A DNA stretch of 64,000 nt, taken from a virus. Within the stretch, counting starts at the first letter, position 1; each line of letters begins with the position of its first letter. This document shows, piece by piece, positions 1 through 64,000 of the stretch. The notes under the pieces are model-generated. The model worked only from the letters and a program-made list of their open reading frames with translations. It was not told where the DNA came from and did not search any database. The position numbers and the translations under genes are program-made. Location of the stretch: the IMG/VR virus record IMGVR_UViG_3300010160_000045, positions 3,816 through 67,815 of that record. The stretch is one strand, 5' to 3'.

Positions 1-1073
1 AGTGTAGCATAGCTTAAAACAATTTGATTCGTTGTCCCAGCAACAAGAGATGCACTCAATCCAGAGCAAACAGTAACGCCCTCTAAAAGAGTTCTAATGA
101 TTACTATCTGTTCGTTAGTGGCTTCATACTCTCCACCAGCAAACAGGCTCAACATTAAAGCGTATGCAGCATTTATCTCCTCCAGCAAGGATACCTGAGC
201 TGGGTCATTTGGGTTGTAATTATTTTGAAATATCTCTACCTGAGATTGTATGGATGTAACTACAAGTAAGTAAGCCGTTCCCTCGTTCAATAGTGCAGGG
301 TAGTTTCCTTCATCATCAAAGGTACAAAGAACGCTCACATAGTCTGTATATACTCCATCGGGGTATACTATAGTTTGTGTAGTGTTGTTGTTTTGACTTA
401 CAGCCGAATTAGGAGCAAAAGCCCAAGTATAAGGGTACTCCTCTGATAGTAATGTATTTGTAATTACATTGTAATAACCAAAGGCAGTAGGAAATACCGC
501 TGTTGTGTCTGCTAATTCTGTGTTTATTGTTACACTTGCAGGCAATGTAGCTACTGGGGTTAATGCTCCTCCAGCAGTTACTCCTGCTAATAAATTTGTC
601 AGATAGGTTATCCAAATATTTGCATTGGTGTAATCCTCTGTATCAAAGTAATCTTGAATATCTTGTCTTATTACTACTGCCGCATTGTAAGTTGCAATCT
701 CCCTGCCTGTTGTTTGTGGCATTAAAGGAATACCTGCATCAATAGCTGTAGTGTTAAGCATATAAGCTTCTGAACTATAATCTACAGATATACCGTCAGC
801 AAAACTACCATAATACCTATACACACCATCATTATAAACACTCCCAAAGCCTGCTGTTGTAGATAACAAACTAACAGTATAAGGAGGTGAGCCTATTTGA
901 TTAATATTAGGAAACAAAGTTGACGAAAAGTCATAGTTTGTTGCTGGTAATGTATTGTATAGTACCGCAGATAACTCTATTTGGTCTGGTGGAAATGGAG
1001 AAATACTTGCTACCGCAAAGTTTATTTCCGTTGCCCCTGCATTAAGCGTTAGTGTAGTAGTGTAAGTTGCCAT
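1..1073 (-). CDS. Virion structural protein, partial (runs off the window), with an internal ~160-aa repeat
   Basis: Not in the ORF track. ATG at 1073 opens a frame MATYTTTLTLNAGATEINF... with no stop before base 1. It is T/V/Y-rich and repeats 'DGVY...AY(M/L)L.T.I...LL.GVT'. A promoter TAAATTTG lies at 1097-1090. Confidence 0.75.
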   Translation of the reverse strand, partial: MATYTTTLTLNAGATEINFAVASISPFPPDQIELSAVLYNTLPATNYDFSSTLFPNINQIGSPPYTVSLLSTTAGFGSVYNDGVYRYYGSFADGISVDYSSEAYMLNTTAIDAGIPLMPQTTGREIATYNAAVVIRQDIQDYFDTEDYTNANIWITYLTNLLAGVTAGGALTPVATLPASVTINTELADTTAVFPTAFGYYNVITNTLLSEEYPYTWAFAPNSAVSQNNNTTQTIVYPDGVYTDYVSVLCTFDDEGNYPALLNEGTAYLLVVTSIQSQVEIFQNNYNPNDPAQVSLLEEINAAYALMLSLFAGGEYEATNEQIVIIRTLLEGVTVCSGLSASLVAGTTNQIVLSYAT

Positions 1074-1148
1074 TCTTTATTTTTTGTTACAAATTTATGT
1101 TTTAATGTATTTCTTGCGTGTTTTTTAAAAAACTATTTTAATGTTAAT

Positions 1149-4100
1149 TTACTCCTCAGGTGGCGGTGGCAAAATAGAGTTAACCTTATCGTTAAATCTT
1201 TCTGTATCTTTATCTGCATCAATAGAACCTTTTCTGTAAAATTGATACATAGTATCTTTTAATTTGTAGTAATAGTCTTTTAATTTAGACAAATACTCAT
1301 CTCTTTCGTACTTATTTGCATCAAGTTTATTTACAAGTTCAGTTCTTTTATACCCCTCTATTGCATTTGACATATCATTTAACAACTCGTTTGTGTACTC
1401 GTCTTTGGTGTATGCCTTTTTAGTCTTTTTGTTAATTTCCAACCCTCCATCTGCGTCTAAAGGAACAGTAACTTCATTTCTTTTGCTATATGCAAACTCA
1501 ATGCCTTTGCCAATTAGCTTTCTTGTATTGTCTGTGAAATCATCGTACTGCTCATTAGATGGAGAAACAAATGATTCTGATTTTATTGTAGCTAATTGCG
1601 TGCTTTTTCTGCCTACTAAACTTTCTTTGTAGCCTACGCTCTCTACCCACTTTTCTATTTTGGGCTTGTTATCCCTTGAAAACATTGCAATAAAGCCTTG
1701 AACTCCCTCTCTATTTACCTCTGTTGCTTCCAATGGTCTACCCATATAATTAGGTCTTTTATTATCATAAGTCAAACCTGCTAATCCCATTTGCTTTTGA
1801 ACTTTCTCTGACAATGTTTTTGCTTCTTGGTAAGACTTATCTCCTGACAAATATCTTGCTCCTTGTAAACTTTGATTAACAAAACCACTCCACAGCATAT
1901 AACTACCTACGTATGAAATTATATTATTTTCAAGAACATTAAAAAACTTTTCTGTTCCCCCTGTGTAAAGGGCGTACATAAGACTTTGCCTTTCACTCTT
2001 TCCCATTAAGGATGGATTTTGCATTAAACTAAGAACAACCTTATTTCCAGCCTCCGCTATCTTGTCCATTCTTTTGCTTGCTGCGCTATTATAAACTTTT
2101 TTAGGGTCGTCTTTTTTTGTTAAAGCCTCATAAATATTAGCATCTATCCCCATAGCTATACCTAAACCTGCAAGTCGCATCAATGGTATTTTATATCCAA
2201 AAATAGTTAATGTGTTTTCTGCCTCAGAACGCTCTTGGGCAGTTGTGTTTCCGCCTAAGTCATCCTTGCCTACTTTCATACCCTTTATACTCAATCTTTC
2301 TTTCTTTTCTTCTTCTGATTCATCATCATCACCCATATTAGCTATCGCAGCGCCCAATCCATACATTAAAATATTTATAGCTATTGCATTTGCCGCAAGG
2401 CTTTTTGCCTTTTCTTGAACTCTTATTTTGTGCATCTTTTCCTCAACCGTTGTTTCTGGCATCCTTGTTGCACCAATAGCTTTTATAATAGACTTTGACA
2501 GTCCGTATATCAATTCTAATTCAAGTCCTTTCTCATAAACATTTGCTACACCTCTGACAAATGGATACTCAATTTTTGTGTATGCCTCTCCTATTTTATT
2601 TGCAATAAGTTTTGCTGTTTCTTCATTATAGCTTCCCTTTTTGGTTGATAAAAATATAATTCCGTTTACTATTTTATCAATAGCAAACTTAGGAACACCC
2701 AATGATTTTTGCAAAAGCATCCCAGACAATGTGGCTATCCCAAGATTATCCTTCAATTCAGACTTAAAAGTATTTTCATCTGCCTCCATATTTGCTAACT
2801 CCCTCACAATTGGAGGTACTTGGCTTTCTCTTAATATTTCATAAGTTCTTCTTTTTACATTAGCAGGTGTTGGCTTTTTGCCAGACTTTATTACATCTTG
2901 TAATGCTTGTGCATAAAATTCATCAAACTTTGTCTTTTTTAGTGCTTCATTAACAAGAATATCTATTTCCGCTTGTGTGGCATTTGGATTTTGCTTTTTA
3001 AACATTGCATCAAATTCTCCTTTGTCGTAGCTTACAGAAAGAGCTTTCTTAACCATTGCATCTATTTCAGATTTAGTAGCGGTAGGATTTTCTATTTTAA
3101 AATATTTTGCCAAATAAAAAGGGTCATAAGCATCTGTAAACATTTGTTGAAATGTTGCATCGGTTGCATCCAAAACTCTACTTACATACTTACCAGAACT
3201 TATATACTTATTTTTTTTACCATATTCCAATGGTCTAAAATAAGGCATTCCTGTATTATTTACTTCAACACTTGTTTTAGATGATTGATTTATTCCTCCA
3301 CTAAAGAAAATATCATTAAAGTTTCCTTTATTTATACCTTTTATACTTTGAGGGATAAAAGAAAAATTTAATCTTGCCGCCATACCTGTTGCTACTACAC
3401 CTCCTTGACCTGTATTGCCAATTAAATTCGTTAATGCTGTTATAGGTCTTCCCAATAACCCTGCAAACCTTATTGCCGATGCTGTGTCCATAAAAGATAA
3501 AGGTTGCTTAGACGCTATAAAGGCTGTCATTTCTTCTATGGCTTGATTCTTTAAGTTTCCATCTGCTGAATTTTCAACATTTTCAGCTAATTGTCTTGCT
3601 GTTTTCCAGTCGGCTGCGCTCATCATTTGCAACCCCTTGGCAACTGCCAACTCATTTAGTATATCCTCATTGCCATCTTTTAATATACCTAATCTATTTT
3701 CTACAAGTATCTTTCCAATCTTTCCTTGTACTGCTGCTGTTTTCTTTTTAGTTGACTTTTTATCGCTTAACTCTTTTTCTACATACTTATCAGCTATTTT
3801 CTTCCTTTGCTTGTCTATCTCTTGGTCATACTTTCTAACAATAGCATCTAAAACATTTTCTACTTGGGCGTTATCGTAATCTTGTAATTGATTTTTAACC
3901 AACTTTTGAATACTTTCTCTCATTACATCGACATCGCCATTTGCTCCTTCAATTATTTGCTTCCAGTTAACTAACTTGCCATTTCCGTAACCGCTTTGAA
4001 TTAATTTTTCTCTTATTACTTTGAAGATTTTATTTTCAGAAAGTAAATTATCATAAATAAAGTTAGTATAGCCATCAAGATATTCAGTTAAATTATCCTT

Positions 4101-7100
4101 TTCTGCTTGGCTCAAATCATTGTCAGCTTTTATTTTAGCTTTTACCTGAGTTACTGCATCATTCCACATATTAGCATCCGCACCACCATTATTGATAGCA
4201 TCTAACGCAAACTTAATAGCTTCAACCTCGCTTTGTTTAGCTGTTTGTACTTTGCCTTTTTCACCCTTTTTAGTTACGTCTGCTGTCTTTTCTTTTAAGG
4301 CTTTAAGTATTTCATCTAAATAAGTTTTTTGTTTGGCTATTGAGCCATTCATAGCTTTCTTAGCATCTTTAATAACAAAGTCAGCCAACTCTTCTGAATG
4401 TTCTTTCTTTTCTCCCTTTTTAGCCTTAGCCGCAATTTTAGCTTCTGCCTCTGCTTTCTTTCTTTCTAACTCCTCAATCTTTGCTTTATTTGCTACTTCT
4501 AATCCCTCTAAGTCTGCTCTTAACTGCTCGTTGCTGCTTAACCCATCTGCAAATGCTAAGTCTTTTGTGATTAACAAATCTCTTGTTTGAACGTATAGAC
4601 TCTCTAATTCCTTTGGGTCTATTTTCTTGCCTAAGTATCTACCAAATGCTTTTGCAAACTCAGATATGTTAGTAGGCTTCTTCTCCATAATTCCATAAGC
4701 CAACTTTTGAGGAGCTGTCATACTTTCCATATCTTGAAATAATCCTCCTGCAAGTATGTCTTTAGCAAAATTAGCTAAGTCACTTTCCTTAAACTCTCTG
4801 GTTGCCTTTACTCCTTTGTAAGCAGTTTTGCTTGGCTTAGGCTCTCTCGGCTTCCTTGCTTTTAAAGCATCTATTTCAGCTTGATACTGTGCAATTGCCT
4901 CTTTATACTGACCTTCGGTTTCTTCACGACCTAATGTTTGCTCAAAGAAATAATCAACTTGCTTGTAAGCATCTTTTAAATCAGCCTTTAAATCTCTTAT
5001 ACTTTCTTTTAACGCTTCGTGTGCTGGCTTAACATACTTGTTTGTTTGTCTTTTAGCCCAAACTAATCTACCCTCCGTTGTTAATGAACCTAAAAGCTTA
5101 TAAGCGTTAATCGCTCTACCAAAACTTGTCCCTTGATTGATATATTGCTCTGCTACATCAACTGCATTGTTTAAGGCTTCTTTTCTTATTTGTTCTGTTG
5201 CCCCGAACTTAGCTAACTTGTTATACATTCCTATTAAAGACTGTTGTATAGCAACTTTTTCAGTATAGCCATCAAACTCTCCTTTGTCTAACAATGATTT
5301 TATTTTTTCTAATCCTGCCATTTCTCCGTACTCGCCAATGTAGTAGTCTATAACTTCATTTGTGCTTAATCCTACTTGTTTTAATGTTTCTGGAGTGTAC
5401 TCTGACATTTTCGCTACCTTTTCCTTTACCTCATCTGAGATAGTTGGATTGGCAAGTATGTTTTCTGCACCTTGTCTTAACTCTCCCTTTGTGCCAATAG
5501 TTTGTAACACTTTTCTCATTCCCTCAATATCGTTTTCTATTGCAGGAAACATCTCTTTTAATACGTCTGTTACATTGTATCTTTTAGCTTTTTTGTTTGC
5601 TATTAGTTCTGATGCAGCATCCCAAATATCTTGTGCAAATTCAGATTGACCTAATCCTTTTTCTTTTAACTTATCGGCTAACGACTTTAACCCTCCTGCT
5701 TTTTTATTACTCTCTAAAGCGGCTGAGTTTAAGTTATTTATTGCCTCTACATTTTCTTCTCGTATCTTTTCTGCTTCGTTGAAGTTTTCTTCGCCAAATA
5801 CTTTTCTGAATACTTTTTTCATTGGTTCGCTTGGTGCTATCAATGTTTTATTCATAATGTCATAAAGCTCGGCTAAGTGCTGTCTAAACGCTTCAAATAT
5901 CTTAGCCATTTTAGACTGCTGAGGTGTTTCTCTCTTAACGTCTGTTTCAGTAGCAAAGTATTGTTCCGCTTGCGTTGCAAACCACTCGTGTACACTTGTT
6001 CCTTTGTCTGTCTTGTTGTTCTCTACATCAAAGTCCCTTAATGTTTTTATAACATCTTCTACCTTTTCTTTGCTTTTGGTATCTTTGATATACTCCTCTG
6101 CAATAGTTCTTAGGTCTGCTTCGCTTTCCTTATTTGTTGCGCTTGCCTCAATTATTCTGTCTAAGTAGTCGTGTCCTAACATCTCATGTACTGCTGTGGT
6201 GCTATCAGCTTTTTCGTACATATTTATTATACGCTTCATTTTAGCAGCGTCTTTTGTCCAGCTGCCTTTGCGGTCTTGATACATCTTTGCTTTGTCAGTA
6301 TCGCCAAATTGTTTTTTAAGTTTTTTACTTTCTTGATATATCTCTCTAAATTCAGGGTCAGACATATTTGTTTTTCCCTTGTAAGAAGAAATCATATTTA
6401 CACCTCCAAAAGTCCCTCCATCGGAATGATACGCCACGCCATCTTTATATCCCCAATTTCTTTGCGCTGTAAAATCATTCCAAAGAACTTCATAACTTGT
6501 AACGTCTTGTAGCCCATATTTAGCAAGAACATCTTGCAACTTGCTTACTTTATTGTCAAAATCTTTTTGGCTAAACTGTTGCAATTCTTTAAGCATTTGA
6601 CCTGCTGTTGATGTGCCTATTTCATTTCCATCTACATCAAATGTTTGTACAACATCAGATGTTTTTATTCTTGGAGTGTTTTCGGCAACAACATAATTTA
6701 ACCCTCTTTCAAAAACTTTGGGAACAATTCCTAAATAAAAATCTCCTTCGTAAATATTCTGATTTAACCCTCTTGCTGTTTTAGCAACTTTTAATACCTT
6801 GCCATCTCCTAAGTCATAAACATCTCTATCGCTTCCGCTTCCAATCTTTTTTAAGTTAGAAAAGTCAAATCTTTCTCTTGCTACCTTGTCAGTATCGTAA
6901 TTAAATCCTATTGGTTTTCCATCTCTTGTTTGAAATCCACTATTTTTTTCTGACTCTTGGAACAATTGCTTATTTTTAACTAACCTGTCCTCTACAAACT
7001 TAACTGCCGCTTTTGCATCTGCAACTGAATAAAATTCACCGATTATACCTCCATCTGCGTATAGTAGGTATGTTTTCTTTTTATCCCTTATAAGTCCTTC

Positions 7101-9785
7101 TGCTATTCTTAAATCAACTCCATTAATTGTTTTACTTGCTATCGGCTCGTTATAATTGAACATTTTTGTTCTTATATCGTCTTTTTCTCTCCTTAGTGAT
7201 TGACCAACATTATCTGCATAGTTAGACTCTATCTCTTCTGTAAGTGATTTTACTTGTTCTGCATTTAAAAATCCTTTGCCTTTACCGCCTAATGAAACAT
7301 TGTTTTCTTTTGATTGCTCAATAATTTGATTTAAACCGCCACCCTCTTGTTTCGCAATTTTTTCTGCAATTAAACTTTCTACTGACTCAACAAGGGCAGG
7401 ATTGCTACCATCAATTTTAGCTTTGTGATATGCCTCTGCTATCAGTTGCTCTTGTGGCTTATTGCTAATTTTTAAAAATGTATCTACTAACTCAGTTCTT
7501 GTTAAATTTTCTTTTGATTTAATATAGTCAATTCCTTTACTTGCTAATAAATCTCCAAAGTTTTTATCTTCTAATAGTGCGTGTATTCTTATTAATTCAC
7601 CCTTTCCTAAAGTCTCACTTGTTTTAGATAAAGCATCTCTAATTTCTTGTTGCGTTACGCCAAACATATCAGCTAATTTATCTGATATTTTTGCATACTC
7701 TGTAACATTGTAAGGAAAATCTAAAACATTACCTAACACAGTTTGCTCTATAACTTCTGCATCTAACTTTGCTTTTCCTTTAACAGAATTAGCGAATATT
7801 TCAGCAAACTTTTTTGAAGGCGTAAACCATCTGCCTGTCATACCTTTTTGCTGACCTCTAAACGCCTTTATGCCACCTGATACATTTTCAATGTTTGCTC
7901 CCTTTAATTCTTTGGCGGTTTCCTCAACGCTTGATAAAGCATTTTTATTTCTTTCAGATTGGCTTAATCCACTATCGTCTTCATTAACTCCAAACCAATA
8001 CTGCTTGTAGTAGTCCTCCTTGCTAATGCCTAAAATCTTACTCATAAAGGCTGCCTTAGCTTCAAATAACCTTGCTGCCCATATACTTCGTTGTGGAGTA
8101 AATCCAAACTTATTTCTGTAAGTCTTTGCTACATCGCTTGCGTTTCTTGGCTCAGTTTGTTTTTCGGTTGGCTTGGCTGGCTTTGGCTGCTCGGTTTTTG
8201 GCGTTTCTTGTTTTGCTTCGTCTCCTCCGACCACTTCAACATTTCCGCTTGGTCTTTTTTGCTCATTAGCGGCATAGAGTTCTTCAAGATTTGCAATGAC
8301 TTTCCTTTCATTTTCGTTTAAATTAGATTGTTTTAAATTATCAATTACTTGCTGTTTGGTAAGCACTTCATCCCCTCCAAACAAATTAGATTCTTCGTCA
8401 ATTTCCATTGACTTATTATATGCAACAATAAACTTTTTAAATTTATCAGCTCCATTGTTTATCATTCTATTTATTACCACTACGTCTGGGTCTACAACAT
8501 CGAACATACCTATCTGCCCTAAATGTGTCCAAAATTCCTCTTGTGACCCCATTGATGCTATTTTAGATTGTAACAATACAGCATCGTTTATATTTTGCTC
8601 TAAGCTATTATCACCTAACTTATAATTAGCACTCAGTACTGGCAAAGAGTTAATAATTTTATTCCTAAATGCCTTTACACTATTTGTTGCTTCTAATGTT
8701 TTTGGATTTAATATAGTTGCAATTAAAATATCATTTACAATATCCTTTCCTTCTGGGGTAAACTCTCCTTTGTCGGTTAAATACTTTGGTGTTTCTTGCT
8801 TTAGTATTATATTGTTGGTAACCAATAAATTAAATAACTCTTTTCTGTCTTGCCTATTTTCAAATAAATCTGACATTGTTTCGTGCCTTCCTACAATATC
8901 AAGTATTTTACCTTTTAACGCTTTGTCGGCTTTTATTATTGAACTTCTTTTTATTGCTTTGTCTGTAGGGCTTTCTTCTTTTTGATATTTACCATTGTAA
9001 TCGTCAAAGGTTTTTACTGAATAGTCCTTTACATTCTTGTCAATCTTTACAAGTACTGGGTTTTTCATATTTGCAATTTCTTTCGGGTCTATTCCGAATT
9101 TTACTGCCCTTTTTAATAGGTCTGCCTTGTATGCTGCATACTTTTCAGGTGCTATCTTTTGAGATAGCTTTATTGCCATAGTTCTTCCATTTCCACTAAT
9201 TACAATACCGTCTGTTGATATTATAGGAACACCGCCATCTGTTGTAGCTGTATCAGAAATAACTATTGATGATTTTAGATTTCTTGCATCATCATTAACT
9301 TTTAACTGAGCTGAATTATCTCCTTTGTAATTTCTTGAATTAGCGTTTCTGCCATCTGCTGTTTTTGGAAACCCCTCTGTATCGCTAAATGCTACCTCAT
9401 TGTGTGATGCTAATATATCATCGCTTTCAACAACAATATATTCTGCCTCTCTCGTTTCCCCATCTGGCATTTCAATGGTTGTTTCCTCCCCTTGTATCTT
9501 TTTTGCTGATTTAAACTTGGGGTTATAGCCACCTACCTTGCCATTGCCTTTAACTTCTCCTGCTTGAGTTGGTGCTACTACTTCTTCTTCGCTTTTGGAT
9601 TCATTCTTAGCTACTACCTCCTCAACTTTAGGTGTAACTTGTTTACCAGTTACCGCTCCCTTTTGATTTAGTGTTATTACTTTAGACTCAATAAGTCTGT
9701 CTAACTCTCCCTTGTGCAATAGATTAATCCACTCCTTGTAAGGGTGTTCCTTGCCTTTATATGTTACAACACACGGTTTTGCCAT
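1149..9785 (-). CDS. Giant polyvalent (probably ejected) protein: DdrB-like ParB domain, ADP-ribosyltransferase-like domain, kinase-like domain, MPTase-type zincin, helical C-terminus
   Basis: 2878 aa. Motifs: 'VPIISTDGIVISGNGRTMA' (ParB-like); 'AFRGQ...WFTPSKKFAEIFA' (ART-like); 'IGSGSDRDVYDLGDGKVLKVAK...DFTAQRNWG...HSDGG' (kinase-like); 'TAVHEMLGH...HEWFATQAEQYF' (metallopeptidase). Confidence 0.8.
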   Translation of the reverse strand: MAKPCVVTYKGKEHPYKEWINLLHKGELDRLIESKVITLNQKGAVTGKQVTPKVEEVVAKNESKSEEEVVAPTQAGEVKGNGKVGGYNPKFKSAKKIQGEETTIEMPDGETREAEYIVVESDDILASHNEVAFSDTEGFPKTADGRNANSRNYKGDNSAQLKVNDDARNLKSSIVISDTATTDGGVPIISTDGIVISGNGRTMAIKLSQKIAPEKYAAYKADLLKRAVKFGIDPKEIANMKNPVLVKIDKNVKDYSVKTFDDYNGKYQKEESPTDKAIKRSSIIKADKALKGKILDIVGRHETMSDLFENRQDRKELFNLLVTNNIILKQETPKYLTDKGEFTPEGKDIVNDILIATILNPKTLEATNSVKAFRNKIINSLPVLSANYKLGDNSLEQNINDAVLLQSKIASMGSQEEFWTHLGQIGMFDVVDPDVVVINRMINNGADKFKKFIVAYNKSMEIDEESNLFGGDEVLTKQQVIDNLKQSNLNENERKVIANLEELYAANEQKRPSGNVEVVGGDEAKQETPKTEQPKPAKPTEKQTEPRNASDVAKTYRNKFGFTPQRSIWAARLFEAKAAFMSKILGISKEDYYKQYWFGVNEDDSGLSQSERNKNALSSVEETAKELKGANIENVSGGIKAFRGQQKGMTGRWFTPSKKFAEIFANSVKGKAKLDAEVIEQTVLGNVLDFPYNVTEYAKISDKLADMFGVTQQEIRDALSKTSETLGKGELIRIHALLEDKNFGDLLASKGIDYIKSKENLTRTELVDTFLKISNKPQEQLIAEAYHKAKIDGSNPALVESVESLIAEKIAKQEGGGLNQIIEQSKENNVSLGGKGKGFLNAEQVKSLTEEIESNYADNVGQSLRREKDDIRTKMFNYNEPIASKTINGVDLRIAEGLIRDKKKTYLLYADGGIIGEFYSVADAKAAVKFVEDRLVKNKQLFQESEKNSGFQTRDGKPIGFNYDTDKVARERFDFSNLKKIGSGSDRDVYDLGDGKVLKVAKTARGLNQNIYEGDFYLGIVPKVFERGLNYVVAENTPRIKTSDVVQTFDVDGNEIGTSTAGQMLKELQQFSQKDFDNKVSKLQDVLAKYGLQDVTSYEVLWNDFTAQRNWGYKDGVAYHSDGGTFGGVNMISSYKGKTNMSDPEFREIYQESKKLKKQFGDTDKAKMYQDRKGSWTKDAAKMKRIINMYEKADSTTAVHEMLGHDYLDRIIEASATNKESEADLRTIAEEYIKDTKSKEKVEDVIKTLRDFDVENNKTDKGTSVHEWFATQAEQYFATETDVKRETPQQSKMAKIFEAFRQHLAELYDIMNKTLIAPSEPMKKVFRKVFGEENFNEAEKIREENVEAINNLNSAALESNKKAGGLKSLADKLKEKGLGQSEFAQDIWDAASELIANKKAKRYNVTDVLKEMFPAIENDIEGMRKVLQTIGTKGELRQGAENILANPTISDEVKEKVAKMSEYTPETLKQVGLSTNEVIDYYIGEYGEMAGLEKIKSLLDKGEFDGYTEKVAIQQSLIGMYNKLAKFGATEQIRKEALNNAVDVAEQYINQGTSFGRAINAYKLLGSLTTEGRLVWAKRQTNKYVKPAHEALKESIRDLKADLKDAYKQVDYFFEQTLGREETEGQYKEAIAQYQAEIDALKARKPREPKPSKTAYKGVKATREFKESDLANFAKDILAGGLFQDMESMTAPQKLAYGIMEKKPTNISEFAKAFGRYLGKKIDPKELESLYVQTRDLLITKDLAFADGLSSNEQLRADLEGLEVANKAKIEELERKKAEAEAKIAAKAKKGEKKEHSEELADFVIKDAKKAMNGSIAKQKTYLDEILKALKEKTADVTKKGEKGKVQTAKQSEVEAIKFALDAINNGGADANMWNDAVTQVKAKIKADNDLSQAEKDNLTEYLDGYTNFIYDNLLSENKIFKVIREKLIQSGYGNGKLVNWKQIIEGANGDVDVMRESIQKLVKNQLQDYDNAQVENVLDAIVRKYDQEIDKQRKKIADKYVEKELSDKKSTKKKTAAVQGKIGKILVENRLGILKDGNEDILNELAVAKGLQMMSAADWKTARQLAENVENSADGNLKNQAIEEMTAFIASKQPLSFMDTASAIRFAGLLGRPITALTNLIGNTGQGGVVATGMAARLNFSFIPQSIKGINKGNFNDIFFSGGINQSSKTSVEVNNTGMPYFRPLEYGKKNKYISSGKYVSRVLDATDATFQQMFTDAYDPFYLAKYFKIENPTATKSEIDAMVKKALSVSYDKGEFDAMFKKQNPNATQAEIDILVNEALKKTKFDEFYAQALQDVIKSGKKPTPANVKRRTYEILRESQVPPIVRELANMEADENTFKSELKDNLGIATLSGMLLQKSLGVPKFAIDKIVNGIIFLSTKKGSYNEETAKLIANKIGEAYTKIEYPFVRGVANVYEKGLELELIYGLSKSIIKAIGATRMPETTVEEKMHKIRVQEKAKSLAANAIAINILMYGLGAAIANMGDDDESEEEKKERLSIKGMKVGKDDLGGNTTAQERSEAENTLTIFGYKIPLMRLAGLGIAMGIDANIYEALTKKDDPKKVYNSAASKRMDKIAEAGNKVVLSLMQNPSLMGKSERQSLMYALYTGGTEKFFNVLENNIISYVGSYMLWSGFVNQSLQGARYLSGDKSYQEAKTLSEKVQKQMGLAGLTYDNKRPNYMGRPLEATEVNREGVQGFIAMFSRDNKPKIEKWVESVGYKESLVGRKSTQLATIKSESFVSPSNEQYDDFTDNTRKLIGKGIEFAYSKRNEVTVPLDADGGLEINKKTKKAYTKDEYTNELLNDMSNAIEGYKRTELVNKLDANKYERDEYLSKLKDYYYKLKDTMYQFYRKGSIDADKDTERFNDKVNSILPPPPEE
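8129..8311 (-). CDS. Candidate overprinted small basic protein nested in the 2878-aa gene
   Basis: Same strand, alternative frame, A-rich start context (aaacgaaaATG). It coincides with a disordered linker of the host protein. Confidence 0.35.
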   Translation of the reverse strand: MKGKSLQILKNSMPLMSKKDQAEMLKWSEETKQNKKRQKPSSQSQPSQPKNKLSQETQAM

Positions 9786-9788
9786 TTC

Positions 9789-10277
9789 TTAGAATAGTTT
9801 TTTCTCTAACAACAATAAATTAGTTTTACTCGCATCTACTCCCTCCAACATATTTAACTTGTCACTATACTCAGTCACCGCCTTTAGCTGAATAGCCAAC
9901 ATCTCTTGCAGTAAGGCAAAGGTACACAAATCTAAGCTAAACATCTTCTTAGCCATGTCCTCGTATTTCTCATATAGGCTATACTCTGCCTTGTAAGCCT
10001 CTTCAATGGTTTGAACTAAACTGCCATACTCCACTCTTGGCGCAGGTATTTCAGGTATATCAACTACTACGTTCCAGTCTACCAAGTACTTCTGTAGCTT
10101 GTTAGAGTGCGTCAACTCATCGGCTGACTCTGACGCATAAAAACTTGATGCCTTCTCAAATCCTACACCTTGCGCCCAATTACTCATTCCCTTGTACATA
10201 AATGAAGCATCGTACTCACTCGCTATAAGTTCAAGTATTATATCTACTACCTTCTGGTCTAATGTTTTTGGTGTCAT
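9789..10277 (-). CDS. Non-heme ferritin-like protein
   Basis: 162 aa with ferritin pattern E..AS..Y, 'ESADELTH' (ExxH), 'EEAYKAE' and 'TFALLQEMLAIQ'. ATGA overlap with the upstream gene. Confidence 0.85.
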   Translation of the reverse strand: MTPKTLDQKVVDIILELIASEYDASFMYKGMSNWAQGVGFEKASSFYASESADELTHSNKLQKYLVDWNVVVDIPEIPAPRVEYGSLVQTIEEAYKAEYSLYEKYEDMAKKMFSLDLCTFALLQEMLAIQLKAVTEYSDKLNMLEGVDASKTNLLLLEKKLF

Positions 10278-13200
10278 GGACAGTTTCCTTTTTTGGTTAT
10301 TAATTGTTGTTCTTCTAATTGTCTATTTATATCTTTTATGTTGTCAAAGATAAGTTTTATTTTTGGGTCACTTGATATTAATTCTTTCATTTTTCTGTTA
10401 GCATCTCTCCTTGATGATGGGGAATTGCTCTTGTTGTCAACTGTCTCAAATTGCTCAAATATTTCGTCTATCTTAGATGAAGGTGTTTGTTTTGTTTTTG
10501 TTTTAGTTTGTTCTTTAGATAGTAGGGATTCTACTGCTTTTACCAATTCGGGATTTAAATTATTTATTTTTGCTTTTACATATTCTATTGCTATCTTATT
10601 TTTTTTAATGACATTTGTTTTATCTCCTGTTAATTCTGCCAAAGCTAATTTATCCGCATTTGGCATATTCTCTAAAACAGGTTCTAAGACAGGAAAAATT
10701 ACTTCTGCCCCTTTCATTAACTTCTGTTGGTCTGAAAGATTTTTATCATTAACAACATCATCCAACGCTTTAGCTGTACTCTCTACATCTCTTAATGCAG
10801 GGTTATCTACTACACCACTACCTACTTCCTTATCCTTTAAAGCAGCTGTTTCTGCATTAGGTATTGCAGCATTAAGCTCTTTTTGCTCTTCTGCTCTTAA
10901 CCTTTCAACTTCTGCTGCTCTGTCGGCTTCTACAGTAGGGGCAACCTCAGCCTTGCTTTTTGCAACAGATGGATTTTTTAATTCATTTACTACCGCATCT
11001 TTTAATGCTGCAAAGTCTGACTGCTGCACTTTTCCTAATTTCAAATCTTCGTTGCCCTTGGCTTTTATTTTTGCTACTTCCGCATCAACTATTTCTTTTA
11101 TTGATTTAGTGTTTACATTAGTCCCCTCTGGCACTATTACTGATACTTGTAGATTACCTCGTCTATTAAAGTCGTCTATTGCGTCTACTTTAATATGTAC
11201 TATTTGATTTCCCTTATTGTCTTTTTGTACTGATACTCCATTCTCATCAAATTTTAACCCCCTTGCATCTGTTACTCTACCATCTGCCTTAGAGTCATAA
11301 TTAGAACTTTCAAATGTTTCAAGCCCTTGTCTTGTTCCTTGTATTACTACCTTTGGATTTTCAATAGGGGCAAACTGAGCCGCCCCATCTGTTCCTAATA
11401 CTTGCTTTTCTTTGAGGTCGACTTGCTGCCCTCCATCTTCTCCTTCGCTTTGTAGGATTTTGGTGACATTTTCTTCTCCATCTTTTCCTCTTTTTTGCTC
11501 TCCATCTTCATCATTTTTTTCATTTGTTTTTGTTTTTATTGTTTCCCCTGCTATGGCTTCGGGTGTTGCCTTGTTTGATAAGTCAATTAATTCTTGGTCG
11601 GTTGTTGATATAGGCTTTATTGTTTCGTTTTCTTTAAAATTTCGGTATATATTTTTAAAATTACCCTTAGCTTCTTGTTCAAGAGTTGATACAATATCAC
11701 TTGGCGTTGAATCATTATACTCAGCCATTGCAAATGAGTAATTATCTCTACCGCCTGCTTCTCCATTTCTCTCAATTGGTCTTTTAAATAAGCCTACTAT
11801 TATATATTTTTTGCCATCTTTAGTAATTACTTTTGCAAAAGATTTTTCTTGCCTAATTTCATCCATAGTGTTGTAATCACTTCTTGGGTCAAAAGAATCT
11901 CTTGATACAGGCTGAAAGCCACTATTCAATCCACTAAGAATTATATTTGGTTTAATTATTTCATTTGTTGTTGTTTTAGGGGTTAATAATTCTTCTACTG
12001 CTTTTACTAATTCGGGATTATCATTGTTTTTTATGGCATCGTGGTACGCATCAGCAATAGATTCATTCCCAAATCTTCCTTTATTTCTATCCCCAAAATA
12101 TTTTGATGGAGTAATTGCCAAAATAGCATCATTAGCATCCCTGTTATTTTTAGTTATTTCATCCAATGCTTTAGTCGTACTCTCTACATCTCTTAATGCT
12201 TCTACACCTTGTCCATCACCTACTGCCTTTTCTTGGGGTAGGGTGGGTTGATTTTTAAACTTTACATCATAGTTACCAACTGTTCCATCTTTAAAATAAA
12301 TTCTTACTGTTCCAACTGCTTGTTCTTCCGAGTTTTTTCCTCTTGTTTCCAATAATTGCACCTTAGAAATATCTGCCAAATCAAGTTCGACAAAGCCAGA
12401 AGATTCTAAATCTATTATATTCTTATCTATTTCTTTGGCTTGTGGCAAGTCTTTATTTGCCCTATTGGTAGTATATTTTTGAACCACATTCAAATCCACG
12501 TTCCCCTCTACTGCCTTTTCTTGGGGTAGGTTGGGTTGTTCTACTGCTTTTAATTCTTCTTCTTCAAATCTTTTTTCAATATCTTTTAAAACATCTTCTC
12601 TTGTACCTCCAACGTGGGATATTCCAGTTTCAAATCCAGTTTCACTAAATATAGTAGCCTCCCACCTATTTCCATTTTGTTTTATGCTTTTTAAAGCATC
12701 TTGTTTTCTCCTTTCTATATCAGCTTTTTTAGCATCTATTTCTTCTTTAGTCTTTGGTACTTGCTCTCCTTCTGCTGTTGGAGTAACTTGCTCATCTGCC
12801 TTTGGCTGCATATTAGCCTGCTCTGCCTCAAACTCTTCCTTAGTTAAGTTAACTACTCCCTTGCCGTCATTTCTGTTTATTGTTCCGTAGTTAGAAGGGG
12901 TTGATGAAGTGTTCTTTTTTAAGGTGTCCTCTGCTGATTGCCTTTGCTCGGTTTTGTAGTTTTCAAGCATTGTAATATCCTCGTCTAACTGCTCCATAAA
13001 AGCATCTATTTGAGGTGTTGCCAATGGTCTTGTTTTAGAGCCTTTCATTGCCTTTAACTCCTTATACTTTCCGTACAAGTAATCGCTTGCCTCTTGAACT
13101 GAATTAATATCTGTTGGTAAATTACCTTCAATTCTGTCAAAAGTGCTTACAATGTTTTTAGGTAAATCCTCAAATATATTAAACTCTACACCTAACTCTT

Positions 13201-15289
13201 TTCTTTTTTCTTGAACTCTTGAAACTATGTTGTCTATTGACTTATCTAAAAATACTTTCTTTTCCGCTTCTAACTCTTTAATTTGTTGCTCAACTAATGC
13301 CTTGCTGTCTTTATCATCAATAGCACCTAACGAATTTTCAAGTGTTTCAATTTTTGCTTGAATGTTTGTTACTGCTTCGTACTCGTCCTTATTTAATGTT
13401 TCCCTTAATTGCTTATCATCTTCCTCTGTCAATAAAGATATTCTTTCAGCCTCAGCATCAGCCTTAGATTGAATTATATCCTTTGCATCGGCACTTACTA
13501 ATGGATTTGTTAATGTTTTATTCAGATTATTTAAGGTTTCTTGCGCCTTCTTTATCTCGTTCTTCTTGTCATTATTAACCGCTGTGTACGCTTGCTTTGG
13601 TTGCATTAATCCCATTCCACCTCCCATTGCTGCTCCTACATAGAAAGCATCTGGAACACCTTGAAATAAATGCTTTTTAGATAGCATTGATAAAGCATCT
13701 TGCTTCTCCTCATCACTCATATCGCTGCTGGCAATATCATTGTACTTTTTCTTATACTCAGTATCTACTCCGCTAATCATATTAACGTAGTTTTGAGTAA
13801 ATGCTGTTTCAGCCTCTGACACGCCTTCCATTACAGCAGATGTTGCAGGGAACATTTTCTTAGCTACCTTCCCATATACTTGCTGCCAAATAGTTTTTGC
13901 TGTTTCCTCAGCTGCTTTTACGCCTTCTTTTTTAAATAGCCTTGCTCCATGCTTTACTATTTCCAATGTTCCTGTGGCTTCAAATATACCCTCAAGAGTT
14001 CCGTTTACCCAAGAATTTATATAGTTGGTATTGTCATCTATGCCCTTCTTTTTATTTTCCTCAAATGTTTGACTTCCAAATACTGCTGCACCTCCCAATG
14101 TTACTCCTAATGCTCCTGCTCCCATCCCTCCACTTAAAGCTATTGCCGCTGTGGTTGGGGCTGACTCCATTATTGATTCACTTATCAAATTAAACGCTTT
14201 GGCATATTCGCCATTTTCAAATAAGTTTTGAATGCTGTAGTCCGCTTGCTCCTTTTTCTTTTCTATTACCTTGCTATAAGCATCTGCATTGTCTTCAAAG
14301 TATTTTGCTGCCTGTTGTAAGTACCCATCTGTTTGCGGATTTGCATATATTGGAACGCCTGTTTCTTTAGCTATCTTGTTTTGAAGTGCTATCATTGTAT
14401 TGTAAACAAACGATGGCGCACGCAAAACCCCTGCTGTTAAAGTATTTAGTCCAGAATTAAGTGCCTGCCATTGGTTTGTTGTATATTGTTGATTTTCAGA
14501 TATCCCTATCATATCAGAATCAAGGGTTTTCTTTCTGTCGTCAAGATACTCTAACTTTATAGCTTGCTTTCTTAATTCTCTTGCCTGTTTGTCATAGTTG
14601 TTAATTATTGGCTTCGCTGATTCAATTAATCTATTTGCAGTATCAATATCTCCTTCTGCTTTAGCTTTTTCTACTTGCTGCTTTATTGTATTTAGTTCAC
14701 TCTCGTACTGAGTTAAAATAACCTTTTTTGAATCAAATATTTTTGATTGACCTTTGTATAAATTATCAACTGACGATGCTCTCATTTCAAGGTTTTTTAC
14801 TTCCTGAAATGCTTGGTCAGCTGTTAATGGAACTGGAGCAATAGGGTTTTCGGCAACATTTCTTTTTAACTCGTTAATGTCAAATATTACCGTGCCTAAC
14901 TTTGTTTTTTTAGGCTCTTGACGAATTGGCTTGCCATCCTCAAATAATTTTATATCCGATGGCGCTTCTTGAATAGGCATCGGCTTTCCCTTTGCCACAG
15001 GAACTTGTACTTTTGGCTCTGCTGGTTTTAATGGATTAGCTTCTGTTGTCCACGAACCCAATTCTGAACCGCCCGATGGCAATGTAGGCGTTGAAGGTGT
15101 TGTTCTCGCACCACTCTCTCCACCTGTCTTTGAGGGTGCGTTGGACTTTGGGCTGCCGTACTTCTTTTTAAAGTCTGACGCATACGCCATTATAGCATCA
15201 TTGTCTGCGCCCCCTTCGGACATTGCTCTTAGATTTTGGTCTAATTGAGATTTTCTTTGCTCGTCTAATATTGTTTCTTCTGTTGGCAT
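10274..15289 (-). CDS. Large internal virion/ejected protein with a mosaic C-terminal half
   Basis: 1671 aa. Gly/Ala hydrophobic segments (AAIALSGGMGAGALGVTLGGAAVFG) typical of DNA-ejection proteins, coiled coils and repeated modules. It lies after the tail genes. Confidence 0.7.
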   Translation of the reverse strand: MPTEETILDEQRKSQLDQNLRAMSEGGADNDAIMAYASDFKKKYGSPKSNAPSKTGGESGARTTPSTPTLPSGGSELGSWTTEANPLKPAEPKVQVPVAKGKPMPIQEAPSDIKLFEDGKPIRQEPKKTKLGTVIFDINELKRNVAENPIAPVPLTADQAFQEVKNLEMRASSVDNLYKGQSKIFDSKKVILTQYESELNTIKQQVEKAKAEGDIDTANRLIESAKPIINNYDKQARELRKQAIKLEYLDDRKKTLDSDMIGISENQQYTTNQWQALNSGLNTLTAGVLRAPSFVYNTMIALQNKIAKETGVPIYANPQTDGYLQQAAKYFEDNADAYSKVIEKKKEQADYSIQNLFENGEYAKAFNLISESIMESAPTTAAIALSGGMGAGALGVTLGGAAVFGSQTFEENKKKGIDDNTNYINSWVNGTLEGIFEATGTLEIVKHGARLFKKEGVKAAEETAKTIWQQVYGKVAKKMFPATSAVMEGVSEAETAFTQNYVNMISGVDTEYKKKYNDIASSDMSDEEKQDALSMLSKKHLFQGVPDAFYVGAAMGGGMGLMQPKQAYTAVNNDKKNEIKKAQETLNNLNKTLTNPLVSADAKDIIQSKADAEAERISLLTEEDDKQLRETLNKDEYEAVTNIQAKIETLENSLGAIDDKDSKALVEQQIKELEAEKKVFLDKSIDNIVSRVQEKRKELGVEFNIFEDLPKNIVSTFDRIEGNLPTDINSVQEASDYLYGKYKELKAMKGSKTRPLATPQIDAFMEQLDEDITMLENYKTEQRQSAEDTLKKNTSSTPSNYGTINRNDGKGVVNLTKEEFEAEQANMQPKADEQVTPTAEGEQVPKTKEEIDAKKADIERRKQDALKSIKQNGNRWEATIFSETGFETGISHVGGTREDVLKDIEKRFEEEELKAVEQPNLPQEKAVEGNVDLNVVQKYTTNRANKDLPQAKEIDKNIIDLESSGFVELDLADISKVQLLETRGKNSEEQAVGTVRIYFKDGTVGNYDVKFKNQPTLPQEKAVGDGQGVEALRDVESTTKALDEITKNNRDANDAILAITPSKYFGDRNKGRFGNESIADAYHDAIKNNDNPELVKAVEELLTPKTTTNEIIKPNIILSGLNSGFQPVSRDSFDPRSDYNTMDEIRQEKSFAKVITKDGKKYIIVGLFKRPIERNGEAGGRDNYSFAMAEYNDSTPSDIVSTLEQEAKGNFKNIYRNFKENETIKPISTTDQELIDLSNKATPEAIAGETIKTKTNEKNDEDGEQKRGKDGEENVTKILQSEGEDGGQQVDLKEKQVLGTDGAAQFAPIENPKVVIQGTRQGLETFESSNYDSKADGRVTDARGLKFDENGVSVQKDNKGNQIVHIKVDAIDDFNRRGNLQVSVIVPEGTNVNTKSIKEIVDAEVAKIKAKGNEDLKLGKVQQSDFAALKDAVVNELKNPSVAKSKAEVAPTVEADRAAEVERLRAEEQKELNAAIPNAETAALKDKEVGSGVVDNPALRDVESTAKALDDVVNDKNLSDQQKLMKGAEVIFPVLEPVLENMPNADKLALAELTGDKTNVIKKNKIAIEYVKAKINNLNPELVKAVESLLSKEQTKTKTKQTPSSKIDEIFEQFETVDNKSNSPSSRRDANRKMKELISSDPKIKLIFDNIKDINRQLEEQQLITKKGNCP
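10529..12199. repeat. Paired repeats encoding ALRDVEST(A/T)KALD and NPELVKAVE
   Basis: 40-bp copies at 10759-10798 and 12160-12199 (3 mismatches). 27-bp copies at 10529-10555 and 11993-12019 (1 mismatch). Confidence 0.85.
11395..11523 (-). CDS. Candidate overprinted 42-aa K/M/E-rich protein (MKKMMKMESKKEEKMEKKMSPKSYKAKEKMEGSKSTSKKSKY)
   Basis: Alternative frame inside the 1671-aa gene. Preceded by aataaaaacaaaaacaaATG, which resembles the intergenic start contexts used elsewhere in this genome. Confidence 0.5.
   Translation of the reverse strand: MKKMMKMESKKEEKMEKKMSPKSYKAKEKMEGSKSTSKKSKY
12220..12538. repeat. 31-bp direct repeat (12220-12250 and 12508-12538, 1 mismatch) flanking an in-frame module
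   Basis: ctactgccttttcttggggtagg(g/t)tgggttg encodes QP(T/N)LPQEKAV twice, 288 bp (96 codons) apart. Confidence 0.85.
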
Positions 15290-15292
15290 AGT

Positions 15293-16948
15293 TTATTTAA
15301 ATGTTGGATTACCGTCTGCATCTAATCCTGCGTATTTTTTACCTTTTATATCTCCTTTCTTTGGCGCTGCTGCCTTTTCAGGCTTATGTGCGCCAATTGT
15401 TTTGTCGTACAAATCCTTTCCTAAATTTGTTTTTAAGTTCTCAATTTCTTGGTCTGAAGAAATTATTACAGTTTTCTTAATGCCTGTGCCTTTAATAAGA
15501 TTATTATATTTGTCATACCTTGCAGGAATTGTTATATCTACATACTCTGGCTTGCCTGTTTTCTTGTTTACATTTACACCCTCTATTTGAACATCTGTCT
15601 TTCCTGCAATGTTAAACTTCTTTGGATTTTCTCCTGCTGCTGCTGTTTGGATTGAATGATAGTAGTAGTCGCCTATAACTTTATCCGTTTTTTTACCATC
15701 CTTTACTTCGTATAGAGGATTTTCTACCGCATCACCAATGTTCCATATTTTATTATTTCCACCTCCGCCAACAGTTATATTAAAACCTCCCCCACCGCTT
15801 CTTGGAGCTTTAGTTACATCTCTGTCGTTCTTAATTCTATCTGCCTCTGCTGACCTTGCATTTTGCATAAAGTCCTCGTAGGCAACTTTTGCAACTGATT
15901 CCTGAACGAAATCCTTTAGCTTTTCTCCGCTAAGACCTGCCTCAGTTCCTTTGTCCATTGCCTCGTACTCCAACGCTCTTTGATATTGTTTGTGGCTCTT
16001 GTCCCCAAAGTTACCATCTCCAATCATTGAACTTGCAAACTTTCTTGCATCTAAGTCTGCGCCCTTTTCATCAAACTCATAAATTATTTCTCCTGTTGTT
16101 GGAGTTATTTTATCCGTTTTCTTTGTATAGCTGGCAAATTTATGGTTGTCACCAAAGTACCCTTTTGATGCTAATACAATGTTAGGTCGCTTTAATGTTG
16201 TTAATTCATTCTCTAAGGCGTTTATGTTAGTCATCTTCCTTTCGCTGATAGGACGGTCTAAATAAGGAGTGCCTTGAAAACTTGTAGTTGTTTCGGTGGC
16301 TTTCATTCCTCTGCTACCATTGTCAACTGATTCAGTCTTTGTTATTGTGGTTGGCTTTCCGTCATTGCCTATTATTTGCCTTTCTGTTGTTTTGTCTGTA
16401 GATGTTTCTGCTGATGGCATTTTACCTGCTCTGTCTGCTTCACTTGCTGCCATAAAATCATCATTAGGCATCTCCGCTGTTGTAGTTGGGTCTGTATGAC
16501 CCTTCATCAAAAGGTTGTTAAATCTTTCTGTGTCGTGTGTTTCTTGCTTTGCTGCTACAGATTGTATTGCCTCCCAGTCCCTTTCCATAACGTACTTGTT
16601 GTCCTGTGCTCCTTTAATATAATCTCTTTGTATTTTTTCAAGCTGAGAACGAGTTATTTTTGGGTCAGCTGCCGCAATCATTATAGCATTGTAACCCTTT
16701 TGTTTGAATTGCAAGTCCTTTTCTCTGTCATTAGGGTGAACATTGACTAATGGAGTAAAGTCAGTAGACGCAGCAATAGCATCCTTTAGCTTTTGCTCTT
16801 GGTCTGCCTTCTTTGCTGCTTCTTTTCTCTTTTCTTCTTTTTGTGCTTGCAGGGCATCGCCTGTCTTAGAAATGATGCCAGCAAGTCCCCCAAAAACATC
16901 TACGTTCTCCCTCTGTTCACCTATTGCACTCGCTAATCTTATTGCCAT
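15293..16948 (-). CDS. Putative internal virion/ejection protein
   Basis: 551 aa, charged, Cys-free, located in the ejection-protein block. Confidence 0.6.
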   Translation of the reverse strand: MAIRLASAIGEQRENVDVFGGLAGIISKTGDALQAQKEEKRKEAAKKADQEQKLKDAIAASTDFTPLVNVHPNDREKDLQFKQKGYNAIMIAAADPKITRSQLEKIQRDYIKGAQDNKYVMERDWEAIQSVAAKQETHDTERFNNLLMKGHTDPTTTAEMPNDDFMAASEADRAGKMPSAETSTDKTTERQIIGNDGKPTTITKTESVDNGSRGMKATETTTSFQGTPYLDRPISERKMTNINALENELTTLKRPNIVLASKGYFGDNHKFASYTKKTDKITPTTGEIIYEFDEKGADLDARKFASSMIGDGNFGDKSHKQYQRALEYEAMDKGTEAGLSGEKLKDFVQESVAKVAYEDFMQNARSAEADRIKNDRDVTKAPRSGGGGFNITVGGGGNNKIWNIGDAVENPLYEVKDGKKTDKVIGDYYYHSIQTAAAGENPKKFNIAGKTDVQIEGVNVNKKTGKPEYVDITIPARYDKYNNLIKGTGIKKTVIISSDQEIENLKTNLGKDLYDKTIGAHKPEKAAAPKKGDIKGKKYAGLDADGNPTFK

Positions 16949-17718
16949 GGGTTAAGTTTTTTCATTGTTAAATTAAGCATATCGTAATCTACTTTGTAGT
17001 ATCCGCCTTCTTCTATTACTGCGCTTGGATTTGTTTTTAAAACCTCTTGCGCCATAACTCCACTATACTTAACATTTGGCTCGCTTATATACTCAAACTC
17101 GTATATTTTATGTCCATTTTCAGTATGCGAATATACAATATTTTTCTTTAATCTAATATCACTCGCTATTATCGCTGCACCGCCAAGTGATGCTGCTGCA
17201 TTTAAAGCCGCTGCCCTTCTTGCATCTCGTTGAGCATACCAGTCTGACTCTGCTTGCCCTATGGCTTGTTCTGCCATAATGTTCTTGTTGAAGTTTTGGG
17301 TAAATACATCTTGTGATACTTTTGATGCGCTACCTAATTGGTCTAAATACTGTAATGTTTGTTGTTGCTTTTGCATTTTTACCGCTTGGTCTTGGGCAGC
17401 TAATCCTGTCTCAAATTTATTGGCATTGGAGTTCATATTGGCATTTATGTATTTTGCCAATGCGTTGCCGCCTGCATTTTGAGCGTTCTGAACTCCTAAG
17501 TTAGTACTTTCTGCAAATCCTTGTCTTGCTGCTGCGGTTTGTTCGGGCGAAAATCCAAATTCAGATTCTCTTTTTGATTTTTGGTAATCAGCAAGGCTTT
17601 TTGAGTAGTAGTCTTGATTTTCCTTTGTTACCGTTGCTGTATTATAGGGGCTATTTTCTAACTCCGATGCTTGTGAATTTATTTCTGCGAGTCTTTCTCT
17701 ATTGCTCATTCCTGCCAT
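16939..17718 (-). CDS. Putative ejection protein with a C-terminal intramolecular chaperone (Peptidase S74-like) domain
   Basis: Q/A/N-rich body. C-terminal 'SDIRLKKNI...IYEFEY...GVMAQEV...AV...GYYKVDY'. Confidence 0.8.
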   Translation of the reverse strand: MAGMSNRERLAEINSQASELENSPYNTATVTKENQDYYSKSLADYQKSKRESEFGFSPEQTAAARQGFAESTNLGVQNAQNAGGNALAKYINANMNSNANKFETGLAAQDQAVKMQKQQQTLQYLDQLGSASKVSQDVFTQNFNKNIMAEQAIGQAESDWYAQRDARRAAALNAAASLGGAAIIASDIRLKKNIVYSHTENGHKIYEFEYISEPNVKYSGVMAQEVLKTNPSAVIEEGGYYKVDYDMLNLTMKKLNPWQ

Positions 17719-17742
17719 ATCTGTCGTTTTTTATATAAAGAT

Positions 17743-18390
17743 TTATACTATTACTGTTCCGTAATCAGAATAACTGCCATACGTTGTGTCTTCAGGAGAA
17801 CCTATTAAACTTGTATCAGTACCTGCCGAACTTGCTGCTGCTTTTATTGCTGCGCTTCCAAGTGAGCCTGCTGCGTTTAAATAAGATGCTCTTCTTCTAT
17901 CTCTTTGAGCATACCAGTCCGACTCTGCCTTTCCTATAGCTTGCTCTGCCATAATGTTCTTGTTGAAGTTTTGGGTTGCTACATCTTGTGAAATAGATGA
18001 TGCCTGCCCTACTTGATTTAAGTATTGTATTAATTGCTGTTGCTTTTGCATCTTTACTGCTTGGTCTTCCGAAGCCAGTCCTGTTTCAAACTTGTTAGCA
18101 TTGGAGTTCATGTTAGCGTTGATGTACTTTGATAATGTATTCCCACCTGCATTTTGAGCATTTTGAACTCCCAAGTTGGTGCTTTCTGCAAATCCTTGTC
18201 TTGCTGCTGCGGTTTGTTCGGGCGAAAATCCAAATTCAGATTCTCTTTTTGATTTTGCATAGTCAGCCATTGTCTTTGCATAGTAGTCTTGATTTTCTTT
18301 AGATACCTTTGCTGTGTTATAAGGACTGTTTTCTAACTCTGATGCTTGTGCGTTTATGCTTGCAAGTCTTTGCTTGTTGCTTAATGCCAT
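17743..18390 (-). CDS. Putative ejection protein, paralog of 16939..17718 lacking the S74 domain
   Basis: The first ~180 aa are nearly identical to the downstream gene. Confidence 0.75.
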   Translation of the reverse strand: MALSNKQRLASINAQASELENSPYNTAKVSKENQDYYAKTMADYAKSKRESEFGFSPEQTAAARQGFAESTNLGVQNAQNAGGNTLSKYINANMNSNANKFETGLASEDQAVKMQKQQQLIQYLNQVGQASSISQDVATQNFNKNIMAEQAIGKAESDWYAQRDRRRASYLNAAGSLGSAAIKAAASSAGTDTSLIGSPEDTTYGSYSDYGTVIV

Positions 18391-18391
18391 A

Positions 18392-21300
18392 TTATTTAGT
18401 TTTTTGTGATTCTAAAGCATCTATTGATGTGTCTAATATTCTATTTTGTTTTCCCCACCTCCAAATACTTTTAAACTTCATCCAAATTCCCTCTACGTTG
18501 TTTAGTCCTACTTCGTTGTCGTTGGGCGTGTTTGTTGCGTCTTGCTTTATCTGAACCTCGCTGCGACCATTGTAAAACTCCTCCTCTGACTTGTTGGTGA
18601 AGCTACTTGTTGTTGGTGTTCCTAAGCTGTCATAGCCCGACTTGTACTCTGTCCTCTTTAAAATGTCGTCTGCCTGTACTGACTTGTGTCCAAAGTGGAA
18701 ATATCTTCCCTCTGGGTTGTTGCATAGTCCCTCAATGTAAGGGTCTTGGCTATTAACTACTGAATAAGAAAAATTATTTATTATGGTTTGTGGCAAAATA
18801 TCGTCTGAGTCTACATTAGCCATTTGCAGAAAGTCTGCTCCAGAAGTGTCTACAATTTCATAGTTTTTTCCTTGAATTGTTACAATGTACTTTTCTCTCT
18901 CATTAACAATAAAAGGATTTGGAAATGTCGAAGTAATACCAACTCCATATATTATATAGTTAGCAGTAGAAACAAAAGCAGTTGTTGTTGTTTTTGTTTC
19001 TACTGCATAATACAAAGCCTCGTTTAAAGGGGAGTTATGCTCGTAGATTAAATTATTTTTTACTGGGTGAGAACTTAAAAAAGTATTGTTCCATTGTCCG
19101 TAAATTTTTGGAGAGTGACTCCTAAATGTTTTAAATTTATTGTCCTTCTCGTTCCATACTATTGTAAGTATTTTAAAGTATTCACTATCATACCCACTTA
19201 TAGTTTCCCACTCTGCACTTGGAGGGGTTGTTGCGTTGTCGTTTGTTAAAGACTTATATATTACAGGAAATTGCTCAAAGCCCCAAAATTCAGTTGTAGA
19301 AAATTTGAATTGCCCTTCTTGAAAAGTATCTCCAAAGGTTTCCTTTGGGGCAAGCCTTAATGTTGCAATATACTCCATATTAATATTATCCCAAACTGCA
19401 TGACACCCAAAGAATTGAGCAGGTGCATCATTGTTTGAGTATATATTTAGTATTGCAAGAGATGTGTCATTGTTTATCAATGAAGATATATCGCCTACAA
19501 TGTTGCTTGTCCCATCAGAGCCAAACCTCATTAAAGCCCCATTGTTAAAATCAATCCAAAAAACTATATCTTTTCCAGTTGGATTTTTACCTTTTTTAAT
19601 TAACCACTTATGCTCACAACCAAACTCTGTTAAGTCCTGTCCTGTCCTCTCAAGTATAGTTCCAGTACCTAAAAGCAATTGTCCTGAATTTGATACTATA
19701 TTAGCGGTATTGTCAAAGTATTGCGCTGTAAATCTTCTTTCTTGCCAAACCACAAGTATATTTTGACCAGATAGCCCAAATAAAACTTCCATGTGTACAA
19801 TAGCACCATACTTAGACTCTAATGTCTTCATGTCTTGTGGAAGCCATATTCTATTGCCGCCTGCTAAGTCACTTCCGAAGCCTTGATTGCTATAATATAT
19901 TGACGAAAATTGATTTGTTAGTTGTGTTAGATTTTGGTTAAATGCTACTTGGTTTTGAAATATATATCTTGGAGTAAATACATTGTCGTAAGTGTATCTA
20001 TCTCCGTTATATAAAGGGTCTGTAAGATAAGGATTTTTTAAATAATCTTCAAGAGTGTAATAAGGAAACCTGCCGCTTCTTAGTGCTGTATTTGTTCTAT
20101 TGAAAGAATAAAAAGAAACCACAAAATTATTTTCTGTAGCAGCTGTTGCAGGCGTTGTATTTTCTGCTGTTTTATAAGACGAAATAGTTGGGAAACAATC
20201 TCCACCATATATTTCGTATGTTGTTGCAATTGTGTGAGTGTCTTTATTAAACCATTTATTTTGCGGCAATACAAAAAATCTTGTTTGTTGTGGGGGCAAA
20301 GGATAAGCCCCTTCTGCTCCGTATGGTCTTATGTAATAAAATTCTTGAAAAAATAAATCTAAAGCGTCTGGATATAATAAATTTGCGCTTAGTTTTACTG
20401 CTGCTGCTTCCCTTATACTTATTTGATTAAAATTGGGCGGCACATAATTTAAGTAAGAAAATAGTGCAATGCTATTAGTTCCTCCTGTTGTTGAATTTTC
20501 TAATGATGTTATAGATGTCGATGTGTTTGATGTTTCAACAAAGCCATTATCAAAAAATGACATACCTACATTTGATATTTCGTAAAAAATGGTACTTGCC
20601 CTATTTGCTTGCTTTGATTTTAAGACATCTCCAAGTTTCCAATTAAACACAGCATTAACATTTTGATAGTCAGGAGAGTATAGTGCTAACTTGTCTAATA
20701 CAGGAGTATTCCCAACATCGTTTCCAAATTGAACATAATCTTTTGTTCCGTCATTAAACACACCAAGCCCAAGACCTGTTGTTTGAACTTGTCTGCTACA
20801 CAAAGCTCTTCCAAATCGAATATCTTTTATTACATCTTTTAACAATTTTCCGTCTGGAAGTAAATAATTTATATTTATAAAATACGCCTCTAAAAAATAT
20901 TGATAAGCAAATAAAATACCGCCACTTTTAGTACATACAGCATCTCCATTTATAAGTGAATTATCATCTGGGTCAAAACTTACATCATTAATCCAATATG
21001 TACTTGTTGGACTTCCGTTCTCCCAATCAATAAAAACACAAAAACGATAGTGGTCATAAGGCATATAGGACATCCACTCGTTAGAGCATTTTTCAATATT
21101 ATTTATACCCAATAGCATTGCGCCTGCTGTATTTACTATAGTATCATAAAATACAGCATCTCCTATAGGGATTTCTCTTCTTCTTACACCTAAATTTATT
21201 GTTTGCGCCCAATCCGTTAAGTCATACTCTTCATACAAGTTTACATTTGCTGCTAACATATAGTTATTGTAATTAAGCAAACTTTCTGCGTTCTCAAATA

Positions 21301-22921
21301 CAAATGGTATTTGCTCTAATAAGTCTGCGGCAGCGTTAAAACTTGTATATACCTCTGGGTTAAACCCATTGTCCCCAACATAAATAGTTTCTTGTCCGTT
21401 TATTTGAATTTCTGGCAATGAATAACCCACCCACGAGCTTGATGTAAACTCAATGATTCCAACTTGAACAGCCTCAAATATATCAAAAGGGATTTGCTCA
21501 ACAGTTATTTGTATTGCTCTGCCGCTATTTAATCCGTAGTAATGGTCTTTAAGTTCTGAAGAGTGAAGCCATAAAACATTTGAAGCCTTGCTGTAGGTTG
21601 TGTACGCACCATCGGCTGTCCTAAATCTTACAAATGCTGTGTAGCATGATTCTTTTTTTGACCCAACCGTATATCCAGTTTTTCCTCCAAAACCTGTTGT
21701 TGTAGCTACTGCTAAAGTTACCTTTGATGTGTTTGCGCCTAATTGAAGATTGCTTTCTCCTCCATCGCCTCCTATTGTGTCAAGGCTATAAATAGCGGCT
21801 GGATTGTAAATAGTTAAAAATCCATTATTAGCTACACCATATGTTCCATTTTTGTATATTAATCTTTTTATAGCATTTAATCCGTCACTAAAATTATAAA
21901 TTAAACCATTGCTTGTTATATCTAACCTTCCTTCTAATTCCTTATAAGTCCTAAAGTTTAGTTTATTGCTTCTTAATAATTCAATGTAACTCCATTTTTT
22001 AAGTATTTCATTTTTTTGAGCATACCCTATTGTAGACAATGTTCTGTAGTTTCTTACTACATAATAATTACCGCTTGAAGAAGCGGTAGATGAAAATGGA
22101 TTTATTGAACCATTGATTGAATATACAGTTCCAGAAATTTGAGTTAATGTTCCATTTCCTGAATAAATTGGCTGCCCAAAAGGAGACCCACCAACAACTG
22201 GATATATATAAACCTCCTCGAATTGTTCTATATCTACCGATGAAGCAAATGTTATAATTATTTCAGAAGAAGCAACTCTTGATACTACCGCTTGTATTGT
22301 TTCTGGATTTTTAATATTAGTTGTAGCAAACATTTGCTCATCTGTATTAATATTTGAAAAACAAACTGGTCTTAAAATTCCTACTTTTTCTGCGCTTACA
22401 GCATCAAAAAGAACATCTGTTGGGTAGTTATTATCTAAACTATCCGATATTGTTAAGTAGTAATCAGAAAATTGATAATAGTATATTGTTAAATTTAGGT
22501 TTAATGTATAACCAGTAGCAGAAGTTCCAGTAAATGATGTTGAAGCTAATTGAGTGTTGGCTGCAAATGCAGCTTGTATTGAAGCAAAGAAAGTGGCTGC
22601 TGTATCTCCAGTTGTATAAGGAATTGTCAATGCTCCTATGTAAAAGCCTTTATACTCAATGTTTATATAAAAACTACGAGTTGTTAATCCATATAAATTA
22701 ATTGTTGACTTGTACTTTTTGTCAGTTAAATCTGCTCTTCCTAAATCGTATGCAAATTCTGTATTATTGCAAGGTTGCAAATAACCATTTTCATTTTTTG
22801 CTCTTGGGTTTCTGTCTACAATGTCGTAACCATCAACGAAGTCTACTGGAGGCACATCGTTATAGTTTGCGTTAAGGTTTAATCCCCCAATCAATCTCTT
22901 TATAAACTTTATTGGTTTCAT
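18392..22921 (-). CDS. Tail stabilisation / tubular protein B-like (nozzle) protein
   Basis: 1509 aa, beta-rich. N-terminal 'IGGLNLNANYNDVP' and C-terminal propeller-like 'FGCEHKWLI...IVFWIDFNNGALMRFG'. Follows the ring proteins. Confidence 0.7.
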   Translation of the reverse strand: MKPIKFIKRLIGGLNLNANYNDVPPVDFVDGYDIVDRNPRAKNENGYLQPCNNTEFAYDLGRADLTDKKYKSTINLYGLTTRSFYINIEYKGFYIGALTIPYTTGDTAATFFASIQAAFAANTQLASTSFTGTSATGYTLNLNLTIYYYQFSDYYLTISDSLDNNYPTDVLFDAVSAEKVGILRPVCFSNINTDEQMFATTNIKNPETIQAVVSRVASSEIIITFASSVDIEQFEEVYIYPVVGGSPFGQPIYSGNGTLTQISGTVYSINGSINPFSSTASSSGNYYVVRNYRTLSTIGYAQKNEILKKWSYIELLRSNKLNFRTYKELEGRLDITSNGLIYNFSDGLNAIKRLIYKNGTYGVANNGFLTIYNPAAIYSLDTIGGDGGESNLQLGANTSKVTLAVATTTGFGGKTGYTVGSKKESCYTAFVRFRTADGAYTTYSKASNVLWLHSSELKDHYYGLNSGRAIQITVEQIPFDIFEAVQVGIIEFTSSSWVGYSLPEIQINGQETIYVGDNGFNPEVYTSFNAAADLLEQIPFVFENAESLLNYNNYMLAANVNLYEEYDLTDWAQTINLGVRRREIPIGDAVFYDTIVNTAGAMLLGINNIEKCSNEWMSYMPYDHYRFCVFIDWENGSPTSTYWINDVSFDPDDNSLINGDAVCTKSGGILFAYQYFLEAYFININYLLPDGKLLKDVIKDIRFGRALCSRQVQTTGLGLGVFNDGTKDYVQFGNDVGNTPVLDKLALYSPDYQNVNAVFNWKLGDVLKSKQANRASTIFYEISNVGMSFFDNGFVETSNTSTSITSLENSTTGGTNSIALFSYLNYVPPNFNQISIREAAAVKLSANLLYPDALDLFFQEFYYIRPYGAEGAYPLPPQQTRFFVLPQNKWFNKDTHTIATTYEIYGGDCFPTISSYKTAENTTPATAATENNFVVSFYSFNRTNTALRSGRFPYYTLEDYLKNPYLTDPLYNGDRYTYDNVFTPRYIFQNQVAFNQNLTQLTNQFSSIYYSNQGFGSDLAGGNRIWLPQDMKTLESKYGAIVHMEVLFGLSGQNILVVWQERRFTAQYFDNTANIVSNSGQLLLGTGTILERTGQDLTEFGCEHKWLIKKGKNPTGKDIVFWIDFNNGALMRFGSDGTSNIVGDISSLINNDTSLAILNIYSNNDAPAQFFGCHAVWDNINMEYIATLRLAPKETFGDTFQEGQFKFSTTEFWGFEQFPVIYKSLTNDNATTPPSAEWETISGYDSEYFKILTIVWNEKDNKFKTFRSHSPKIYGQWNNTFLSSHPVKNNLIYEHNSPLNEALYYAVETKTTTTAFVSTANYIIYGVGITSTFPNPFIVNEREKYIVTIQGKNYEIVDTSGADFLQMANVDSDDILPQTIINNFSYSVVNSQDPYIEGLCNNPEGRYFHFGHKSVQADDILKRTEYKSGYDSLGTPTTSSFTNKSEEEFYNGRSEVQIKQDATNTPNDNEVGLNNVEGIWMKFKSIWRWGKQNRILDTSIDALESQKTK

Positions 22922-23598
22922 TAAATGCCTCCGTATGAGTTTACACCATTATTATAAGTTCCTCTATATGAATATCCTGCTAATCCTAATTGCTTTGTTA
23001 TCGCAACGATGCTTACCTGCTCGTAATGGAAAACATCTACCTGCTCATTGTGTGTTATGTTTCTTCTTACGCTTGAATAGTTAGAAAATGCCTTGTACCT
23101 TGCGTCTCCAATTTTTAATCCTACCCAGTAGCTTGCATATCTTATGTAGTAGGGAAGATGAGCCTCTCTTAAAAGAGGGAAGCCATCTTCTCCCAATATG
23201 TAAACGTCACAATATATGTCGATAGATTCGTGAGGGAAGTCAGAAGGAAACACTAAGTATCCGTCCATTATCTTCCACCTGTCGGGCATTTTAAACCTCT
23301 CACAGTTGCCCTGAACTCCATCAAACTGAAAGTTAGAGTACACCATTGGGGTACACCCATCTGAACACGAAGGTATTACTACCAATACTGTCTTGTAGTT
23401 GCAAGGTAGCTGCGCCTTATGGTCACAAATGTCCAACGTAAACGCCTCCTGTGTTACATACTTATAGCTTTGAGCCTCTCTTACTGAATCAAGTATCATC
23501 AAGTCAATGTAAGCATCTTTCTTGGTGTCCATAATGTCGTAAAAAGCCTTTACTCTATCCCTTACAAATGTTAACGATATGGTAGAATCTGTGTTCAT
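22921..23598 (-). CDS. Tail ring/adaptor protein
   Basis: 225 aa, 'ICDHKAQLPCNY' and 'GEDGFPLL' as in crAss-like ring proteins. Position between capsid and nozzle genes. Confidence 0.55.
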   Translation of the reverse strand: MNTDSTISLTFVRDRVKAFYDIMDTKKDAYIDLMILDSVREAQSYKYVTQEAFTLDICDHKAQLPCNYKTVLVVIPSCSDGCTPMVYSNFQFDGVQGNCERFKMPDRWKIMDGYLVFPSDFPHESIDIYCDVYILGEDGFPLLREAHLPYYIRYASYWVGLKIGDARYKAFSNYSSVRRNITHNEQVDVFHYEQVSIVAITKQLGLAGYSYRGTYNNGVNSYGGI

Positions 23599-24209
23599 TA
23601 TTTAGCTATGCTTTTAGTTGTGTCTTGACTATCGCTTATCGTGTCTTTCGGTGTTCCCGAAGTTTTAGACTGATAGGTTGCAAACATCATATCAAATATC
23701 GTGTTTACTAAAGCATCGTCAATAGGGTACTCGTCATATTCAAAGTTAAATGTTGGTACTTTCATAGGGTTGACAGGCACATAGTTGGTTAGGATTGTTC
23801 CTACGCCATTGTTGTCTACCTTTAAATAGTCACCCTCCTTATAGTACTGAGTTATACTTGGCACTTGCTGATTGATAGTGTTTTGAAATTGACTAATAGT
23901 CACGTTCTCCCTAAACCTTGAACAACCGTTTGTGCCACCTACATACTCGTATTCATTCATTATGGCTGGGGCTACCTCAAAGTAATTGTACTTGCCGCCT
24001 TGCTCATAAGTTGACTTGTCAATAACTGACTTTAAATAGTTCTTGCCTGTTAACTCATAGCCCTTAATCCTAAAGTCCCCTAACACCTTTGCCTTTGAAG
24101 CATTAAATAAATCTAATATTTGCGCCCTGCGAAGCAATGTTTCGTCTGTAGCTATGTTGTTTCTTTCAACATATATTATGGCTGCATCTATAATTTGTTT
24201 ACAAGTCAT
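23598..24209 (-). CDS. Tail ring/adaptor protein
   Basis: 203 aa, 'DEYPIDDALV...DTISDS' C-terminus. Coupled to its neighbours. Confidence 0.55.
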   Translation of the reverse strand: MTCKQIIDAAIIYVERNNIATDETLLRRAQILDLFNASKAKVLGDFRIKGYELTGKNYLKSVIDKSTYEQGGKYNYFEVAPAIMNEYEYVGGTNGCSRFRENVTISQFQNTINQQVPSITQYYKEGDYLKVDNNGVGTILTNYVPVNPMKVPTFNFEYDEYPIDDALVNTIFDMMFATYQSKTSGTPKDTISDSQDTTKSIAK

Positions 24210-24215
24210 CTAAGT

Positions 24216-25334
24216 TTATTTTATAACCTCTGTTAACTGCACATCTTCTCCACTTGTATTTGTGGCAAAGAACAACAATGCAGCCTGCTCAATTATCATT
24301 CTACACATCTCTTGGTTGTAAAATTGAAGCAAGTCAGTTGTATCATTTGTAATGTCAATCTCCGCCTGTACTGTAATATAGTCTACAAAGTAGTTTGTAT
24401 TTGTTATGTAAGGGTTTGTGTTTACATCGCTTGAATAACAAGCCAACCTGTTTTCATTAGACTCATACAAAGGGAAGTTCTCTGTCGCTTGATATGCACT
24501 TATCTTTTGGTCTGATAGCAAAGGCTCGCAATACTCGTTGTGAGTCCTCTCAATTATACCTCCGCTTGTGTAAGTGCCTGTTACTGTAACTGGAGTTGTC
24601 AATCCTACATCATTGTAAAGCCTTATCTGCCTCTCTCCAACCTTCTTTACATACTTGTAGCCACTCAGTCCTGTTAAGCCACCAAATCCGCTAAACTTTA
24701 AGTACTCACCATTCCTAATATTGTTTGTTCCTAATGTTATCAAACAGCCACCTGCTATGTTTACCTTTACAATAGTTGCGTTGATGTTTCTTAAACACTC
24801 TAAACTTACTGCAAGTAAATGGTAGTAGTTGCTTACCCAATAATCTCCAACTACTTGACCAGAGTTAGCAGTATAAGTTCCTGACAATGGTGCTGCTGTA
24901 GTTATTAATACAGATGTATCAACACTTGTTAATGCGTCAGAAGCTCCAAATACTTGATTGTTTAGTGTAGTGTAAGTACCGCCAAGCACACCGCTAAATG
25001 TTATATCAACATTCCCTAAACCAAAGTTAAAGTTGTGGGGTCTATCAAAAAATACTTGATAGGTATTGCCAGTTGTATTAACTATGTTCGATATATGAAG
25101 AGGCTTCAACAACACTTGCTCGTTATAAGGAGCAAATGGGGTGTACGTTTTTATTAAGGGGCTTATCTCGTCTACTGACTTCTGCCTCGATATTGAAGCA
25201 TAGTTTTGTTCAAGGTTCTTCACAACCGACATACGCAAAAAGTAATTCTTTCTTGCTGCACTCATATAAGAAGCAGCATTTGTTTGTCTTACCCTTACAT
25301 CTAAATCTCTTGATAGTTGAAGTCCTGTGTACAA
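24216..25334 (-). CDS. Tail ring/adaptor protein with inserted beta-rich (E1 FCCH-like) domains
   Basis: 372 aa. Helical N- and C-termini with two inserted 'H(N/G)F..G.V.I.FSGV.G...LN'-type beta segments. Confidence 0.5.
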   Translation of the reverse strand: MYTGLQLSRDLDVRVRQTNAASYMSAARKNYFLRMSVVKNLEQNYASISRQKSVDEISPLIKTYTPFAPYNEQVLLKPLHISNIVNTTGNTYQVFFDRPHNFNFGLGNVDITFSGVLGGTYTTLNNQVFGASDALTSVDTSVLITTAAPLSGTYTANSGQVVGDYWVSNYYHLLAVSLECLRNINATIVKVNIAGGCLITLGTNNIRNGEYLKFSGFGGLTGLSGYKYVKKVGERQIRLYNDVGLTTPVTVTGTYTSGGIIERTHNEYCEPLLSDQKISAYQATENFPLYESNENRLACYSSDVNTNPYITNTNYFVDYITVQAEIDITNDTTDLLQFYNQEMCRMIIEQAALLFFATNTSGEDVQLTEVIK

Positions 25335-25347
25335 AGTATTGTATATT

Positions 25348-25378
25348 AAAAAAGCCTTAGCAAATTTACTAAGGCTTA
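25348..25378 (-). terminator. Intrinsic terminator overlapping a promoter -7 element
   Basis: aagccttag-caaattta-ctaaggctt hairpin followed by a T run on the minus strand. Confidence 0.6.
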
Positions 25379-25404
25379 ATTATTTTAATGTGTTTTTAAA
25401 TATA

Positions 25405-26370
25405 TTATTTAGCTGCCAATCGTTCAGCCTTGCGCTTTTCTTTATCTTGCGCCCACTTCAACAACATTCCCTCTCTCTCTAAAACAGCATTTATCAATGT
25501 TTCAGGCTTCATCACTCCCCTGCCCTTTATATCTAAATCCTTCGCCATCTCCTTTGCCCACTCCAACTGCTCTGGGGTTATGGTCTCAATTTCTTTTTTA
25601 GATTGAGCCATTTCTGCAAATAGTTCTACAGCACCCTCAAAGTTCTCTTTGTACTGAACCGATATAGGCAACTCAACCTCCTGCGCCTCTACTGCTTTCT
25701 TTAATCCCTTTTGAAACAAGTCTTCGCTTGTCTTGAAGTAGTAGTAAAGTTCAGTTAAACTGCCTGCAACCATTTTATTGCCATAGAAGTAGTCCTTTCC
25801 TTGCTGTGTGATAAGACCAAGTATAATTCCCTTGTTTACCGTAATGGTTAACATAGCGTCTGAGTCTTGCTCTAAGTTTACTACCTTGTCATAGTTTTGA
25901 TATGCAAATCCCTTTGTTGGGTCTAATAGTAAAATGTAAATCTCGTTAATGTCTCTGCCATTGATGTCCATTTGTAGGTAATGGCAAAGGTTATATATCG
26001 ACTTAATGCTTAAATTGTTGACAATGCTCATCACTCGGTACATTTCTTTAAGCTTCTTAACCTTTAAGTCCTGCTCCTCGCCAATGTTTACCATCTCATA
26101 AAGTGCCTGTGTTAAATTTGGATTAGACCACTTAGACTTTATTTGTGCGTGAACCTTTAAAATGTTTAACTCCTTTTCATCAATGTCTATGTCTATCCAT
26201 TGTGTTCCCTTCTCAAACTTTCTTGACCTTACTGCCGCACCATTCTTGTAATCTTCGTGGCTAATTGCCTTTAACTCTCTGTCATAAGCCATTACCTTTC
26301 CATCTGCTGTTGCAAATACATAATCCAAAGTGGTAGTCCACTCGACTAATTTCTTTAATCTTATTTTCAT
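25405..26370 (-). CDS. Hypothetical protein in the capsid module
   Basis: The likely start is ATG 26370 (MKIRLKK), because the promoter TATCTTTG at 26399-26392 overlaps the TTG start given in the track. Confidence 0.65.
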   Translation of the reverse strand: MKIRLKKLVEWTTTLDYVFATADGKVMAYDRELKAISHEDYKNGAAVRSRKFEKGTQWIDIDIDEKELNILKVHAQIKSKWSNPNLTQALYEMVNIGEEQDLKVKKLKEMYRVMSIVNNLSIKSIYNLCHYLQMDINGRDINEIYILLLDPTKGFAYQNYDKVVNLEQDSDAMLTITVNKGIILGLITQQGKDYFYGNKMVAGSLTELYYYFKTSEDLFQKGLKKAVEAQEVELPISVQYKENFEGAVELFAEMAQSKKEIETITPEQLEWAKEMAKDLDIKGRGVMKPETLINAVLEREGMLLKWAQDKEKRKAERLAAK

Positions 26371-26400
26371 TGTTTTTATTTTTTGTTTTGGCAAAGATAT

Positions 26401-26438
26401 AAAAAAATCCCCTACAAATTAATGCAGAGGATTTTTTT
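26401..26438 (-). terminator. Intrinsic terminator after the capsid genes
   Basis: aaaaaaatcc-cctaca...tgcagagg-atttttt inverted repeat with A and T tails. Confidence 0.7.
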
Positions 26439-26455
26439 AAAATAAAAACACTATG

Positions 26456-27475
26456 TTAAACGATGAAATCTACTAAGTAGTCTGTCAATGCTTGACCGTT
26501 TGTGCTTGCTGTGTAAGTACTTGCGATTAACGCTTCTGGAATCCAAACTCTGCATGGAGCTGTTCTCATAGCAGGGTTAGGTGCTACATCACTTGTGTAA
26601 AGTGGAGTAATGTCTACCGCTGAAAAGTTGTAAGTAGTAGCTGTTACCGTTTCAGAAGAACCATTTAACGCTGCATCGTTGTTAACAAACTCAGGCGAGC
26701 CAAAGTCAGGCTGTGCAATACGAGTTAATGTTCCTGCTAAACCTACAGCACTTCCTGTTCCACTTGCTAATGCAGGGTCAAGGGTTACTGGGTTAACCAA
26801 GTTAAAGGTTGTAGTGCTTAAATAAATAACTCTCCAAACTGCTCCATTGGCTGCTGTTTGACCTGTAAGCGTACCTACTCTTAAAGTAGAGCCTGTTACC
26901 AAACCATGTGCTACTGTTGTTTTGAAGATAATTGCAGTTGCATCTACATTTGCTTGTGTAGTTAAAACTAATGTTGCCATTCCGCTTGCTACAGTTACTG
27001 TTGTGTCTGCTACTTCGCTAACTCCTACAAATGGATTACCACTTGCTCCTTTGATTGTCAAGGTAGTCGTTAAACTTGAAACACTTACAGAGTAAGACAC
27101 TTGTAATCTGCTCGGTGAAGCAGAACTTACAAATCCACCACCATCTGTTGCTGCACCACCAAAGAAAGCATTGATGTTAGCTATTACATCTGATGCTACT
27201 ACTGATGTAGTGTTTGGCATTGAGAATGTTAAGTTGGTCAACAAAGAGTTAACTGTTTGCTGAACATCGAAAGCTAATGTGTTTGCTACTCCTGCAACTA
27301 AGGTTACTACCCAAATTTGCGGTGTTTCAACAAGGTTTCTTTGAACTTGTAAAGATTGCAAAGTTGATGTTCTGAATGGTGTAAGTCCTGTGATAGACAT
27401 TGAACCATTCGTCACAACAGCATCTCCATGAGTTGCTGCTGGACTATTGATTATTGATATATTTCTTGCGCTCAT
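26456..27475 (-). CDS. Auxiliary capsid/decoration protein
   Basis: 339 aa, T/V/A/S-rich, immediately downstream of the major capsid gene. Contains an 'AHGLVTGSTLRV' FCCH-like segment. Confidence 0.55.
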   Translation of the reverse strand: MSARNISIINSPAATHGDAVVTNGSMSITGLTPFRTSTLQSLQVQRNLVETPQIWVVTLVAGVANTLAFDVQQTVNSLLTNLTFSMPNTTSVVASDVIANINAFFGGAATDGGGFVSSASPSRLQVSYSVSVSSLTTTLTIKGASGNPFVGVSEVADTTVTVASGMATLVLTTQANVDATAIIFKTTVAHGLVTGSTLRVGTLTGQTAANGAVWRVIYLSTTTFNLVNPVTLDPALASGTGSAVGLAGTLTRIAQPDFGSPEFVNNDAALNGSSETVTATTYNFSAVDITPLYTSDVAPNPAMRTAPCRVWIPEALIASTYTASTNGQALTDYLVDFIV

Positions 27476-27500
27476 TTTTTCTTTTTTTTAAGATTATTAA

Positions 27501-28865
27501 TTATTGTAACATGAAATAACCACAAGGCTGTGCATTTGGAATAATCTTAGCAGTATGAGCTACTTGTCCTAATTCCACCGCATCCAATTGGCTAAATGCT
27601 TCTTGAACAAACTTACCGTTTCTGTCGATAATCCCTGGAGTGTAAGTCATCTTGATACCTGCGGAATTTTGTCCGTAAGAACCATAATAATCTTGCATAA
27701 TTGGAACTACATTTCCTAACTCGTCTTTCATTGAAGTTGCTGTAAAGAAAATTGCGCTTTCTTGTAAGTAACGACCTCCAACTGTTGACTCTGATTTGAA
27801 AATGTTCTTATCGTTGAACAAGCCGAAGTTTACAAATGTTAACTTACCAAGTGGAGTGTCAACTGAATCAAAGTTTAAGCCTGACCCTGCTAATACTGAA
27901 TTAACACCTGCTGTAAATTTGTAACCTTGTGCTGTTGCTCCTAATACGATGTTTGTACGGAACTTAGAACCACACATAATGATGATTTCATTGTAGTCAG
28001 CATTATAGTTGTCAAACATATCTCCTGCGATGTTGATGAATGTGTTCCAAGTAATAGGTACTGAACTGTTGATTGGAATACCACCTCTTAACTCACAAGC
28101 TTGCAAATAACCCATTTGAGTATTTGAAGTTTCGTTGTTGATAACCTGTGTGCCTAACTTGTCAAACATAAAGCCTGTTTCCATTTGGCATTGCATATCA
28201 TAACCTAAGTCCATGATTTGTAACATAGCCAATGCGCTTTCTGCTGAATCGCCTTTTGACATTGCTTGGTCGATGAACGTCTTAGGGAAGTCAATACGAG
28301 CTAAGTCTCTGTTTGTTCTGTAAAGACGTAAGTTATCCTCGATTAAACGTGGGATTACTTGACGACCTTTTTGCTTGCCAGATGCTCTGTCAGCTACTAA
28401 CTGATTACCTTCTGTGATGTAAGAACCAGTTGCCCAATCAGACGCATTTAAAGTGTCTGCTGTTCCATTGATGTCAATAGGTGCTAATGTTACAGATGTT
28501 GCAGTACGAGCGATACAGATACCTTGCTTTTGACCATTCTTGTTGTAAACGATTTGGTTTAAACGGAATAGTTCGCCTTGTGTAGACGCAATGTCAATCA
28601 CCAAGTTGTTTCCAACCTTTAAAGTGTTTGAGATTGGTGCGTTCAAGTTTGCAGCGTCCATAACCATAGAGTTAATCTTTAGGTTTGCTGTTGCACTTGG
28701 GTAAGATGGTGCGCCTAATTTATTGCGCAAGTATTCAGTTACAGTTAAGTAGTTGAATTTTTGTTGATGATAGGAATTTAGAAATCTAAATACCGTTGGG
28801 CTATTCAGACCTGCTGCTACCGCTGCGAGGGATATGTCTGTGCCTGTTTGTGAATTTTGTGCCAT
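27501..28865 (-). CDS. Major capsid protein
   Basis: 454 aa after the portal and scaffold genes. 'IIIMCGSKF...GLNFDSVDTPLGKLTFV' resembles HK97-fold capsid proteins of Bacteroidota phages. Confidence 0.75.
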   Translation of the reverse strand: MAQNSQTGTDISLAAVAAGLNSPTVFRFLNSYHQQKFNYLTVTEYLRNKLGAPSYPSATANLKINSMVMDAANLNAPISNTLKVGNNLVIDIASTQGELFRLNQIVYNKNGQKQGICIARTATSVTLAPIDINGTADTLNASDWATGSYITEGNQLVADRASGKQKGRQVIPRLIEDNLRLYRTNRDLARIDFPKTFIDQAMSKGDSAESALAMLQIMDLGYDMQCQMETGFMFDKLGTQVINNETSNTQMGYLQACELRGGIPINSSVPITWNTFINIAGDMFDNYNADYNEIIIMCGSKFRTNIVLGATAQGYKFTAGVNSVLAGSGLNFDSVDTPLGKLTFVNFGLFNDKNIFKSESTVGGRYLQESAIFFTATSMKDELGNVVPIMQDYYGSYGQNSAGIKMTYTPGIIDRNGKFVQEAFSQLDAVELGQVAHTAKIIPNAQPCGYFMLQ

Positions 28866-28879
28866 TTTTTTTAAATTTT

Positions 28880-29884
28880 TTAGTTTGTATTTTTGTTAAT
28901 GCCAAAAGGGTCGCTGTACCTTGCTGCGTGTGCATTTAGGCTTTCTTGACTTATTTGGTCTTTTGATTTTGGTGTTTGAGCTGTCGTCACAACTGGTTTA
29001 CCACTTGAACTTGGTGAATTAAACTGCTTAAATAACTCAATCTTGGCTTCTGTGTTCGCCTTTTTCTGTGCATCTGAAATTAAATACGGTAACATTTTTA
29101 CCGAAATAGCTTTCTCGATTGCATTTTCAACATTGAACACATTTCCATTTACTGTCGTTTTAAGCTGCGACACCGCTTCAACGTACAACTCTTTTGCTAT
29201 CTTTGCAGTAACCTCCACCCCAAAAACATTTTTGCCCACCAACTTGTCAACCGTAACTAATAAGTTCTCGTTTGCCTGTTTTGCTGCATCCATATAAGGG
29301 TTTTCGCTTTTTGCTTTTAGCACCTTTGTTGCATCGTTAAACTTTTGTTCTAATTCTTGTTTTTGAGATACCATAAGTCTCTCTTGTACTGACTTTGGCA
29401 ATGTCTGAAATTGCTCATACTTTTCAGTTATTTCATCTTCTGACAATAACTCTCCGTACTCATTCTTCTCACCATTTAAAGCCATTTCAAATAATTGCTT
29501 CTCGGTAAAGTCGTTAGGGTCTGTTTCTGACAATGCCTTTAGCACCGACCTAATGTCCTTGCCCTGCTTCTTTGCTTCTAACAATGTTTTTGCTAATTCA
29601 TCATTAAGCAACTCTTGCATATCTGCCTTTCTCTCTTCTTGCTCCTTTACTGCAAGCTCGTCTTCAAGTAAATCTTTCCAAGTCTTTTGTACTTCTACAT
29701 TTGACACAATTTCCTCTGGACTTGCTTCTGCTTCTACACTATTAACAATAGTTTCTTCTGCGGCAGGTGTTTGTGGTGCGGCTGCGGCTGTTTCTCTTGC
29801 TGCTGCTTCTACATCTAACTTCGCTTGCATCTCTAAAAGAAATGCTTTTCCATCGGCTGGGGTTTGTAATTGATTTTCTGTCAT
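28880..29884 (-). CDS. Putative scaffolding protein
   Basis: Acidic, helical, 334 aa, directly upstream of the major capsid gene. Confidence 0.6.
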   Translation of the reverse strand: MTENQLQTPADGKAFLLEMQAKLDVEAAARETAAAAPQTPAAEETIVNSVEAEASPEEIVSNVEVQKTWKDLLEDELAVKEQEERKADMQELLNDELAKTLLEAKKQGKDIRSVLKALSETDPNDFTEKQLFEMALNGEKNEYGELLSEDEITEKYEQFQTLPKSVQERLMVSQKQELEQKFNDATKVLKAKSENPYMDAAKQANENLLVTVDKLVGKNVFGVEVTAKIAKELYVEAVSQLKTTVNGNVFNVENAIEKAISVKMLPYLISDAQKKANTEAKIELFKQFNSPSSSGKPVVTTAQTPKSKDQISQESLNAHAARYSDPFGINKNTN

Positions 29885-29950
29885 TTTGATTATTTGTTTG
29901 CAAAATTGAGATTAAAGAGTTAGTTTTGTATGTTTTTAAATACATATTAG

Positions 29951-30517
29951 ATGGAAAGGCAAATTAACACAGCGTTACTTAGGAAATTAATAACCAACAA
30001 CAAGAGTAACTTCCCAAAGGTGTTAAGTAGGCTAAACATATCTAAAAATAAAGACGATATAAAGATTGGCTTCTTTTCTAATGGCGTTGATGTCACAAAC
30101 CACTTTATGCTCAACAGCGAATTGTTTGAAATATTTATCAATACTATTCAGTCTGCTAAACTTGAAGATGGTGACTACTTTTACGCTCCTAAATACGCAG
30201 GTATAAATAAAATATTTACAAACCCCGATATATTTTTTAGACTTAGACTTAATAAAGGTATTCCATTTAGCGACTTGGAGGCTTATGCAAATGTTAACAG
30301 GGCTACAATTCAACAACTTGAAAAGAGTGAGCCTTTTGACCCATCCCTTAGTACAATGCTTAAATACTCTATTTTCTTTAAGCACCCTATATATGGATTA
30401 CTGGCTGAGTCCTATAAAAAAGAAACCCTTAACATTATATTAAACCACTTTATTGAAAAAGGGTACATAGAAGAAAGTAAGGCTAAAGAAATTTTTGAAA
30501 AAGAAAATTCTAAGTAG
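29951..30517 (+). CDS. XRE-family HTH transcriptional regulator
   Basis: 'LRLNKGIPFSDLEAYANVNRATIQQLEKSEPFDPSLSTMLKYSIFF' matches an HTH_3 pattern. Confidence 0.75.
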   Translation: MERQINTALLRKLITNNKSNFPKVLSRLNISKNKDDIKIGFFSNGVDVTNHFMLNSELFEIFINTIQSAKLEDGDYFYAPKYAGINKIFTNPDIFFRLRLNKGIPFSDLEAYANVNRATIQQLEKSEPFDPSLSTMLKYSIFFKHPIYGLLAESYKKETLNIILNHFIEKGYIEESKAKEIFEKENSK

Positions 30518-32777
30518 TTGACTCTTTTTTAGTCACCTGCTCCATCTGCTTAGTCAACAACTTTACTTGTTGCTGCAAGTCATTCATTTCTTTCTTGGTT
30601 GCGTTTGTCCTCTCGTTGTCTTGGCTTGTGGCTTGTGCTTGTATTGTTTTTGCTTGAACAACTGCCTGTGCTGGTATCTTCTTAGCTTCCATTCCTGCTT
30701 CAATGTTACCTTGCGCCATAGCCATGCTGTCCATTCTTTGCTGCTCTGCCGCTTTTTGGGACTCCATCTTTCTTTGCTTGGTTATTCTGTTGAGGTATAT
30801 TAAAGCGTGACGATAGCTTGTCATAGTTTTTAGCTTGATAGCATCGTTGAAGTCTAACAGTCCGTTTTGGAAGGCTGCCTGAACCATCATATTTAAGTCT
30901 TGTGACTTAGCCTCGTCTATTTGGTCGTAAGGGTTTATGTAAATTCCTAAATGCTCAAAGGAGTCCATTACTGCCGACTTTAACCACTCATAACCCCTGT
31001 CACCTAATATCATTCTTGGGTATTCCTCGTCTACATCATCAGCGCAAAATGCTAACTTCTGCATATTGGCAGACAACTGAATGCCCCTCTGTATGTAGTT
31101 TATAAATCCATTGAACAATGGTGCTACTCCTACTGCCGCTAAGTTCGTTGTGGCTTGCTGTACTCCCTTGCCAATTACTGACTGCTGTAAACCTTGTGAC
31201 ACATCAGGTAAGTGCATCATTTTACTCATCTCCCTCTCCAAAGATGCCATTATGTTCTCATAGACACCTACTACTGTAAGGGACTTTGTAAAGTCAACCA
31301 CTTCTGCAAACCTCATCTGAACTAAGTCTGGGTTTGAGTCTAAGTCCTTCTTTAGCATAGTCATGTGCTGACTGTTAAAGTCTTGGAATATCTTTTTAAC
31401 GGAGGTGTTGCTGTCCTCCCCTGCATTGGTTATGATATAGTTTATACCCATATCATTAATCATTGCTGCCTTTCTTTTTATTGTTGCAAGGTTGTAGTCG
31501 TCTTGTAAGTCCGTCATTCTACTTACTCTACTTCTGTAATAGCCGCCCATATAGTTGTCTATAAATACGGTTGCAGGACACTCTTGCTCACTAATCTTTA
31601 ATTGTTCGTATATCGCATTGGGAACTAAGCCTGCGTCTACCACCCACTTGTTGCCTATGATTGTAGCTTGATGCCATCGGTAGTTTGTAACCATTCCCTT
31701 TCGGTTCATGTTCTCAATAACAGGCTTGCCGTCCTTGTAGTCGTTTTCCTTTACAATGATGCTGCCTGAACGAGTCTTTTTGGTTTTATACCTATAGTCT
31801 ACTCTTGCCTTAAAGTAAATCTTTGCTACACTTAATCCTGTTAGGTAGCTTCCATTTCCCTGCCACCAATTGTAATAAGTTGTTGGCGACTGTGGGTACA
31901 CTTGTGTAAATGTTGCGTAGTATTGTGATGTTGTCTGCTGTGTGCTTAACGATTTTATTTCCTTTATTGCCTCCTCACTTAAGCTATCTCCGTATCTTTC
32001 AAGTATAGCATCGGGAGCTATAAGGTTTTCCCAAAATCCCCTAAACCAAGCATCATCGTTATATGCGTTGTTGCTCTTGCTTCTAAAGTCTAATATCAAT
32101 GACTGAGGAGCGCAAATCTTTTCTTTTAATATACCGTTTTGAATGTATCTGTCGCAGCCAGTCAGTCCCGAAATAACTACATCTAAAAATTGTTGTGTCT
32201 TTAATGTAGCGTAGTCATTTATCTTTATGATTGCCTTAGCTAAATTTTCTGCTACCTCTGCTCCTTCCTCCCTATAGCTTACGTCCATATACTCCTCCAC
32301 ATCTTCCCTTGAACTTAAAACAATGTTCTCTGGCAATGGGTTGAAAGTAACTCCAAGCTCCTTTATCTTTTCAAGGAAGTCTTTGTTGTCAACTGTGAAA
32401 ATTAACATCTGCTTGAATATATCTCTCCTTGTCTTTGCATCTGCACTTAACAATTCTGTAGATATATTGAACTTAGCCATAAACTCACTCATCTTTCCGT
32501 GAAGAGAGTTTACTAACTGAAATATTTGATTGTTCCTCGACTGCAACTCCATTAGGATTGTGTCTTGGATTACTGGGAAGTTTCTTGCTGCTCCCTGCTG
32601 ACCATAATAATAAAGAAAGCAACGATTCATCTCATCAACAGGAGTCAATGCTGTCTCCTTATTGGGATAAGGAAATATTGGTAGATTGTAAAAGGTGGCA
32701 AAGTATCTGCCAATCTTTAAGTACCAATCGTCAGTTTTCTCGTGTTCAGGTACGTCTAAATTTATCATCAAGTACAA
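30510..32777 (-). CDS. Portal protein
   Basis: 755 aa downstream of TerL, 'WHQATIIGNKWVVDAG' and a Q-rich coiled C-terminus. The true start may be ATG 32768. Confidence 0.85.
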   Translation of the reverse strand: MYLMINLDVPEHEKTDDWYLKIGRYFATFYNLPIFPYPNKETALTPVDEMNRCFLYYYGQQGAARNFPVIQDTILMELQSRNNQIFQLVNSLHGKMSEFMAKFNISTELLSADAKTRRDIFKQMLIFTVDNKDFLEKIKELGVTFNPLPENIVLSSREDVEEYMDVSYREEGAEVAENLAKAIIKINDYATLKTQQFLDVVISGLTGCDRYIQNGILKEKICAPQSLILDFRSKSNNAYNDDAWFRGFWENLIAPDAILERYGDSLSEEAIKEIKSLSTQQTTSQYYATFTQVYPQSPTTYYNWWQGNGSYLTGLSVAKIYFKARVDYRYKTKKTRSGSIIVKENDYKDGKPVIENMNRKGMVTNYRWHQATIIGNKWVVDAGLVPNAIYEQLKISEQECPATVFIDNYMGGYYRSRVSRMTDLQDDYNLATIKRKAAMINDMGINYIITNAGEDSNTSVKKIFQDFNSQHMTMLKKDLDSNPDLVQMRFAEVVDFTKSLTVVGVYENIMASLEREMSKMMHLPDVSQGLQQSVIGKGVQQATTNLAAVGVAPLFNGFINYIQRGIQLSANMQKLAFCADDVDEEYPRMILGDRGYEWLKSAVMDSFEHLGIYINPYDQIDEAKSQDLNMMVQAAFQNGLLDFNDAIKLKTMTSYRHALIYLNRITKQRKMESQKAAEQQRMDSMAMAQGNIEAGMEAKKIPAQAVVQAKTIQAQATSQDNERTNATKKEMNDLQQQVKLLTKQMEQVTKKESTT

Positions 32778-32818
32778 AATAAGACAATATTTGAACTTGC
32801 AATGTGTTTTTTAATACA

Positions 32819-34873
32819 TTATTCTTTTACCCATACTTGCTTCAATTGACCGCCTACATTTTGCCAAGTCAAACGCTCATTAGGCTGCTTCGGAGCTGCT
32901 GCCTTTACCTGCTTGTCTGGCTCAAAGTTTCCACAAGCCAAGTTTCCTACCCCATAGGCATCAGCTAAATCCGAGTTGTCCGTTCCATAAATCAATAGGT
33001 TGTCTATAAGCCTCAATGAGTTTATCTTGTGACCATAAAGCCTAAGGTACTTGTTCATTACTGATGTTCGGTAGTCCTTATTGTTTCCATCAATGTAAAT
33101 ACCATAGGCATCTCCTGTCTTTTCTATTAGCCTGTCGGTATTGTGACTCCTTAACTGCCTTAGTAATACTCTCTGCTGTCCCTCGCCCTCAAATAAGTCT
33201 GTTAAGGTACTCCCTGCACTTGCATTTCTTTCGGGGTATGCCCTTGCCCCACCAAACTTATTATAGTACATACAAAGCCACAATGCAGCCTTTTCTACTA
33301 AGTGCCTCTTTTCAGGTCTTACAAAGTAGTTGGCTACGTCTACATACTGATTGTCGCCAGTTATCTTGTGGACTACTAACGCAAACTTTGACTTCTCCTT
33401 CCCCAACTCGTTACCTTTTGCATTCTTGTTGGTGGAGTTCTTTGCTGTGCTTGTTGCATCGACTCCTATTCTATATAAGTGGTGTTCTAATGGTGGCTCA
33501 AACATTTCAAAGGTAAACTGACCATCACTCTCCTTGCTGTCGGCTGGGTCAACTATTATCTGTCCGTCAATCCTTTTTATTGTATGCTTAAACTGTGGAG
33601 TTAGCAATATTTGCTTCTGCCTGTGCTTTAGTATCTCTACTACATCGGCTTCAAGTCCATTGTCCCTGTTTATGTCAAAGACGTGTTCAATGGTTCTTGG
33701 GTTTTGATGGGAATATAAAACCTTTCCCGAATCACTTAACGACTCCATCTTGTTTTCCCAAAAACTAATAGCCTTCTCAATCTTTGGGTCACCATACTCA
33801 TCCATAAAGTCAGAGCCTCTACCTCCTAAGTAAAATGGTATAAACATTCTCTTTAGCCCACTTGGAGTAAAGCCATTTGCATCAATCTTATTTGGCGCAC
33901 TATCGTTCCATATCTGCTGTGACTCAGACAGACTATCACTTGTTATGTTCTCCGCTGTGGCAATCAACCAAATCTTACCCACAACCCTTGACCCACTATC
34001 CTCTGTCGCCTGTGCATAAGCCTTAGAGTGCCAGTTCTCCAAAGTCATTTCATCTTTTCTTTCTAATGAAGCAAACTCATCAAGAGAAGCCCTCTTTAGT
34101 TTCTTACCTTGGATACCACTTAGCTTTGTTGGCTTAACTCCAAAGTCAATATTGTCTGTGCTTGTCTTTGTGTCTACTGCTGTCCAAATGATACCATCGG
34201 TCATTGTCTCCCTACTGAAAACAATTAGGTTGTCCCTGTCCCTGTTCTTAATAGACTTCTTTGTTTCATCAAACTTTGTTATCGGCAGGCTTTCGTGTAA
34301 ATGCTCGTTGGCATAAAATGTCTTGGCAAAGTTTTCTTTTGCCTCCTTGTCGTTCAATGCTTGGAATGTGTACCTGCCCTTCTCACTTAATAAGGCATCG
34401 ACAAACATCTCCAACTGCATTATCTCAGACTTGCCTAAGCGTTTTAACGAGAATATAATTCCACCTACGCACTTAGGGTCTTTAACGCACAAGTCCATAA
34501 AGTAGAATATATCCCTCTGTGTTCTTGTGTACCTAAAGTAGTCTGTGTCTGATTCCTTTAACTTCCAATGAACCATACCTGCATAGTGAACTCCTGTTAC
34601 ATAGATTAACTTTCCATTGTTCCAAAAGTAAACACCGTGCTTTATTCTCCTTATCTCCCTCTTGTATATTGATATGTTTTCTTGCTTGGTGCAGTCCTCA
34701 AATATTGGGAATATAGGCTTAATCCATTTTTGCTCTTTCTTTGGCAGCCCCTCGTTTAATATGTCGTGTACTCCATCTATAGGCTCGTAAACATCGTAGT
34801 AAAGATAGTCCTCCTCACCATCTGAATTTGTGCCATCTAACTTAACAGAGTAAAGCTTTTTTCTATTCGCCAT
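32819..34873 (-). CDS. terL: Terminase large subunit
   Basis: 'YFWNNGKLIYVTGVHY', Walker A-like 'KRLGKS', Walker B 'SLDEFA', nuclease 'YRIGVD' and 'DLADAYG'. Confidence 0.9.
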   Translation of the reverse strand: MANRKKLYSVKLDGTNSDGEEDYLYYDVYEPIDGVHDILNEGLPKKEQKWIKPIFPIFEDCTKQENISIYKREIRRIKHGVYFWNNGKLIYVTGVHYAGMVHWKLKESDTDYFRYTRTQRDIFYFMDLCVKDPKCVGGIIFSLKRLGKSEIMQLEMFVDALLSEKGRYTFQALNDKEAKENFAKTFYANEHLHESLPITKFDETKKSIKNRDRDNLIVFSRETMTDGIIWTAVDTKTSTDNIDFGVKPTKLSGIQGKKLKRASLDEFASLERKDEMTLENWHSKAYAQATEDSGSRVVGKIWLIATAENITSDSLSESQQIWNDSAPNKIDANGFTPSGLKRMFIPFYLGGRGSDFMDEYGDPKIEKAISFWENKMESLSDSGKVLYSHQNPRTIEHVFDINRDNGLEADVVEILKHRQKQILLTPQFKHTIKRIDGQIIVDPADSKESDGQFTFEMFEPPLEHHLYRIGVDATSTAKNSTNKNAKGNELGKEKSKFALVVHKITGDNQYVDVANYFVRPEKRHLVEKAALWLCMYYNKFGGARAYPERNASAGSTLTDLFEGEGQQRVLLRQLRSHNTDRLIEKTGDAYGIYIDGNNKDYRTSVMNKYLRLYGHKINSLRLIDNLLIYGTDNSDLADAYGVGNLACGNFEPDKQVKAAAPKQPNERLTWQNVGGQLKQVWVKE

Positions 34874-35264
34874 TCAATGCTATCTTTCGTATGTCGGTTG
34901 TGGTAGTTATTAGTCCTATCTTCTTCTGCTCGTCTGGACTTAACTTCATCTGTAGACCAACTATAGCCTCAGCCATGTCGGGTATTTCCTTACTTATCTT
35001 TAACGCTGTTTCTGCCTTTGCCCTTGCTGCTGAGGAAATAGCCATAATAATTCTGTCAGAATTGTCAAACTCTGCATACTTACTAAAGTCCTCGTTTGTT
35101 TCTATGGTAAAAGGCTTCTCCTTTAACTCATTGCAGTAGGCTTGAAATTGTGAACTCAATGCCTCAAATCCTAAGTAATAAGGACTGCTAAACATAGCCT
35201 CCACCTTTTCTCTCAACTCTACTGAGAGTTTCTTTAACTCCTTTACTTCTGCTTCGTTTAGCAT
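34863..35264 (-). CDS. Hypothetical protein, possible terminase small subunit
   Basis: Helical 133 aa overlapping the TerL start. The functional call is positional only. Confidence 0.45.
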   Translation of the reverse strand: MLNEAEVKELKKLSVELREKVEAMFSSPYYLGFEALSSQFQAYCNELKEKPFTIETNEDFSKYAEFDNSDRIIMAISSAARAKAETALKISKEIPDMAEAIVGLQMKLSPDEQKKIGLITTTTDIRKIALNGE

Positions 35265-35509
35265 TTTACAAACATTTTTTGTTTAACCAATCTTTCAAAC
35301 TCACTTCTCTTAATGTCAAGTTCTTTCCCTAATTTACTTTGATGTTCAAGGTATTTTATTTCTGCTGCTTCAATGTACTTGAACTTTAAAATATCCTCAT
35401 CTAACTTTACTTTTGACTGCTTTCCCTTAGCATCAGTTTTTATCTTATGTGTTTCTTTTGATAAAAACAATATTTTACTCTGGTCGTTTATGTTTTGATA
35501 TGTGTGCAT
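35258..35509 (-). CDS. Hypothetical protein
   Basis: 83-aa ORF coupled to its neighbours. Confidence 0.6.
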   Translation of the reverse strand: MHTYQNINDQSKILFLSKETHKIKTDAKGKQSKVKLDEDILKFKYIEAAEIKYLEHQSKLGKELDIKRSEFERLVKQKMFVKC

Positions 35510-35680
35510 TTAGCTATCAATCCTTACTGTTTCCCAAATAATTATTAACTCACCATCCATTTCCATTTCTTTTTTAAAGGATGGCGTTATATGACCGTTA
35601 GTGCTTAACTGCTGTACCACAATTGGGTCTGCCGCATCAATACCTACTATGTACTTTGTTTCTTTGTTTGGTGTTTCCAT
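35510..35680 (-). CDS. Hypothetical protein (56 aa, METPNKETKYIVGIDAADP...)
   Basis: Fills the gap exactly: its TAA abuts the next ATG. Below the track's length cutoff. Confidence 0.6.
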   Translation of the reverse strand: METPNKETKYIVGIDAADPIVVQQLSTNGHITPSFKKEMEMDGELIIIWETVRIDS

Positions 35681-35697
35681 TTGGTTTGTTTGTTAAG

Positions 35698-36390
35698 TTA
35701 GTTTACAAAAATACAATATTCTTCTGAATAAATGCCTAATTCAAGGTTAATCTGATTCCTAAGTTCAATTCTTTCCTCCAAATTATACTCCTTTTCTGCT
35801 TTCTTTAGTCGGTTGGATATGCCGCAAGCCAATGAGTAAAACATTTGATATTCCTCTTGTGAGTATTTTGGAACGGGAGTTTGCTTTAATCCAATAACAA
35901 ATAATAGGTAACTTCTGCCATACTCCCTTTCTAATCCCTCTTTCATTAAGGCATCATCATTTTGCCAATGGTTGCTTTGTGCTGATTGTCTGTGAATGTT
36001 ATGAGCGTTATATGTAAAATTCTTATTTGCTCCCGATGAAAATACATGACCTCCATGAAGTTGACCTGCGTTTATTTGCCTTGCTAAACATAACTGCCCT
36101 TTATCAATAAGCCTTACTATTTCGTTTATTTTTTGCTGCAATTTCTTTTTCCAATTAGTTACTTTGTCCTTTAACTCTTTGTCGGCTTTCTTCTCCTTAT
36201 CCTTTACTTGCTTCTTTGCCTTCTCAATCTTCTTAGCTATTACCTTCTGACCTGCCTCCGTTTCTCTCAGCCACCTCGCATAATGACTTTGGCTGATGTG
36301 CTTCTCCATACCCTTAGGTACAAACATCTCGCCACAAGGACATAGACAAGTTTTTTGCTTAGGAGTCTTTTGTTTTATTGTGGAGTTCAT
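35698..36390 (-). CDS. NinG/Rap-like nuclease
   Basis: N-terminal 'CLCPC...F.P', 'INEIVRLIDKGQLC', 'HGGHVFS.GA...NIHRQ'. Confidence 0.75.
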   Translation of the reverse strand: MNSTIKQKTPKQKTCLCPCGEMFVPKGMEKHISQSHYARWLRETEAGQKVIAKKIEKAKKQVKDKEKKADKELKDKVTNWKKKLQQKINEIVRLIDKGQLCLARQINAGQLHGGHVFSSGANKNFTYNAHNIHRQSAQSNHWQNDDALMKEGLEREYGRSYLLFVIGLKQTPVPKYSQEEYQMFYSLACGISNRLKKAEKEYNLEERIELRNQINLELGIYSEEYCIFVN

Positions 36391-37613
36391 TACTTACATC
36401 TTATTGCTAACTTAGTTGTAAACCCATGCTTGCTGTCTAACATCTTAAAACCCTGCATAGGCTCTTCGGGTAACGCCTTTATATACATTGCGTATGTACC
36501 AAATCCTATACCGCTTCCGTTTACCAAGCAGTCCTTAGTTGCCTCCCAAAATTGATGGTAGTGACCCATAAAGTTATAGTCTGCCTGTATCTGTTGATTC
36601 ATCTTACCTATCGCCTTTATCAAAGGTATTGTCAATCCTCCAATCCCTCCATTGAACTTGATTGAGTCACCGTGGAATGTTCTTATTACCTTGTCAAACA
36701 TTTTTAGGTAGTTAAACTCTCCATTGGCAATGATAAAGGTAAACATCTTGTCGTTGCTGAAGTAGTCTGCTATGTCTTGGTACATCATCCACTCGTAGGA
36801 GTTTTTGTAGCCACTCGATATCCTTGGTCTTTGTGTTGTCCTACCGTGGTTACCATAGTTACACGCTACTGTTATCTTCTTAAACTTTCCGTGCCTCTTG
36901 TAGAAGTTTAATGCTGTGATTATCTTCTCCTTTGCAAACCTTGTGGCTTGTGTTGGACTTAAATAGTTATTCTCTACCAACTCCTCGTGTATGTATCCTG
37001 TTATGAAGTCACCTCCTAACCAAATTACTACCTGCTCAATGTCTGTAGTGTGTCTTTCCTTTGCTACAAGCTTTAAAGAGTTTTGAATGCACTTGCTCCA
37101 CCTCTCTGCCGCTATCTCTAAGTTGTACTCGTTCAGTCCGTTGATGGTGTGCGCCTCTACCTTTTCCTCAAAGTGCCAGTCAGATAACGATATGATAGGA
37201 ACACCCTCGTGCTTGTCGTGCTGACTTAACAATGGCTCTATTTCGTTTATTTGTACTTCTTCTTTTATCTGAACTAAAGCGTCAAACCTTAGATTTGCCA
37301 TTTCTAACTCCTTTAAAGATGCTTCGTACTTCTTCTTGTACTCGCTATGCTCTGCCTTTATTCGTATTAACTTTAAGTCGTCCTTTATTATCTCCTCAAC
37401 TGCCTTTTTTACTTTTTCTACCTTTGGAATTTCTTTTTTCTCAGACTTTCTTTTCATCTCAACATTCCACATCCAAATGTAGTTCTTAAAAGAAATATCA
37501 CGCAGGTAGCTTTTTCTTTTTTTGTATTTTTTTAGAAAAAAATTCATGTCCAAAGGCTCTTTCATTGACAACAAGTCTTGCTCTACGTCAATTCTTAGTT
37601 GGCTTTTCTTCAT
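36390..37613 (-). CDS. Calcineurin-like metallophosphoesterase
   Basis: Motifs LSDWH, LGGDF, GNHGR, FHGD, GHYH, with an N-terminal coiled coil. Confidence 0.85.
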   Translation of the reverse strand: MKKSQLRIDVEQDLLSMKEPLDMNFFLKKYKKRKSYLRDISFKNYIWMWNVEMKRKSEKKEIPKVEKVKKAVEEIIKDDLKLIRIKAEHSEYKKKYEASLKELEMANLRFDALVQIKEEVQINEIEPLLSQHDKHEGVPIISLSDWHFEEKVEAHTINGLNEYNLEIAAERWSKCIQNSLKLVAKERHTTDIEQVVIWLGGDFITGYIHEELVENNYLSPTQATRFAKEKIITALNFYKRHGKFKKITVACNYGNHGRTTQRPRISSGYKNSYEWMMYQDIADYFSNDKMFTFIIANGEFNYLKMFDKVIRTFHGDSIKFNGGIGGLTIPLIKAIGKMNQQIQADYNFMGHYHQFWEATKDCLVNGSGIGFGTYAMYIKALPEEPMQGFKMLDSKHGFTTKLAIRCK

Positions 37614-37670
37614 TTTACAGTTTTTTCAAAGTTACATTTAAACTCAATCGACAATGTTAATAATTAATTA

Positions 37671-37895
37671 TCATTTATCCAAAAATATTCCATTGTCGTG
37701 CAATAAATCAAAAAACTTACTTTGATAGCCTTCCGTTAATTCAATTTCTTTTTCAGTAAGGTTTCCATTGTACTTCAACTCATCTCTAAAAAGTTGTTTT
37801 ATATCCCACAAAACTTCATACATAGCACCTGCCTTTACTGCAATTTCAAAAATTTCCCTTTCCTCTGGTAAATTAAATTTTAGTGTCGCTTCCAT
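37671..37895 (-). CDS. Hypothetical protein (MEATLKFNLPEE type)
   Basis: 74 aa. Promoter TATATTTG on the minus strand at 37958-37951. Confidence 0.7.
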   Translation of the reverse strand: MEATLKFNLPEEREIFEIAVKAGAMYEVLWDIKQLFRDELKYNGNLTEKEIELTEGYQSKFFDLLHDNGIFLDK

Positions 37896-37950
37896 CGTTC
37901 ATTAAATTAGTTTTTAGCTGTTAACGTATTATTTTTAATACATATTTCTG

Positions 37951-38056
37951 CAAATATAAATCCTTTATTTGATATCGGAATAAAGAATAATCTATTTAGA
38001 TTGAATATAAATAGTTGAAATATATTTTGTAGTTCGGAAAATTGTTTTTATGTTTG
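37951..38056. promoter_or_regulatory. Divergent Bacteroidota-type promoters
   Basis: Minus strand: TATATTTG at 37958-37951. Plus strand: TTTG at 38026-38029, 19 nt, then TATGTTTG at 38049-38056. Located at the strand switch. Confidence 0.7.
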
Positions 38057-38060
38057 CAGC

Positions 38061-38150
38061 GGATTAGGGTCAGAGCTAACCAATATAAAAATATTAATAA
38101 AATAGCTGTTATTTGAAACCTCTGACTTTCATCTAACGGCATTTTTACTT
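38061..38150 (+). ncRNA. Candidate structured 5' leader: two hairpins with complementary loops
   Basis: ttag-GGTCAGAG-ctaa, then gctgttatttgaaa-CCTCTGAC-tttcatctaacggc followed by a T run and ATG 38152. Confidence 0.5.
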
Positions 38151-38151
38151 T

Positions 38152-38430
38152 ATGGAAACAATAGTTTGCAAAAAATGTGGGGCAGAGAATGACTACTCTA
38201 CAGAATTAAAAAATGGACAAAATGTAGCAACCTGCAACAACTGTCAATCATTCATCAAGAATATATCGTATTCTAAACCTAAGTTTTATTTTGGTCAATA
38301 CAAAGGCACTTTGATAGCCGATTGTGTTGACCTTGGTTATTTAGAGTGGTTTTTGGGAAACACAAATCCAAAGGCAAACATTAAGACTGCTTGTGTAGAT
38401 AGAATAGAAACTTTAAAATCTAATATCTAA
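38152..38430 (+). CDS. Zinc-ribbon protein with a DUF3820-like C-terminus
   Basis: CxxC...CxxC followed by 'FYFGQYKG...DLGYLEWF'. Confidence 0.7.
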   Translation: METIVCKKCGAENDYSTELKNGQNVATCNNCQSFIKNISYSKPKFYFGQYKGTLIADCVDLGYLEWFLGNTNPKANIKTACVDRIETLKSNI

Positions 38431-38435
38431 TCAAT

Positions 38436-39239
38436 ATGGCTGCAAACTTCCCCTACTTTAAATTTACAGCAACAGAGTGGTTGACTGGAGATATTATCTA
38501 CGAAGATTACGAACTTCAAGGTATTTTTATAAATGTTTGTGCCATTTATTGGAACAGAGATGGCAAAATAACTTTTGATGAAATGAAAAAGCGAATTAAA
38601 AGCGAACGGTTAGCGGAATTAAGCGGTGGCTTTTTTTCGGTTTCTGATGGGTTAATTTCAATAGCTTTTTTAGACGAGCAATTAATAACTGCAAAACACG
38701 TTTCTAAAATTAATTCAAAAAATGGCAAAAAAGGAGGTCGTCCAAAAGCCTTGATACCATTGGAGGAAAAAGCGGTCGGTTTAATTCCGTTTAACGAAAC
38801 GATAACGAAAAAAAGCAATAAAGAAGAAGAAGAAGAAAAAGAAGAAGAAGAAGAAGTAGAAAATGTACATACACTTTCACCTTCGGTTAAGCCATCAATC
38901 TCTCAAAGTAAAATTGATAGGTTCAACCACTACTCATCTTGGGCGGCTGAAAATTCTCCAAAATTGTTAAAAATAAAAAAACCTCTTACCGCCACGCAAC
39001 TTTCGGAGATAAGAAGCAAGTATTCTGCCGAGCAGTTCAAGGAAGTTTGTTTTGCAATGGAGGCAAAAAAGGATTTTTTAAGCAAGTATGATAACTTAAA
39101 TCTGACAATGAGAAGCTGGCTAAAGCGTCAATTCGGAGATGGGGGAAGTAGTGAGCCACCACCAAAAATTCCATTGCAAAAAGGTATTCAGATGCCAAAA
39201 TTAGTAACCCCAGTAGTTAATTTCGAGGATGCGATATGA
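38436..39239 (+). CDS. Replication initiator-like protein (YdaU/DUF1376-like)
   Basis: 'FPYFKF...WLTGDI', 'NSKNGKKGGRPK' and a poly-E linker, upstream of the primase-helicase. Confidence 0.7.
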   Translation: MAANFPYFKFTATEWLTGDIIYEDYELQGIFINVCAIYWNRDGKITFDEMKKRIKSERLAELSGGFFSVSDGLISIAFLDEQLITAKHVSKINSKNGKKGGRPKALIPLEEKAVGLIPFNETITKKSNKEEEEEKEEEEEVENVHTLSPSVKPSISQSKIDRFNHYSSWAAENSPKLLKIKKPLTATQLSEIRSKYSAEQFKEVCFAMEAKKDFLSKYDNLNLTMRSWLKRQFGDGGSSEPPPKIPLQKGIQMPKLVTPVVNFEDAI

Positions 39240-41242
39240 TACAAACAGCAAAAGAGTACTACCAAAGCGGATTGAGTATAATCCCGATAGGAGAAAAGAA
39301 ACTACCGATAGGCAGTTGGAAGAAGAACCAAACAGAATTGATTGAGCCAAGTTTCAGCAGTTGCATCGGCATAGGAATTGTTTGTGGAAAGGTTAGCGGT
39401 GGTGTTGAGTGCATTGACATTGACAGCAAGTATGACCTAACAGGAAACTTGTTTGACAACTACAAAAATCTGATAAACGAGCTTGATAAAAACCTACTGA
39501 AGAAGCTTGTAGTCCAGTCTACTCCAAGCGGAGGCTATCATTTTGTTTATCGTTGTGAAACCATTGAGGGAAATAAAAAACTTGCCAACAGGCACACCAC
39601 AGAAGCAGAAAAGGCAGAGAATCCAAAGGATAAAATCAGGGTTTTAATCGAAACTCGTGGTGAGGGAGGTTATTTTATGGTCACTCCGAGCAATGGCTAC
39701 AAGGTGATTTATGGCGACTTAAATCAAATATCGATTTTAAGCGCATTAGAGAGAGAAATTTTGTTCGTGTGTGCAAGAACACTCAACGAGGTATTTGAAG
39801 CTGCCACAGTTAACAAAACACAGCAAAAAACGCTATTAGATAACGTGTCACCATTTGATGATTGGAATAATCGTGGAGATGTGCTAAGTTTTTTAGAAAT
39901 GGAGGGTTGGGTTGTAAAGTTAAGAAACGGTGCTAAGAATTTATTGCTAAGACCACAAGGGACAGGAATGTGGAGTGCTGATTGGAACGAAGAAAAGAGA
40001 ATATTCTATGTTTTTACATCTTCTTCTGAATTTAGCCAAGACAGAGGGTATAATGCAACACAAGTTTTAGCAAAGTTAAAGTTCAATGATGATTTTTCTG
40101 AATGTGCTAAGTGGTTATTGAAGGAGGGTTACGGAAGTTTTACTCCAGAAAATAGTAAGTTTGACAATAAGCAAAAAAAAGAGCCTGAATACCTAAACAA
40201 GACAGAGATAAACCTTGAAGATGATAACTTTGACTTTCTTGCAACAAAGGAAGACTGCGATACATTTATCAATCAAAAAATAGATGGAACTTTTAAGATA
40301 GCAGACAGCACAGGCTTTGAAAAATTAGACGAGTATTGGAGATTTAAAGATGCTTCTTTGGATATGGTTTTAGGACACGACAATACTGGAAAGTCTGTAT
40401 TAACTTGGTTTCTTGCTGTGCTTGATTGCTACTTTAACAACAAAAGCTACATAGTTTTTGCAGGAGAGAACAATGTAGGTATGTTAAAATACAAATTAAT
40501 GGAATTTTATGCCGCCAAACCTATTAAAAAAATGGGAGTTCTTGAAAGAGGCGAGGCAATGTCTTGGGTTGAGGAACACTTTGCCATTATAAGAAACGAT
40601 GTAGCTTATACTTACAAAGATATGCTTGCAATTGGTAAAAAGATGCTAAAGAAAAAGCATTACCACAGGTTTATTATTGAGCCATACAATGTTTTACATA
40701 AAGACAGCAACAATGAACATCAATATGACTACAAGGCTATGTTAGATATGAAACTGTTTATCACTCAAACAAAAATGGGTATAACTTTAAACGTCCACGC
40801 TGCATCAGAGGCGTTAAGGAAGACCTACGGAAAGGAACACGAAGACTTTGGATATTCAATGCCGCCAAATAAAGCTGATGCGGAAGGCGGAGGAAAGTTC
40901 CCAAATAAAGCAGACAACTTTATGGTGGTTCATCGTATGGCAGACCACCCAGAAAAGTGGATGTGGACACAAATTCACGTTCAGAAGATAAAGGAAATGG
41001 AAACAGGAGGCAAGAGAACATTTAAGGACAGCCCTTTTAAGTTAAAACTGCAAATTGATGGTGCTGGCTTTGAGGATGAGTATGGATTCAACCCAATAAG
41101 GGACAGAAGGATATTGCCTACCCAACAAACAATGCCACTTGAACCAACCATCAAGCCTAACGCAGACTTTGACAGACCAAGCATTCAAGTCAACAATGGA
41201 GGTTTTGTACCAAGAGAGATGACCGAAGACGAGCTGTTTTAA
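39236..41242 (+). CDS. Prim-pol primase fused to a DnaB-like (SF4) helicase
   Basis: 'IGIVCG.VSGGVECIDID', 'STPSGGYH', 'IETRGEGGY'. Walker A 'GHDNTGKS', plus 'IIEPYN' and 'KADNFMVVHR'. Confidence 0.9.
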   Translation: MIQTAKEYYQSGLSIIPIGEKKLPIGSWKKNQTELIEPSFSSCIGIGIVCGKVSGGVECIDIDSKYDLTGNLFDNYKNLINELDKNLLKKLVVQSTPSGGYHFVYRCETIEGNKKLANRHTTEAEKAENPKDKIRVLIETRGEGGYFMVTPSNGYKVIYGDLNQISILSALEREILFVCARTLNEVFEAATVNKTQQKTLLDNVSPFDDWNNRGDVLSFLEMEGWVVKLRNGAKNLLLRPQGTGMWSADWNEEKRIFYVFTSSSEFSQDRGYNATQVLAKLKFNDDFSECAKWLLKEGYGSFTPENSKFDNKQKKEPEYLNKTEINLEDDNFDFLATKEDCDTFINQKIDGTFKIADSTGFEKLDEYWRFKDASLDMVLGHDNTGKSVLTWFLAVLDCYFNNKSYIVFAGENNVGMLKYKLMEFYAAKPIKKMGVLERGEAMSWVEEHFAIIRNDVAYTYKDMLAIGKKMLKKKHYHRFIIEPYNVLHKDSNNEHQYDYKAMLDMKLFITQTKMGITLNVHAASEALRKTYGKEHEDFGYSMPPNKADAEGGGKFPNKADNFMVVHRMADHPEKWMWTQIHVQKIKEMETGGKRTFKDSPFKLKLQIDGAGFEDEYGFNPIRDRRILPTQQTMPLEPTIKPNADFDRPSIQVNNGGFVPREMTEDELF

Positions 41243-41307
41243 TTTAAACTAATTCTAAATAACACAAACAGTTTGGATAATAAAAGTACAAACATTATTT
41301 TTGTCCT

Positions 41308-41445
41308 ATGATATACTTCATTATTCTTTTAGCGATATTGATAGAGGCGATATTTTTACCTCGTTTAAAACACAGCAATGGGCATCTGTTTTGCTTTTAC
41401 GGAAGGATAGTAAATAAAAAACGTAAATATTTTAAAATATATTAA
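41308..41445 (+). CDS. Small membrane protein (45 aa)
   Basis: MIYFIILLAILIEAIFLPRL..., directly after TATTTTTG at 41296-41303. Confidence 0.5.
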   Translation: MIYFIILLAILIEAIFLPRLKHSNGHLFCFYGRIVNKKRKYFKIY

Positions 41446-41447
41446 CA

Positions 41448-41648
41448 ATGGACTGGAAAGAAATAGAAGAAGAATTTAAAGAAAAATTTCAAAGTGCATT
41501 TTCGTATGTAGTTTTTTTATGGCTAAAGGAGCGTATCGAATCGGATATTAACGTATCGAATCGTATACCACCATTAACCGAAGAAGAAAGGAGTGAGTTC
41601 TACACAACAAATTTAACCGCAGATATAAAAGTTAACTATGGAAAGTAA
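41448..41648 (+). CDS. Hypothetical protein
   Basis: 66-aa ORF within the operon. Confidence 0.6.
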   Translation: MDWKEIEEEFKEKFQSAFSYVVFLWLKERIESDINVSNRIPPLTEEERSEFYTTNLTADIKVNYGK

Positions 41649-41660
41649 ACTTGAAAATGT

Positions 41661-41921
41661 ATGAGACTTGTGCTGCCTATTATGTATTGCAGGGAAGGTT
41701 CTATGGGTAAGATGAGCAGTTCTATACCATTAGAAAGTTCAGACTTTATAATTCATCACGCAATATTTTACAGCATAGACACAATAGAAATGTTAAAAAA
41801 TAATCCAGACCAATGTATAGTATCAAACTCCAGCGGAGAGTATAGAGTAGCATTATCAATGAAAGAAGTAGACAAAAAAATTATGCATCAAAGGAGGGCA
41901 ATGTTTTATGGAGCAAATTAA
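41661..41921 (+). CDS. Hypothetical protein
   Basis: 86-aa ORF within the operon. Confidence 0.6.
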   Translation: MRLVLPIMYCREGSMGKMSSSIPLESSDFIIHHAIFYSIDTIEMLKNNPDQCIVSNSSGEYRVALSMKEVDKKIMHQRRAMFYGAN

Positions 41922-42147
41922 GAAACCTAAAGAGTGGAGAGAGTTTATGTTCCCCTACAGGCAAGTAAGAAAGGAGTTATTCTGCACAGCGGTAAGGCAA
42001 AAGCTAAACCCAATGTACAGCAAGTTAGACATCATAGCTGGCATAAAAGAAATGGGCTACAACGAGGTTGAGGCTATGTACTACTACAATGTTATTGAGG
42101 AGGTAAAGAGAGGTGGTCTAAAGGAAAGGAATGGAGAGGAAGATTGA
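41908..42147 (+). CDS. Hypothetical protein
   Basis: 79-aa ORF overlapping its neighbours. Confidence 0.6.
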   Translation: MEQIKKPKEWREFMFPYRQVRKELFCTAVRQKLNPMYSKLDIIAGIKEMGYNEVEAMYYYNVIEEVKRGGLKERNGEED

Positions 42148-42364
42148 CTTCACCTTAGCAGAACTAACAGATTTCTTTAGGGAGTTAAAGACACCAAAAG
42201 TAATTGAGAAGCATTTACTACGGACAATAGCAGCAACGAGAAAGGTAGGAATAAACAAGTTAGAGGAGATGGTAGGTCAGGAGGCAATAACAAGAGAGTT
42301 ATACGAGAAGATTAAGTTAGCAGTAGAAAATCCACAATTAAAAATAGAAATAAAAGTTTTGTAA
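42131..42364 (+). CDS. Hypothetical protein
   Basis: 77-aa ORF overlapping its neighbour. Confidence 0.6.
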   Translation: MERKIDFTLAELTDFFRELKTPKVIEKHLLRTIAATRKVGINKLEEMVGQEAITRELYEKIKLAVENPQLKIEIKVL

Positions 42365-42506
42365 TTAAAAATTAATTTATATATTTGCATCGCTTATTAA
42401 TTACACTTTGAAAATTCAAATAAAAAAACATTCCCCGAAACTAAATGTAGTTACTCCTTACGGTGTGATTAATAAGCCATTTAGCGTAGGGGACTATATT
42501 TTTATT

Positions 42507-43130
42507 ATGGAAAATACAGAAGAAATTTGGAAGGATGTAGTTGGTTACGAAGGGCTATATCAAGTAAGCAATTTAGGCAGAGTGATGTCTTTTAGAAAGA
42601 AATCAAACGGTTTATTAATTTTGCCTTCTTATCGAAGAAAGTATTTAGCAGTAAATATTTATATAAATGGCAGTGTAAAGAATTGTTCTGTTCATAGACT
42701 TGTTGCAATATCGTTTATCCCAAACCCATTAAACAAGTCACAGGTAAATCATATTGACGGAAACCCATCAAACAACAAACTTTCTAATTTAGAATGGTGT
42801 ACTCATTCGGAAAATCAATTACATTCTTTTCATGTGTTAGGCAGAAAATCCAATCGACCTATGTTGGGTATAAAAGGTGAAAATAACCCACTTTCTAAAA
42901 AGGTGTACCAATTTTCACTTAACGGTGTTCTTATTAATGAATTTGCATCAAGGGATTTAGCATTTCAATTTATTAAAAATAACATAAACTCAGAAGCATG
43001 TATAAGTGCAATCGCAAACGCTTTAATAGGATTATCAAGACGTTCGTATGGTAACAAATGGTCTTACTCTCCTAATTTTTTAGATATTGATATATTATAC
43101 AATAAAAAGAAAATTTACAATTTAAAATAG
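42507..43130 (+). CDS. NUMOD4-HNH homing endonuclease
   Basis: 'EIWKDVVGYEGLYQVSNLGRV', 'VHRLVA..F', 'VNHIDGNPSNN.LSNLEWCT' and a NUMOD1-like tail. The likely start is ATG 42507. Confidence 0.9.
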   Translation: MENTEEIWKDVVGYEGLYQVSNLGRVMSFRKKSNGLLILPSYRRKYLAVNIYINGSVKNCSVHRLVAISFIPNPLNKSQVNHIDGNPSNNKLSNLEWCTHSENQLHSFHVLGRKSNRPMLGIKGENNPLSKKVYQFSLNGVLINEFASRDLAFQFIKNNINSEACISAIANALIGLSRRSYGNKWSYSPNFLDIDILYNKKKIYNLK

Positions 43131-43137
43131 AAATAAA

Positions 43138-43374
43138 ATGACACAGAAACAATCAGTAATTGAACTATTTAAGTCAGGCGAGGAAGTAGACGCATTGTCG
43201 TGCTTTAAAGCCACAGGAAGTATGCGTCTTAGCGCAAAAGTTTTCAATATGAAAGTACAAGGATATGTCTTTGACGAAAGAACAGTATCGTTCAAAACAC
43301 GTTTCAGGACTACTGGAAGCATAAAGAAATACAAGCTAAACACAAAGAAAACACCTAAAAGTTTGTTACAATGA
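43138..43374 (+). CDS. Winged-HTH DNA-binding protein
   Basis: 'QKQSVIELFKSG...GSMRLSAKVFNMKVQGY'. Confidence 0.65.
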   Translation: MTQKQSVIELFKSGEEVDALSCFKATGSMRLSAKVFNMKVQGYVFDERTVSFKTRFRTTGSIKKYKLNTKKTPKSLLQ

Positions 43375-43583
43375 AATTTGAAGTAGAAGATGTAAAAGTA
43401 ACATACGTTCAAAAGGAAGATAGCTGCGACAGAAATCACTCACCTCAAGAGTTAAAAATATTTACTGATGATGCAGGTAGCGGTAAGTACATAGTATTTG
43501 AAACAGAACGATGGGCTATTGACAGTATTGATGAACTGATAGAGATACTTAACGACTTTAAAACAAGGGCTGGAATAAAATGA
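43371..43583 (+). CDS. Hypothetical protein
   Basis: 70 aa, ATGA-coupled. Confidence 0.65.
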   Translation: MKFEVEDVKVTYVQKEDSCDRNHSPQELKIFTDDAGSGKYIVFETERWAIDSIDELIEILNDFKTRAGIK

Positions 43584-43840
43584 AAAACACAGCACTCTTA
43601 AACTCCGAGGAGGAACAGATATACGAAGCCTATACTGTATTAGGAATAGCAGCAGTAAAGGGAATACTAAACTGCAACACAGACACCGCCAATAAGACCG
43701 TAAGGGCAATACTAAAGAAGGTAAGGGAGAACAAAACCTTTGAGGAGAGGCAGAGTGCAAGGTACGACAAGGTGAAGACAGCAATAAGTCAGGCTAAGTT
43801 TGATGGGGAGTTAAGCTATAGAGTTATGTCGGAGGTGTAA
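43580..43840 (+). CDS. Hypothetical protein
   Basis: 86 aa, ATGA-coupled. Confidence 0.6.
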   Translation: MKNTALLNSEEEQIYEAYTVLGIAAVKGILNCNTDTANKTVRAILKKVRENKTFEERQSARYDKVKTAISQAKFDGELSYRVMSEV

Positions 43841-43963
43841 TGTTTTGCGGCTTGGCGATGGCTACGAAGCGTTGGCATTGTGCGGTGGAGTAGCTTGCGC
43901 CAAACCGCTGTTATACGCTGTATTATTTTTTTTGTGCGTGGGCAATTAACCAATTTATAAATT

Positions 43964-44512
43964 ATGAAATTAGACTTAATAACAAACAAAGCTGAAAAGC
44001 AAGGAGAAGTAAATCCAAATGATGAATTTTACACTCCAAATTATGCGATTGAACCGCTATTGAAATACATTAAACCAAGTAGCAACATTTGGTGTCCATT
44101 TGATACACACGAAAGTAACTTTGTAAAATTGCTAATTAAGGCAGGACACAATGTTCATTGGACACACATTGAGGCAGGAATGGATTTCTTTACCGAAGAT
44201 GCACCAGTGCAAACGGATTACATTATTTCAAATCCACCCTATTCATTAAAAGCAGAAGTTTTTGAACGCTTATTTAAATTGGATATTCCCTTTGCAATGC
44301 TTGTTGGAGTGGTAGGAATATTTGAAAGCCAAAAACGATTTACAATGTTCAAAAATAATGACTTTGAAATAATGTATTTTGATAAGCGAATTAGCTATTT
44401 TAAAAGTTACGCAGACCAAAAACCAAGTTTAAATCCACCGTTTTCAAGTGTGTATATTTGCAAAGATTTACTTCCGAAGCAGATTGTCTTTGAAGCGTTG
44501 GCAAAAAAATAA
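43964..44512 (+). CDS. DNA N6-adenine methyltransferase
   Basis: 'DEFYTP', 'IWCPFD', 'DYIISNPPYS'. Confidence 0.85.
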   Translation: MKLDLITNKAEKQGEVNPNDEFYTPNYAIEPLLKYIKPSSNIWCPFDTHESNFVKLLIKAGHNVHWTHIEAGMDFFTEDAPVQTDYIISNPPYSLKAEVFERLFKLDIPFAMLVGVVGIFESQKRFTMFKNNDFEIMYFDKRISYFKSYADQKPSLNPPFSSVYICKDLLPKQIVFEALAKK

Positions 44513-44639
44513 TATTTCTTATAACGTATGGGTATTTGCGCTCGTTTTAATGGCGCAAATACTGTGTTACCTGCTGGTGCGGTTTATTTAGCAGGATTTT
44601 TATTTGTAAACGAAAAGAAAATTTAAAAAGTTTTAGAGT

Positions 44640-45356
44640 ATGAAATATATGGGAAGTAAAAATCGGATAGCAAAAGAAATACTACCGATAATGTTACAAG
44701 AACGAGGACAAAGAACTTGGGTTGAACCTTTTGTTGGAGGTGCGAATATTATTGATAAGGTGCAAGGGGATAGAATTGGTGGAGATAAAAACGAGTATGT
44801 TATTTCGTTATTTAAAGCACTACAAAATGGATGGACTCCACCAAAATATGTGAGTGAAGATGAATATAATAATATTAAAAACAATTTTAAAGACTACGAA
44901 AAACATTTAATTGGATATGTTGGCTTCAATAGTTATGGAGGTAAATTTTTTAGAGGTTATAGGCGAGATAATGAAGGGAAAAGAGATTATTGGACAGAAC
45001 ACTTTAATAACTTACAGAAACAAGTAGAAGTCATCAAAAATGTAGATTTCTTTTGCTGTGATTACAATGAATTGGAAATACCAAACAATTCAATTATATA
45101 TTGTGATATACCGTATGGAGAAACAGAAAAATACAAAGTGAATGGCGTATATGAGAGATTTAATTATGAATTATTTTGGGATTGGTGTAGGATTAAAGCG
45201 AATCAAGGACATAAAATTTTTGTGAGTGAATATAATGCACCTGCTGATTTTGAATGTGTATGGTTGCAAGAAGTATCAAGTAATTTAACTAACAATGATA
45301 AAGGTAAAAAAGCGGTGGAAAAACTTTTTAAATTTTCTCCCACAAATATTCAATAG
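44640..45356 (+). CDS. Dam/D12-class DNA adenine methyltransferase
   Basis: 'MKYMGSKNRIAK', 'WVEPFVGG', 'IIYCDIPY', 'IFVSEY'. Confidence 0.85.
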   Translation: MKYMGSKNRIAKEILPIMLQERGQRTWVEPFVGGANIIDKVQGDRIGGDKNEYVISLFKALQNGWTPPKYVSEDEYNNIKNNFKDYEKHLIGYVGFNSYGGKFFRGYRRDNEGKRDYWTEHFNNLQKQVEVIKNVDFFCCDYNELEIPNNSIIYCDIPYGETEKYKVNGVYERFNYELFWDWCRIKANQGHKIFVSEYNAPADFECVWLQEVSSNLTNNDKGKKAVEKLFKFSPTNIQ

Positions 45357-45459
45357 TAGTAGTATCGTAGCACTTGCAGGTAACTACCGTATATGCGCCA
45401 ATAGTATCGCATATACAACAAACAGTAAGGAGATAAGCGAATAAAAACACACTAATAAT

Positions 45460-45690
45460 ATGACACAATCGTCAATAAAGCTATCAGACACAATAGCCGA
45501 GATAAGCAAAGACATAGAACTTGCCAACTCAAAGATGAACCAACTCCTTGAAAACGACAAGGGAATCTGCTTCATAATAAAAGGAAATAAAGCAACAGAA
45601 CAAATAGACTTCCGAATGGACAAAACACTATTCGATATGTATTGGAACATAAGAGAGAAAGCATACAATAGATTAAAAGAAATAATATGA
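45460..45690 (+). CDS. Hypothetical protein
   Basis: 76-aa ORF with an A-rich start. Confidence 0.6.
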   Translation: MTQSSIKLSDTIAEISKDIELANSKMNQLLENDKGICFIIKGNKATEQIDFRMDKTLFDMYWNIREKAYNRLKEII

Positions 45691-45727
45691 ATAAGGTCGC
45701 AATCTGCGACTACAAAATAATAAAACT

Positions 45728-45979
45728 ATGGAAAGGACACACAAGTACACATTTGAAATTTACAACGGTAGAGTTAAAGTAAAATACAATGGTTGTGTAA
45801 TGTTCACGTTTAATCAGATTGATTTTCTGGGGTATTACTTTTTTAAGGACGATTCCTCGTTGTATGGTTGTACGTTGTACTTTTCACGAGAGAAAGCAGG
45901 TGCAAGCGAAATGGATGTCTACTTTAAGTCAAAAAAAACTTGGATGGAAGTAAATAAACTGCTTGACGAAAATATGTAA
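45728..45979 (+). CDS. Hypothetical protein
   Basis: 83-aa ORF. Confidence 0.6.
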   Translation: MERTHKYTFEIYNGRVKVKYNGCVMFTFNQIDFLGYYFFKDDSSLYGCTLYFSREKAGASEMDVYFKSKKTWMEVNKLLDENM

Positions 45980-46283
45980 TATGACAATAGACTACACAAT
46001 AGGCGATGACATAGTAGCAATAAAAAGCCACAGCCAAAACACTTACAAAGAAGGCGACGTATTCACCTGCATAGGACTCAAACAATCACCCTGCAAATGC
46101 AAAATGTTCACAGTAGACATAAACATAAGGTCAGCATACAAAGAAATGCTGTGCCTACATTGTAACTACACATTCAAATCTAACAATAACTGGTGGTTCA
46201 ACGCTAACCTATTTCGTAAACTCGACAACCTCGTTCAAATAAACGAAATAAACGAGATACTTAAACAGCCAGCTAAAGTGTAA
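45963..46283 (+). CDS. Hypothetical Cys-containing protein
   Basis: CKC and CxxC motifs. The start is probably ATG 45981. Confidence 0.6.
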   Translation: MTKICNMTIDYTIGDDIVAIKSHSQNTYKEGDVFTCIGLKQSPCKCKMFTVDINIRSAYKEMLCLHCNYTFKSNNNWWFNANLFRKLDNLVQINEINEILKQPAKV

Positions 46284-46372
46284 AACTGCCTTATTAAGAA
46301 TTATTCTAAATAATTTGCATATATCGATATAATTATTTATCCTTGTGCAAACAAATTTATAAATACAATATT

Positions 46373-47062
46373 ATGCAATCAAATGTAGTAATGAAATCGC
46401 CAGACCGCAACTTATTTGGAATAACAATAAGGCAAAACACTAAGGAGCAGTTCTTATCTGTTTCTGATTTGCAAAAGGCATACGAAACAGCAAGATGGCA
46501 ACATGGGTGGAGCGACAGAAAAGTAGCCGACATTCTAAATACTGAAATGACAAGAGAAAGGGTGTTTTCCTTACTGCAAGAGAAGAATCTCATAAAAGCC
46601 GACCGATTGGGTTTTATGGAAATGGTTAATAAAGAGGGGCTTACAAAAGTACTAAAGGGATTAGGGCTTTATAAGACAACAGGCAGAGGAATAAACAAAA
46701 CAGTAATGGCAGACCCTTACATTTGGGTATTGCTTGCTATGGAGTTAAATCCTTTACTGTGGGCTAAAACAATTATATTCATAACTGATACCTTAATATT
46801 TGACCGCATAGAAGCAGGAACAGAATATATGCCAATGAACACAGCTATAAAGTCATTGATAAATAATCCAGATTACGCTAAATACGCTAAAGCAATAAAC
46901 GAAAGAGTATTCGGAAGGCATATAACAGGGGCAAGGCAATTAGCATCATCAGAACAGCTTAAAAAGATAGCATCAATTGAAAGGTTTGTTATTAACGCAA
47001 TAGAAATGAAACTAATTAAAACAGATAACGACCTATTGAACGTAATCAAGAATTATAAATAA
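46373..47062 (+). CDS. KilA-N-like DNA-binding protein
   Basis: 'RNLFGITIRQNTK.QFLSVSDL', 'YKTTGRG.NK.VMADPYIWVLLAMELNP'. Confidence 0.7.
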   Translation: MQSNVVMKSPDRNLFGITIRQNTKEQFLSVSDLQKAYETARWQHGWSDRKVADILNTEMTRERVFSLLQEKNLIKADRLGFMEMVNKEGLTKVLKGLGLYKTTGRGINKTVMADPYIWVLLAMELNPLLWAKTIIFITDTLIFDRIEAGTEYMPMNTAIKSLINNPDYAKYAKAINERVFGRHITGARQLASSEQLKKIASIERFVINAIEMKLIKTDNDLLNVIKNYK

Positions 47063-47569
47063 ATCAGTATATTTGTAGCCAAGAAGAAAATAAAAACATG
47101 ATAACATTAATAAGAAACATAACAAAGGAAGTAAAGACGCAAAGAATAACTGTGCGTGTAGGAAAGGCTAATACAAAGGTAGTATGTTAGTCACGACTAT
47201 AAGAGAGGAGTATAACCGCCCCACATCAGCAAACAGCATCCCCAATCAAAATGACCCCCCAAACATCAAACAGAATTTGAAAACTGAAATCGATTTGCCC
47301 TTCATCCTTTCTCCCTTGCCTATTGTATTGGTTTTAGCTCGTTGTTGCTGCCTATCTTATAACCATCTGTTCCATTGGTAATAAAATCAGCTAAACATTG
47401 CGCTCCTTTGTCCTTTGCCTCAGCAAATTAACATAGCTTTAATCAATTAACCTAAAAAATTATACCTTTTCAAATATGTTCGTCGAAGGATTAATAAAGA
47501 TTTTAAGAAAAAAAGCGGGGTTTTATAAAATTAATCTACACTTTTTGCCCTTTCGTCATTATCCGACAT

Positions 47570-47663
47570 TAAACGTTTACAAACGGATAAAATTAATACA
47601 TTTGCACCTTAAAAGGAGCTATAATAGCCTACTAACCGTTTTTAAACGTTTGTAAACGGATAA
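47570..47663 (+). promoter_or_regulatory. Promoter flanked by two operator-like 21-bp repeats
   Basis: taaacgttt(ac/gt)aaacggataa at 47570-47590 and 47643-47663. TACATTTG at 47597-47604. Confidence 0.55.
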
Positions 47664-47667
47664 TTGA

Positions 47668-48039
47668 ATGCAAACTTACAGAAATTACTCCTATTCATTT
47701 CAAAAGGCTTTATTTTACCCTATTAAAGTAACTTTATTTGAACGTTCTATAAGTTTACCTATGTTGGTAAAGGAATTAAACAAAAAGCCCTTAGGAATCA
47801 ATTATACATTAAGTAGTTTAGATAATTGCTTCAAGGGACAAAATAACGCTTCTATATCTTTACACTATTATTCTAACATATATAACATCCTTTCTTTACC
47901 TCTCCCGACCCCTCAATATTTATATGATAGCTTTCTACGTTGGGAGGAGATTAAACGTTTTAAATTAGACAGGAGGAACGCTAACAGAATCAAAAAAGGT
48001 TTGTTGCCTGTTACCAGTATAAGCACCCGTATTAAATAG
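47668..48039 (+). CDS. Hypothetical basic protein, possibly an HTH regulator
   Basis: 123 aa with its own promoter. 'SLPMLVKEL...YTLSSLDNCFKG' is HTH-like. Confidence 0.5.
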   Translation: MQTYRNYSYSFQKALFYPIKVTLFERSISLPMLVKELNKKPLGINYTLSSLDNCFKGQNNASISLHYYSNIYNILSLPLPTPQYLYDSFLRWEEIKRFKLDRRNANRIKKGLLPVTSISTRIK

Positions 48040-48388
48040 CCGTTTTTTTCGCTTTATACCTTTGCCTTATCTACCTTTTAACCCTTGATTAAATTTTAAT
48101 CATTAGTGTTGATTATTTTATTGTCAATCTCTCAAAACCTCTGGTATCAAGGCTTTCAGCTACATTTTAATAATGTGGCTTTTTTTGTGTCTTTATTTCT
48201 TTGCTTACTTTCTTTTTTAACAGTTTTTTAACACAAATTTTATTGCTTTTTTATATTAATTATAAAAATTATTGTGCTGATTTATAGCACTTTACAACTT
48301 ATTTTAAAAATAAATTTGGTTTGTGTTGTTTATGCTTATATCATTGCATCAACAAATCAAAACAACTACTAACTTTTAAACTTTATAG

Positions 48389-48581
48389 CATGGAAAATTT
48401 AAATAATATCAAATCTACAATAACTTACAAAGGTGTTTGTAATGAAGCCCGCCAAACGTCATACGGCATGCAAACAACTACTTATGTAATTTATAGAAAT
48501 AATTCCTTAATAACATCTTTAATTAAAGAAAAGGGAACTATTTTAACTTCCTTTTACTTAGGCAATGAAATTACAAATTAA
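48389..48581 (+). CDS. Hypothetical early protein
   Basis: Likely start MENLNNIK within track ORF 48321..48581. Confidence 0.45.
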
Positions 48582-48627
48582 TTAATAAATAAAAACAAAT
48601 AATATAAACTTTTTAAAACTTAACAAA

Positions 48628-48870
48628 ATGAAACTAATTAACGACAATTTAAATTTACAAAATTTTGATGCTTGGAGCGGAGCTGTAGACACAAAAGAAA
48701 CTATTTTAAAACATAACAAGGAAAGAGATTTTGAATACTTAATTGAAGAACTTTATCCTGATGGTTTAACCGATACACAATTAAATGATATACTTTGGTT
48801 TGATAGTGAATGGATTTTTGAGAATATAGGAATTGACGAAGAAGAAGAAGAGAACGAAGAAGAAGAGTAA
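48628..48870 (+). CDS. Acidic early protein
   Basis: 'FDAWSGAVDT...TDTQLNDILWFD', very acidic C-terminus. Confidence 0.7.
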   Translation: MKLINDNLNLQNFDAWSGAVDTKETILKHNKERDFEYLIEELYPDGLTDTQLNDILWFDSEWIFENIGIDEEEEENEEEE

Positions 48871-48955
48871 ATTTTTTAAAATTCAAATAACTTAAATAAA
48901 TAATAACAAGGGAGTAAATATTCGCTCCCTTGTAAACTAACTAAACTTTAAAAAA

Positions 48956-49504
48956 ATGAAAACAACTATTGATAACACACAAAGACAATTTTTAATAATC
49001 AATCAAGGCTTTGGCAGTACTAAAAATATTTTCTGCAATCTTCAGAATATACCTTTTATTTTAGCTGAGTACTTTGAGCCAAATGAAGAGTATAAAATTT
49101 ATGAGTATTGGAACAGAAAGCTAAAACAAGTAAGTAAAAAGTTTTTAAAAGAACTTTACAAGGCTAACCAGATTAACCCGCTTAACATTATACAAACTAT
49201 TGACATTAACGCTTATGAATGGTTTGATAAGGTTAACGGAAATAGTTATTTTTCGGCTTCGGTTTGTCTTAACTATGGTTTAAATACCTCTAAAACAATT
49301 ATTTTGCCTTTTCAATATGGTTATGGGGATTTTTATAAACAATCAACTTTTGAAGCACTTATTGAAGCCAATTTAATACACGATGTTAAAAAGTACGAGA
49401 GCGGAGGTAATGAAGGAATTTATAATTTTTGCCAACGTAACAAAATAACACTAAGAACAAGCAAAAAAGAAAATTGTAAAAAAGCAGAGTTAAAAAATAT
49501 TTAA
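48956..49504 (+). CDS. Hypothetical early protein
   Basis: 182 aa, 'WFDKVNGNSYFSA...PFQYGYGD'. Confidence 0.7.
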   Translation: MKTTIDNTQRQFLIINQGFGSTKNIFCNLQNIPFILAEYFEPNEEYKIYEYWNRKLKQVSKKFLKELYKANQINPLNIIQTIDINAYEWFDKVNGNSYFSASVCLNYGLNTSKTIILPFQYGYGDFYKQSTFEALIEANLIHDVKKYESGGNEGIYNFCQRNKITLRTSKKENCKKAELKNI

Positions 49505-49571
49505 ACTAACAATACAAGGGGCGCAGCATCCTAAAAACTGCAAATTACAAACTAACTAAAACTAAAACAAA

Positions 49572-49811
49572 ATGAAAAACTACACTTTAAAAACTTGCGA
49601 AGAATTAATTTATAAATACGTCAATAATTTAGGCGGAGAATGTCTGGAAATAGAAGAAGGCTGTTTGGGGTTAGGCACTATTTTATTACATAGCGCAGAA
49701 GGAAAAAAAGCTATATTAATAAAGGAATTTTTTATAAACGAATGGACAAGTGGACACACAATAAGAACATACAACAATTTACCAAAAAAATACAATAAAC
49801 TAATTGACTAA
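49572..49811 (+). CDS. Hypothetical early protein
   Basis: 79 aa, A/C-rich start context. Confidence 0.7.
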   Translation: MKNYTLKTCEELIYKYVNNLGGECLEIEEGCLGLGTILLHSAEGKKAILIKEFFINEWTSGHTIRTYNNLPKKYNKLID

Positions 49812-49927
49812 TGAAACTACTAATTTTATTTTTAACATTAACATTGTTTGCCTGCGAAACACCTAAAAAATGCAGTGCATACCCTAAGACACCATTAAAA
49901 AATTATTATTCACCTTCACATAACTAA
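49811..49927 (+). CDS. Small putative lipoprotein (38 aa)
   Basis: MKLLILFLTLTLFA-C lipobox-like signal. TAATG coupling with the upstream gene. Confidence 0.5.
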   Translation: MKLLILFLTLTLFACETPKKCSAYPKTPLKNYYSPSHN

Positions 49928-49930
49928 ACT

Positions 49931-50221
49931 ATGAAAACAACATTAAAAAATGCCATCAAATTGGCGCAAGAAATTCAAAAAAAGTATAATGAATTAAACA
50001 ATGATAACGAAGGTTTTTTTGACTTGTATCACGATGATTTATTAATACAAAGTGATTGTGCTTGGCTGGAAGTAGAAGAATTGGAAGAAGACCTTAAAAA
50101 CAAGCAAAAAGAATATGCAGAAATCTCGATGCAAAACTTGAGAGATACATTAGCCTATGTCACGTTTATAATTGACATACAAAACCAGTTAAACAACTGC
50201 CCAAAATCAATTTACGGATAA
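49931..50221 (+). CDS. Hypothetical early protein
   Basis: 96-aa ORF. Confidence 0.65.
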   Translation: MKTTLKNAIKLAQEIQKKYNELNNDNEGFFDLYHDDLLIQSDCAWLEVEELEEDLKNKQKEYAEISMQNLRDTLAYVTFIIDIQNQLNNCPKSIYG

Positions 50222-50247
50222 ATACAAACCAACTAAAAAACAAAACT

Positions 50248-50649
50248 ATGAATACTACAACAAATTTAACAAGCTATTTATTACAATCTGTTACCTGCAG
50301 AATTGAAAAGGATGACTATAATAAAGGATGTTCTAATGAGACATTTCACGATTTTATGATAGGTATAAATACAATTTTTCATTCTAAGGAAGAATTGATT
50401 CAAAGAATGAATGAAGATTTGTTTGGAGCAGAATACAAAGAATCTGATTTTGATTTTGAGCAGTTATTTGATGGGCATAATGTACAGACAGATGTACTTG
50501 TAACATTCAAACCAAACGTAGATTGGCAAGAATTCTATTATCGTACAGATGCTGAATTAAAAAAATGGAAAAAGGGAAATATGGATATGTATAACGCAAG
50601 ATTTTACTTTAGTGTATTGCCAATCCAAGTACTAACCAATAATAACTAA
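50248..50649 (+). CDS. Hypothetical early protein
   Basis: 133-aa ORF. Confidence 0.65.
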   Translation: MNTTTNLTSYLLQSVTCRIEKDDYNKGCSNETFHDFMIGINTIFHSKEELIQRMNEDLFGAEYKESDFDFEQLFDGHNVQTDVLVTFKPNVDWQEFYYRTDAELKKWKKGNMDMYNARFYFSVLPIQVLTNNN

Positions 50650-50653
50650 AACT

Positions 50654-50893
50654 ATGAACACACTAAATCAACTACAAAAAAATGTTTCTTTTTTATTTTC
50701 AAGTTACGGACACAACAAAGTAACTATAATTTTTAGAGGGAAAGAGTACAAATGTATCTCAACAAATACACAGGCAACCGACCGAATTAAAGACGATAAC
50801 GAAGGACTTGACAGAAATAGTTACTACACCACTAAAAAAGAAGCCTATTTAAGCCTATATAATGAAGTTAAGAGGGCAAACAATCTAAAATAA
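50654..50893 (+). CDS. Hypothetical early protein
   Basis: 79-aa ORF. Confidence 0.65.
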   Translation: MNTLNQLQKNVSFLFSSYGHNKVTIIFRGKEYKCISTNTQATDRIKDDNEGLDRNSYYTTKKEAYLSLYNEVKRANNLK

Positions 50894-50899
50894 ATAAAG

Positions 50900-51061
50900 A
50901 TGAAACACACAATACAAACCAACCTAACAAAAGGAGTAAAGATGAGCGAAATATTGCCTTTTTTAAAGATAATAGCGCAGCAGCAAAAATTGGACTTAAC
51001 AAGGTTAACCCAGTTTAACAAAGCTAAAAGATTTTTATTAATATCTATAAACCAAAACTAA
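50900..51061 (+). CDS. Hypothetical protein (53 aa)
   Basis: Gap-filling ORF MKHTIQTNLTK... Confidence 0.5.
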   Translation: MKHTIQTNLTKGVKMSEILPFLKIIAQQQKLDLTRLTQFNKAKRFLLISINQN

Positions 51062-51062
51062 C

Positions 51063-51236
51063 ATGGACACACTAACAGAAATTATTGAAAAGCTAAACGA
51101 ATTAGCTATTGACACGCAACACGATTTAAAGCAAGATTGGAACGAAGAAAAAGAGTTAACCGCTATTCACTTGCAAATGTTATTAATTGCAAAAGCTAAT
51201 TTAGAAATGATTAAACAAACAACTAAAACAAAATAA
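51063..51236 (+). CDS. Hypothetical protein (57 aa)
   Basis: Gap-filling ORF MDTLTEIIEK... Confidence 0.5.
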   Translation: MDTLTEIIEKLNELAIDTQHDLKQDWNEEKELTAIHLQMLLIAKANLEMIKQTTKTK

Positions 51237-51238
51237 CA

Positions 51239-51481
51239 ATGAAAACAAAATCAGGACACGAAGCACAAATCCAACATTGCTATAATGAATATATAAAAGA
51301 AAATTGCAAACAATATAAAGGTTATGAATATGCAATAAGCTGGAATAGTCATATTTTATATATTTATGAAGATGGCGAAGTTATAAAAAGCGCAGAATTG
51401 ACCACGCCTAAATGGACTTTTGATAACTGGGCACAATATTACATACAAGGACTAATAAACAAATCAAACAAAACAAACTAA
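51239..51481 (+). CDS. Hypothetical early protein
   Basis: 80-aa ORF. Confidence 0.65.
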   Translation: MKTKSGHEAQIQHCYNEYIKENCKQYKGYEYAISWNSHILYIYEDGEVIKSAELTTPKWTFDNWAQYYIQGLINKSNKTN

Positions 51482-51483
51482 CA

Positions 51484-52044
51484 ATGAAAACACAAAAACA
51501 AATTTTAAGAGAAAAGGCGCACACATACGGACTTAAAGCCTTAACAGATGCAGAAATATTAAACATATTGAATTATAAAGGAGCTGAGGAAGAATTTTAT
51601 AGTAGTCAGTTTTTTAAAGCAGCAAAGGAAATATTGAGAAGGCAAGAAGTTAAAGAAGTGATAAAGATTAAAAGCAGCGGAGATGCCTATAATATTTTAA
51701 GCCATTTGGAAGGACTAAACCACGAGCAGTTTTGGTGCGTATACCTGAAAAGGAATAACCAAGTAATAAAGGATGAATTTATAAGTAAGGGAGGAATAAC
51801 AGCGACAATAGTAGACACAAAAATAATATTAAAAACAGCTATTAATTTAGATGCGAGCGCAATAGTTTTATGCCACAACCACCCAAGCGGAGAGGCAAGA
51901 CCAAGCAGCGCAGATATAGAGATAACAAACAAGGTTAAAGATGCAGCAAAATTGATGGATATACAAGTGGTTGACCATATAATTATAGGCAACGGGCAAA
52001 ACCTTGTAAAATACTATTCATTTTGCGATGAAGGAATGATTTAA
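51484..52044 (+). CDS. radC: RadC-like JAB domain protein
   Basis: 'EQFW.VYL', 'IVLCHNHPSGEARPSSADI', 'VVDHIIIG'. Confidence 0.9.
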   Translation: MKTQKQILREKAHTYGLKALTDAEILNILNYKGAEEEFYSSQFFKAAKEILRRQEVKEVIKIKSSGDAYNILSHLEGLNHEQFWCVYLKRNNQVIKDEFISKGGITATIVDTKIILKTAINLDASAIVLCHNHPSGEARPSSADIEITNKVKDAAKLMDIQVVDHIIIGNGQNLVKYYSFCDEGMI

Positions 52045-52081
52045 ATAACAACTAATAAACTAAAACTAAACTAACAAGAAG

Positions 52082-52303
52082 ATGGAAGCAAAACCAATTA
52101 AATCAAACGAAATATTAAGAATTGTTTTAAACGATGATAAAATGAGAGAAATGTTTGGGGAGGAATCGAGCAAAAGAAGGTTGACTTTCGGCTCTCAATT
52201 TAACGGAGGCTCAAAGTTAGCAGGAAAGAAAATAGGAGTGCAAAGATTTCACAACGAACAATTAGCAATCGCAAGAAGTGTATATTATCAATTTAATGAT
52301 TAA
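52082..52303 (+). CDS. Hypothetical protein
   Basis: 73-aa ORF. Confidence 0.6.
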   Translation: MEAKPIKSNEILRIVLNDDKMREMFGEESSKRRLTFGSQFNGGSKLAGKKIGVQRFHNEQLAIARSVYYQFND

Positions 52304-52333
52304 TTAACAACTAACAAACTAAAACTAAACACA

Positions 52334-52612
52334 ATGAACACAACACACACACAAGGAAATTGGCACACAAACGATGGGCAAATTTACACCGAAGAAACAG
52401 GCAAAACACTTGCTTTAATACCTTACTTTGATAAGGATAACGAAGAAATGGAAGCAAATAGTAAATTGATAGCAGCAGCGCCAAATTTATTGAAAGCCTT
52501 GCAAAACTTATTGGAGGACGTGCAGTATAGTATTAAAGATATACCATTGGGAGCAATAGGGCAAAGACAAATAAACGCAGCAAAAGAAGCTATAAACAAA
52601 GCAATACTATAA
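52334..52612 (+). CDS. Hypothetical phage protein ('HT.G.W...ANSKLIAAAP.LL' type)
   Basis: Carries a motif common in small phage proteins. Confidence 0.7.
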   Translation: MNTTHTQGNWHTNDGQIYTEETGKTLALIPYFDKDNEEMEANSKLIAAAPNLLKALQNLLEDVQYSIKDIPLGAIGQRQINAAKEAINKAIL

Positions 52613-52616
52613 AACA

Positions 52617-52832
52617 ATGCAAATACAACAAACAATTAACCCAGAAACCGTTTCAATTTACAACAATGGCGAGTACATTGGAGATATAACAAATAGAAAT
52701 ACTTTCTTTGAAGCTATACATAAGAACGGAATGAAAGCAGTTTTTAGCACGTTTGATGCCGCTAAAAAACTATTTGAAGAAGTAGTAAAGCCAAGTACAA
52801 TAAAACAAAACAATCAAATCAATTTATTTTAA
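52617..52832 (+). CDS. Hypothetical protein
   Basis: 71-aa ORF. Confidence 0.6.
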   Translation: MQIQQTINPETVSIYNNGEYIGDITNRNTFFEAIHKNGMKAVFSTFDAAKKLFEEVVKPSTIKQNNQINLF

Positions 52833-52843
52833 TAAATAACAAT

Positions 52844-53203
52844 ATGAAACTAACTAAACAAGAAACACAAAAATTAGCTGATATTTTAAGTAATTTAAAA
52901 ACAGCGCAGAAGTACATTTCAAAGGAAGAAATAAGAATAATTAATACAAGCTATAAAACAGGCTTTAAAGAAGATATTTATACCAATGGAACTGGAGTAC
53001 AAGTAGGAGTAAATATAGATAAGGAAATAGGCAGCGACATTGTATATTTAAGAAATGCAATACAAAAGTTAGAGTATTTTCTTTATCCCCCACAAATAGA
53101 AACTGAAAGCTGCGGAGGAATTGAAGCCACAATGTACGAAATATGCAAGCCAAACGGAATAACAATAGGAAACGCAAACACAAAATATATAAAATCATTT
53201 TAA
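52844..53203 (+). CDS. Hypothetical protein
   Basis: 119-aa ORF. Confidence 0.6.
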   Translation: MKLTKQETQKLADILSNLKTAQKYISKEEIRIINTSYKTGFKEDIYTNGTGVQVGVNIDKEIGSDIVYLRNAIQKLEYFLYPPQIETESCGGIEATMYEICKPNGITIGNANTKYIKSF

Positions 53204-53225
53204 TAATTCTAAAACTAAACTAACT

Positions 53226-53471
53226 ATGAACACAAAAAAATTAATCACCTTATCAACATTTGTATTTTTATTAATCTTTGCACTCCCTTTATTAGTGGGC
53301 AAGATACAACTAAACAACACGCTAATTGTTTGCCAAAACTTAACGGAGAGAACTGATGCAGATATTGAAAGTGTATTGCTGACATTTGGATTTGAAAACA
53401 ACTGGAATCAAGAGCCTACAATCGTAAATATTTGGGAAGTGGGAGCAAACACAATAGCACAAACATTTTAA
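53226..53471 (+). CDS. Hypothetical membrane-anchored protein
   Basis: N-terminal hydrophobic helix. Confidence 0.6.
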   Translation: MNTKKLITLSTFVFLLIFALPLLVGKIQLNNTLIVCQNLTERTDADIESVLLTFGFENNWNQEPTIVNIWEVGANTIAQTF

Positions 53472-53494
53472 TAAACAAATAACAACAAAACACA

Positions 53495-53767
53495 ATGGAA
53501 ACAAATTTCAAAAACAAGGTAAAGCAAAGCGCATTTATAAATTGGTATTTCTCCGATGAATATGATGTTAAATCTATTGCAAAAATGGTGGTAGAAAAAT
53601 TAAAGGATGATGGCGCAATAACCCTTTCAGTCAGTCAACTATTCAACGAGGCTGGATACATACCTCAGCACATATGTGAGGTAGATGGAGCTGAAAAGGA
53701 TTTTTTAAGCGAAGATGAATACCAACCAAGCGAAGTAGAACTGATTGATGACATTACTAAAAACTAA
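53495..53767 (+). CDS. Hypothetical protein
   Basis: 90-aa ORF. Confidence 0.6.
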   Translation: METNFKNKVKQSAFINWYFSDEYDVKSIAKMVVEKLKDDGAITLSVSQLFNEAGYIPQHICEVDGAEKDFLSEDEYQPSEVELIDDITKN

Positions 53768-53770
53768 ACT

Positions 53771-54118
53771 ATGAAAAACGCAAACGAAAACTATAAACAT
53801 TTTATTGGAGGAGGAGACCAACACAGGTTAAACTTTGGACACACTATGACTGAGGGAGTATATCAACTATGCACCGACTACCAATGTTTTTGGCTTATTG
53901 AGGTTATATTGAGCCATCAACACACTAAAGAAGTAAAAGCAGAGCCATTTCAGGTATGGAAATTACAAAGAGTAAAGGACAATGAATTTAAAGTTACCGC
54001 AGAAGATGGCAACGATAACATAATAGCAGAGCAATACATTGAATTTAGCGACTTTAAAGATGATGAAGTTACAATATGGAATGTAGATAGAACAATTTTA
54101 TTACCTAATGAATATTAA
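53771..54118 (+). CDS. DUF6876-like protein
   Basis: 'TEGV..L....QCFWL...I.SHQ...FQVWKL...DGND.....QYIEFSDF...ILLPNEY'. Confidence 0.65.
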   Translation: MKNANENYKHFIGGGDQHRLNFGHTMTEGVYQLCTDYQCFWLIEVILSHQHTKEVKAEPFQVWKLQRVKDNEFKVTAEDGNDNIIAEQYIEFSDFKDDEVTIWNVDRTILLPNEY

Positions 54119-54121
54119 ACT

Positions 54122-54352
54122 ATGAAAAAACTATTAACAATGTTAACCCAGTTTAATACACCTCAACAAGAGGTGGAAGCCAAACCGAAAGAACACTATT
54201 TGCAACATCGAATGAAGCGACTACAAAAGTTAGCGCAGCTATCACGAGAAGACAAGAACGCCTGCAAAGTAATACAAGCGCATAGGCTAATCAACGAACT
54301 GCAAAAACACTTATGTAACCAAACAAAAATTAACCTACCTTATATCAACTAA
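54122..54352 (+). CDS. Hypothetical protein
   Basis: 76-aa ORF. Confidence 0.6.
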   Translation: MKKLLTMLTQFNTPQQEVEAKPKEHYLQHRMKRLQKLAQLSREDKNACKVIQAHRLINELQKHLCNQTKINLPYIN

Positions 54353-54353
54353 A

Positions 54354-54533
54354 ATGAAGAAGCAGACATACGAAGAACAACTAATCGAATGCAGAATGTT
54401 ACTGCAAAAGTACAAGTTAAGACGAGCCGAAGTAATGAAATGGTCAAACATAAGGAGAGAAGTAAAGGACATTGAGAAGACCATTGCAGACCAAGAAATT
54501 AAAGAGAGACAACTAATAAACCTAACAACCTAA
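54354..54533 (+). CDS. Hypothetical protein (59 aa)
   Basis: Gap-filling ORF MKKQTYEEQLIEC... Confidence 0.55.
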   Translation: MKKQTYEEQLIECRMLLQKYKLRRAEVMKWSNIRREVKDIEKTIADQEIKERQLINLTT

Positions 54534-54537
54534 AACT

Positions 54538-54732
54538 ATGAACAAGCAATCAAAACACCTATCGGAATTTAACCCCAACCAAATACTACAAATCGTTAGC
54601 TGGGGCGCAGACAAGTTAAAGCTACCATCAAGCCTATTGGAAGATAGGAACACCAAGATAAAGTTGGAGGAGGTAAACGGCAAGGAATACATTGTCGGAG
54701 TAGATTTAAACGGAATGACAATAGAGCCATGA
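54538..54732 (+). CDS. Hypothetical protein
   Basis: 64 aa, ATGA-coupled. Confidence 0.6.
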   Translation: MNKQSKHLSEFNPNQILQIVSWGADKLKLPSSLLEDRNTKIKLEEVNGKEYIVGVDLNGMTIEP

Positions 54733-54911
54733 CGAAGTTAGATTGGTGGAAGTTTCATCGAGGAATCGTGGACACACCTAAAATAAAACCGAAAAACTAC
54801 TCCCTTGTTTATCGCAATGGAGTAGTAGTAATAGCAGATGTAAGCTATCCGCTATGTGTCACAATGAAGAAGCAACACCCAAACGCAGAAATTAAACCAA
54901 ACTATAGATGA
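54729..54911 (+). CDS. Hypothetical protein
   Basis: 60 aa, ATGA-coupled. Confidence 0.6.
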   Translation: MTKLDWWKFHRGIVDTPKIKPKNYSLVYRNGVVVIADVSYPLCVTMKKQHPNAEIKPNYR

Positions 54912-55111
54912 GACCAACACCCGAAGCAGAACTAAAGAAGTACTCCAAAATATTGGAGTACTTTATTCAAAACCCCGACAAGAAACAAACCACCATCAAG
55001 AAGTTGGAGGTCAAGGTAAACTACCTAAAGGCACAAGTACGCAACAAGAAAGCCTACACGAAAGCGAAGAGGGCAGAGAACTACAAACTAAAAAAGGAGG
55101 CAAACAAATGA
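54908..55111 (+). CDS. Hypothetical basic protein
   Basis: 67 aa, ATGA-coupled. Confidence 0.6.
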   Translation: MRPTPEAELKKYSKILEYFIQNPDKKQTTIKKLEVKVNYLKAQVRNKKAYTKAKRAENYKLKKEANK

Positions 55112-55704
55112 GAAAAGAAAGAGTAAAGGGAATGGGACAAAAGGAACTTGTAAACGTAAGGCTTGTAAACATTATATTTAGGGCAGTAATGAACTACTAT
55201 GATGTTACCGAAGAACTTATATGTAGCAATTCAAGAAGGAAGGAACACACCGAGCCGAGACACATTATATGCGCTCTTATATACTCCTTCACGCACAACA
55301 ACCAAACTGTTATTGGGCAGAGGATAGGAGGCAAAGACCACGCAACAATAAACCACTCAATGAAAAATGTAGTGAACTGGTATGAATCAGACAAAGGATT
55401 TAGGGATATGGTCAACAAGATTATGTCCTACATAAACTTTGAATGTAAGCACACCTTTACCTTTCAGCAAGTGTTAGACGTGAAGCAGGGTATAAGAGGA
55501 CTAAAGTATGAGAGGGACACACTTGTTGAGTCATTCAACACAAAGGTGTCAGACCTAATGTATACGGAGGATACACTCGCCATTTTAGACATCGTAAAGC
55601 AACTGAAAATTATTAATGGTGAGATATGGTCAAGGGAAGTACAAAAAGAATTTAAACAACAACTAAAACAAGAAGCAGATGCTGAACAAACGCAATCCAA
55701 TTAA
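55108..55704 (+). CDS. Protein with a DnaA C-terminal (domain IV)-like HTH
   Basis: 'ICSNSRRKEHTEPRHII...IGQRIGGKDHATINHS'. Confidence 0.8.
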   Translation: MRKERVKGMGQKELVNVRLVNIIFRAVMNYYDVTEELICSNSRRKEHTEPRHIICALIYSFTHNNQTVIGQRIGGKDHATINHSMKNVVNWYESDKGFRDMVNKIMSYINFECKHTFTFQQVLDVKQGIRGLKYERDTLVESFNTKVSDLMYTEDTLAILDIVKQLKIINGEIWSREVQKEFKQQLKQEADAEQTQSN

Positions 55705-55788
55705 GAACCAATGGCTGCTGGACATATTCATTATGGCAGTAGTATCTATATTAACTTACATAGTACTAACAAGCAAATAACTAAACCA

Positions 55789-56007
55789 ATGGAATTTACA
55801 AAACAAATTATCAAGTTTACATCTTACACTAACAAGGAGGGGTGGACTATTGATGTAACTAAAGACAACAAGGTGGGAATCTACAATCCCAAGAACGAAC
55901 TTGTACTATTCAAGCAACTTACATTCAACGAGCAGAAGGAAGTGATGCCATTGATTAGGTTTATTGAGGCAGACACTAAACGCAACTTTAAACTAATTGA
56001 GGACTAA
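55789..56007 (+). CDS. Hypothetical protein
   Basis: Likely start MEFTKQ within track ORF 55711..56007. Confidence 0.55.
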   Translation: MEFTKQIIKFTSYTNKEGWTIDVTKDNKVGIYNPKNELVLFKQLTFNEQKEVMPLIRFIEADTKRNFKLIED

Positions 56008-56107
56008 TTTAAAATCATTCTAAATTAACATAAGCATTAGTAAATCAAATACCTATGGCTTATATTTGTGTATTATTAATTATTTATAAACTTTAATCTA
56101 TTAAACA

Positions 56108-56770
56108 ATGGGATTCGGAGAACAAAAAACAAGCGGAAGCACTACTTATGTAAACATAGTAGGCGGAAAATTATCAATCAGAGCCAAGGAAGGCGATGAG
56201 GGTGCAGTAAGCAGAACAAACAAGAACGATGTGGTGGTTTGGGAGAAGCATTACCCCAACCTAACTGGTGCGTTGATTAATGTTGAGTGCAAGATGAATG
56301 AGAAGTTGAAGGCTAACGAGTACATCGTTACTATTGACGATGTGGGAACTACATACAAGCTATCTATTCCTTGTGATTCAAACTACGGAGATAGCTTCAT
56401 AGTGAGGCTGCCTAACTTAAAGCTAAACCAATTATACACGTTCACTCCATTCGACTTTGAGGACAAGGTAAAGAAGAACAAGAAGGGAGAGCCAATGAAG
56501 ATTATCGGTGTGTCTATCAAGCAAGGGGAGGACAAGATTCAACCTTTCTATACAAGAGAAGAGCCGAAGGACAGACCTGTAGGCGAGGAGAATATGGATT
56601 CCGATGACTATAAGGTTTATCAAATCAAACTCCGTAAGTTTTATAGAGGGTTGGTGGAAAAGTTTGCCGATGCAAATGACAAGAACTTTGCAGGGTATGA
56701 GCAGAAGGCAGCACCAAAGAAGCAGAGCAGCAAGAAGGCTCAAGAAGATGATTCAAGTTTACCCTTTTAA
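56108..56770 (+). CDS. Putative single-stranded DNA-binding protein
   Basis: Acidic C-terminal tail 'EDDSSLPF', own promoter TATATTTG at 56061-56068, next to recombination genes. Confidence 0.6.
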   Translation: MGFGEQKTSGSTTYVNIVGGKLSIRAKEGDEGAVSRTNKNDVVVWEKHYPNLTGALINVECKMNEKLKANEYIVTIDDVGTTYKLSIPCDSNYGDSFIVRLPNLKLNQLYTFTPFDFEDKVKKNKKGEPMKIIGVSIKQGEDKIQPFYTREEPKDRPVGEENMDSDDYKVYQIKLRKFYRGLVEKFADANDKNFAGYEQKAAPKKQSSKKAQEDDSSLPF

Positions 56771-56795
56771 TTACTAACAACTAATAACTAACAAT

Positions 56796-57017
56796 ATGAA
56801 AATAGAAACAAAGTACTCCGTAAACGATATGATTTGGTTTTACCTAAACGGAAAGGTAGTAGAAGCACCAATCTACAAGGTTGACATAGGTGTATACGAA
56901 AGCTATACAACCATACAATATATGGTCAATGTTGGCATAATCGGTAATATAAAGTTTGAATCAGTTAAGGAAGAACTTTCCTTTGAAAATAAACAAGAAC
57001 TTATAAAGTCGCTATGA
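56796..57017 (+). CDS. Hypothetical protein
   Basis: 73 aa, 'MKIETKY.VND.IWF'. Confidence 0.65.
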   Translation: MKIETKYSVNDMIWFYLNGKVVEAPIYKVDIGVYESYTTIQYMVNVGIIGNIKFESVKEELSFENKQELIKSL

Positions 57018-57622
57018 TACTGACATTGGAAACATTGTACAATGGAGTAGGATTCATCAAGGAAATAGAAAACCTTGATGAAATCCTTAACTCCGAGCCA
57101 AAGAAAGAATGGCTGAAAACACACGAACAAATAAGCAAGTACAAGTATTTGCCAGTACAAAAGGTTGAATTTCTTCTGCATAGATTGTTTAAAGGAGTTC
57201 ACTTTGAAATAAGGCACTTAATTAAAGACAACGATTGTTCTGTTTCTGTAAGAGTTCACTATGAGGATAGAGAAGGTAAGTTGATGTTCCAAGATGGAAT
57301 AGCATCTTGTCAGATAAACAAACTACAACCAGCGGAAATGGCATTACCAAAAGCTAAGTCAATAGCTATTATAAATGCTGCAAGGTCAATGGGTAGAATA
57401 TTTGGCAGAGATTTAAACAGAAGCGATGAATCGTTATCTATTGTGACAACTCCGATAAGTGATGAGTCTATATTTGAGAAGCACACATTGGGACTACTGC
57501 AATGCGACACCCTGCTTGACATAAAAAACTACTTTGCTTTCAACAAGGTAGGACTAAGCAAGCAAGACGAAGAGAAGTTGAGGTCATTATGCACAAAAAG
57601 AACAATAGAAATCAATGGATAA
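57014..57622 (+). CDS. Rad52/Sak-like ssDNA annealing protein
   Basis: 'YLPVQKVEFLL..LF', 'FQDGIA', 'AKS.AI.NAA..MGRIFGRDLNR', upstream of an exonuclease. Confidence 0.65.
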   Translation: MILTLETLYNGVGFIKEIENLDEILNSEPKKEWLKTHEQISKYKYLPVQKVEFLLHRLFKGVHFEIRHLIKDNDCSVSVRVHYEDREGKLMFQDGIASCQINKLQPAEMALPKAKSIAIINAARSMGRIFGRDLNRSDESLSIVTTPISDESIFEKHTLGLLQCDTLLDIKNYFAFNKVGLSKQDEEKLRSLCTKRTIEING

Positions 57623-58358
57623 CGCAGAAGAAAGAGTTGGCTGCTTTTCAGCAAGCAACATATCCCGACTATTGGCAGGTGGCGGTGGTGCTACAAGAAA
57701 GAGTTACATCCTTGAGGTAGCAACCGAGGTTGTCATAGGCAAGAGACCTCAACTTGACACCGCAGCAATGAAGCACGGCATAGCCAACCAAATGAATGCG
57801 TATGAGTTTGTTCTTAAACCTCTCTACAAGGGAGTGCAATGGGTAGACACCTATATTCCCATCAACAAGAATTGTGGTTCAAGTCCAGACTGCGTGTGGT
57901 TAGGAAACTATCCTATAGACATCAAGTGTCCATTTGAGATTGACACCTACCTTGAGCAAATTGAGAAGGTAAAGCCAAGTTACTTTACCCAAATACAAAT
58001 GCAAATCCTTTCAGTAAAGGGAGAGGAGGGCGCACTATGTACATACCTAACAAAGAAGGAGGAATGGGGAAGCGACACTTGGTCAGAGTATCCCTTACCA
58101 TTGGAGGACAGGTTCAGAGTAGAGCCTATCAAGAAGGATGAGGAAACTTGCGATAGGATTCTATTGGCGGTAGAGAAGGCAGCACCCGAAAGAGATTTGT
58201 ATATTGAACTACTTAACAATGCTACTATGATGGATGAGATTGAGTACTTTTACCATCAGATGAAGCACAACAAGTGCAGAGATATAAAGTCTTGCTCAAA
58301 CCTTGAGAAGGCAAACATCATCAGAGTGAACGATAGATTTTATTACAAAGTAAACTAA
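57615..58358 (+). CDS. YqaJ/lambda-exonuclease-like recombination nuclease
   Basis: 'RVGCFSAS', 'AMKHG', 'GSSPD', 'DIKCP', 'YFTQIQMQ'. Confidence 0.8.
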   Translation: MDNAEERVGCFSASNISRLLAGGGGATRKSYILEVATEVVIGKRPQLDTAAMKHGIANQMNAYEFVLKPLYKGVQWVDTYIPINKNCGSSPDCVWLGNYPIDIKCPFEIDTYLEQIEKVKPSYFTQIQMQILSVKGEEGALCTYLTKKEEWGSDTWSEYPLPLEDRFRVEPIKKDEETCDRILLAVEKAAPERDLYIELLNNATMMDEIEYFYHQMKHNKCRDIKSCSNLEKANIIRVNDRFYYKVN

Positions 58359-58362
58359 CATA

Positions 58363-58433
58363 GACCCCACCCAACAAATAGCTACAATGCGCTACATCTG
58401 CGACACGTTAGCATCATTGGGTTGGGGTTTTTT
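58363..58433 (+). terminator. Terminator-like hairpin upstream of the recombinase
   Basis: accccacccaa...ttgggttggggt followed by a T run. Confidence 0.55.
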
Positions 58434-58447
58434 AAAACTAACTAACA

Positions 58448-59167
58448 ATGAAAAAAGCTAAATTATACGCCCGTGTGTCAACAGACAAGCAAGAAAGCAG
58501 CGTTGACCAACAAATAAAAGAACTGCAAGACTTCTGGGCAAGGTTAAATCTTGATGGCTATGAAGTAGAATATCTTATTGATGAAAATGTTTCGGGAGGA
58601 ACTGAGTTATTTGATAGACCACAAGGCTCAAAATTAAAGGACTTAGAAGCCGATAGCATCGTTATTGCATATAAGAAGGAGCGTTTGTTCCGCAATACAA
58701 TAAACGCACTACAAATCGTTTATAAATGGCTTGACGATGGGGTAACTGTTTACTTTATTGAAAATGGATTAGAGCCTCTAAATTTAAGCAATCCAAACTC
58801 AAAGTTTATATTTACAATACTTTGTGCTAAAGATGAACTTGAAAAGGACACAATCGCTTTAAGGACTAAACTTAATATGAAGTTCCGCAAAGAAAATGGG
58901 CGGACATACTCAGCAGAAGTGTTCGGATATGACAACGTAGGTGAGAGGGGAAGCAATGGAAAGATTATTGATGGTAGGTTAGTCGCCAACGAAGACGAGC
59001 AGCAGGTAATAAAACAAATTTTAGAATGGCACAATATTAACATATCCCTTAATGGTATTGCAAGGAATCTAAACGAAAGGAATACTCCCAGCAAGAAGGG
59101 TAAGAAGTGGTCAGCAAAGACCGTAAGGGATACCATCAAGAACACTATCAATTTAGAGAGAGTATAA
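58448..59167 (+). CDS. Serine recombinase (resolvase-family catalytic domain plus a short recombinase domain)
   Basis: 'LYARVSTDKQ', 'DENVSGG...RP', 'ERLFRN', 'FGYD...IARNLNERNTPSKKGKKWS'. Confidence 0.9.
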   Translation: MKKAKLYARVSTDKQESSVDQQIKELQDFWARLNLDGYEVEYLIDENVSGGTELFDRPQGSKLKDLEADSIVIAYKKERLFRNTINALQIVYKWLDDGVTVYFIENGLEPLNLSNPNSKFIFTILCAKDELEKDTIALRTKLNMKFRKENGRTYSAEVFGYDNVGERGSNGKIIDGRLVANEDEQQVIKQILEWHNINISLNGIARNLNERNTPSKKGKKWSAKTVRDTIKNTINLERV

Positions 59168-59250
59168 ATAAAAAAGATATTGTTGATAATTACATTATTA
59201 TTATATTAATTTGCATAACTAATTTAAACACTATAAAAACAAAAAAAACA

Positions 59251-59616
59251 ATGACAATATTTGAATTTACACTATACACTTTAATGCTTAGTTATAATCC
59301 TTGTGATGTATTTAAACATTTTAATGTAACTGAAATGCACGGTCTTAATTTAGCTGATTGTGAAAAGTACAATAACACTAATGAAGATGCTTATATAGCA
59401 GGTTTGTCTAATGTATCTCCTATTGATGGTAAACCATTTGTGTTTATAAACTTAAGTAGGTGTACTGATGATATAGCAACAACTGGACTAACATTTCATG
59501 AAATGATGCACCTATCTCTTGATTTACATAATAATGATTTATCTAAAGAAGAGGAAATAATTACATGGGCAGAGCTTGAATCTTATAAAGTACTTAAACT
59601 AATTAAAAAACAATAA
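59251..59616 (+). CDS. Small zincin-like (HExxH) protein
   Basis: 'TFHEMMH...EEEII.WAE'. The likely start is ATG 59251. Confidence 0.6.
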   Translation: MTIFEFTLYTLMLSYNPCDVFKHFNVTEMHGLNLADCEKYNNTNEDAYIAGLSNVSPIDGKPFVFINLSRCTDDIATTGLTFHEMMHLSLDLHNNDLSKEEEIITWAELESYKVLKLIKKQ

Positions 59617-59620
59617 CACT

Positions 59621-59812
59621 ATGAAAACAAAAGCATCATTAATCCTTTGGGCAGTTGCAGCCTTATTTATGTCCTTTTGGGCTGTATCATTTGCAATGAC
59701 TGGTGTCAATTTCGGTAATTCCGAATTTATTACCTTTACACTTTCGTTTTGCGCATCACTTGTTAGTGCGGTATGTGGAGCAGGTTTTATGCAGCAATGG
59801 ATGAAAAGATGA
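59621..59812 (+). CDS. Small membrane protein with two transmembrane segments
   Basis: Two hydrophobic segments. Confidence 0.6.
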   Translation: MKTKASLILWAVAALFMSFWAVSFAMTGVNFGNSEFITFTLSFCASLVSAVCGAGFMQQWMKR

Positions 59813-60225
59813 GGTTACTTTGGAATCCAACCAACTTAACCTGCGAGTTTATAGTTCCTAACATTGATAAGTCCGATGGGGTGCAAAAAGTCATAGGCTT
59901 CTCAAGAGGTTGGCATCATTGGAATAGCATTAGGTTAGGTATTCGCAAAGAAAATGACTATTGCGTGTTGTACTTTTATGCTTACATCAAAGGTGAGCGC
60001 ACTATTCAACGGATAGGGAGGTATGAAATCGGTGACCTTGTCAAGTGTGAATTAAATTGGGGCAGTTATATTGAATGCAAAGCTAACGATGGTTACGCTT
60101 TTAGAGTTGCACCAAGACACTCTTTGCCTATTGGCTATCAGTTATATTCTTACGCTGAAAAAGATGGTGTAGAGGGTGTGAAAATAGATATTGATATTGA
60201 GATAAATAATTTAGAAATAATATGA
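59809..60225 (+). CDS. Hypothetical protein
   Basis: 'GFSRGWHHWNSIRLG'. ATGA-coupled start at 59809. Confidence 0.6.
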   Translation: MRLLWNPTNLTCEFIVPNIDKSDGVQKVIGFSRGWHHWNSIRLGIRKENDYCVLYFYAYIKGERTIQRIGRYEIGDLVKCELNWGSYIECKANDGYAFRVAPRHSLPIGYQLYSYAEKDGVEGVKIDIDIEINNLEII

Positions 60226-60488
60226 AAGAAGTAAAATGGTGGAAATTATTAATTGTATTTTTTTCCGCAATAGTTTTAGAAGCAAATAGTATTGCAGGCT
60301 TTAGATTTTTAATGGATAAGCACTGGATGGGTATGGTTATGATGGCAGCAATTAATCCCTTTTTATGCTTGCCGATGAACCATTACACTATTGAAGTTAA
60401 GACATTCAAAGGAAGGTCAATTATTGCTTTAGCATTTAGTACAGGATTTGTAGTAGGAATATTAACAATAAGACCTTTTTTTATATGA
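60222..60488 (+). CDS. Membrane protein with three transmembrane segments
   Basis: Hydrophobic, 88 aa. Confidence 0.6.
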   Translation: MKEVKWWKLLIVFFSAIVLEANSIAGFRFLMDKHWMGMVMMAAINPFLCLPMNHYTIEVKTFKGRSIIALAFSTGFVVGILTIRPFFI

Positions 60489-60688
60489 AACAAACAGCAG
60501 TTGAATGGTTAGTTGAGCAACTTGCTCCATCTGTATCTTTACAACAAAAGTACATTGATGAATTACTTGAACAAGCCAAAGCAATGGAAAAAGAGCAGTT
60601 AATAGATGCTTTTGATGAAGGAAATCCAAATGGGTTTATCATTAAAGATGGTGAACAATACTACAACGAAACATTTAAACAAGATTAA
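60485..60688 (+). CDS. Hypothetical protein (MKQTAVEWL...EQAKAMEKEQ type)
   Basis: Paralogous to the N-terminus of 61134..62072. Confidence 0.7.
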   Translation: MKQTAVEWLVEQLAPSVSLQQKYIDELLEQAKAMEKEQLIDAFDEGNPNGFIIKDGEQYYNETFKQD

Positions 60689-60914
60689 TATGAAAAAAGA
60701 AACACTCGAAGAAAGAGCAGCTAGATATGATAATATAAAATTGCCAATACCTTATGGTTATGTTGGTGCGGCAAATGATTTTATTAATGGTGCTAAATGG
60801 CAACAAGAACAAATACTACAATTTCTTTATTCAGAAATAACTGAACGTAGACCTTACTCATCATCTAAAATGTGTGAAGAAGTAATTAAATTTATTGAAC
60901 AATTTAAAAAATAA
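60689..60914 (+). CDS. Hypothetical protein ('ETLEE.A...FINGAKWQQE' type)
   Basis: Likely start MKKETLEE within track ORF 60606..60914. The start coordinate is approximate. Confidence 0.55.
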
Positions 60915-60918
60915 TAAT

Positions 60919-61137
60919 ATGACACCAAAAGAAAAATCAGAAGAATTAGTATTAAAATTTTTAAGAATAGAAAATAATACTCCAGAATGGTTTAATACGC
61001 ATATTGCCAAACAATGTGCATTAATTGCAGTTCAAGAAATAATTAACGCAAATCCGCATAGCAATCCATTAACAACTGAAGTTTATTCAACTATGTTATT
61101 TTGGCAAGAAGTTAAAACCGAAATAAACAAACTATGA
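60919..61137 (+). CDS. Hypothetical protein ('MTPKEK..EL...AKQCALIAV.EI' type)
   Basis: Likely start MTPKEK within track ORF 60895..61137. Confidence 0.65.
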   Translation: MTPKEKSEELVLKFLRIENNTPEWFNTHIAKQCALIAVQEIINANPHSNPLTTEVYSTMLFWQEVKTEINKL

Positions 61138-62072
61138 AACAATTAACAGCAGTTGAATATTTGATTAGTGAATTGATGAAATCAAAACATTATCAGCAAA
61201 TGATTAACGAAGTACATCAAAATAGTACAGTAGCAATAGATGTTATTGAACAAGCCAAAGCAATGGAAAAGGAGCAGATGGATAAAGCATTTGATAGTGG
61301 TAGAAATGAGGAAATAAATAAAGGAAGTAAAATATGTTATAAAGTATATGGACTTTATGTTGATGGGCAAGAATTAATTAGGTATATTGGATTTACTAAA
61401 AACAAAATACAAACAAGGCTTAATGAACATACTTCTGAAAGCAAATACTTAAAAACAAAAAAAGATAGATGGATTCAAAAGTATTTAAGAAATGAAAAGC
61501 AAATATGTGCAATAGAACTGGATTCTACATTTGATTTTGAAGAAGTAAAGAAAAAAGAAATTAATTTAATTGCTATGTATAAATCTTGCGGTGCTAATTT
61601 AATGAATGGCACTAATGGAGGTGATGGCTCTATTAATTTTAGACATACGGAAGAAAACAAAATAACTAATGGAATTAGAAAATCAAAAAAGGTTTATTGT
61701 TTTGATTTTAAAACAAAAGAATTAATTGCAGAGTATCCTTCAATAACAAAAATGATAAAAGAATTAAAATTAAGCAAAACATTGGTGGCAAAAGTTTTAA
61801 ATGGTTCAAGTAATTTCCATAAAGATTTTACTTTTTCAAAAGATGGCATTTGCCCTACTCCTTTTACTCCAAAGCATACTGCTTGGAACAAAGGAATATC
61901 AACAAAAGGAACTCAAAGATTTAGATTTACTGAAACTAAATTAGAAAAAGATGGAGAAATTCTTACATTTGAATCTGTAAGTGATGCTTCAAAATTTTTA
62001 GGGAAAAATCATACTTTTGTGATTAAAAAAAGAAAATTAAATCAACCAATAAACGGATATAAAATAATATGA
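61134..62072 (+). CDS. GIY-YIG homing endonuclease fused to a phage small-protein domain
   Basis: 'KVYGL...IRYIGFT...RLNEH', 'E.NLIA.YK..GANL.N.T.GGDG', and NUMOD-like 'KVYCFD...IAEYPSI' and 'FESVSDASKFLG'. Confidence 0.85.
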   Translation: MKQLTAVEYLISELMKSKHYQQMINEVHQNSTVAIDVIEQAKAMEKEQMDKAFDSGRNEEINKGSKICYKVYGLYVDGQELIRYIGFTKNKIQTRLNEHTSESKYLKTKKDRWIQKYLRNEKQICAIELDSTFDFEEVKKKEINLIAMYKSCGANLMNGTNGGDGSINFRHTEENKITNGIRKSKKVYCFDFKTKELIAEYPSITKMIKELKLSKTLVAKVLNGSSNFHKDFTFSKDGICPTPFTPKHTAWNKGISTKGTQRFRFTETKLEKDGEILTFESVSDASKFLGKNHTFVIKKRKLNQPINGYKII

Positions 62073-62500
62073 AATCAGCAATAATAACCCGAATACCACA
62101 AGACAAACAAACGCTGGGCAAGTGGATTAGTTACGAAAATGGCAATGTAATATTTGCTTGTGACACTATCGAACTACCTTATAAGAACAATGCGCCTCAA
62201 ATCAGTTGCATACCAAAGGGTGTTTATGATGTTGTATATCGTGAATCAAAGAAGTACCCAAGACACTACCACATTTTAGATGTCCCAAATCGTGACTTTA
62301 TTTTAGTGCATCAGGCGAACTTTGTAGGCAGTCCTAACCCAAAGACACGCAAACCAGATTTGCTTGGCTGTATTGGTGTAGGAAATGGCTATGGTGACAT
62401 CAATGGAGATGGGATAGTTGAACTGCTAAGGTCAACACCGACATTAAAACGATTGCTGGAGGTTATGGGCAAAGAATCTTTTACACTTACCATAATATGA
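62069..62500 (+). CDS. DUF5675-family putative endolysin
   Basis: 'TLG...CDTIELPYKNN....SCIPKGVY...VPNRDFILVHQAN...GCIGVG', upstream of holin- and spanin-like genes. Confidence 0.75.
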   Translation: MKSAIITRIPQDKQTLGKWISYENGNVIFACDTIELPYKNNAPQISCIPKGVYDVVYRESKKYPRHYHILDVPNRDFILVHQANFVGSPNPKTRKPDLLGCIGVGNGYGDINGDGIVELLRSTPTLKRLLEVMGKESFTLTII

Positions 62501-62682
62501 CACGAAACACACGCTACACGAATGGCAAGGAGGTAATTACTTTCAGCAAGATTGATTTTATAGTTATCGGAGGTCGCAAGATTGACCATGTTTATTTTAG
62601 AAGAAAGGACAAACACGATTTGATAATGCCTTTGGTCGAATGGAATTTAAAAGGTAAATTTGAGTGGGAAATAATTAATTAA
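62497..62682 (+). CDS. Hypothetical protein
   Basis: 61 aa, ATGA-coupled. Confidence 0.55.
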   Translation: MTRNTRYTNGKEVITFSKIDFIVIGGRKIDHVYFRRKDKHDLIMPLVEWNLKGKFEWEIIN

Positions 62683-63000
62683 CGTTCCGATTATTTGCGT
62701 TCGGTGGGGCGTTACACCGCCAAAGATTGTTTAACAAACTAAAGTTCAAAATATGCACACAGATTCAAAAAATCATGAAACCCCCACTGACGCAAATAAT
62801 GTGTTAGTGGCTGGCATTTGTCGGCACTTTAAACATCAAGTTGCGGAGAGGGAATTTTATGTGAACCAAAAAAAGCCATATAGCGGAACAAGAATTATAT
62901 GTTTAAAATGCGGTAAAAACAAGTTTATAAAAGATGCTGAGTATGGTGTCTATGCTTGCCGCTAACTACCTTATATGCGCTACATTTACACGCTTATACA
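62680..63000 (+). mobile_element. Single integron-like cassette with a long attC-like site
   Basis: TAAC 62680, stem 62690-62709/62782-62800, GTTA 62803. Cassette ends gttagtggctggcat and atgcttgccgctaac are inverted repeats. The terminal site matches 45381-45416. Confidence 0.6.
62753..62965 (+). CDS. Small Zn-finger-like cassette protein
   Basis: C-x-H...CxxC. The N-terminus 'ETPTDANNVLVAG' is encoded by the hairpin arm. Confidence 0.6.
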   Translation: MHTDSKNHETPTDANNVLVAGICRHFKHQVAEREFYVNQKKPYSGTRIICLKCGKNKFIKDAEYGVYACR

Positions 63001-63015
63001 ACAACACAAACAAAT

Positions 63016-63270
63016 ATGAAACTAAAACAAAAATACCACGCACCCGACAACCGCCAGTTAAAGAAGATTGCAGATTACTTAATCTACGTTTTGCTGCCAT
63101 TCATTCAAACCAGTTTAGCACTCGCAGAAAGTCAAGGATTAATCACTCTAAAGCAAGCGTTTTGGGGCGGATTGGCAGCTACATTTTTACTGATTAATAC
63201 TAAATTCTTAACTAAATTCACAACCGAAACACCTACTGCCAATGCGGTTATTGATGGTGATGGGTGCTAA
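63016..63270 (+). CDS. Putative holin
   Basis: Basic N-terminus and two transmembrane segments. The likely start is ATG 63016. Confidence 0.55.
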   Translation: MKLKQKYHAPDNRQLKKIADYLIYVLLPFIQTSLALAESQGLITLKQAFWGGLAATFLLINTKFLTKFTTETPTANAVIDGDGC

Positions 63271-63280
63271 AAATAACAAT

Positions 63281-63874
63281 ATGAACATAAAAACAACCGC
63301 AATAGGAATAGCAATAATTATAACTTTGCTCCTCGTTAAATTCTGCAATAAACCTCAACCTTTGCCACATAACATTGACTATAAGGAGCAATTAGAAATG
63401 GCTGTCAAACAACACGGACACGAAGCCTCAATATTGATGAATGAACTCACCGAAATCAATAAGAAGTTAGCAGAAGCCAATAACAAGTATAATGCCTCTA
63501 ATAGCTATGCAAATAAGTTAGCGGCATCTAACATTGAATTGATTAAGAAACTGCGCCAAAACGCACCAAAAGATTGCCAACCATACATTGATTCAGTTGA
63601 TGTTTACCATATTGAAATCGAAACGGCAAAGGATAGTGTTTATGCCGATTTATTAAGTGCGAAAATGTTATCGGATTCCGCATCAGTTACTAAAGATTCA
63701 GTTATTATTGATTTGAACTTGCAGGTTGTAGGATTAAAAGCATTGCACGTTATGGATAAAGCGGATTTGAAACAAGCACAAAAAGAAGCGAAAAAGCAGA
63801 AACGAGGTAAGGTAGCCGCCTATGTTATCGGTGGCGCATTATTTGTTTGGTGGGCAGTTGTTGGATTGAAATAA
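63281..63874 (+). CDS. Putative spanin-like protein
   Basis: N-terminal transmembrane segment, long coiled coil and C-terminal hydrophobic segment, within the lysis module. Confidence 0.55.
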   Translation: MNIKTTAIGIAIIITLLLVKFCNKPQPLPHNIDYKEQLEMAVKQHGHEASILMNELTEINKKLAEANNKYNASNSYANKLAASNIELIKKLRQNAPKDCQPYIDSVDVYHIEIETAKDSVYADLLSAKMLSDSASVTKDSVIIDLNLQVVGLKALHVMDKADLKQAQKEAKKQKRGKVAAYVIGGALFVWWAVVGLK

Positions 63875-63879
63875 ATTAT

Positions 63880-63986
63880 TACATTTGCAAAGTTGTGTAG
63901 GAGCAACGATAAGAAATTTTAACAAAAGCCTTGACTGGTGCGACCTCCTACTCGCATTGGTTGAGGTTTTTTAATTTAAAAGAAAT
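63880..63986 (+). ncRNA. Promoter plus candidate kissing-loop leader/attenuator
   Basis: TACATTTG at 63880-63887; gttg-tGTAGGAG-caac; long stem 63924-63943/63952-63971 with loop cCTCCTAC; ATG at 63987. Confidence 0.55.
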
Positions 63987-64000
63987 ATGAATGTAGTATC

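Follow-up and report, generated by a model that had tools for sequence, protein, structure and literature searches.

Positions 43842-45384 of the window, the 64,000-nt stretch of a freshwater phage record (IMGVR_UViG_3300010160_000045; 67.8 kb in full, 44% complete) analysed here, are probably occupied by mobile cassettes of a family carried by Bacteroidota phages and exchanged site-specifically at TAAC/GTTA cores, likely by an Xer-like enzyme. The window is a well-documented new member of this family and not its first sighting; a homologous two-methylase array is already in print. A cassette array of integron-like geometry with two methyltransferase genes had been proposed from the letters of this DNA, and the proposal is supported: both hairpins, both methyltransferase ORFs, the TAAT, TAAC and GTTA cores and the complementary cassette ends were confirmed at the coordinates of Table 1.

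Table 1. Features of the two-cassette array and of its surroundings, in window coordinates
Feature	Position	Strand	Remarks
HNH homing endonuclease	42408-43130		0.7 kb upstream of the array
Backbone gene, 86 aa	43580-43840	+	No Pfam family; kept in relative L124 at 15102-15362
Hairpin 1, long-loop variant of the family site	43838-43913	+	Fold, stem shared with L111, contig breakpoints
Inserted block, two cassettes, 1543 nt	43842-45384	+	Missing from relative L124
Cassette 1, 5' end	43910-43932	+	Begins GTTA; inverted-repeat partner of 44503-44525
MTase 1 (cargo 1), putative N6-adenine DNA methyltransferase, 182 aa	43964-44512	+	NPPY motif, weak PF13651
Cassette 1, 3' end	44503-44525	+	Finishes in TAAC; overlaps final codons of MTase 1
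Hairpin 2, canonical family core	44522-44569	+	Fold, family pattern, covariation
Cassette 2, 5' end and leader	44566-44639	+	Small hairpin CCTGCT..AGCAGG then T-run; left arm of 19-nt repeat
MTase 2 (cargo 2), predicted D12-class (Dam-like) N6-adenine DNA methyltransferase, 238 aa	44640-45356	+	PF02086
Cassette 2, 3' end	45320-45384	+	Right arm of 19-nt repeat; finishes in GCACTTGCAGGTAAC; overlaps final MTase 2 codons
Array end, attI-like site	45381-45420	+	TAAC then TACCGTATATG and 9-bp hairpin; z -4.25
Second cassette locus, 127-nt long-loop hairpin	62680-62806	+	TAACG to TGTTA; 10/10 stem pairs; z -2.37
End of second cassette locus	62963-63000	+	..GCCGCTAAC then TACCTTATATGCGC; same terminal form as at 45381

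Anatomy of the array

The left junction, TAAT (43838-43841), takes its first three bases from the TAA stop codon of the 86-aa backbone gene. From there hairpin 1 runs through a 5-nt spacer, a stem of 11 bp plus 5 bp and a 24-nt loop to TGTTA (43909-43913); its 19-nt arms (43847-43865 and 43890-43908) are 79% complementary, and its outer stem is identical to that of the canonical copy in L111. Hairpin 2 consists of TAAC (44522), a 6-nt spacer, a perfect 10-bp stem around the 11-nt loop TCGTTTTAATG, the return stem, a 3-nt spacer and GTTA, with GTTAC at 44566-44570. As single-stranded DNA both hairpins out-fold shuffled sequence: hairpin 1 at -15.9 kcal/mol (z -2.47; 3 of 200 shuffles equally good) and hairpin 2 at -10.3 kcal/mol (z -4.05; 1 of 200). 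The array closes with a GGTAAC that finishes at 45384.

The two ends of cassette 1 are complementary over 23 nt at 83% (19/23). In cassette 2 a 15-mer matches its reverse-complement partner with two mismatches (13/15), which taken alone is within chance (2 matches where 0.77 are expected; 21 of 100 shuffles give 2 or more), so that the significance of end pairing comes from the family-level tests given below. Cassette 2 also contains a perfect 19-nt inverted repeat (44616-44634 with 45320-45338; 19/19) that was not part of the original prediction.

A consensus terminator scan called neither hairpin, and the accompanying promoter scan returned fewer promoter-like sites than shuffled sequence did (15 against 21.7). 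Rfam models applied to 41000-48000 at E-values up to 1 gave only a weak CRISPR-DR53 match at 42439, which was dropped (25.8 bits; gathering score 45). The loop 11-mer recurs exactly at 62442 (minus strand), where it is part of coding sequence and has no stem; this copy is thus taken as a chance match. The window also encodes a serine recombinase with Resolvase and Recombinase domains (58448-59167), which had been overlooked.

Methyltransferase cargo

The translation of MTase 1 contains ..IISNPPYS.. and shows a match to the EcoRI_methylase family (PF13651; E 1e-4, 22.2 bits) that falls under the cut-off of 26.4, while no NCBIfam family was matched by this protein. At the nucleotide level the MTase 1 gene is a 66% match to one from a Flavobacterium phage with the annotation DNA methyltransferase. 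MTase 2 lies well above the cut-off of PF02086 (E 6e-12, 46.2 bits against 22) and scores 52 bits with the dam model TIGR00571, under that model's cut-off. It was compared with gp54 of Polaribacter phage P12002L (52% identity) and with a copy in the 635-kb megaphage LR745206.1 (51%); the catalytic motif reads DIPY in MTase 2 and DPPY in both homologues. Against the megaphage, cassette 2 is 95% identical at its 5' end and 93% at its 3' end, 63% in the ORF interior and 49-51% in the flanks outside. The methylase cargo most likely shields phage DNA against host restriction.

Precise gain and loss of the cassettes

Relatives were compared for precise absence of the cassettes, which the original prediction had put forward as its own test. 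The sole relative close enough for comparison at 43842-45384 is L124, whose primase is 98% identical to that of the window phage. The outcome favours the prediction. L124 lacks exactly this block, with junctions at TAAT and TAAC, and its empty site keeps no hairpin: window 43108-43841 aligns with L124 14636-15363, and window 45381-45980 with L124 15360-15958, which places the crossover 5' of the hairpin, at TAAC or just past it. The attI-like array end is present and unoccupied in L124. Of ten indel events in all, three further ones at other loci likewise have both junctions at TAAC(G). Judged from these alignments, gain and loss of cassettes are exact at the conserved core, to within the cleaved bond. 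Searches for more relatives at the array site gave one weak locus with the 86-aa flanking ORF and six loci with an 83-aa flanking ORF, five of which share that ORF alone, the sixth being the L124 contig.

Contigs from three lake-water runs of other studies match single modules and have breakpoints at 43838, 44521-44525, 44565-44569 and 45384-45385, which indicate reuse of modules and not the recombination event itself, since repeats are where Logan contigs tend to break. In run X5 one contig of 1936 nt has 1247 nt foreign to the window, then matches 43838-44525 and stops there; contigs of X5 and X13 cease matching at 45384-45385. Runs X4, X6-X12 and X14-X24 contain small shares of the sequence words, and no conclusion draws on them; the runs compared are contigs and thus bear on DNA, not on transcripts. 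The core of hairpin 2 occurs with other flanks in L033, L114 and run X13.

Mobility could in principle be conferred by another enzyme of the window, either the HNH homing endonuclease, which is also found close upstream of the array in P12002L (gp59), or the protein with Resolvase and Recombinase domains. Yet L124 aligns over the HNH region at 73% identity without having the cassettes, homing explains neither the hairpins nor the repeats at the cassettes' own ends, and PF00239 was found in only 2 of 44 hairpin-bearing records, on which ground the serine recombinase was rejected as partner enzyme. We consider this explanation highly improbable.

The geometry of the insertion also recalls single-strand transposition. 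IS200/IS605 and REP/RAYT elements have subterminal hairpins, a short target and a Y1 (HUH) transposase, and the cassettes might be non-autonomous units inserted 3' of TAAY by such an enzyme acting in trans. TAAT stands immediately 5' of the insertion, which finishes in TAAC, a hairpin begins 5 nt from the left end, and nothing is duplicated past the shared core. The Y1 transposase family (PF01797, Y1_Tnp) is, however, absent from the window record and from all 22 hairpin-bearing records searched, eight of them at least 90% complete, so that a Y1 transposase was rejected as partner; bacterial chromosomes hold 1-4 copies of the hairpin and not the hundreds typical of REP, and the arrays end beside a tyrosine recombinase of the Xer/IntI clade. 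The chance that transposition of this type accounts for the block is accordingly very small.

The hairpin family

Searched with the pattern of hairpin 2 (19 specified bases, which hold TAAC, GTTA and the loop constant), IMG/VR gave at least 120 stretches, and a further 57 came from genomes, most of them Bacteroidota MAG contigs. Of the genome matches, at least the two in Psychromonas have no stem and were set aside as chance. The family core has a covarying 12-bp stem closed by TAAC and GTTA, with unpaired spacers of 4 nt (5') and 1 nt (3'). Each of the 12 pairs in this stem shows compensatory double changes; the paired share of cells is 93.6%, against 35-50% in slid-register controls. A G.T pair stands at the base of the stem in 30 of 61, and the strand asymmetry of wobble pairs rests on this one position (46 G.T against 10 A.C overall, 15 against 10 once the basal pair is left out).

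Pairing joins the two ends of one cassette and does not span the hairpin. For the 34 cassettes between consecutive hairpins the mean own-end pairing score was 7.06, compared with 2.11 across the hairpin (n=139) and 1.92 for random pairings (Mann-Whitney p 1e-4 and 2.5e-6), and across-hairpin pairing was no different from random (p 0.088). The rule that a cassette's end pairs with its own start, predicted from the window, therefore holds family-wide.

Among pairs of sites with the same core, 1713 of 1811 share neither flank. Same-core linkage was 43% at the downstream end (90/210) and 33% at the upstream end (7/21), with a base rate of 10%. Because the same core is joined to different partners on either side, the hairpin site appears to have two crossover points, both flanks being exchangeable. 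The contig breakpoints found on each side of 44522-44569 are in agreement with this.

In 112 of 116 cases the hairpin precedes an ORF on its own strand (antisense control 16/120), at a median distance of 41.5 nt. Such a position would suit a regulatory module, in which hairpin and leader serve as terminator, RNA-processing site or promoter while the genes are shuffled by homologous or illegitimate recombination between repeats. The Bacteroidota-type -7 motif TAnnTTTG is modestly enriched behind the hairpin (29/121 against 9-17 in controls), and the cassettes had been called promoterless in the original prediction, a description which these two observations leave unsupported. A loop that is fixed (by the search pattern) on a variable stem is what a protein- or RNA-recognised loop would give, the basal G.T pair fits a strand-specific fold, possibly of RNA, and in the leader of cassette 2 a T-run comes after a small GC hairpin. 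On the other hand neither hairpin was called as a terminator; a long hairpin predicts pairing across itself, whereas that pairing was at chance and the far ends of the cassette pair instead; and homologous recombination between repeats should leave one copy behind, whereas the empty site of L124 has none. We regard a purely regulatory module as unlikely, though less so than the two alternatives above. The regulatory and recombination readings are compatible, in that a site of recombination might have a role in expression too.

A search for cultured phages with a common family copy returned one uncultured record only, and the longer-loop sites of P12002L were reached through the match to its methyltransferase. 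Three papers contain the loop 11-mer TCGTTTTAATG, one of them within a primer, and these occurrences were rejected.

A tyrosine recombinase at array ends in related phages

No tyrosine recombinase (PF00589) is encoded anywhere in the 67.8-kb record, 44% complete, which extends to the whole record the earlier remark that the window has no tyrosine integrase. PF00589 proteins of 266-281 aa were found in 8 of 22 hairpin-bearing records, and all five records checked have the gene 1.2-2.1 kb downstream from a canonical same-strand hairpin. Among the 72 related recombinase loci with sufficient upstream DNA, 69 have a TAAC|TA..TATA(T) junction at most 300 nt upstream of the gene, in 57 distinct contexts. 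Generic hairpins occur upstream of the recombinase on the same strand at 1.16 per kb, against 0.04-0.09 per kb elsewhere; the detector (at least 9 of 10 stem pairs) was used solely for these relative densities, being unspecific by itself (8 matches in the window against a shuffle mean of 7.27). The two array ends of the window (45381 and 62963) share the TAAC|TA..TATAT form without a recombinase gene. A regulatory module leaves the presence of this junction before a tyrosine recombinase gene (69/72) unexplained.

With the integron integrase model TIGR02249 (IntI) the related-phage recombinase scores 157-166 bits, under the cut-off of 265, in two matching stretches (model positions 5-179 and 243-314); from this split it seems to be without the IntI-specific insert. 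Its best curated models are XerA, XerD and XerC, alongside IntI, and it falls under the cut-off of every curated model. By these profile comparisons it is assigned to the Xer/IntI clade and is not an IntI. The original prediction had called for a host or unlinked recombinase. An unlinked enzyme is plausible, with an Xer-like recombinase behind matching array ends in relatives, and the IntI type is disfavoured by the score (166 bits against 265).

The likeliest enzyme to move these cassettes would be this Xer-like recombinase. The link between array and recombinase is one of association, because the gene is absent from the window record and from 5 of the 8 hairpin-bearing records with a completeness of 90% or more. 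The recombinase could also itself be cargo within the same early-gene region.

Capture from a Bacteroidota pool of attC-like cassettes had been suggested as well, and a host chromosomal pool was not established. Hairpins in host chromosomes are few: four in Fluviicola (two with 2 mismatches), one in Gillisia and two in Thalassobellus (one with 2 mismatches). In the two regions examined, those of Gillisia and Fluviicola lie antisense amid assorted genes, and at three loci the nearest recombinase relatives in these chromosomes (open frames of 211-389 aa) had no canonical hairpin within ~1.5 kb. The integron integrases of two Psychromonas genomes are irrelevant as partners, since the pattern matches in those genomes are stemless.

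Proposed mechanism and significance

The cassette pair occupies a short attachment-like site directly past the stop codon of the backbone gene. Each unit has a hairpin of the form TAAC(G)-stem-loop-stem-(T)GTTA, followed by a leader and a single methyltransferase gene, and its 3' end, terminating in TAAC, is an inverted complement of its 5' end. Units would be swapped by site-specific recombination at the TAAC/GTTA cores, the likeliest enzyme being the small Xer/IntI-clade tyrosine recombinase encoded behind like array ends in related phages, which might be supplied from the unsequenced part of the genome, by a co-infecting phage or by the host. We infer that the sites act as folded single strands, and the exact position of cleavage is inferred in the same way. 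As the phage fragment carries no recombinase copy, its array may be viewed as the equivalent of a CALIN, an attC cluster without an integrase.

We lean, by a narrow degree, towards a wider proposal: that Bacteroidota phages, from 40-kb virulent ones to jumbo phages of >300 kb, run their own counterpart of the integron, with an Xer-like recombinase at the end of the array, folding sites 5' of the genes, exchangeable flanks and supply of the enzyme in trans. The hairpin itself would then be a mini-cassette, and arrays without a recombinase might be fed in trans during co-infection, so that counter-defence genes, methyltransferases among them, would be traded in a common market. To our knowledge integrons are bacterial devices and in phages have been reported only as scattered attC clusters. 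The window and its relatives point to a system borne by phages that has a recombinase type and a site grammar of its own and carries its genes in inverted orientation. Hundreds of environmental phage contigs contain it, and it is barely described so far. If the recombinase moves the cassettes, this would explain base-pair-precise exchange of single genes among virulent phages without an integrase, and a 48-nt site and a 270-aa enzyme would make compact laboratory parts.

Comparison with known systems

As in integrons and CALINs, single-gene units are split by imperfect hairpins with an AAC...GTT base, the two ends of a unit are complementary to each other and not to those of its neighbour, and gain and loss are precise at a conserved core. 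In relatives, as in integrons, a recombinase of the Xer/IntI clade lies beside a conserved array-end site joined to many cassette ends. Provided that its hairpins (43838 and 44522, with the terminal core at 45381) count as attC-like, the window resembles a CALIN, since its record encodes no tyrosine recombinase. Unlike integrons, the phage family has a recombinase of 266-281 aa that reaches 157-166 bits on TIGR02249 (cut-off 265), with no IntI beside the window array; its hairpin lies 5' of the gene and its genes point toward the recombinase, whereas an integron site stands 3' of a promoterless ORF driven by a platform promoter; its own-end repeats are 20-30 nt long, against about 7; and its core has different partners on both sides, where an integron site has one crossover point. 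In attC the stem is conserved and the terminal loop variable, whereas in the phage family the loop is conserved and the stem variable.

Xer/dif systems are similar in that the best models of the recombinase are XerA, XerD and XerC and that short sites flank discrete gene modules. A dif site has 28 bp with two 11-bp arms, and dif modules occur on plasmids; the sites described here are hairpins of 48-127 nt with variable stems, and no 28-bp dif-like site was recognised. The PeSL cassettes of T4-type phages share a repeated stem-loop and leader before small accessory genes, a plastic region and the shuffling of single genes. Homologous recombination between PeSL repeats leaves one copy at the empty site, whereas the empty site of the phage family has no repeat copy, and the family differs further by its own terminal inverted repeats and a linked tyrosine recombinase gene.

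A literature search for a recombinase-headed cassette platform in phages, with subscription journals outside its scope, gave one directly relevant paper (Qi et al. 2023, Front Microbiol 14:1091391, PMC9892861), which describes a CALIN with two methyltransferase genes in P12002L, a virulent phage of a Flavobacteriia host. In that article two sites were predicted with HattCI/Infernal and termed divergent in direction, IntI1 recombined one of them with attI1 on the bottom strand only, and neither a linked recombinase nor a family or site comparison is reported (PMC9892861). This published recombination is a further result that a regulatory module leaves unexplained.

Like the window, P12002L has two DNA-modification genes in a cassette array, gp54 being the homologue of MTase 2 noted above. 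Family hairpins and own-end repeats of ~30 nt were found around its gp54 and gp53, and the site that is active with IntI1 is presumably one of these hairpins. Their layout is TAACG, stem, loop CGTTT...AATG, stem and TGTTAC, with about 10 additional bases in the loop, and the array finishes in a terminal ..GGGTAAC without a hairpin.

Organization of the cassette array

The region 43842–45384 is best accounted for as two cassettes belonging to an integron-like system, which have inserted into a short site 3' of a backbone gene. Crossover would occur at TAAY or immediately 3' of it, with TAAT retained by the backbone at the left junction and TAAC supplied by the insert at the right. The array region is a run of small plus-strand genes located 3' of primase-polymerase and HNH endonuclease genes, and the ORFs, hairpins and TAAT/TAAC/GTTA cores listed in the original prediction were all found there. 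Both hairpins are more stable than shuffled sequence when folded as single-stranded DNA (z -2.47 for hairpin 1, -4.05 for hairpin 2). The ends of each cassette are complementary, as had been proposed (23 nt with 83% complementarity in cassette 1; 15 nt, two of them mismatched, in cassette 2), a single pair of this kind being by itself within chance, and it is the family-wide comparisons that carry the case. Cassette 2 also holds a perfect 19-nt inverted repeat (44616–44634 with 45320–45338) that was absent from the original list. Judging by their family, the two DNA methyltransferases (MTases) may act against restriction. The motif near residue 146 of MTase 2 is DIPY, and its homologs in Polaribacter phage P12002L and the uncultured megaphage LR745206.1 have DPPY.

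Features of the array and of other regions of the window
Feature	Position (strand)	Characteristics
Very large ORFs	1149–34873 (-)	a run with ORFs of 2878, 1671 and 1509 aa, as is typical for certain large podovirus-like phages
NinG/Rap-type endonuclease	35698–36390 (-)	junction-specific; PF05766
Primase-polymerase gene	39236–41242	PF09250; upstream of array
HNH endonuclease gene	42408–43130	NUMOD4 and HNH_3; 0.6–0.7 kb upstream of first cassette locus
86-aa ORF	ends 43840	stop TAA and next T form TAAT (43838–43841)
Hairpin 1	arms 43847–43865 / 43890–43908	closing TGTTA
MTase 1	43964–44512	182-aa ORF; NPPY motif; sub-threshold EcoRI_methylase match
Hairpin 2	TAAC at 44522	perfect 10-bp stem, loop TCGTTTTAATG, then GTTAC
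MTase 2	44640–45356	238-aa ORF; D12-class adenine methyltransferase
Array end 1 (first locus)	45381; GGTAAC ends 45384	..GGTAAC followed by TACCGTATATG
RadC-like JAB domain protein	51484–52044 (+)	PF04002, E 1.6e-40; among early-type plus-strand genes
Serine recombinase	58448–59167 (+)	239 aa; Resolvase N-terminal and Recombinase domains; PHROG 'integrase'
169-aa ORF	59107–59616	behind serine recombinase and overlapping it; no family
Second homing-endonuclease-type gene	61134–62072	NUMOD1 and I-HmuI-like NUMOD domain; 0.6–0.7 kb upstream of second cassette locus
Array end 2	62963	..GCTAAC followed by TACCTTATATG

Empty site in a related contig

A primase search returned five related contigs, among them L124, whose primase is 98% identical. 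On either side of the array this contig and the window are collinear (43108–43841 with L124 14636–15363; 45381–45980 with L124 15360–15958), and alignment showed that 43842–45384 is absent from L124. In a three-way alignment the empty site reads ..TTTAA T TACCC.. and holds no hairpin copy; the small hairpin found 3' of the array in the window also continues the empty site of L124. This alignment places the left junction at TAAT and the right junction at TAAC, so that the precise absence of the cassettes from a relative, named in the original prediction as a test, was observed with the junctions where they had been placed. The other relatives share one flanking ORF only and are uninformative on this insertion site.

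The hairpin family

Megaphage LR745206.1 (635 kb) carries a homolog of cassette 2 whose match to the window is bounded by the cassette borders: the ends are 95% and 93% identical and the ORF interior 63%, and outside the borders the two sequences are unrelated (49–51% identity). The hairpin 5' of this cassette has an identical loop and TAAC/GTTA, with a different but compensated stem. A second hairpin of the family follows the cassette, 5' of a gene which by translation would encode a putative cytosine-5 methylase.

The search pattern TAAC-N16-loop-N13-GTTA specifies 19 bases and was found in at least 120 IMG/VR stretches and in 57 stretches of species-representative genomes, the latter mostly small contigs of Bacteroidota metagenome-assembled genomes (MAGs), together with a few chromosomes; TAAC, GTTA and the loop are set by this pattern, and their invariance is therefore no result. 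At least two matches, both in Psychromonas, lack a stem and were rejected as chance. Among 61 distinct copies, compensatory double changes occur at all 12 core-stem pairs, and 93.6% of core-stem cells are paired versus 35–50% of all cells in registers slid by 1–3 columns. The conserved AAC lies on the 5' arm of the gene-sense strand, which agrees with the position of AAC on the attC strand that is recombined. In 112 of 116 cases an ORF of 40 or more codons on the same strand begins within 200 nt 3' of the hairpin (antisense control, 16/120; median gap 41.5 nt), which indicates that the site stands in front of a gene and not behind it.

Canonical hairpins, of the type of hairpin 2, also lie antisense between accessory-type genes in a Fluviicola chromosome (L203 4807–4854 and 13507–13554) and in Gillisia (L202 6753–6800), the neighbouring genes including LRR, lipocalin-like and bestrophin genes. 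Classical integron cassettes have the orientation of these chromosomal hairpins, whereas the phage arrays are the reverse. The Gillisia hairpin lies 1.7 kb from an integrase of a different type, with 343 aa and a SAM_5 domain. Mini-hairpins with the reversed order GTTA, 4–5 nt, the same 11-nt loop, 4–5 nt and TAAC were seen in eight loci (L019, L032, L086, L114, L210, L212, L241 and L252), either between two full hairpins or directly 5' of an array-end site; they resemble cassettes containing nothing but the loop.

Pairing of cassette ends

In 34 non-redundant segments between consecutive hairpins, the 30 nt that follow GTTA were scored for complementarity to the 30 nt preceding the next TAAC. 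The mean score was 7.06 for the two ends of a cassette, 2.11 for the flanks of a single hairpin (n=139) and 1.92 for random pairings (n=1000); own ends differed from hairpin flanks at p 1e-4 and from random at p 2.5e-6, and hairpin flanks did not differ significantly from random pairings (p 0.088). Scores of at least 9 were reached by 12 of the 34 cassettes, the random 95th percentile being 6, and in the alignment 48.4% of cells in the flank columns are paired, a value equal to that of slid controls. Own-end pairing, which had been put forward as the integron-cassette signature of this array, is thus present across the family. It also bears on the proposal that the hairpins are regulatory elements and nothing besides, which we regard as improbable: a long regulatory hairpin would show the opposite of this pairing. 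A regulatory role may nevertheless coexist with recombination.

Reuse of modules

All-against-all comparison of the loci yielded ten indel events, that of the window included. Both junctions lie at TAAC(G) in four (window/L124, two in L056/L077 and one in L106/L026); the remaining six do not involve the core and are ordinary gene-boundary events. Contigs from four sequencing runs were compared with 43000–46400; one run may be where this DNA was sequenced, and the other three are lake-water metagenomes of other studies. Contigs of these three runs match single modules, diverging at 43838, 44521–44525, 44565–44569 and 45384–45385. One contig of 1936 nt contains 43838–44525 with 15 differences, preceded by 1247 nt foreign to the window, and in another run the core 44522–44569 is flanked as in locus L114. 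Contigs of this kind end at repeats, so they document reuse of the modules elsewhere and not recombination as it happens.

A pairwise count of flanks and cores covered 190 contexts. Neither flank is shared by 1713 of the 1811 pairs having the same core. The core is shared by 43% of pairs with the same downstream and different upstream ends, and by 33% (7/21) of those with the same upstream and different downstream ends, against a base rate of 10%. Each side of the core thus acts as a junction, a departure from the integron site with its single crossover point.

Recombinases and the array-end site

Neither a tyrosine recombinase nor a Y1 transposase was found in the 67.8-kb record containing the window, which is 44% complete (CheckV); the earlier remark that the window has no recognisable tyrosine integrase extends to the whole record. 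Among 22 hairpin-bearing records, none has a Y1 transposase and eight have tyrosine recombinases (3/8 among those at least 90% complete), seven of the eight being alike in size with open frames of 268–281 aa. In all five cases checked, a canonical hairpin in the same orientation as the gene precedes it by 1.2–2.1 kb. The linked recombinase possesses Phage_int_SAM_4 and Phage_integrase domains; among curated models it scores best with XerA (197.5 bits, cut-off 220), XerD and the integron integrase model TIGR02249 (166 bits, cut-off 265), and it falls below the cut-off of all of them. The linkage suggests that a Xer-like enzyme would be the catalyst.

Base-by-base reading of four loci showed that the last cassette has ..TATAAC at its end and that the recombinase gene starts 35–70 nt beyond, with a conserved TAT.ATTATAT motif between them. 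The 277-aa linked recombinase of locus L204 has the site TAAC followed by TATTATATG. When an alignment of four linked recombinases was searched against IMG/VR, 91 relatives were obtained and 80 kept. TAAC followed by TA..TATA was present within 300 nt upstream of the recombinase gene in 69 of the 72 loci with at least 300 nt upstream; these 69 array ends represent 57 distinct contexts, in which the sequence 5' of the C varies and that 3' of it is conserved. The density of generic TAAC...GTTA hairpins is 1.16 per kb on the gene's strand upstream, and 0.09, 0.09 and 0.04 per kb elsewhere. Both array ends of the window have the recombinase-junction form, yet ordinary small genes come next.

The serine recombinase of the window, not listed in the original prediction, may have arisen by truncation or splitting of a large serine recombinase, in a phage fragment that otherwise looks virulent. 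Its family is present in only two of 44 hairpin-bearing records.

Comparison with phage P12002L

From a screen of 10,705 phage genomes, Qi et al. 2023 (PMC9892861) report 17 clusters of attC sites without an integrase (CALINs), one of them in the virulent Polaribacter phage P12002L, where it 'encodes two putative DNA methyltransferases'. According to the same study, IntI1 recombined one of the two predicted P12002L sites with attI1, on the bottom strand only, and did not recombine the other. Together with the covarying stems, this strand-specific result suggests that recombination would use the sites as folded, single-stranded DNA. Literature searches for a recombinase-headed cassette platform in phages found nothing besides this paper.

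MTase 2 is 52% identical to gp54 of P12002L. The surroundings of gp54/gp53 resemble the window in site layout, with own-end repeats of ~30 nt and a hairpin-less GGGTAAC at the terminus, and no tyrosine recombinase was found in this phage. From gp58 to gp55 (L129 2095–2700) the junctions of four small genes are of the type ..TAACG TGTTG.., without a stem-loop. The P12002L array may be longer than the two printed sites, with hairpin-less junctions. An HNH gene lies ~1 kb upstream of it, and gp51, the counterpart of the NinG/Rap-type endonuclease of the window, is located directly behind it; as this family is common in phages, the sharing of the gene may be coincidence.

Follow-up and report, generated by a model that had tools for sequence, protein, structure and literature searches.

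The stretch of DNA analysed here (the window, 64,000 nt) comes from a freshwater phage, in which two near-identical sites close two rows of apparently swappable accessory genes. The first row, locus 1, is a 1.54-kb insert that directly follows TAA, the stop codon of gene 43580-43840. It opens with a first inter-cassette site (43838..43914, + strand), in which TAAT is followed by a long imperfect hairpin and by GCT-GTTAT (-31.3 kcal/mol). In L072, L020, and L011, other methyltransferases are preceded by sites that share its loop and differ in the stem. The site precedes MT1 (43964..44512, +), a DNA methyltransferase cassette gene (PHROG 799, E 2e-31; weak Pfam match EcoRI_methylase). An attC-like hairpin, inner site A (44522..44570, +; TAAC-GTATGG-stem-TCGTTTTAATG-stem'-TGT-GTTAC; predicted fold -18.3 kcal/mol, z -3.43), separates MT1 from the MT2 cassette (44566..45384, +). 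The latter consists of the 5' end GTTACCTGC, a 74-nt leader, a gene for a Dam-type methyltransferase (44640-45356, +; PF02086), and the 3' end GTAGCACTTGCAGGTAAC, and its two ends are mutual inverted repeats. The row is closed by terminal site B, and 79 nt past the TAAC of B starts a conserved backbone gene (45460..45690, +), which encodes 76 aa, has no family match, and is 91% identical in L015.

Locus 2 contains a single cassette. It opens with a mini-site, site C (62680..62715, +; TAACG...CGTTAC), the TAA of which doubles as the stop codon of gene 62497-62682, and the 5' part of which resembles the cassette leaders of locus 1, of the metagenome variant X3, and of L011 and L048. The cassette gene (62753..62965, +) encodes 70 aa without a family match or a homologue in the other loci compared, and its stop codon is the TAA of terminal site D. 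Downstream of D lies a conserved backbone gene (63016..63270, +) for a predicted membrane protein of 84 aa, again without a family match, which is 87-92% identical in about 25 loci.

Site B (45381..45417, +) is composed of TAAC-TACC-GTATATGCG-loop-CGCATATAC and site D (62963..63000, +) of TAAC-TACC-TTATATGCG-loop-CGCTTATAC, with matches of 70.3 and 65.1 bits, respectively. Each is preceded by a left box TTG-N4 (45374-45380 and 62956-62962). In a search allowing up to two mismatches, TAACTACCNTATATGCG occurred exactly twice in the window, at 45381 and 62963, both on the + strand, while shuffled sequences gave an expectation of 0.02 and none of 100 shuffles reached two; no further copy was present in the whole 67.8-kb virus record. 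An earlier note had proposed that both cassette loci end in one and the same terminal site, some 17.6 kb apart, which forms a small hairpin and lacks the closing GTT. The same conserved element indeed ends both variable loci, both strings are present as quoted with their starts 17,582 nt apart, and direct reading revealed no GTTA after B or D. D had been placed correctly at 62963-63000, but the string of B has 37 letters and ends at 45417, not at 45416. The hairpin stood for B, which has a perfect inverted repeat of 9 bp (GTATATGCG / CGCATATAC) with a loop of 10 nt and a predicted RNA fold of -12.8 kcal/mol (z -1.65; 13 of 200 shuffles were equally stable). The repeat of D has 8 bp with a T.T mismatch inside, and its fold of -3.7 kcal/mol (z +0.19) was equalled by 97 of 200 shuffles. 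In the folding model, a small hairpin is therefore a fair description of B and a weak one of D.

Judged from their sequences, both loci are integron-like cassette arrays that vary among relatives. The cassettes are bounded by GTTAC...GTAAC, and between them lie TAAC...GTTAY hairpins, palindromes that combine variable sequence with conserved structure, as in integron cassettes and CALINs. Site A and four related sites share the same loop and have five different stems, in which nine of ten pairs have changed on both sides; 96% of the cells are paired, a value reached by none of 500 shuffles. The attC consensus has the ends RYYYAAC / GTTRRRY, from which the flanking letters of the present cassette sites differ. 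The same cassette also occurs in different contexts with breakpoints at the core: the MT2 unit was found with the same non-coding ends in five other IMG/VR records that share no other protein with the phage, and its homology begins at GTTAC and breaks off at TAAC. Past the GCAGGTAAC end of MT2, three of these five records run on as box-like sequence (TAACTACTTTATTTACGCAACAA, TAACTCCCAAATACACGC, TAACTCGTATAT), the fourth has a full TAAC...GTTAT site after the cassette, and in the fifth, L078, the 3' end was not found.

Comparison of alleles revealed where such units come and go. L015, the flanks of which are 82-96% identical, lacks window positions 43842-45380 with both methyltransferases and connects 43841 to 45381, so that the stop codon is fused straight to the box, which is kept. 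In contigs of variant X3, another insert occupies the interval bounded by these two points, and homology resumes exactly at 45381. At locus 2, the same pair of conserved genes flanks three empty variants (L030, L031, L037) and 12 filled ones, and an X1 contig connects 62680 to 63000. The alignments demonstrate gain, loss, and replacement of the putative cassettes exactly at TAA|C of the box. Elsewhere in the phage, the remaining gene indels that distinguish the window from L015 exhibit only microhomology at start or stop codons, and therefore general illegitimate recombination also acts in this phage.

The terminal box is not confined to this genome. Its consensus is TTR-N4-TAAC-TAMC-N1-2-ATATGCGC-YA, commonly continued by an inverted arm CGCWTATAC and then an A/C-rich leader. 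It occurs with or without the inverted repeat, and B and D are both members of the family. The window and related IMG/VR phage records contain 22 copies: 24 sources gave 19 matches at E <= 3e-6 (18 distinct), and three more copies are in G001. Retrieval with TAACTAMCNNNTATGCGCTAC yielded 19 IMG/VR stretches, 17 of which contain members of the family, and in a control set of 80 unrelated methyltransferase loci (486 kb) no score exceeded 18.9 bits. In phage records both related and unrelated, copies adjoin conserved genes and mark the 3' ends of segments that vary. Most related records have one D-type copy, before a small lipoprotein gene or before gene 63016; the latter is preceded by the box in eight records. 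None of the 22 copies, B and D included, has the closing GTTAY of an attC-type site within 90 nt. Only the internal copy G001b has a distal GTTAC, at about +190 nt; there, a complete site has the box as its 5' half and is closed by TATACGGT-GTTAC. Not every array of this type has the box: it ends six of the 12 filled variants of locus 2 and is missing from the other six, and it is absent from the array of the Polaribacter phage P12002L.

Alignment of the copies demonstrates that the box is conserved in its sequence and not in its structure, whereas the putative inner sites covary. None of its nine pairs has changed on both sides, and 71.3% of the cells are paired versus 71.8% in shuffles; the right arm is absent from five of the 19 aligned matches (L011 twice, L029, L051, L032). 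In all six contigs in which it could be measured, a 43-nt element is 90.7-95.3% identical to the copy of the window, compared to 85.9-87.0% for the adjacent gene. This difference bears on the idea that B and D are merely the left halves of former TAAC...GTTAY sites, functionless and shared by descent or recent transfer, which would have lost the closing half upon deletion of a neighbouring cassette. The occurrence of the same 5' half inside the complete site of G001b, the loss of the right arm from several copies, the mismatched and thermodynamically marginal stem of D, and the presence of only degenerate versions in L072, L073, and L076 are in agreement with such decay. However, the element is better conserved than the gene next to it, (near-)identical copies occur in at least three genomic contexts with unrelated flanks (43 nt at D are identical in L013, in a different context), and the left box is retained even in G001, a phage without any protein in common with this one. 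We regard decay as distinctly improbable.

The box always lies along the direction of the genes, and in 17 of the 22 copies the next start codon, in most cases that of the next backbone gene, follows 41-89 nt downstream. This fixed placement on the coding strand would suit a regulatory linker in the style of the PeSLs, i.e., a cis-acting expression signal that ends each inserted gene unit. It might be an RNA hairpin, a site for processing or stability, or a leader for translation initiation, and copies would be shuffled by homologous or microhomology recombination and no dedicated enzyme. The better conservation of the entire box, including the loop, than of the neighbouring gene points in the same direction, as do the lack of a link to a recombinase and the restriction of other indels in the phage to microhomology. 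The hairpins of the inner sites are also more stable in sense than in antisense orientation via G.U-type pairs, in a comparison that is biased by site selection. A precedent exists in the PeSLs themselves, which are described as regulatory cassettes mediating modular shuffling in the accessible parts of two reports (PMC2839356, PMC4122927). The signals of such a linker were not found at B or D, however: neither overlaps a sigma-70-type promoter or a terminator-like site of hairpin and T-run, neither is followed by a U-tract, and the combination of strong promoter and stem-loop terminator is absent at both. The promoter consensus of Bacteroidota is TTG, about 19-21 nt, TAnnTTTG, which fits neither site: TAnnTTTG is missing from B, and for D the spacer would have to be 22 nt. 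Furthermore, the D hairpin is no better than shuffles, the stem does not covary, the whole window matches no structured RNA family of Rfam at gathering score, and the breakpoints are precise at TAAC in unrelated genomes. Gene 63016 would be expressed from alleles without the box, and therefore presumably does not need it. Taken together, we judge a regulatory linker to be unlikely.

The same placement would be compatible with a promoter or operator of the conserved downstream genes, to which a phage-specific or host factor binds via the 25-nt box and the inverted repeat. The motif is asymmetric, about 25 nt long, conserved in sequence, and fixed in orientation, conserved genes lie downstream of it, and most related records have the single D-type copy before one of two genes mentioned above. 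Yet G001a and G001c have no downstream gene on their strand and point towards a convergent gene's 3' end, the empty alleles would express the same downstream gene with the box missing, the geometry is of neither the sigma-70 nor the Bacteroidota type, the loop spacing is 10 or 11 nt, and the right arm is dispensable. A role of this kind is very unlikely. Even less probable is that the box is a target or by-product of free-standing homing endonucleases encoded nearby. Each locus does lie 0.9-2.3 kb downstream of such a gene (an HNH endonuclease gene at 42408-43130 and a NUMOD1/I-HmuI-like one at 61134-62072), and in seven records a D-type box is located about 140 nt upstream of a homologue of the second. 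However, the boxes of G001, G002, and L011 have no such endonuclease alongside, the relative position varies (the box precedes the gene in L013 and follows it in the window), and the box belongs to a TAAC/GTTAY cassette-site system that is widespread without these endonucleases.

The explanation that we favour, at a probability slightly short of even, is that a lineage-specific array-end box is present in two copies, B and D, and might act as an attI-like recipient half-site, with cassettes inserted on its 5' side. It joins integron-like accessory-gene cassettes, at their 3' side, to the conserved phage backbone and would correspond to the 5' half (R''-L''-like) of a hairpin site that lacks the closing GTTAY. 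As a recipient, terminal recombination half-site of the array it would be attI-like, and it would remain last in the row because cassettes enter on its 5' side. Insertion might be performed by a recombinase in trans, which is not encoded on this record, or by short-homology recombination at the common TAAC box. In favour of this reading, the sequence-conserved box and the covarying inner sites mirror the contrast of attI and attC. The low chance expectation of TAACTACCNTATATGCG, the size of the box family, the L015 and X3 junctions, the variants of locus 2, the spread of MT2, the conservation of the 43-nt element, the boxes of G001 next to recombinases, and the position of the G001b box as 5' half of a complete site count on the same side. 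Against it count the lack of a linked recombinase, the filled variants and the P12002L array without a box, the missing right arms, the T.T mismatch in D-type stems, and the microhomology indels; neither a circular cassette nor a product of recombination was observed. The box is also missing from all three empty alleles of locus 2 and comes with the insert, which argues against a resident docking site.

Tyrosine recombinases (PF00589) were absent from all ten records searched (G000, G002-G010), while the control search found them in 14 of 14 known genomes; no intI thus lies beside the arrays of these records, and a 5' attI with a cassette promoter was likewise not found, the box being at the 3' end. 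Genes for tyrosine recombinases are present only in G001, and 10 of 11 records lack them. Two boxes of G001 are located 75-180 nt from the 3' ends of such genes, between variable small genes and conserved sequence. Besides these two loci of G001 itself, none of 13 loci with relatives of its recombinase carries the box. The sole recombinase of the window is a serine recombinase (58448-59167), and PF00239 was found only in G000, one of five records. No tRNA or tmRNA genes occur in the window. A core shared by phage attP and host attB was not apparent either: among 185,579 species (one genome each), GCTAACTACCNTATATGCG was found once, within a coding region and with no similarity beyond.

These results bear on the earlier note, which had suggested either an attI-equivalent half-site or the end of a non-autonomous carrier that seeds arrays at new loci, and had asked for the motif in other genomes and at empty sites. 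The former is backed by the conserved sequence and the residence of the box in L015, but not by linkage to a recombinase, universal occurrence, or the internal position of G001b; the latter fits locus 2, while the empty allele of locus 1 keeps the box. The motif recurs in related and unrelated phage records and yet does not terminate every array, and among empty sites it is resident in L015 but missing from L030, L031, and L037. A more specific version, which we put forward tentatively and consider somewhat unlikely, is that the box is the attI counterpart of a phage-borne, integrase-less, integron-like system, at which a trans recombinase, supplied by the host or by a co-infecting temperate phage like G001, would dock cassettes. 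In that case, freshwater Bacteroidota phages could trade anti-restriction methyltransferases and other accessory genes, and the strict sequence conservation of the box would offer a means of finding the recombinase.

The attI site of integrons is a double-stranded, sequence-specific recipient next to intI, has one GTTRRRY core, and takes cassettes. Like attI, the box is conserved, defined by its sequence, and present once per array, where the array meets the backbone, with a fixed core for entry and exit of cassettes and structure-defined sites between them. In contrast to attI, it lies at the 3' and not the 5' end of the row, it adjoins no intI (a tyrosine recombinase is adjacent only in G001, and convergent), its core is TAAC on the coding strand without a detectable promoter, and it is not resident in empty alleles of locus 2.

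Integron-like arrays of this kind have been reported as CALINs in virulent phages (Qi 2023, Front Microbiol 14:1091391, PMC9892861). According to the accessible part of that report, they share with the present arrays small genes in the same direction, typically for DNA methyltransferases, in virulent-type Bacteroidota phages, imperfect palindromes from TAAC to GTTA between the genes, and a genome without an integrase. The closest case in that part is the two-methyltransferase CALIN of P12002L, which is homologous to the present array and one site of which recombined with IntI1 (PMC9892861). Direct reading of the P12002L locus revealed the same TAACG...hairpin...GTTAC sites and TTG-N4-TAAC cassette ends, and its methyltransferase is 77.6% identical to MT2 over 172 nt. 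However, its array ends with GGTAAC, after which the sequence is ordinary and lacks the TAACTACC box, and a conserved terminal site is not described in the accessible part of the report (PMC9892861).

The PeSLs of T4-type phages (Arbiol et al. 2010, PMC2839356; Comeau et al. 2014, PMC4122927) are, in the sections available, likewise short conserved intergenic stem-loop motifs that flank non-essential genes in variable regions and mark points of indel or replacement between close relatives. They differ in that they consist of a sigma-70-like promoter and an effective terminator, neither of which was detectable here, and are exchanged by homologous recombination, compared to TAAC/GTTAY palindromes with breakpoints in a core of 4-5 nt. 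In Bacteroides, invertible regions are bounded by GTTAC-N7-GTAAC repeats with a site-specific recombinase nearby (Taketani et al. 2015, mBio, PMC4611039). As far as that text is accessible, the words are 7 nt apart there and drive promoter inversion, while here 40-190 nt separate them, as they either flank a hairpin or form the two ends of a cassette, and the terminal box has the TAAC word only. Nevertheless, in both cases the words GTTAC and GTAAC form recombination-associated inverted repeats within the same phylum.

The two strings that the earlier note had quoted as the ends of the cassette loci are both present in the window as given, namely terminal site B (45381-45417), which ends locus 1, and terminal site D (62963-63000), which ends locus 2. 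When up to two mismatches were allowed, TAACTACCNTATATGCG matched the window at 45381 and 62963 only, both on the + strand, compared to 0.02 matches expected from shuffles (0 of 100 shuffles reached two), and there is no third copy in the entire 67.8-kb virus record. The window is a portion of an uncultured phage known from freshwater metagenomes; the 24 runs listed as containing it include no RNA run. Its structural genes are encoded by the - strand and extend to about 37.6 kb; from 38 kb, the + strand carries genes for replication together with many small genes. Upstream of B are two DNA methyltransferase genes, MT1 (43964-44512) and MT2 (44640-45356), and an HNH endonuclease gene, and upstream of D a NUMOD1/I-HmuI-like endonuclease gene, a DUF5675 gene, and small ORFs. 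DNA methyltransferases are the phages' main counter to restriction. The small hairpin that had been claimed for both sites is a fair description of B, which has a perfect 9 bp inverted repeat with a loop of 10 nt (-12.8 kcal/mol as folded RNA, z -1.65), but is weak in D, which has 8 bp with a T.T mismatch and reaches only -3.7 kcal/mol (z +0.19, 97 of 200 shuffles equally good). The missing closing GTT was borne out, as no GTTA follows B or D, and GTTAY, the closing word of inner sites, does not occur within 90 nt in any of 22 family copies.

B and D belong to a family of array-end motifs, which we call the box after its core TAACTNCC. The original 17-mer occurs in 12 IMG/VR stretches, of which three (L004, L011, L013) stay similar to the window copies and nine are chance-like. 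A longer pattern retrieved 19 stretches, 17 of them family members, and a covariance model built on nine copies gave 19 matches (18 distinct) at E <= 3e-6 across 24 sources. Nothing above 18.9 bits was found in 486 kb of unrelated phage DNA. A tie of the box to the methyltransferase gene as such was rejected, because none of 80 loci with MT2 homologues has a box match above the same score. The consensus is TTR-N4-TAAC-TA(C/A)C-N1-2-(T)ATATGCGC-YA, followed by a loop and CGC(A/T)TAT(A/C)CAACAA.

The sequence 5' of the box is different in nearly every copy, and the gene on its 3' side belongs to a small conserved set: gene 63016 in eight records, a small lipoprotein-like ORF and then a homing endonuclease in seven records, gene 45460 in the window and its close relative L015, and other genes in L011, L032, and L055. 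L013 contains a 43-nt stretch that is identical to D in a different context. Identity to the window copy is 90.7-95.3% for the element versus 85.9-87.0% for the adjacent gene in all six contigs that allow both comparisons. An ORF starts 41-89 nt downstream of the box in 17 of 22 copies, and 8 of the 22 boxes supply, with their TAA, the stop codon of an ORF at least 44 codons long. One alternative is that the box is a regulatory linker that recombines by homology; we regard this as somewhat unlikely. Promoter and terminator scans revealed no promoter-like or terminator-like site overlapping B or D. Rfam families and tRNA genes were also absent from the window scans. B and D do not fit the Bacteroidota -33/-7 promoter consensus. 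A crAss-like early promoter offers no motif for comparison, as the passages on early transcripts in the phi14:2 preprint describe no shared upstream motif. That the box is a promoter or operator, or reflects homing-endonuclease effects, is improbable even when the two are taken together. Several further candidates were rejected. TAAC as a general stop context was set aside: of 63 + strand genes, 8 have TAAC at their end, close to the number predicted by base composition. A 14-codon mini-ORF that begins within D shares the reading frame of the next gene in only part of the copies, and elsewhere it is out of frame or stopped after three codons. An 18-base version of the box has a single match among the representative genomes of 185,579 species, and this chance match lies within a coding region, so that the box is not a host site (dif or attB).

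The sites within both loci are TAAC...GTTAY palindromes and are conserved in a different way. The inner site A of locus 1 (44522-44570) has its flanks and its 11-nt loop TCGTTTTAATG in common with sites in L072, L011, L080, and L062, and the stems of all five differ. Nine of ten pairs are changed on both sides, and 96% of the cells are paired, which is not reached by any of 500 shuffles. The first site of locus 1 (43838-43914) has a loop that matches sites upstream of other methyltransferases, again with differing stems. A count in favour of higher stability in sense than in antisense orientation (23 versus 4) was discounted as biased, because the sites had been chosen on sense-strand energy. 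The cassette system also shows self-complementary cassette ends and sense-strand G.T pairs. Long hairpins with a conserved AGCGTTGGCATTGTGCG-like loop and differing stems (window 43838-43914, L072 1474-1555, L020 564-631, L011 about 8873-8990) precede DNA methyltransferase genes of at least three families, and such a hairpin could be a cis-regulatory RNA besides a cassette site.

In contrast to the inner sites, the stem of the box has no pair that is changed on both sides in the 18 distinct copies, and 71.3% of its cells pair, compared to 71.8% in shuffles. At one stem position, the pair is lacking from 8 of 17 copies. The conserved portion is the left ~25 nt; the right arm is absent from both copies in L011, from L029, L051, and L055, and from the copies in the record G001. 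In G001 copy b, the box makes up the 5' half of a full site, with a distal arm TATACGGT and then GTTAC. The conserved left part, the dispensable right arm, and this copy together indicate that the box is an R''-L''-type half-site. The contrast between a sequence-conserved box and structure-conserved inner sites parallels that between attI and attC. The earlier proposal is borne out in part, in that the box is a real and conserved half-site at the end of arrays in an integron-like cassette system of phages; that it works as an attI-like recipient site is a tentative reading to which we give slightly less than an even chance. Box-like sequences follow the MT2 cassette in three of five foreign contexts (TAACTACTTTATTTACGCAACAA, TAACTCCCAAATACACGC, TAACTCGTATAT), all of them degenerate versions, and in a fourth the cassette is followed by a full TAAC...GTTAT site; in the fifth, L078, the 3' end of the cassette was not found. 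That the box is itself a decayed half-site seems unlikely to us.

Both loci are variable. L015 aligns with the window to 43841 and resumes at 45381, and therefore is devoid of the 1.54 kb carrying both methyltransferases. At its junction the stop codon TAA is followed by TTACCCATATGCGCC and the remainder of the hairpin. The X3 contigs, from another metagenome, diverge from the window after 43840, have a different but related leader, and return exactly at 45381, with GGTAGCATTGGTTA just before. For locus 2, every collected locus having both flanking genes (62497-62682 and 63016-63270) was compared, which gave 15 distinct variants including the window. Three are empty (L030, L031, L037), with the genes 19-22 nt apart, and 12 are filled with unrelated inserts of 0.18-1.8 kb. 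The box is at the insert end in six of the 12 (window, L048, L057, and the L021, L020, and L029 types) and absent from the other six (L022 type, L024, L025, L026, L062, L050 type). The empty locus 1 of L015 keeps the box, and the three empty locus 2 variants do not have it. One X1 contig fuses 62680 to 63000, so that the mini-site C (62680-62715), which opens the single cassette of locus 2, the 70-aa gene, and hairpin D are gone and the CAACAAC leader is kept; this is weak evidence, because the short side has just 28 nt, and the junction was not found among the collected loci.

The MT2 cassette (44566-45384) consists of a 74-nt leader (44566-44639), the gene, and a 28-nt tail (45357-45384), and its borders GTTACCTGC and GCAGGTAAC are mutual inverted repeats. 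It is present in five otherwise unrelated IMG/VR records (L072, L073, L076, L078, L080), in which homology breaks at GTTAC and directly after TAAC. MT2 is the sole protein common to the window phage and all four wholly retrieved records. The protein is merely 53-58% identical to the window copy and the non-coding ends are near-identical, and thus the flanks are more constrained than the gene, or repeatedly homogenised by recombination. The recurrence of this cassette, ends included, in five phage genomes that are otherwise unrelated indicates that phages of one habitat exchange DNA methyltransferases.

The arrays are organised like integron cassettes that lack an integrase. Such rows in virulent phages have been noticed only recently, and most of these phages encode no integrase. 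Qi et al. (2023; PMC9892861) report 17 of these arrays (CALINs) in virulent phages, among them one in Polaribacter phage P12002L with two methyltransferases; IntI1 recombined one of the sites of P12002L. The P12002L locus has TAACG...GTTAC sites and TTG-N4-TAAC cassette ends as in the window, and the start of its methyltransferase is 77.6% identical to MT2, but it has no such terminal box. The array type is already published, and a description of the terminal box was found neither in literature searches nor in the passages of Qi et al. consulted, although the supplementary array-boundary tables may bear on this. A sequence-defined end site, unlike the structure-defined inner sites, would be a natural recipient site, and the box provides a substrate for recombination work and a search key to the missing enzyme.

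G001 has no protein in common with the window phage. Two alleles that carry different small genes regain similarity at its box copies a and c, which are located 75-180 nt from the 3' ends of tyrosine recombinase genes. The record is 53.7 kb long, and its two ends (L064 1-4000 and L066 9400-13720) are diverged copies of one locus, in the order HTH gene, small genes, box, and tyrosine recombinase. G001 thus looks as if two strains had been assembled in a wrap-around manner, in which case the two recombinases may be allelic. When close relatives of the G001 recombinase were sought, nothing but the enzyme itself was retrieved. With a profile, 15 loci were obtained, of which 13 are foreign; the foreign relatives are flanked by ordinary terminators, and none of the 13 has a box. 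PF00589 was found in none of ten records (the window's own, G000, and G002-G010; two estimated complete, one 90% complete), and PF00239 in one of five, G000. A link of the box to a recombinase gene was therefore rejected. These results count against a dedicated docking site, as do P12002L without a box and locus 2, where the box is missing from all empty and half of the filled alleles. The same applies to the other genes inserted or deleted between the window and L015, where only start- or stop-codon microhomology is seen.

The serine recombinase gene of the window (58448-59616) is split into two overlapping ORFs, 58448-59167 with a Resolvase domain and the start of a Recombinase domain, and 59107-59616 with 169 aa; 59181-59619 is absent from L030. 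In the structural module, three giant ORFs of 2878, 1671, and 1509 aa (1149-9785, 10274-15289, 18392-22921, - strand) have no PHROG match at 1e-5, and their layout is reminiscent of crAss-like phages with virion RNA polymerase proteins. A 300-nt direct repeat (17165-17464 and 17840-18139, 79% identical) spans two adjacent structural genes. The terminase large subunit gene (32819-34873, - strand) has about 1.06 kb extra in L015 (3453-4513), inserted at about 34430 and absent from the window, which may be an intron, an intein, or a homing-endonuclease insertion. Contig depth summed over four freshwater metagenomes is 3- to 10-fold above the rest at 48837-49503, 59509-60842, and 62844-63500, and the genes in these stretches are probably common to many co-occurring phages. 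G002 and G003 (30-34 kb, rated 100% and 90% complete) share with the window phage only small accessory and membrane-protein genes (59621-60225 and 62497-63874). The window therefore has at its right end a module that unrelated phages exchange. In G003, homologues of the last genes of the window adjoin a homologue of the first 1.2 kb of the record, which hints that the record is approximately a circular permutation.

What the first reader, a model, noticed from the sequence alone, without database searches (positions are those of the whole stretch)
62680..62966. attC-like site that supplies the start codon and N-terminus of its cassette gene
Seen: arms attatttgcgttcggtgggg (62690-62709) and ccccactgacgcaaataat (62782-62800) pair with one extra base, like attC extrahelical bases, around a ~70-nt loop. 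The loop holds an A-rich start and ATG 62753. The ORF reads through the right arm and the GTT crossover (ETPTDANNV-LVAG) and stops at the TAA of the closing TAAC. Inference: recombination at GTT would fuse incoming cassettes to a site-encoded leader peptide, generating chimeric small proteins. Here the cassette sits inside the lysis module.
Basis: partly seen in the sequence, partly recalled or inferred. Interest (0 to 1): 0.75.

Follow-up and report, generated by a model that had tools for sequence, protein, structure and literature searches.

The report
Phage cassette hairpin encoding gene start
A 127-base DNA hairpin in this phage is one copy of a widespread integron-type cassette site that also carries the start codon and first 17 codons of the small gene behind it, and the same site is joined to at least 26 unrelated genes in other phages.

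Summary
Window 62680-62806 is TAAC, a 6-nt spacer, a 20-nt arm, a 71-nt loop holding ATG 62753, a 20-nt arm, then GTGTTA. The ORF 62753-62965 reads through the right arm and stops in a second TAAC.

The element is not a chance repeat. It recurs at 73-93% identity in about 30 viral contigs with unrelated flanks. The same leader (M..D.K..TPTDANNVL) precedes 26 unrelated body families, and the sequences diverge within 9 nt of the G of GTTA. Each body carries its own covarying inverted repeat (GTTA+N10 ... N10+TAAC).

Three close relatives have the empty site.

The element belongs to a large family of TAACG...TGTTA hairpins (122 unique here). The family also occurs in Polaribacter phage P12002L, where Qi et al. 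2023 reported attC sites lacking an integrase.

My best reading is an attC-like site of an integron-like phage cassette that doubles as a translation-start module. Site and downstream gene mostly travel together, with boundaries TAAC...TAAC. No recombinase was found in this incomplete record. Some relatives have a short Xer/IntI-like recombinase just downstream of their arrays.

This scan had already noted the same system on other genomes (48 notes, at least 37 genomes).

The parts
62497..62682 (+). Resident 61-aa ORF upstream; its stop TAA (62680-62682) is the TAA of the element's 5' TAAC
   Evidence: present in relatives that have the empty site
62680..62683 (+). 5' core TAAC (R''-like); left edge of similarity between copies and left edge of the insert relative to empty sites
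   Evidence: alignment starts pile up at -1/0 of AAC: 252 + 87
62684..62689 (+). 5' unpaired spacer GTTCCG
   Evidence: in the family the 5' spacer is 5-6 nt in 76 of 100 elements, against 1-2 nt on the 3' side in 74 of 100
62690..62709 (+). Left arm (L''-like), non-coding, invariant core in 30 copies
62710..62780 (+). Loop (variable terminal structure) with an A-rich leader and the start codon ATG 62753-62755; the codons in the loop vary between copies
62781..62800 (+). Right arm (L'-like); encodes ..TPTDANN; synonymous positions are invariant in 30 copies
62803..62816 (+). 3' core GTTA plus cassette-specific extension (GTTAGTGGCTGGCA); point where bodies of different families diverge
62753..62965 (+). 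Cassette gene, 70 aa: 17 codons lie inside the element (21 residues are shared with P0023), then a C-x-H ... C-x-x-C zinc-ribbon-like body (ICRH..EREFYVNQK..CLKCGKNKFIKD)
   Evidence: no Pfam, PHROG or PDB match above threshold
62954..62966 (+). 3' end of the cassette, GCTTGCCGCTAAC: inverse of the 5' extension (10 of 13 complementary); encodes the C-terminal A-C-R-stop
62967..63011 (+). Terminal hairpin element T (TACCTTATATGCGC...CGCTTATACAACAAC...) lacking a closing GTT; part of the insert; a like element closes the other array at 45385-45430
   Evidence: note e1-6187072
63016..63270 (+). Resident next gene (84 aa, two hydrophobic stretches, holin-like by eye); directly follows the 61-aa ORF in empty-site relatives

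Best explanation
Window 62680-62806 is an attC-like folded recombination site of an integron-like gene-cassette system carried by phages of Bacteroidota. It also works as the translation-start module of its own cassette gene.

Shown:
- The site is a conserved, structured, horizontally spread element.
- Its loop holds the invariant ATG, and its right arm plus the GTTA core encode the rest of a 17-codon in-element leader (21 residues shared with P0023).
- The body behind it is flanked by its own covarying inverted repeat.
- The whole insert (site + gene + terminal hairpin) is absent from close relatives.

Inferred:
- The unit that moves is site + downstream gene, cut at the TAAC cores. On the opposite strand this reads as a classical integron cassette (gene, then attC) with the gene antisense, that is, a mirror-image integron.
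- The enzyme is a short Xer/IntI-like tyrosine recombinase. Some relatives encode one at the 3' end of their arrays. It is missing from this 44%-complete record, or it may be supplied by the host.
- The sense strand is the one that folds.
- The leader peptide has no function of its own. It is the by-product of placing the start codon inside the site.
For: (1) Conservation with unrelated flanks. About 30 full copies at 73-93% identity. They lie in virus records of 2 to 219 kb and in 6 MAG contigs, 5 of them labelled Bacteroidota.

(2) Family anatomy. There are 122 unique TAACG...TGTTA hairpins, with length modes at 45-50 and 125-129 nt. Own-arm duplex energy is -17.6 kcal/mol against -7.7 for foreign arms; 3 of 791 foreign pairs reach the own-arm mean.

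(3) Cassette ends covary. In 77 cassettes, 6.47 of 10 positions are complementary, against 3.47 for permuted partners (maximum 4.09 in 2000 permutations).

(4) One leader, many bodies. 26 families; the switch lies within 9 nt of G|TTA in 787 of 836 pairs. P0023 shares 20 of the first 21 residues with the window protein and then is unrelated.

(5) The selection is not on the peptide. The non-coding left arm is as conserved as the coding right arm, and synonymous sites are fixed although the search pattern left them free. Other long elements read the same arms in another frame (20 in frame 2 against 34 in frame 0) or hold no start at all.

(6) Empty site in L051, L052 and L058. Metagenome contigs join 62680 to 63000 or 63013, and depth over the cassette is about 12 against 50-130 on the flanks.

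(7) Unit = site + gene. Downstream linkage gives 30 rows against 2 for upstream. L004 and L019 share exactly the block TAAC...TAAC. A 335-nt contig equals 62679-62966.

(8) Recombinase. The 270-aa and 295-aa tyrosine recombinases beside arrays in L021 and L036 are homologous to each other (E 5e-41). In 5 of 10 loci holding their relatives, hairpin elements lie upstream on the same strand.

(9) Sense-strand folding. Wobble-type oppositions number 179 on the top strand against 39 on the bottom. Cassette-end position 11 is G opposite T in 35 of 43 cassettes. 25 elements fold only as the top strand and 0 only as the bottom strand.

(10) Published support. Phage P12002L carries attC clusters, and one of its sites was recombined by IntI1 at G|TTRRRY (PMC9892861; I read the abstract, section 3.4 and passages). 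P12002L has sites of this same anatomy.
Against: - No tyrosine recombinase in the window's own record, but that record is only 44% complete.
- Only 3 of 40 virus records with this element have any PF00589 match, and only 2 of the 8 records that are at least 90% complete.
- The array-side recombinases score below the cut-offs of every named family: NF040815 186.6 and 174.4 bits against 220; TIGR02249 161.6 and 127.3 against 265.
- The short-loop subtype was found in 0 of 40 Bacteroidota genomes that have a bona fide integron integrase.
- 8 unique loci keep only the right half of the element with no pairing partner, and one element is a left/right hybrid, so plain recombination inside elements also occurs.
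- The same body is found with different sites and with different downstream neighbours, so the boundaries are not exchanged at one point only.
- The longer 5' spacer and the extra base in the left arm would mark the sense strand as the classical top strand. As I recall it, that strand is the non-reactive one. This conflicts with the wobble evidence.
- No recombination event was observed directly.
Confidence: 0.6

Rival explanations
1. Mobile regulatory/translation module shuffled by ordinary homologous recombination, like the PeSL promoter-stem-loop cassettes of T4-type phages. The hairpin would act in the mRNA (stability, processing, start-codon display). The conserved 127 nt would simply give homology for crossovers between co-infecting phages, and no site-specific enzyme would be needed.
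For: - Elements are similar independently of both flanks (670 element-only alignment rows for this type).
- Half elements and a hybrid element show crossovers inside the element.
- G-U-type pairs lie on the sense strand.
- Most records have no recombinase.
- The start codon sits in an open A-rich loop.
- PeSL papers exist (PMC2839356, PMC4122927; I saw only the search listing and the starts of the abstracts).
Against: - It does not explain why each body has its own covarying 10-14-nt inverted repeat abutting invariant GTTA/TAAC.
- It does not explain why very different arm sequences keep the same frame of cores, spacers and total length.
- It does not explain why arrays sit next to a tyrosine recombinase in 5 of 10 loci.
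- No sigma-70-like promoter or terminator above chance was found, and the TAnnTTTG motif (Bacteroidota -7 box, recalled) is absent inside the element.
- A site of this anatomy in P12002L may be the one recombined by IntI1 (PMC9892861), though I could not map which site was tested.
Confidence: 0.25
2. Classical-orientation integron reading. The element would belong to the cassette upstream of it, the crossover would be G|TT, and each incoming body would be fused in frame to the resident leader.
For: - Bodies switch at GTTA.
- The 5' arm carries the extra base and the longer spacer, as in the classical top strand (recalled).
- IntI1 cut a P12002L site at G|TTRRRY (PMC9892861).
- The same body occurs with different leaders.
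Against: - The element in the window follows a resident gene, not a cassette, and the insert begins at its TAAC.
- Arrays end in a site without GTT.
- Linkage is to the downstream gene, 30 rows against 2.
- Leaders come in two frames or are absent, so free exchange would often give dead fusions.
- The recombinase lies at the 3' end of arrays.
Confidence: 0.12
3. A protein-level signal: a conserved N-terminal tag, like the capsid-targeting sequence of T4 internal proteins (recalled), selected for what the peptide does.
For: 21 shared N-terminal residues on many small proteins.
Against: - The loop-encoded residues vary freely, while the arm-encoded ones are fixed down to synonymous sites.
- The non-coding left arm is equally fixed.
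- Sister elements read the same arm in another frame or not at all.
- Family members of the body start directly at the conserved core without any leader.
Confidence: 0.03

Closest known systems
[quoted passage not shown] 2023, PMC9892861)
   Same: Hairpin sites with AAC...GTT cores between single genes, no integrase in the phage, and DNA methyltransferase cassettes. P12002L sites have the same TAACG-stem-loop-stem-TGTTA layout, the same TCGTTTTAAT loop as window 44522-44569, and matching cassette ends (GTTAGGCAC/GTGCCTAAC).
   Different: In the parts I read, the paper reports two predicted sites in that phage and does not mention start codons or leaders inside sites (0 occurrences of 'start codon'). 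Here the site is a 127-nt conserved family member that holds the gene start, is shared by 26 gene families, and is spread over dozens of phage contigs. I could not see which P12002L site was tested because the supplements were closed.
Classical integrons, especially sedentary chromosomal integrons with near-identical attC repeats (Vibrio VCRs, recalled)
   Same: One conserved site type is joined to many unrelated small genes. The cassette-specific core is complementary to the inverse core. Site length is about 125 nt. Single-gene cassettes lie in one orientation.
   Different: The gene lies after its site and starts inside it. The array-side enzyme is a short Xer/IntI-like recombinase that scores below the IntI cut-off and sits at the 3' end, co-directional with the cassettes. 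Cassette-end pairing is 10-14 nt rather than 7. The carrier is a phage.
ORF-11 / ORF-18 of attI1 and short ORFs within attC sites (review PMC8876359; passages read)
   Same: A short reading frame encoded in a recombination site spans the crossover core and helps translation of the cassette behind it. Fusions of aac(6')-Ib to foreign N-termini are known.
   Different: Those act mainly by translational coupling and end at a stop in or near the core. Here the site's frame runs on in phase into the cassette protein as its true N-terminus, and does so systematically.
PeSL mobile regulatory cassettes of T4-type phages (PMC2839356, PMC4122927; listing only)
   Same: Conserved stem-loop modules between small accessory genes of phages, associated with modular gene shuffling.
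   Different: As I recall, PeSLs are promoter/terminator motifs shuffled by homology. They are not described, to my knowledge, with AAC/GTT cores, gene-specific end pairing, an in-site start codon or an adjacent recombinase.

Membership tests
Integron attC site | Inverse core ...AAC at the 5' end and core GTT... at the 3' end | tested here: met
   TAAC 62680-83 and GTTA 62803-06; nearly invariant in 30 copies and in 122 unique family members
Integron attC site | Imperfect internal palindrome whose sequence varies between sites while the pairing is kept | tested here: met
   Own-arm duplex -17.6 against foreign-arm -7.7 kcal/mol; 3 of 791 foreign pairs reach the own mean
Integron attC site | Unpaired features (central spacer, extrahelical bases) that make the two strands unequal | tested here: inconclusive
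   The spacers are unequal (5-6 nt against 1-2 nt) and the window's left arm has one extra base. Across 100 elements, extra bases are in the 5' arm in 36, equal in 39 and in the 3' arm in 25. The wobble pairs favour the other strand.
Integron gene cassette | The core at the cassette's 5' end is complementary to the inverse core at its own 3' end | tested here: met
   Window: 10 of 13. 77 cassettes: 6.47 of 10 against 3.47 permuted.
Integron gene cassette | Present or absent as a discrete unit at a fixed point in otherwise collinear genomes | tested here: met
   Empty site in L051, L052 and L058, and joints 62680->63000/63013 in metagenome contigs. The unit here also includes the terminal hairpin.
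Integron (complete) | Integron integrase IntI (TIGR02249 above cut-off) with attI beside the array | tested here: not met
   No PF00589 match in the own record (record 44% complete). Array-side recombinases of relatives score 161.6 and 127.3 bits against a cut-off of 265.
Integron attC site | Recombined by an integron integrase as folded single strand, crossover G|TT | not testable with these tools
   Published for one P12002L site (PMC9892861, section 3.4). I could not map it to a site.
Integron attC site | Scored as attC by the IntegronFinder/HattCI models | not testable with these tools
   The models are not on hand. Rfam holds no matching family: 0 matches at gathering score, best E 3.9.
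CALIN | Two or more attC sites without an integrase nearby | tested here: met
   The window holds three sites: 43839-43913, 44522-44569 and 62680-62806. This locus alone has one full site plus the terminal hairpin.
PeSL | Early promoter plus stem-loop terminator | tested here: not met
   Sigma-70-like sites at chance (2 against 2.3), no terminator-like site at the element, and no TAnnTTTG inside it. Phage-specific promoters are not covered.

The most novel reading that the evidence does not exclude
Phages of Bacteroidota carry their own mirror-image integron. In it a short Xer-like recombinase moves units made of a folded site plus the gene behind it. The recombination site is at the same time the gene's ribosome landing pad, start codon and N-terminus, and the cassette's other end encodes the C-terminus and stop (..C-R-TAA-C). 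Any captured coding fragment would thus become an expressed protein without needing signals of its own. This would be a gene-capture and expression device spread across phages from 34 to 219 kb.
Probability: 0.4. Interest if true: 0.85.

Novelty: new variant of a known kind. Interest (0 to 1): 0.7.

Why it matters
Integrons are the textbook gene-capture system of bacteria. In phages, only a few clusters of attC sites have been reported.

Here the site does double duty as recombination hairpin and translation start, and one site type serves at least 26 unrelated small genes in very different phages. If the mechanism holds, it would explain how phages trade and instantly express small accessory genes. 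Methyltransferases are among them in this window's other array (43838-45416) and in cultured Flavobacterium and Polaribacter phages.

It also gives a cultured system in which to test this, Flavobacterium phage mumin9-1, whose annotated methyltransferase gp06 starts inside such a site.

It matters for annotation too. The shared N-terminal residues, and the shared ..CR C-termini of many of these proteins, are site-encoded and are not signs of homology.

Tried and rejected
- Chance inverted repeat: rejected on conservation.
- Known RNA family, tRNA or tmRNA: none found.
- Transcription terminator or sigma-70 promoter: at chance level.
- Bacteroidota -7 motif TAnnTTTG (recalled): none inside the element; the nearest is at 62655-62662.
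- Further cassettes in the window, sought by end pairing alone: 25 pairs against 13-33 in shuffles, so no signal. This crude scan also missed the real ones.
- IS200/IS605-like single-strand transposon (target tetranucleotide, end hairpins, recalled): considered because TAAC flanks the unit. Set aside because there is no hairpin at the right end and the ends are gene-specific. No transposase search was run.
- Function of the 70-aa body: only sub-threshold hits in Pfam, PHROGs and PDB. Not folded.
- Search by body for an unbiased view of neighbours: the search for related loci with the L012 body returned only 4 loci that I already held. Among 70 cassettes bounded by two detected sites, only 3 homologous pairs were found.
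- Link to host integrons: IntI is above cut-off in 113 of 401 sampled Bacteroidota genomes, but the short-loop site pattern was in 0 of 40 IntI-positive genomes. Sites beside those IntI genes are ordinary TAAC...GTTA hairpins of other sequence.
- Phage collection: the window's 3 kb gave no match. An array from L035 matched 13 Flavobacterium phage records and one uncultured phage.
- RNA evidence: no RNA holder was listed. All four runs laid were contigs, so rare joints, circles and transcript ends could not be seen.
- Complex prediction, structure prediction, the atlas, the protein-representatives search and the metagenome-contig scan were not used.
- Literature: searches (attC, integron-like, phage genome, gene cassettes; PeSL; attC, start codon, gene cassette, N-terminal, fusion) turned up no paper describing attC-type sites that hold the cassette's start codon in phages. 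Supplements of PMC9892861, which hold the site sequences and coordinates, were closed and may bear on which P12002L site was tested and on its strand.

Full report
What is there.
- TAAC (62680-83) holds the stop codon of a resident 61-aa ORF.
- Then come a 6-nt spacer, a 20-nt left arm (62690-62709) and a 71-nt loop with an A-rich run and ATG 62753.
- Then the right arm (62781-62800), GT, and GTTA (62803-06).
- The 70-aa ORF (62753-62965) reads through the right arm and the GTTA and stops in TAAC 62963-66.
- The repeat finder reports the arms as its top inverted pair.
- Folding alone is only modestly better than shuffles (z -1.9 as DNA, -2.3 as RNA), so the case rests on comparison with other sequences.

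Comparison.
- A protein search with the 70-aa product gave 22 relatives. In their alignment the zinc-ribbon-like core is conserved but the N-termini differ.
- One protein, P0023, shares 20 of the first 21 residues and is then unrelated.
I therefore scanned IMG/VR with a degenerate pattern for ..TPTDANNV.. and got 39 loci.
- blastn showed that window 62680 to about 62815 recurs at 73-93% identity with unrelated sequence on both sides.
- The alignment of 30 copies shows invariant arms, ATG and GTGTTAG. The bases the pattern had left free are fixed too, and the non-coding left arm is as conserved as the coding right arm.
- The ORFs that start in the element carry the same leader and then unrelated bodies. 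Their 3' ends again converge on ..CTTGCCGCTAAC or a variant, often encoding ..C-R-stop.
- Counted over all loci: 46 occurrences, 42 unique downstream sequences and 26 body families. 787 of 836 cross-family pairs diverge within 9 nt of the G of GTTA.

A family of sites.
- A structure-based scan of the fetched loci found 122 unique TAACG...TGTTA hairpins (100 non-redundant), with length modes at 45-50 and 125-129 nt.
- Arm sequences differ widely, but each pairs with its own partner: -17.6 against -7.7 kcal/mol for foreign partners, with 3 of 791 foreign pairs reaching the own mean.
- The 5' spacer is 5-6 nt in 76 of 100 elements and the 3' spacer is 1-2 nt in 74 of 100.
- In 77 cassettes bounded by two sites, the ten bases inside GTTA pair with the ten bases inside the next TAAC across the gene: 6.47 of 10 against 3.47 permuted, maximum 4.09 in 2000 permutations.
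- The window has two more sites, at 43839-43913 and 44522-44569.
- Both loci end in a similar hairpin without a closing GTT.

Gene starts.
- Of 71 long elements, 34 hold an ATG open through ..NTG|TTA.. into an ORF of at least 45 codons.
- 20 do so in the frame where GTT is a codon, and 2 in the third frame.
- Most of the rest are followed by genes with their own start.
- Short elements almost never hold a start: 2 of 51.
- So the peptide is not the selected feature, and leader and body must match in phase.
- In cultured Flavobacterium phage mumin9-1, the annotated methyltransferase gp06 starts inside such a site.

Presence and absence.
- Relatives found through the DUF5675 protein are collinear with the window up to 62680/82 and again from about 63012.
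- L051, L052 and L058 have nothing in between. Others have unrelated small ORFs there.
- The window's insert is therefore site + gene + terminal hairpin.
- Contigs of four lake metagenomes show joints 62680->63000/63013. Cassette depth is about 12 or 8 against 50-130 on the flanks. One 335-nt contig consists of 62679-62966 alone.
- These are contigs laid at 85% likeness, so they show relatives, not events.

Which unit moves.
- The loci were chosen by the element itself, so both sides were free to vary.
- Alignments between loci cover element + downstream gene in 30 rows, against element + upstream gene in 2 rows, plus 3 rows that cover both sides; I did not list which contig pairs those 3 rows come from.
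- L004 and L019 share exactly TAAC-site-gene-TAAC, with different neighbours.
- This favours site + gene as the unit.
- It is not absolute. The same body occurs with different sites or with its own start. Two near-identical phages differ only in the body behind the same leader. Eight unique loci keep only the right half of the element, and one element is a hybrid.

Strand.
- Mismatches of the wobble type lie on the sense strand: 179 against 39.
- Position 11 of the cassette-end helix is G opposite T in 35 of 43 cassettes.
- Of 305 candidates, 97 fold on both strands, 25 only as sense strand and none only as antisense.
- So the sense strand, as DNA or RNA, is the folding one.
- The longer 5' spacer points the other way if my recollection of classical attC polarity is right. 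I leave this open.

Enzyme.
- The window's record (67.8 kb, 44% complete by CheckV) has no tyrosine recombinase. It has a 239-aa serine recombinase 3.5 kb upstream, which I did not link to the sites.
- Of 40 virus records with the element, 3 have a PF00589 match.
- Earlier notes of this scan claim a short Xer-like recombinase beside such arrays and a mirror-image layout. I tested this.
- In L021 and L036 the matches are 270-aa and 295-aa proteins near the sites. They are 33% identical to each other (E 5e-41). Their best match is NF040815, below its cut-off, and they are below the IntI cut-off.
- Of 10 loci with their relatives, 5 have sites. All but one of the elements in these loci lie on the recombinase's strand and upstream of it, so the enzyme sits at the 3' end of the arrays.
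- In L084 and L090 the last TAAC lies 60-70 nt before the recombinase start. It is followed by an A/T-rich stretch with a TATA.AACAA-like motif also seen in the window's terminal hairpins. This is a weak likeness.
- Read on the other strand, the layout is that of an integron (enzyme, attI-like end, cassettes each ending in their site) with the genes antisense.

Literature.
- Qi et al. 2023 (PMC9892861; I read the abstract, section 3.4 and passages) report 17 attC clusters without an integrase in phages. These include Polaribacter phage P12002L, with two methyltransferases. They showed IntI1 recombination of five of six phage sites at G|TTRRRY.
- P12002L has sites of the very anatomy described here.
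- The review PMC8876359 (passages) describes ORF-11 and ORF-18 of attI1 and short ORFs in attC sites that help translation.
- My searches found no description of sites that hold the cassette's own start codon in phages.
- Integron integrases are common in Bacteroidota: 113 of 401 sampled genomes are above the cut-off. However, the short-loop site subtype was absent from 40 such genomes.

Verdict.
- The element is an attC-like cassette site that encodes the gene start.
- The prediction of unrelated bodies behind one leader holds.
- The proposed routine fusion at GTT is less likely than movement of site + gene together.
- The mechanism is inferred, not shown.

Noticed in passing
window 43838-45430: Second cassette locus: a TAAT/TAAC-hairpin-GTTA site, methyltransferase 1, a 48-nt site with loop TCGTTTTAAT, methyltransferase 2, then a terminal hairpin like the one at 62967-63011. 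The same short loop occurs in Polaribacter phage P12002L and in several IMG/VR loci.
   Followed up: partly
window 61134-62072: A 312-aa ORF with NUMOD1/I-HmuI-like domains (homing-endonuclease-like). Several close relatives (L043-45, L048-51) align to the window only from about 62061 onward, so this gene looks variably present.
   Followed up: no
L038 (2,320-nt IMG/VR record, 1-127 and 2207-2320): The record is classed as having direct terminal repeats, and begins and ends in copies of the type A element with four sites in between. It is either an assembly break at repeats or a circular multi-cassette molecule.
   Followed up: no
L050 2430-2583: At the same insertion point as the window's cassette, this relative has a different 155-nt insert. 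It contains a GGTTCGATTCC stretch resembling a tRNA T-arm and a partial terminal-hairpin-like end.
   Followed up: no
long elements in L001, L009, L029, L041, L042 (loops): Loops of many 125-128-nt elements carry one or two copies of a motif like GTTCAA(A/T)TTAGCAC / ACAAATGTT, which could be protein-binding repeats.
   Followed up: no
cassette ends in 43 cassettes: Position 11 from the G of GTTA is almost always G opposite T (35 of 43), and position 10 is T opposite T in 13. This is a fixed imperfection in the helix that closes each cassette.
   Followed up: partly
Bacteroidota genomes G046-G445: 113 of 401 evenly drawn genomes of the phylum have a match to the integron integrase model above its curated cut-off, against none of the 14 control genomes.
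   Followed up: partly
window 58448-59167: A 239-aa serine recombinase (Resolvase domain plus part of the Recombinase domain), short for a large serine recombinase. The region 57999-59180 is shared at 91% with L051.
   Followed up: no
L028 10300-10960 vs L040 4200-5650: Two phages 94-99.7% identical in their flanks differ by the body behind the same half element, and by two extra ORFs. In L028 the start of an upstream ORF is fused to the leader.
   Followed up: partly
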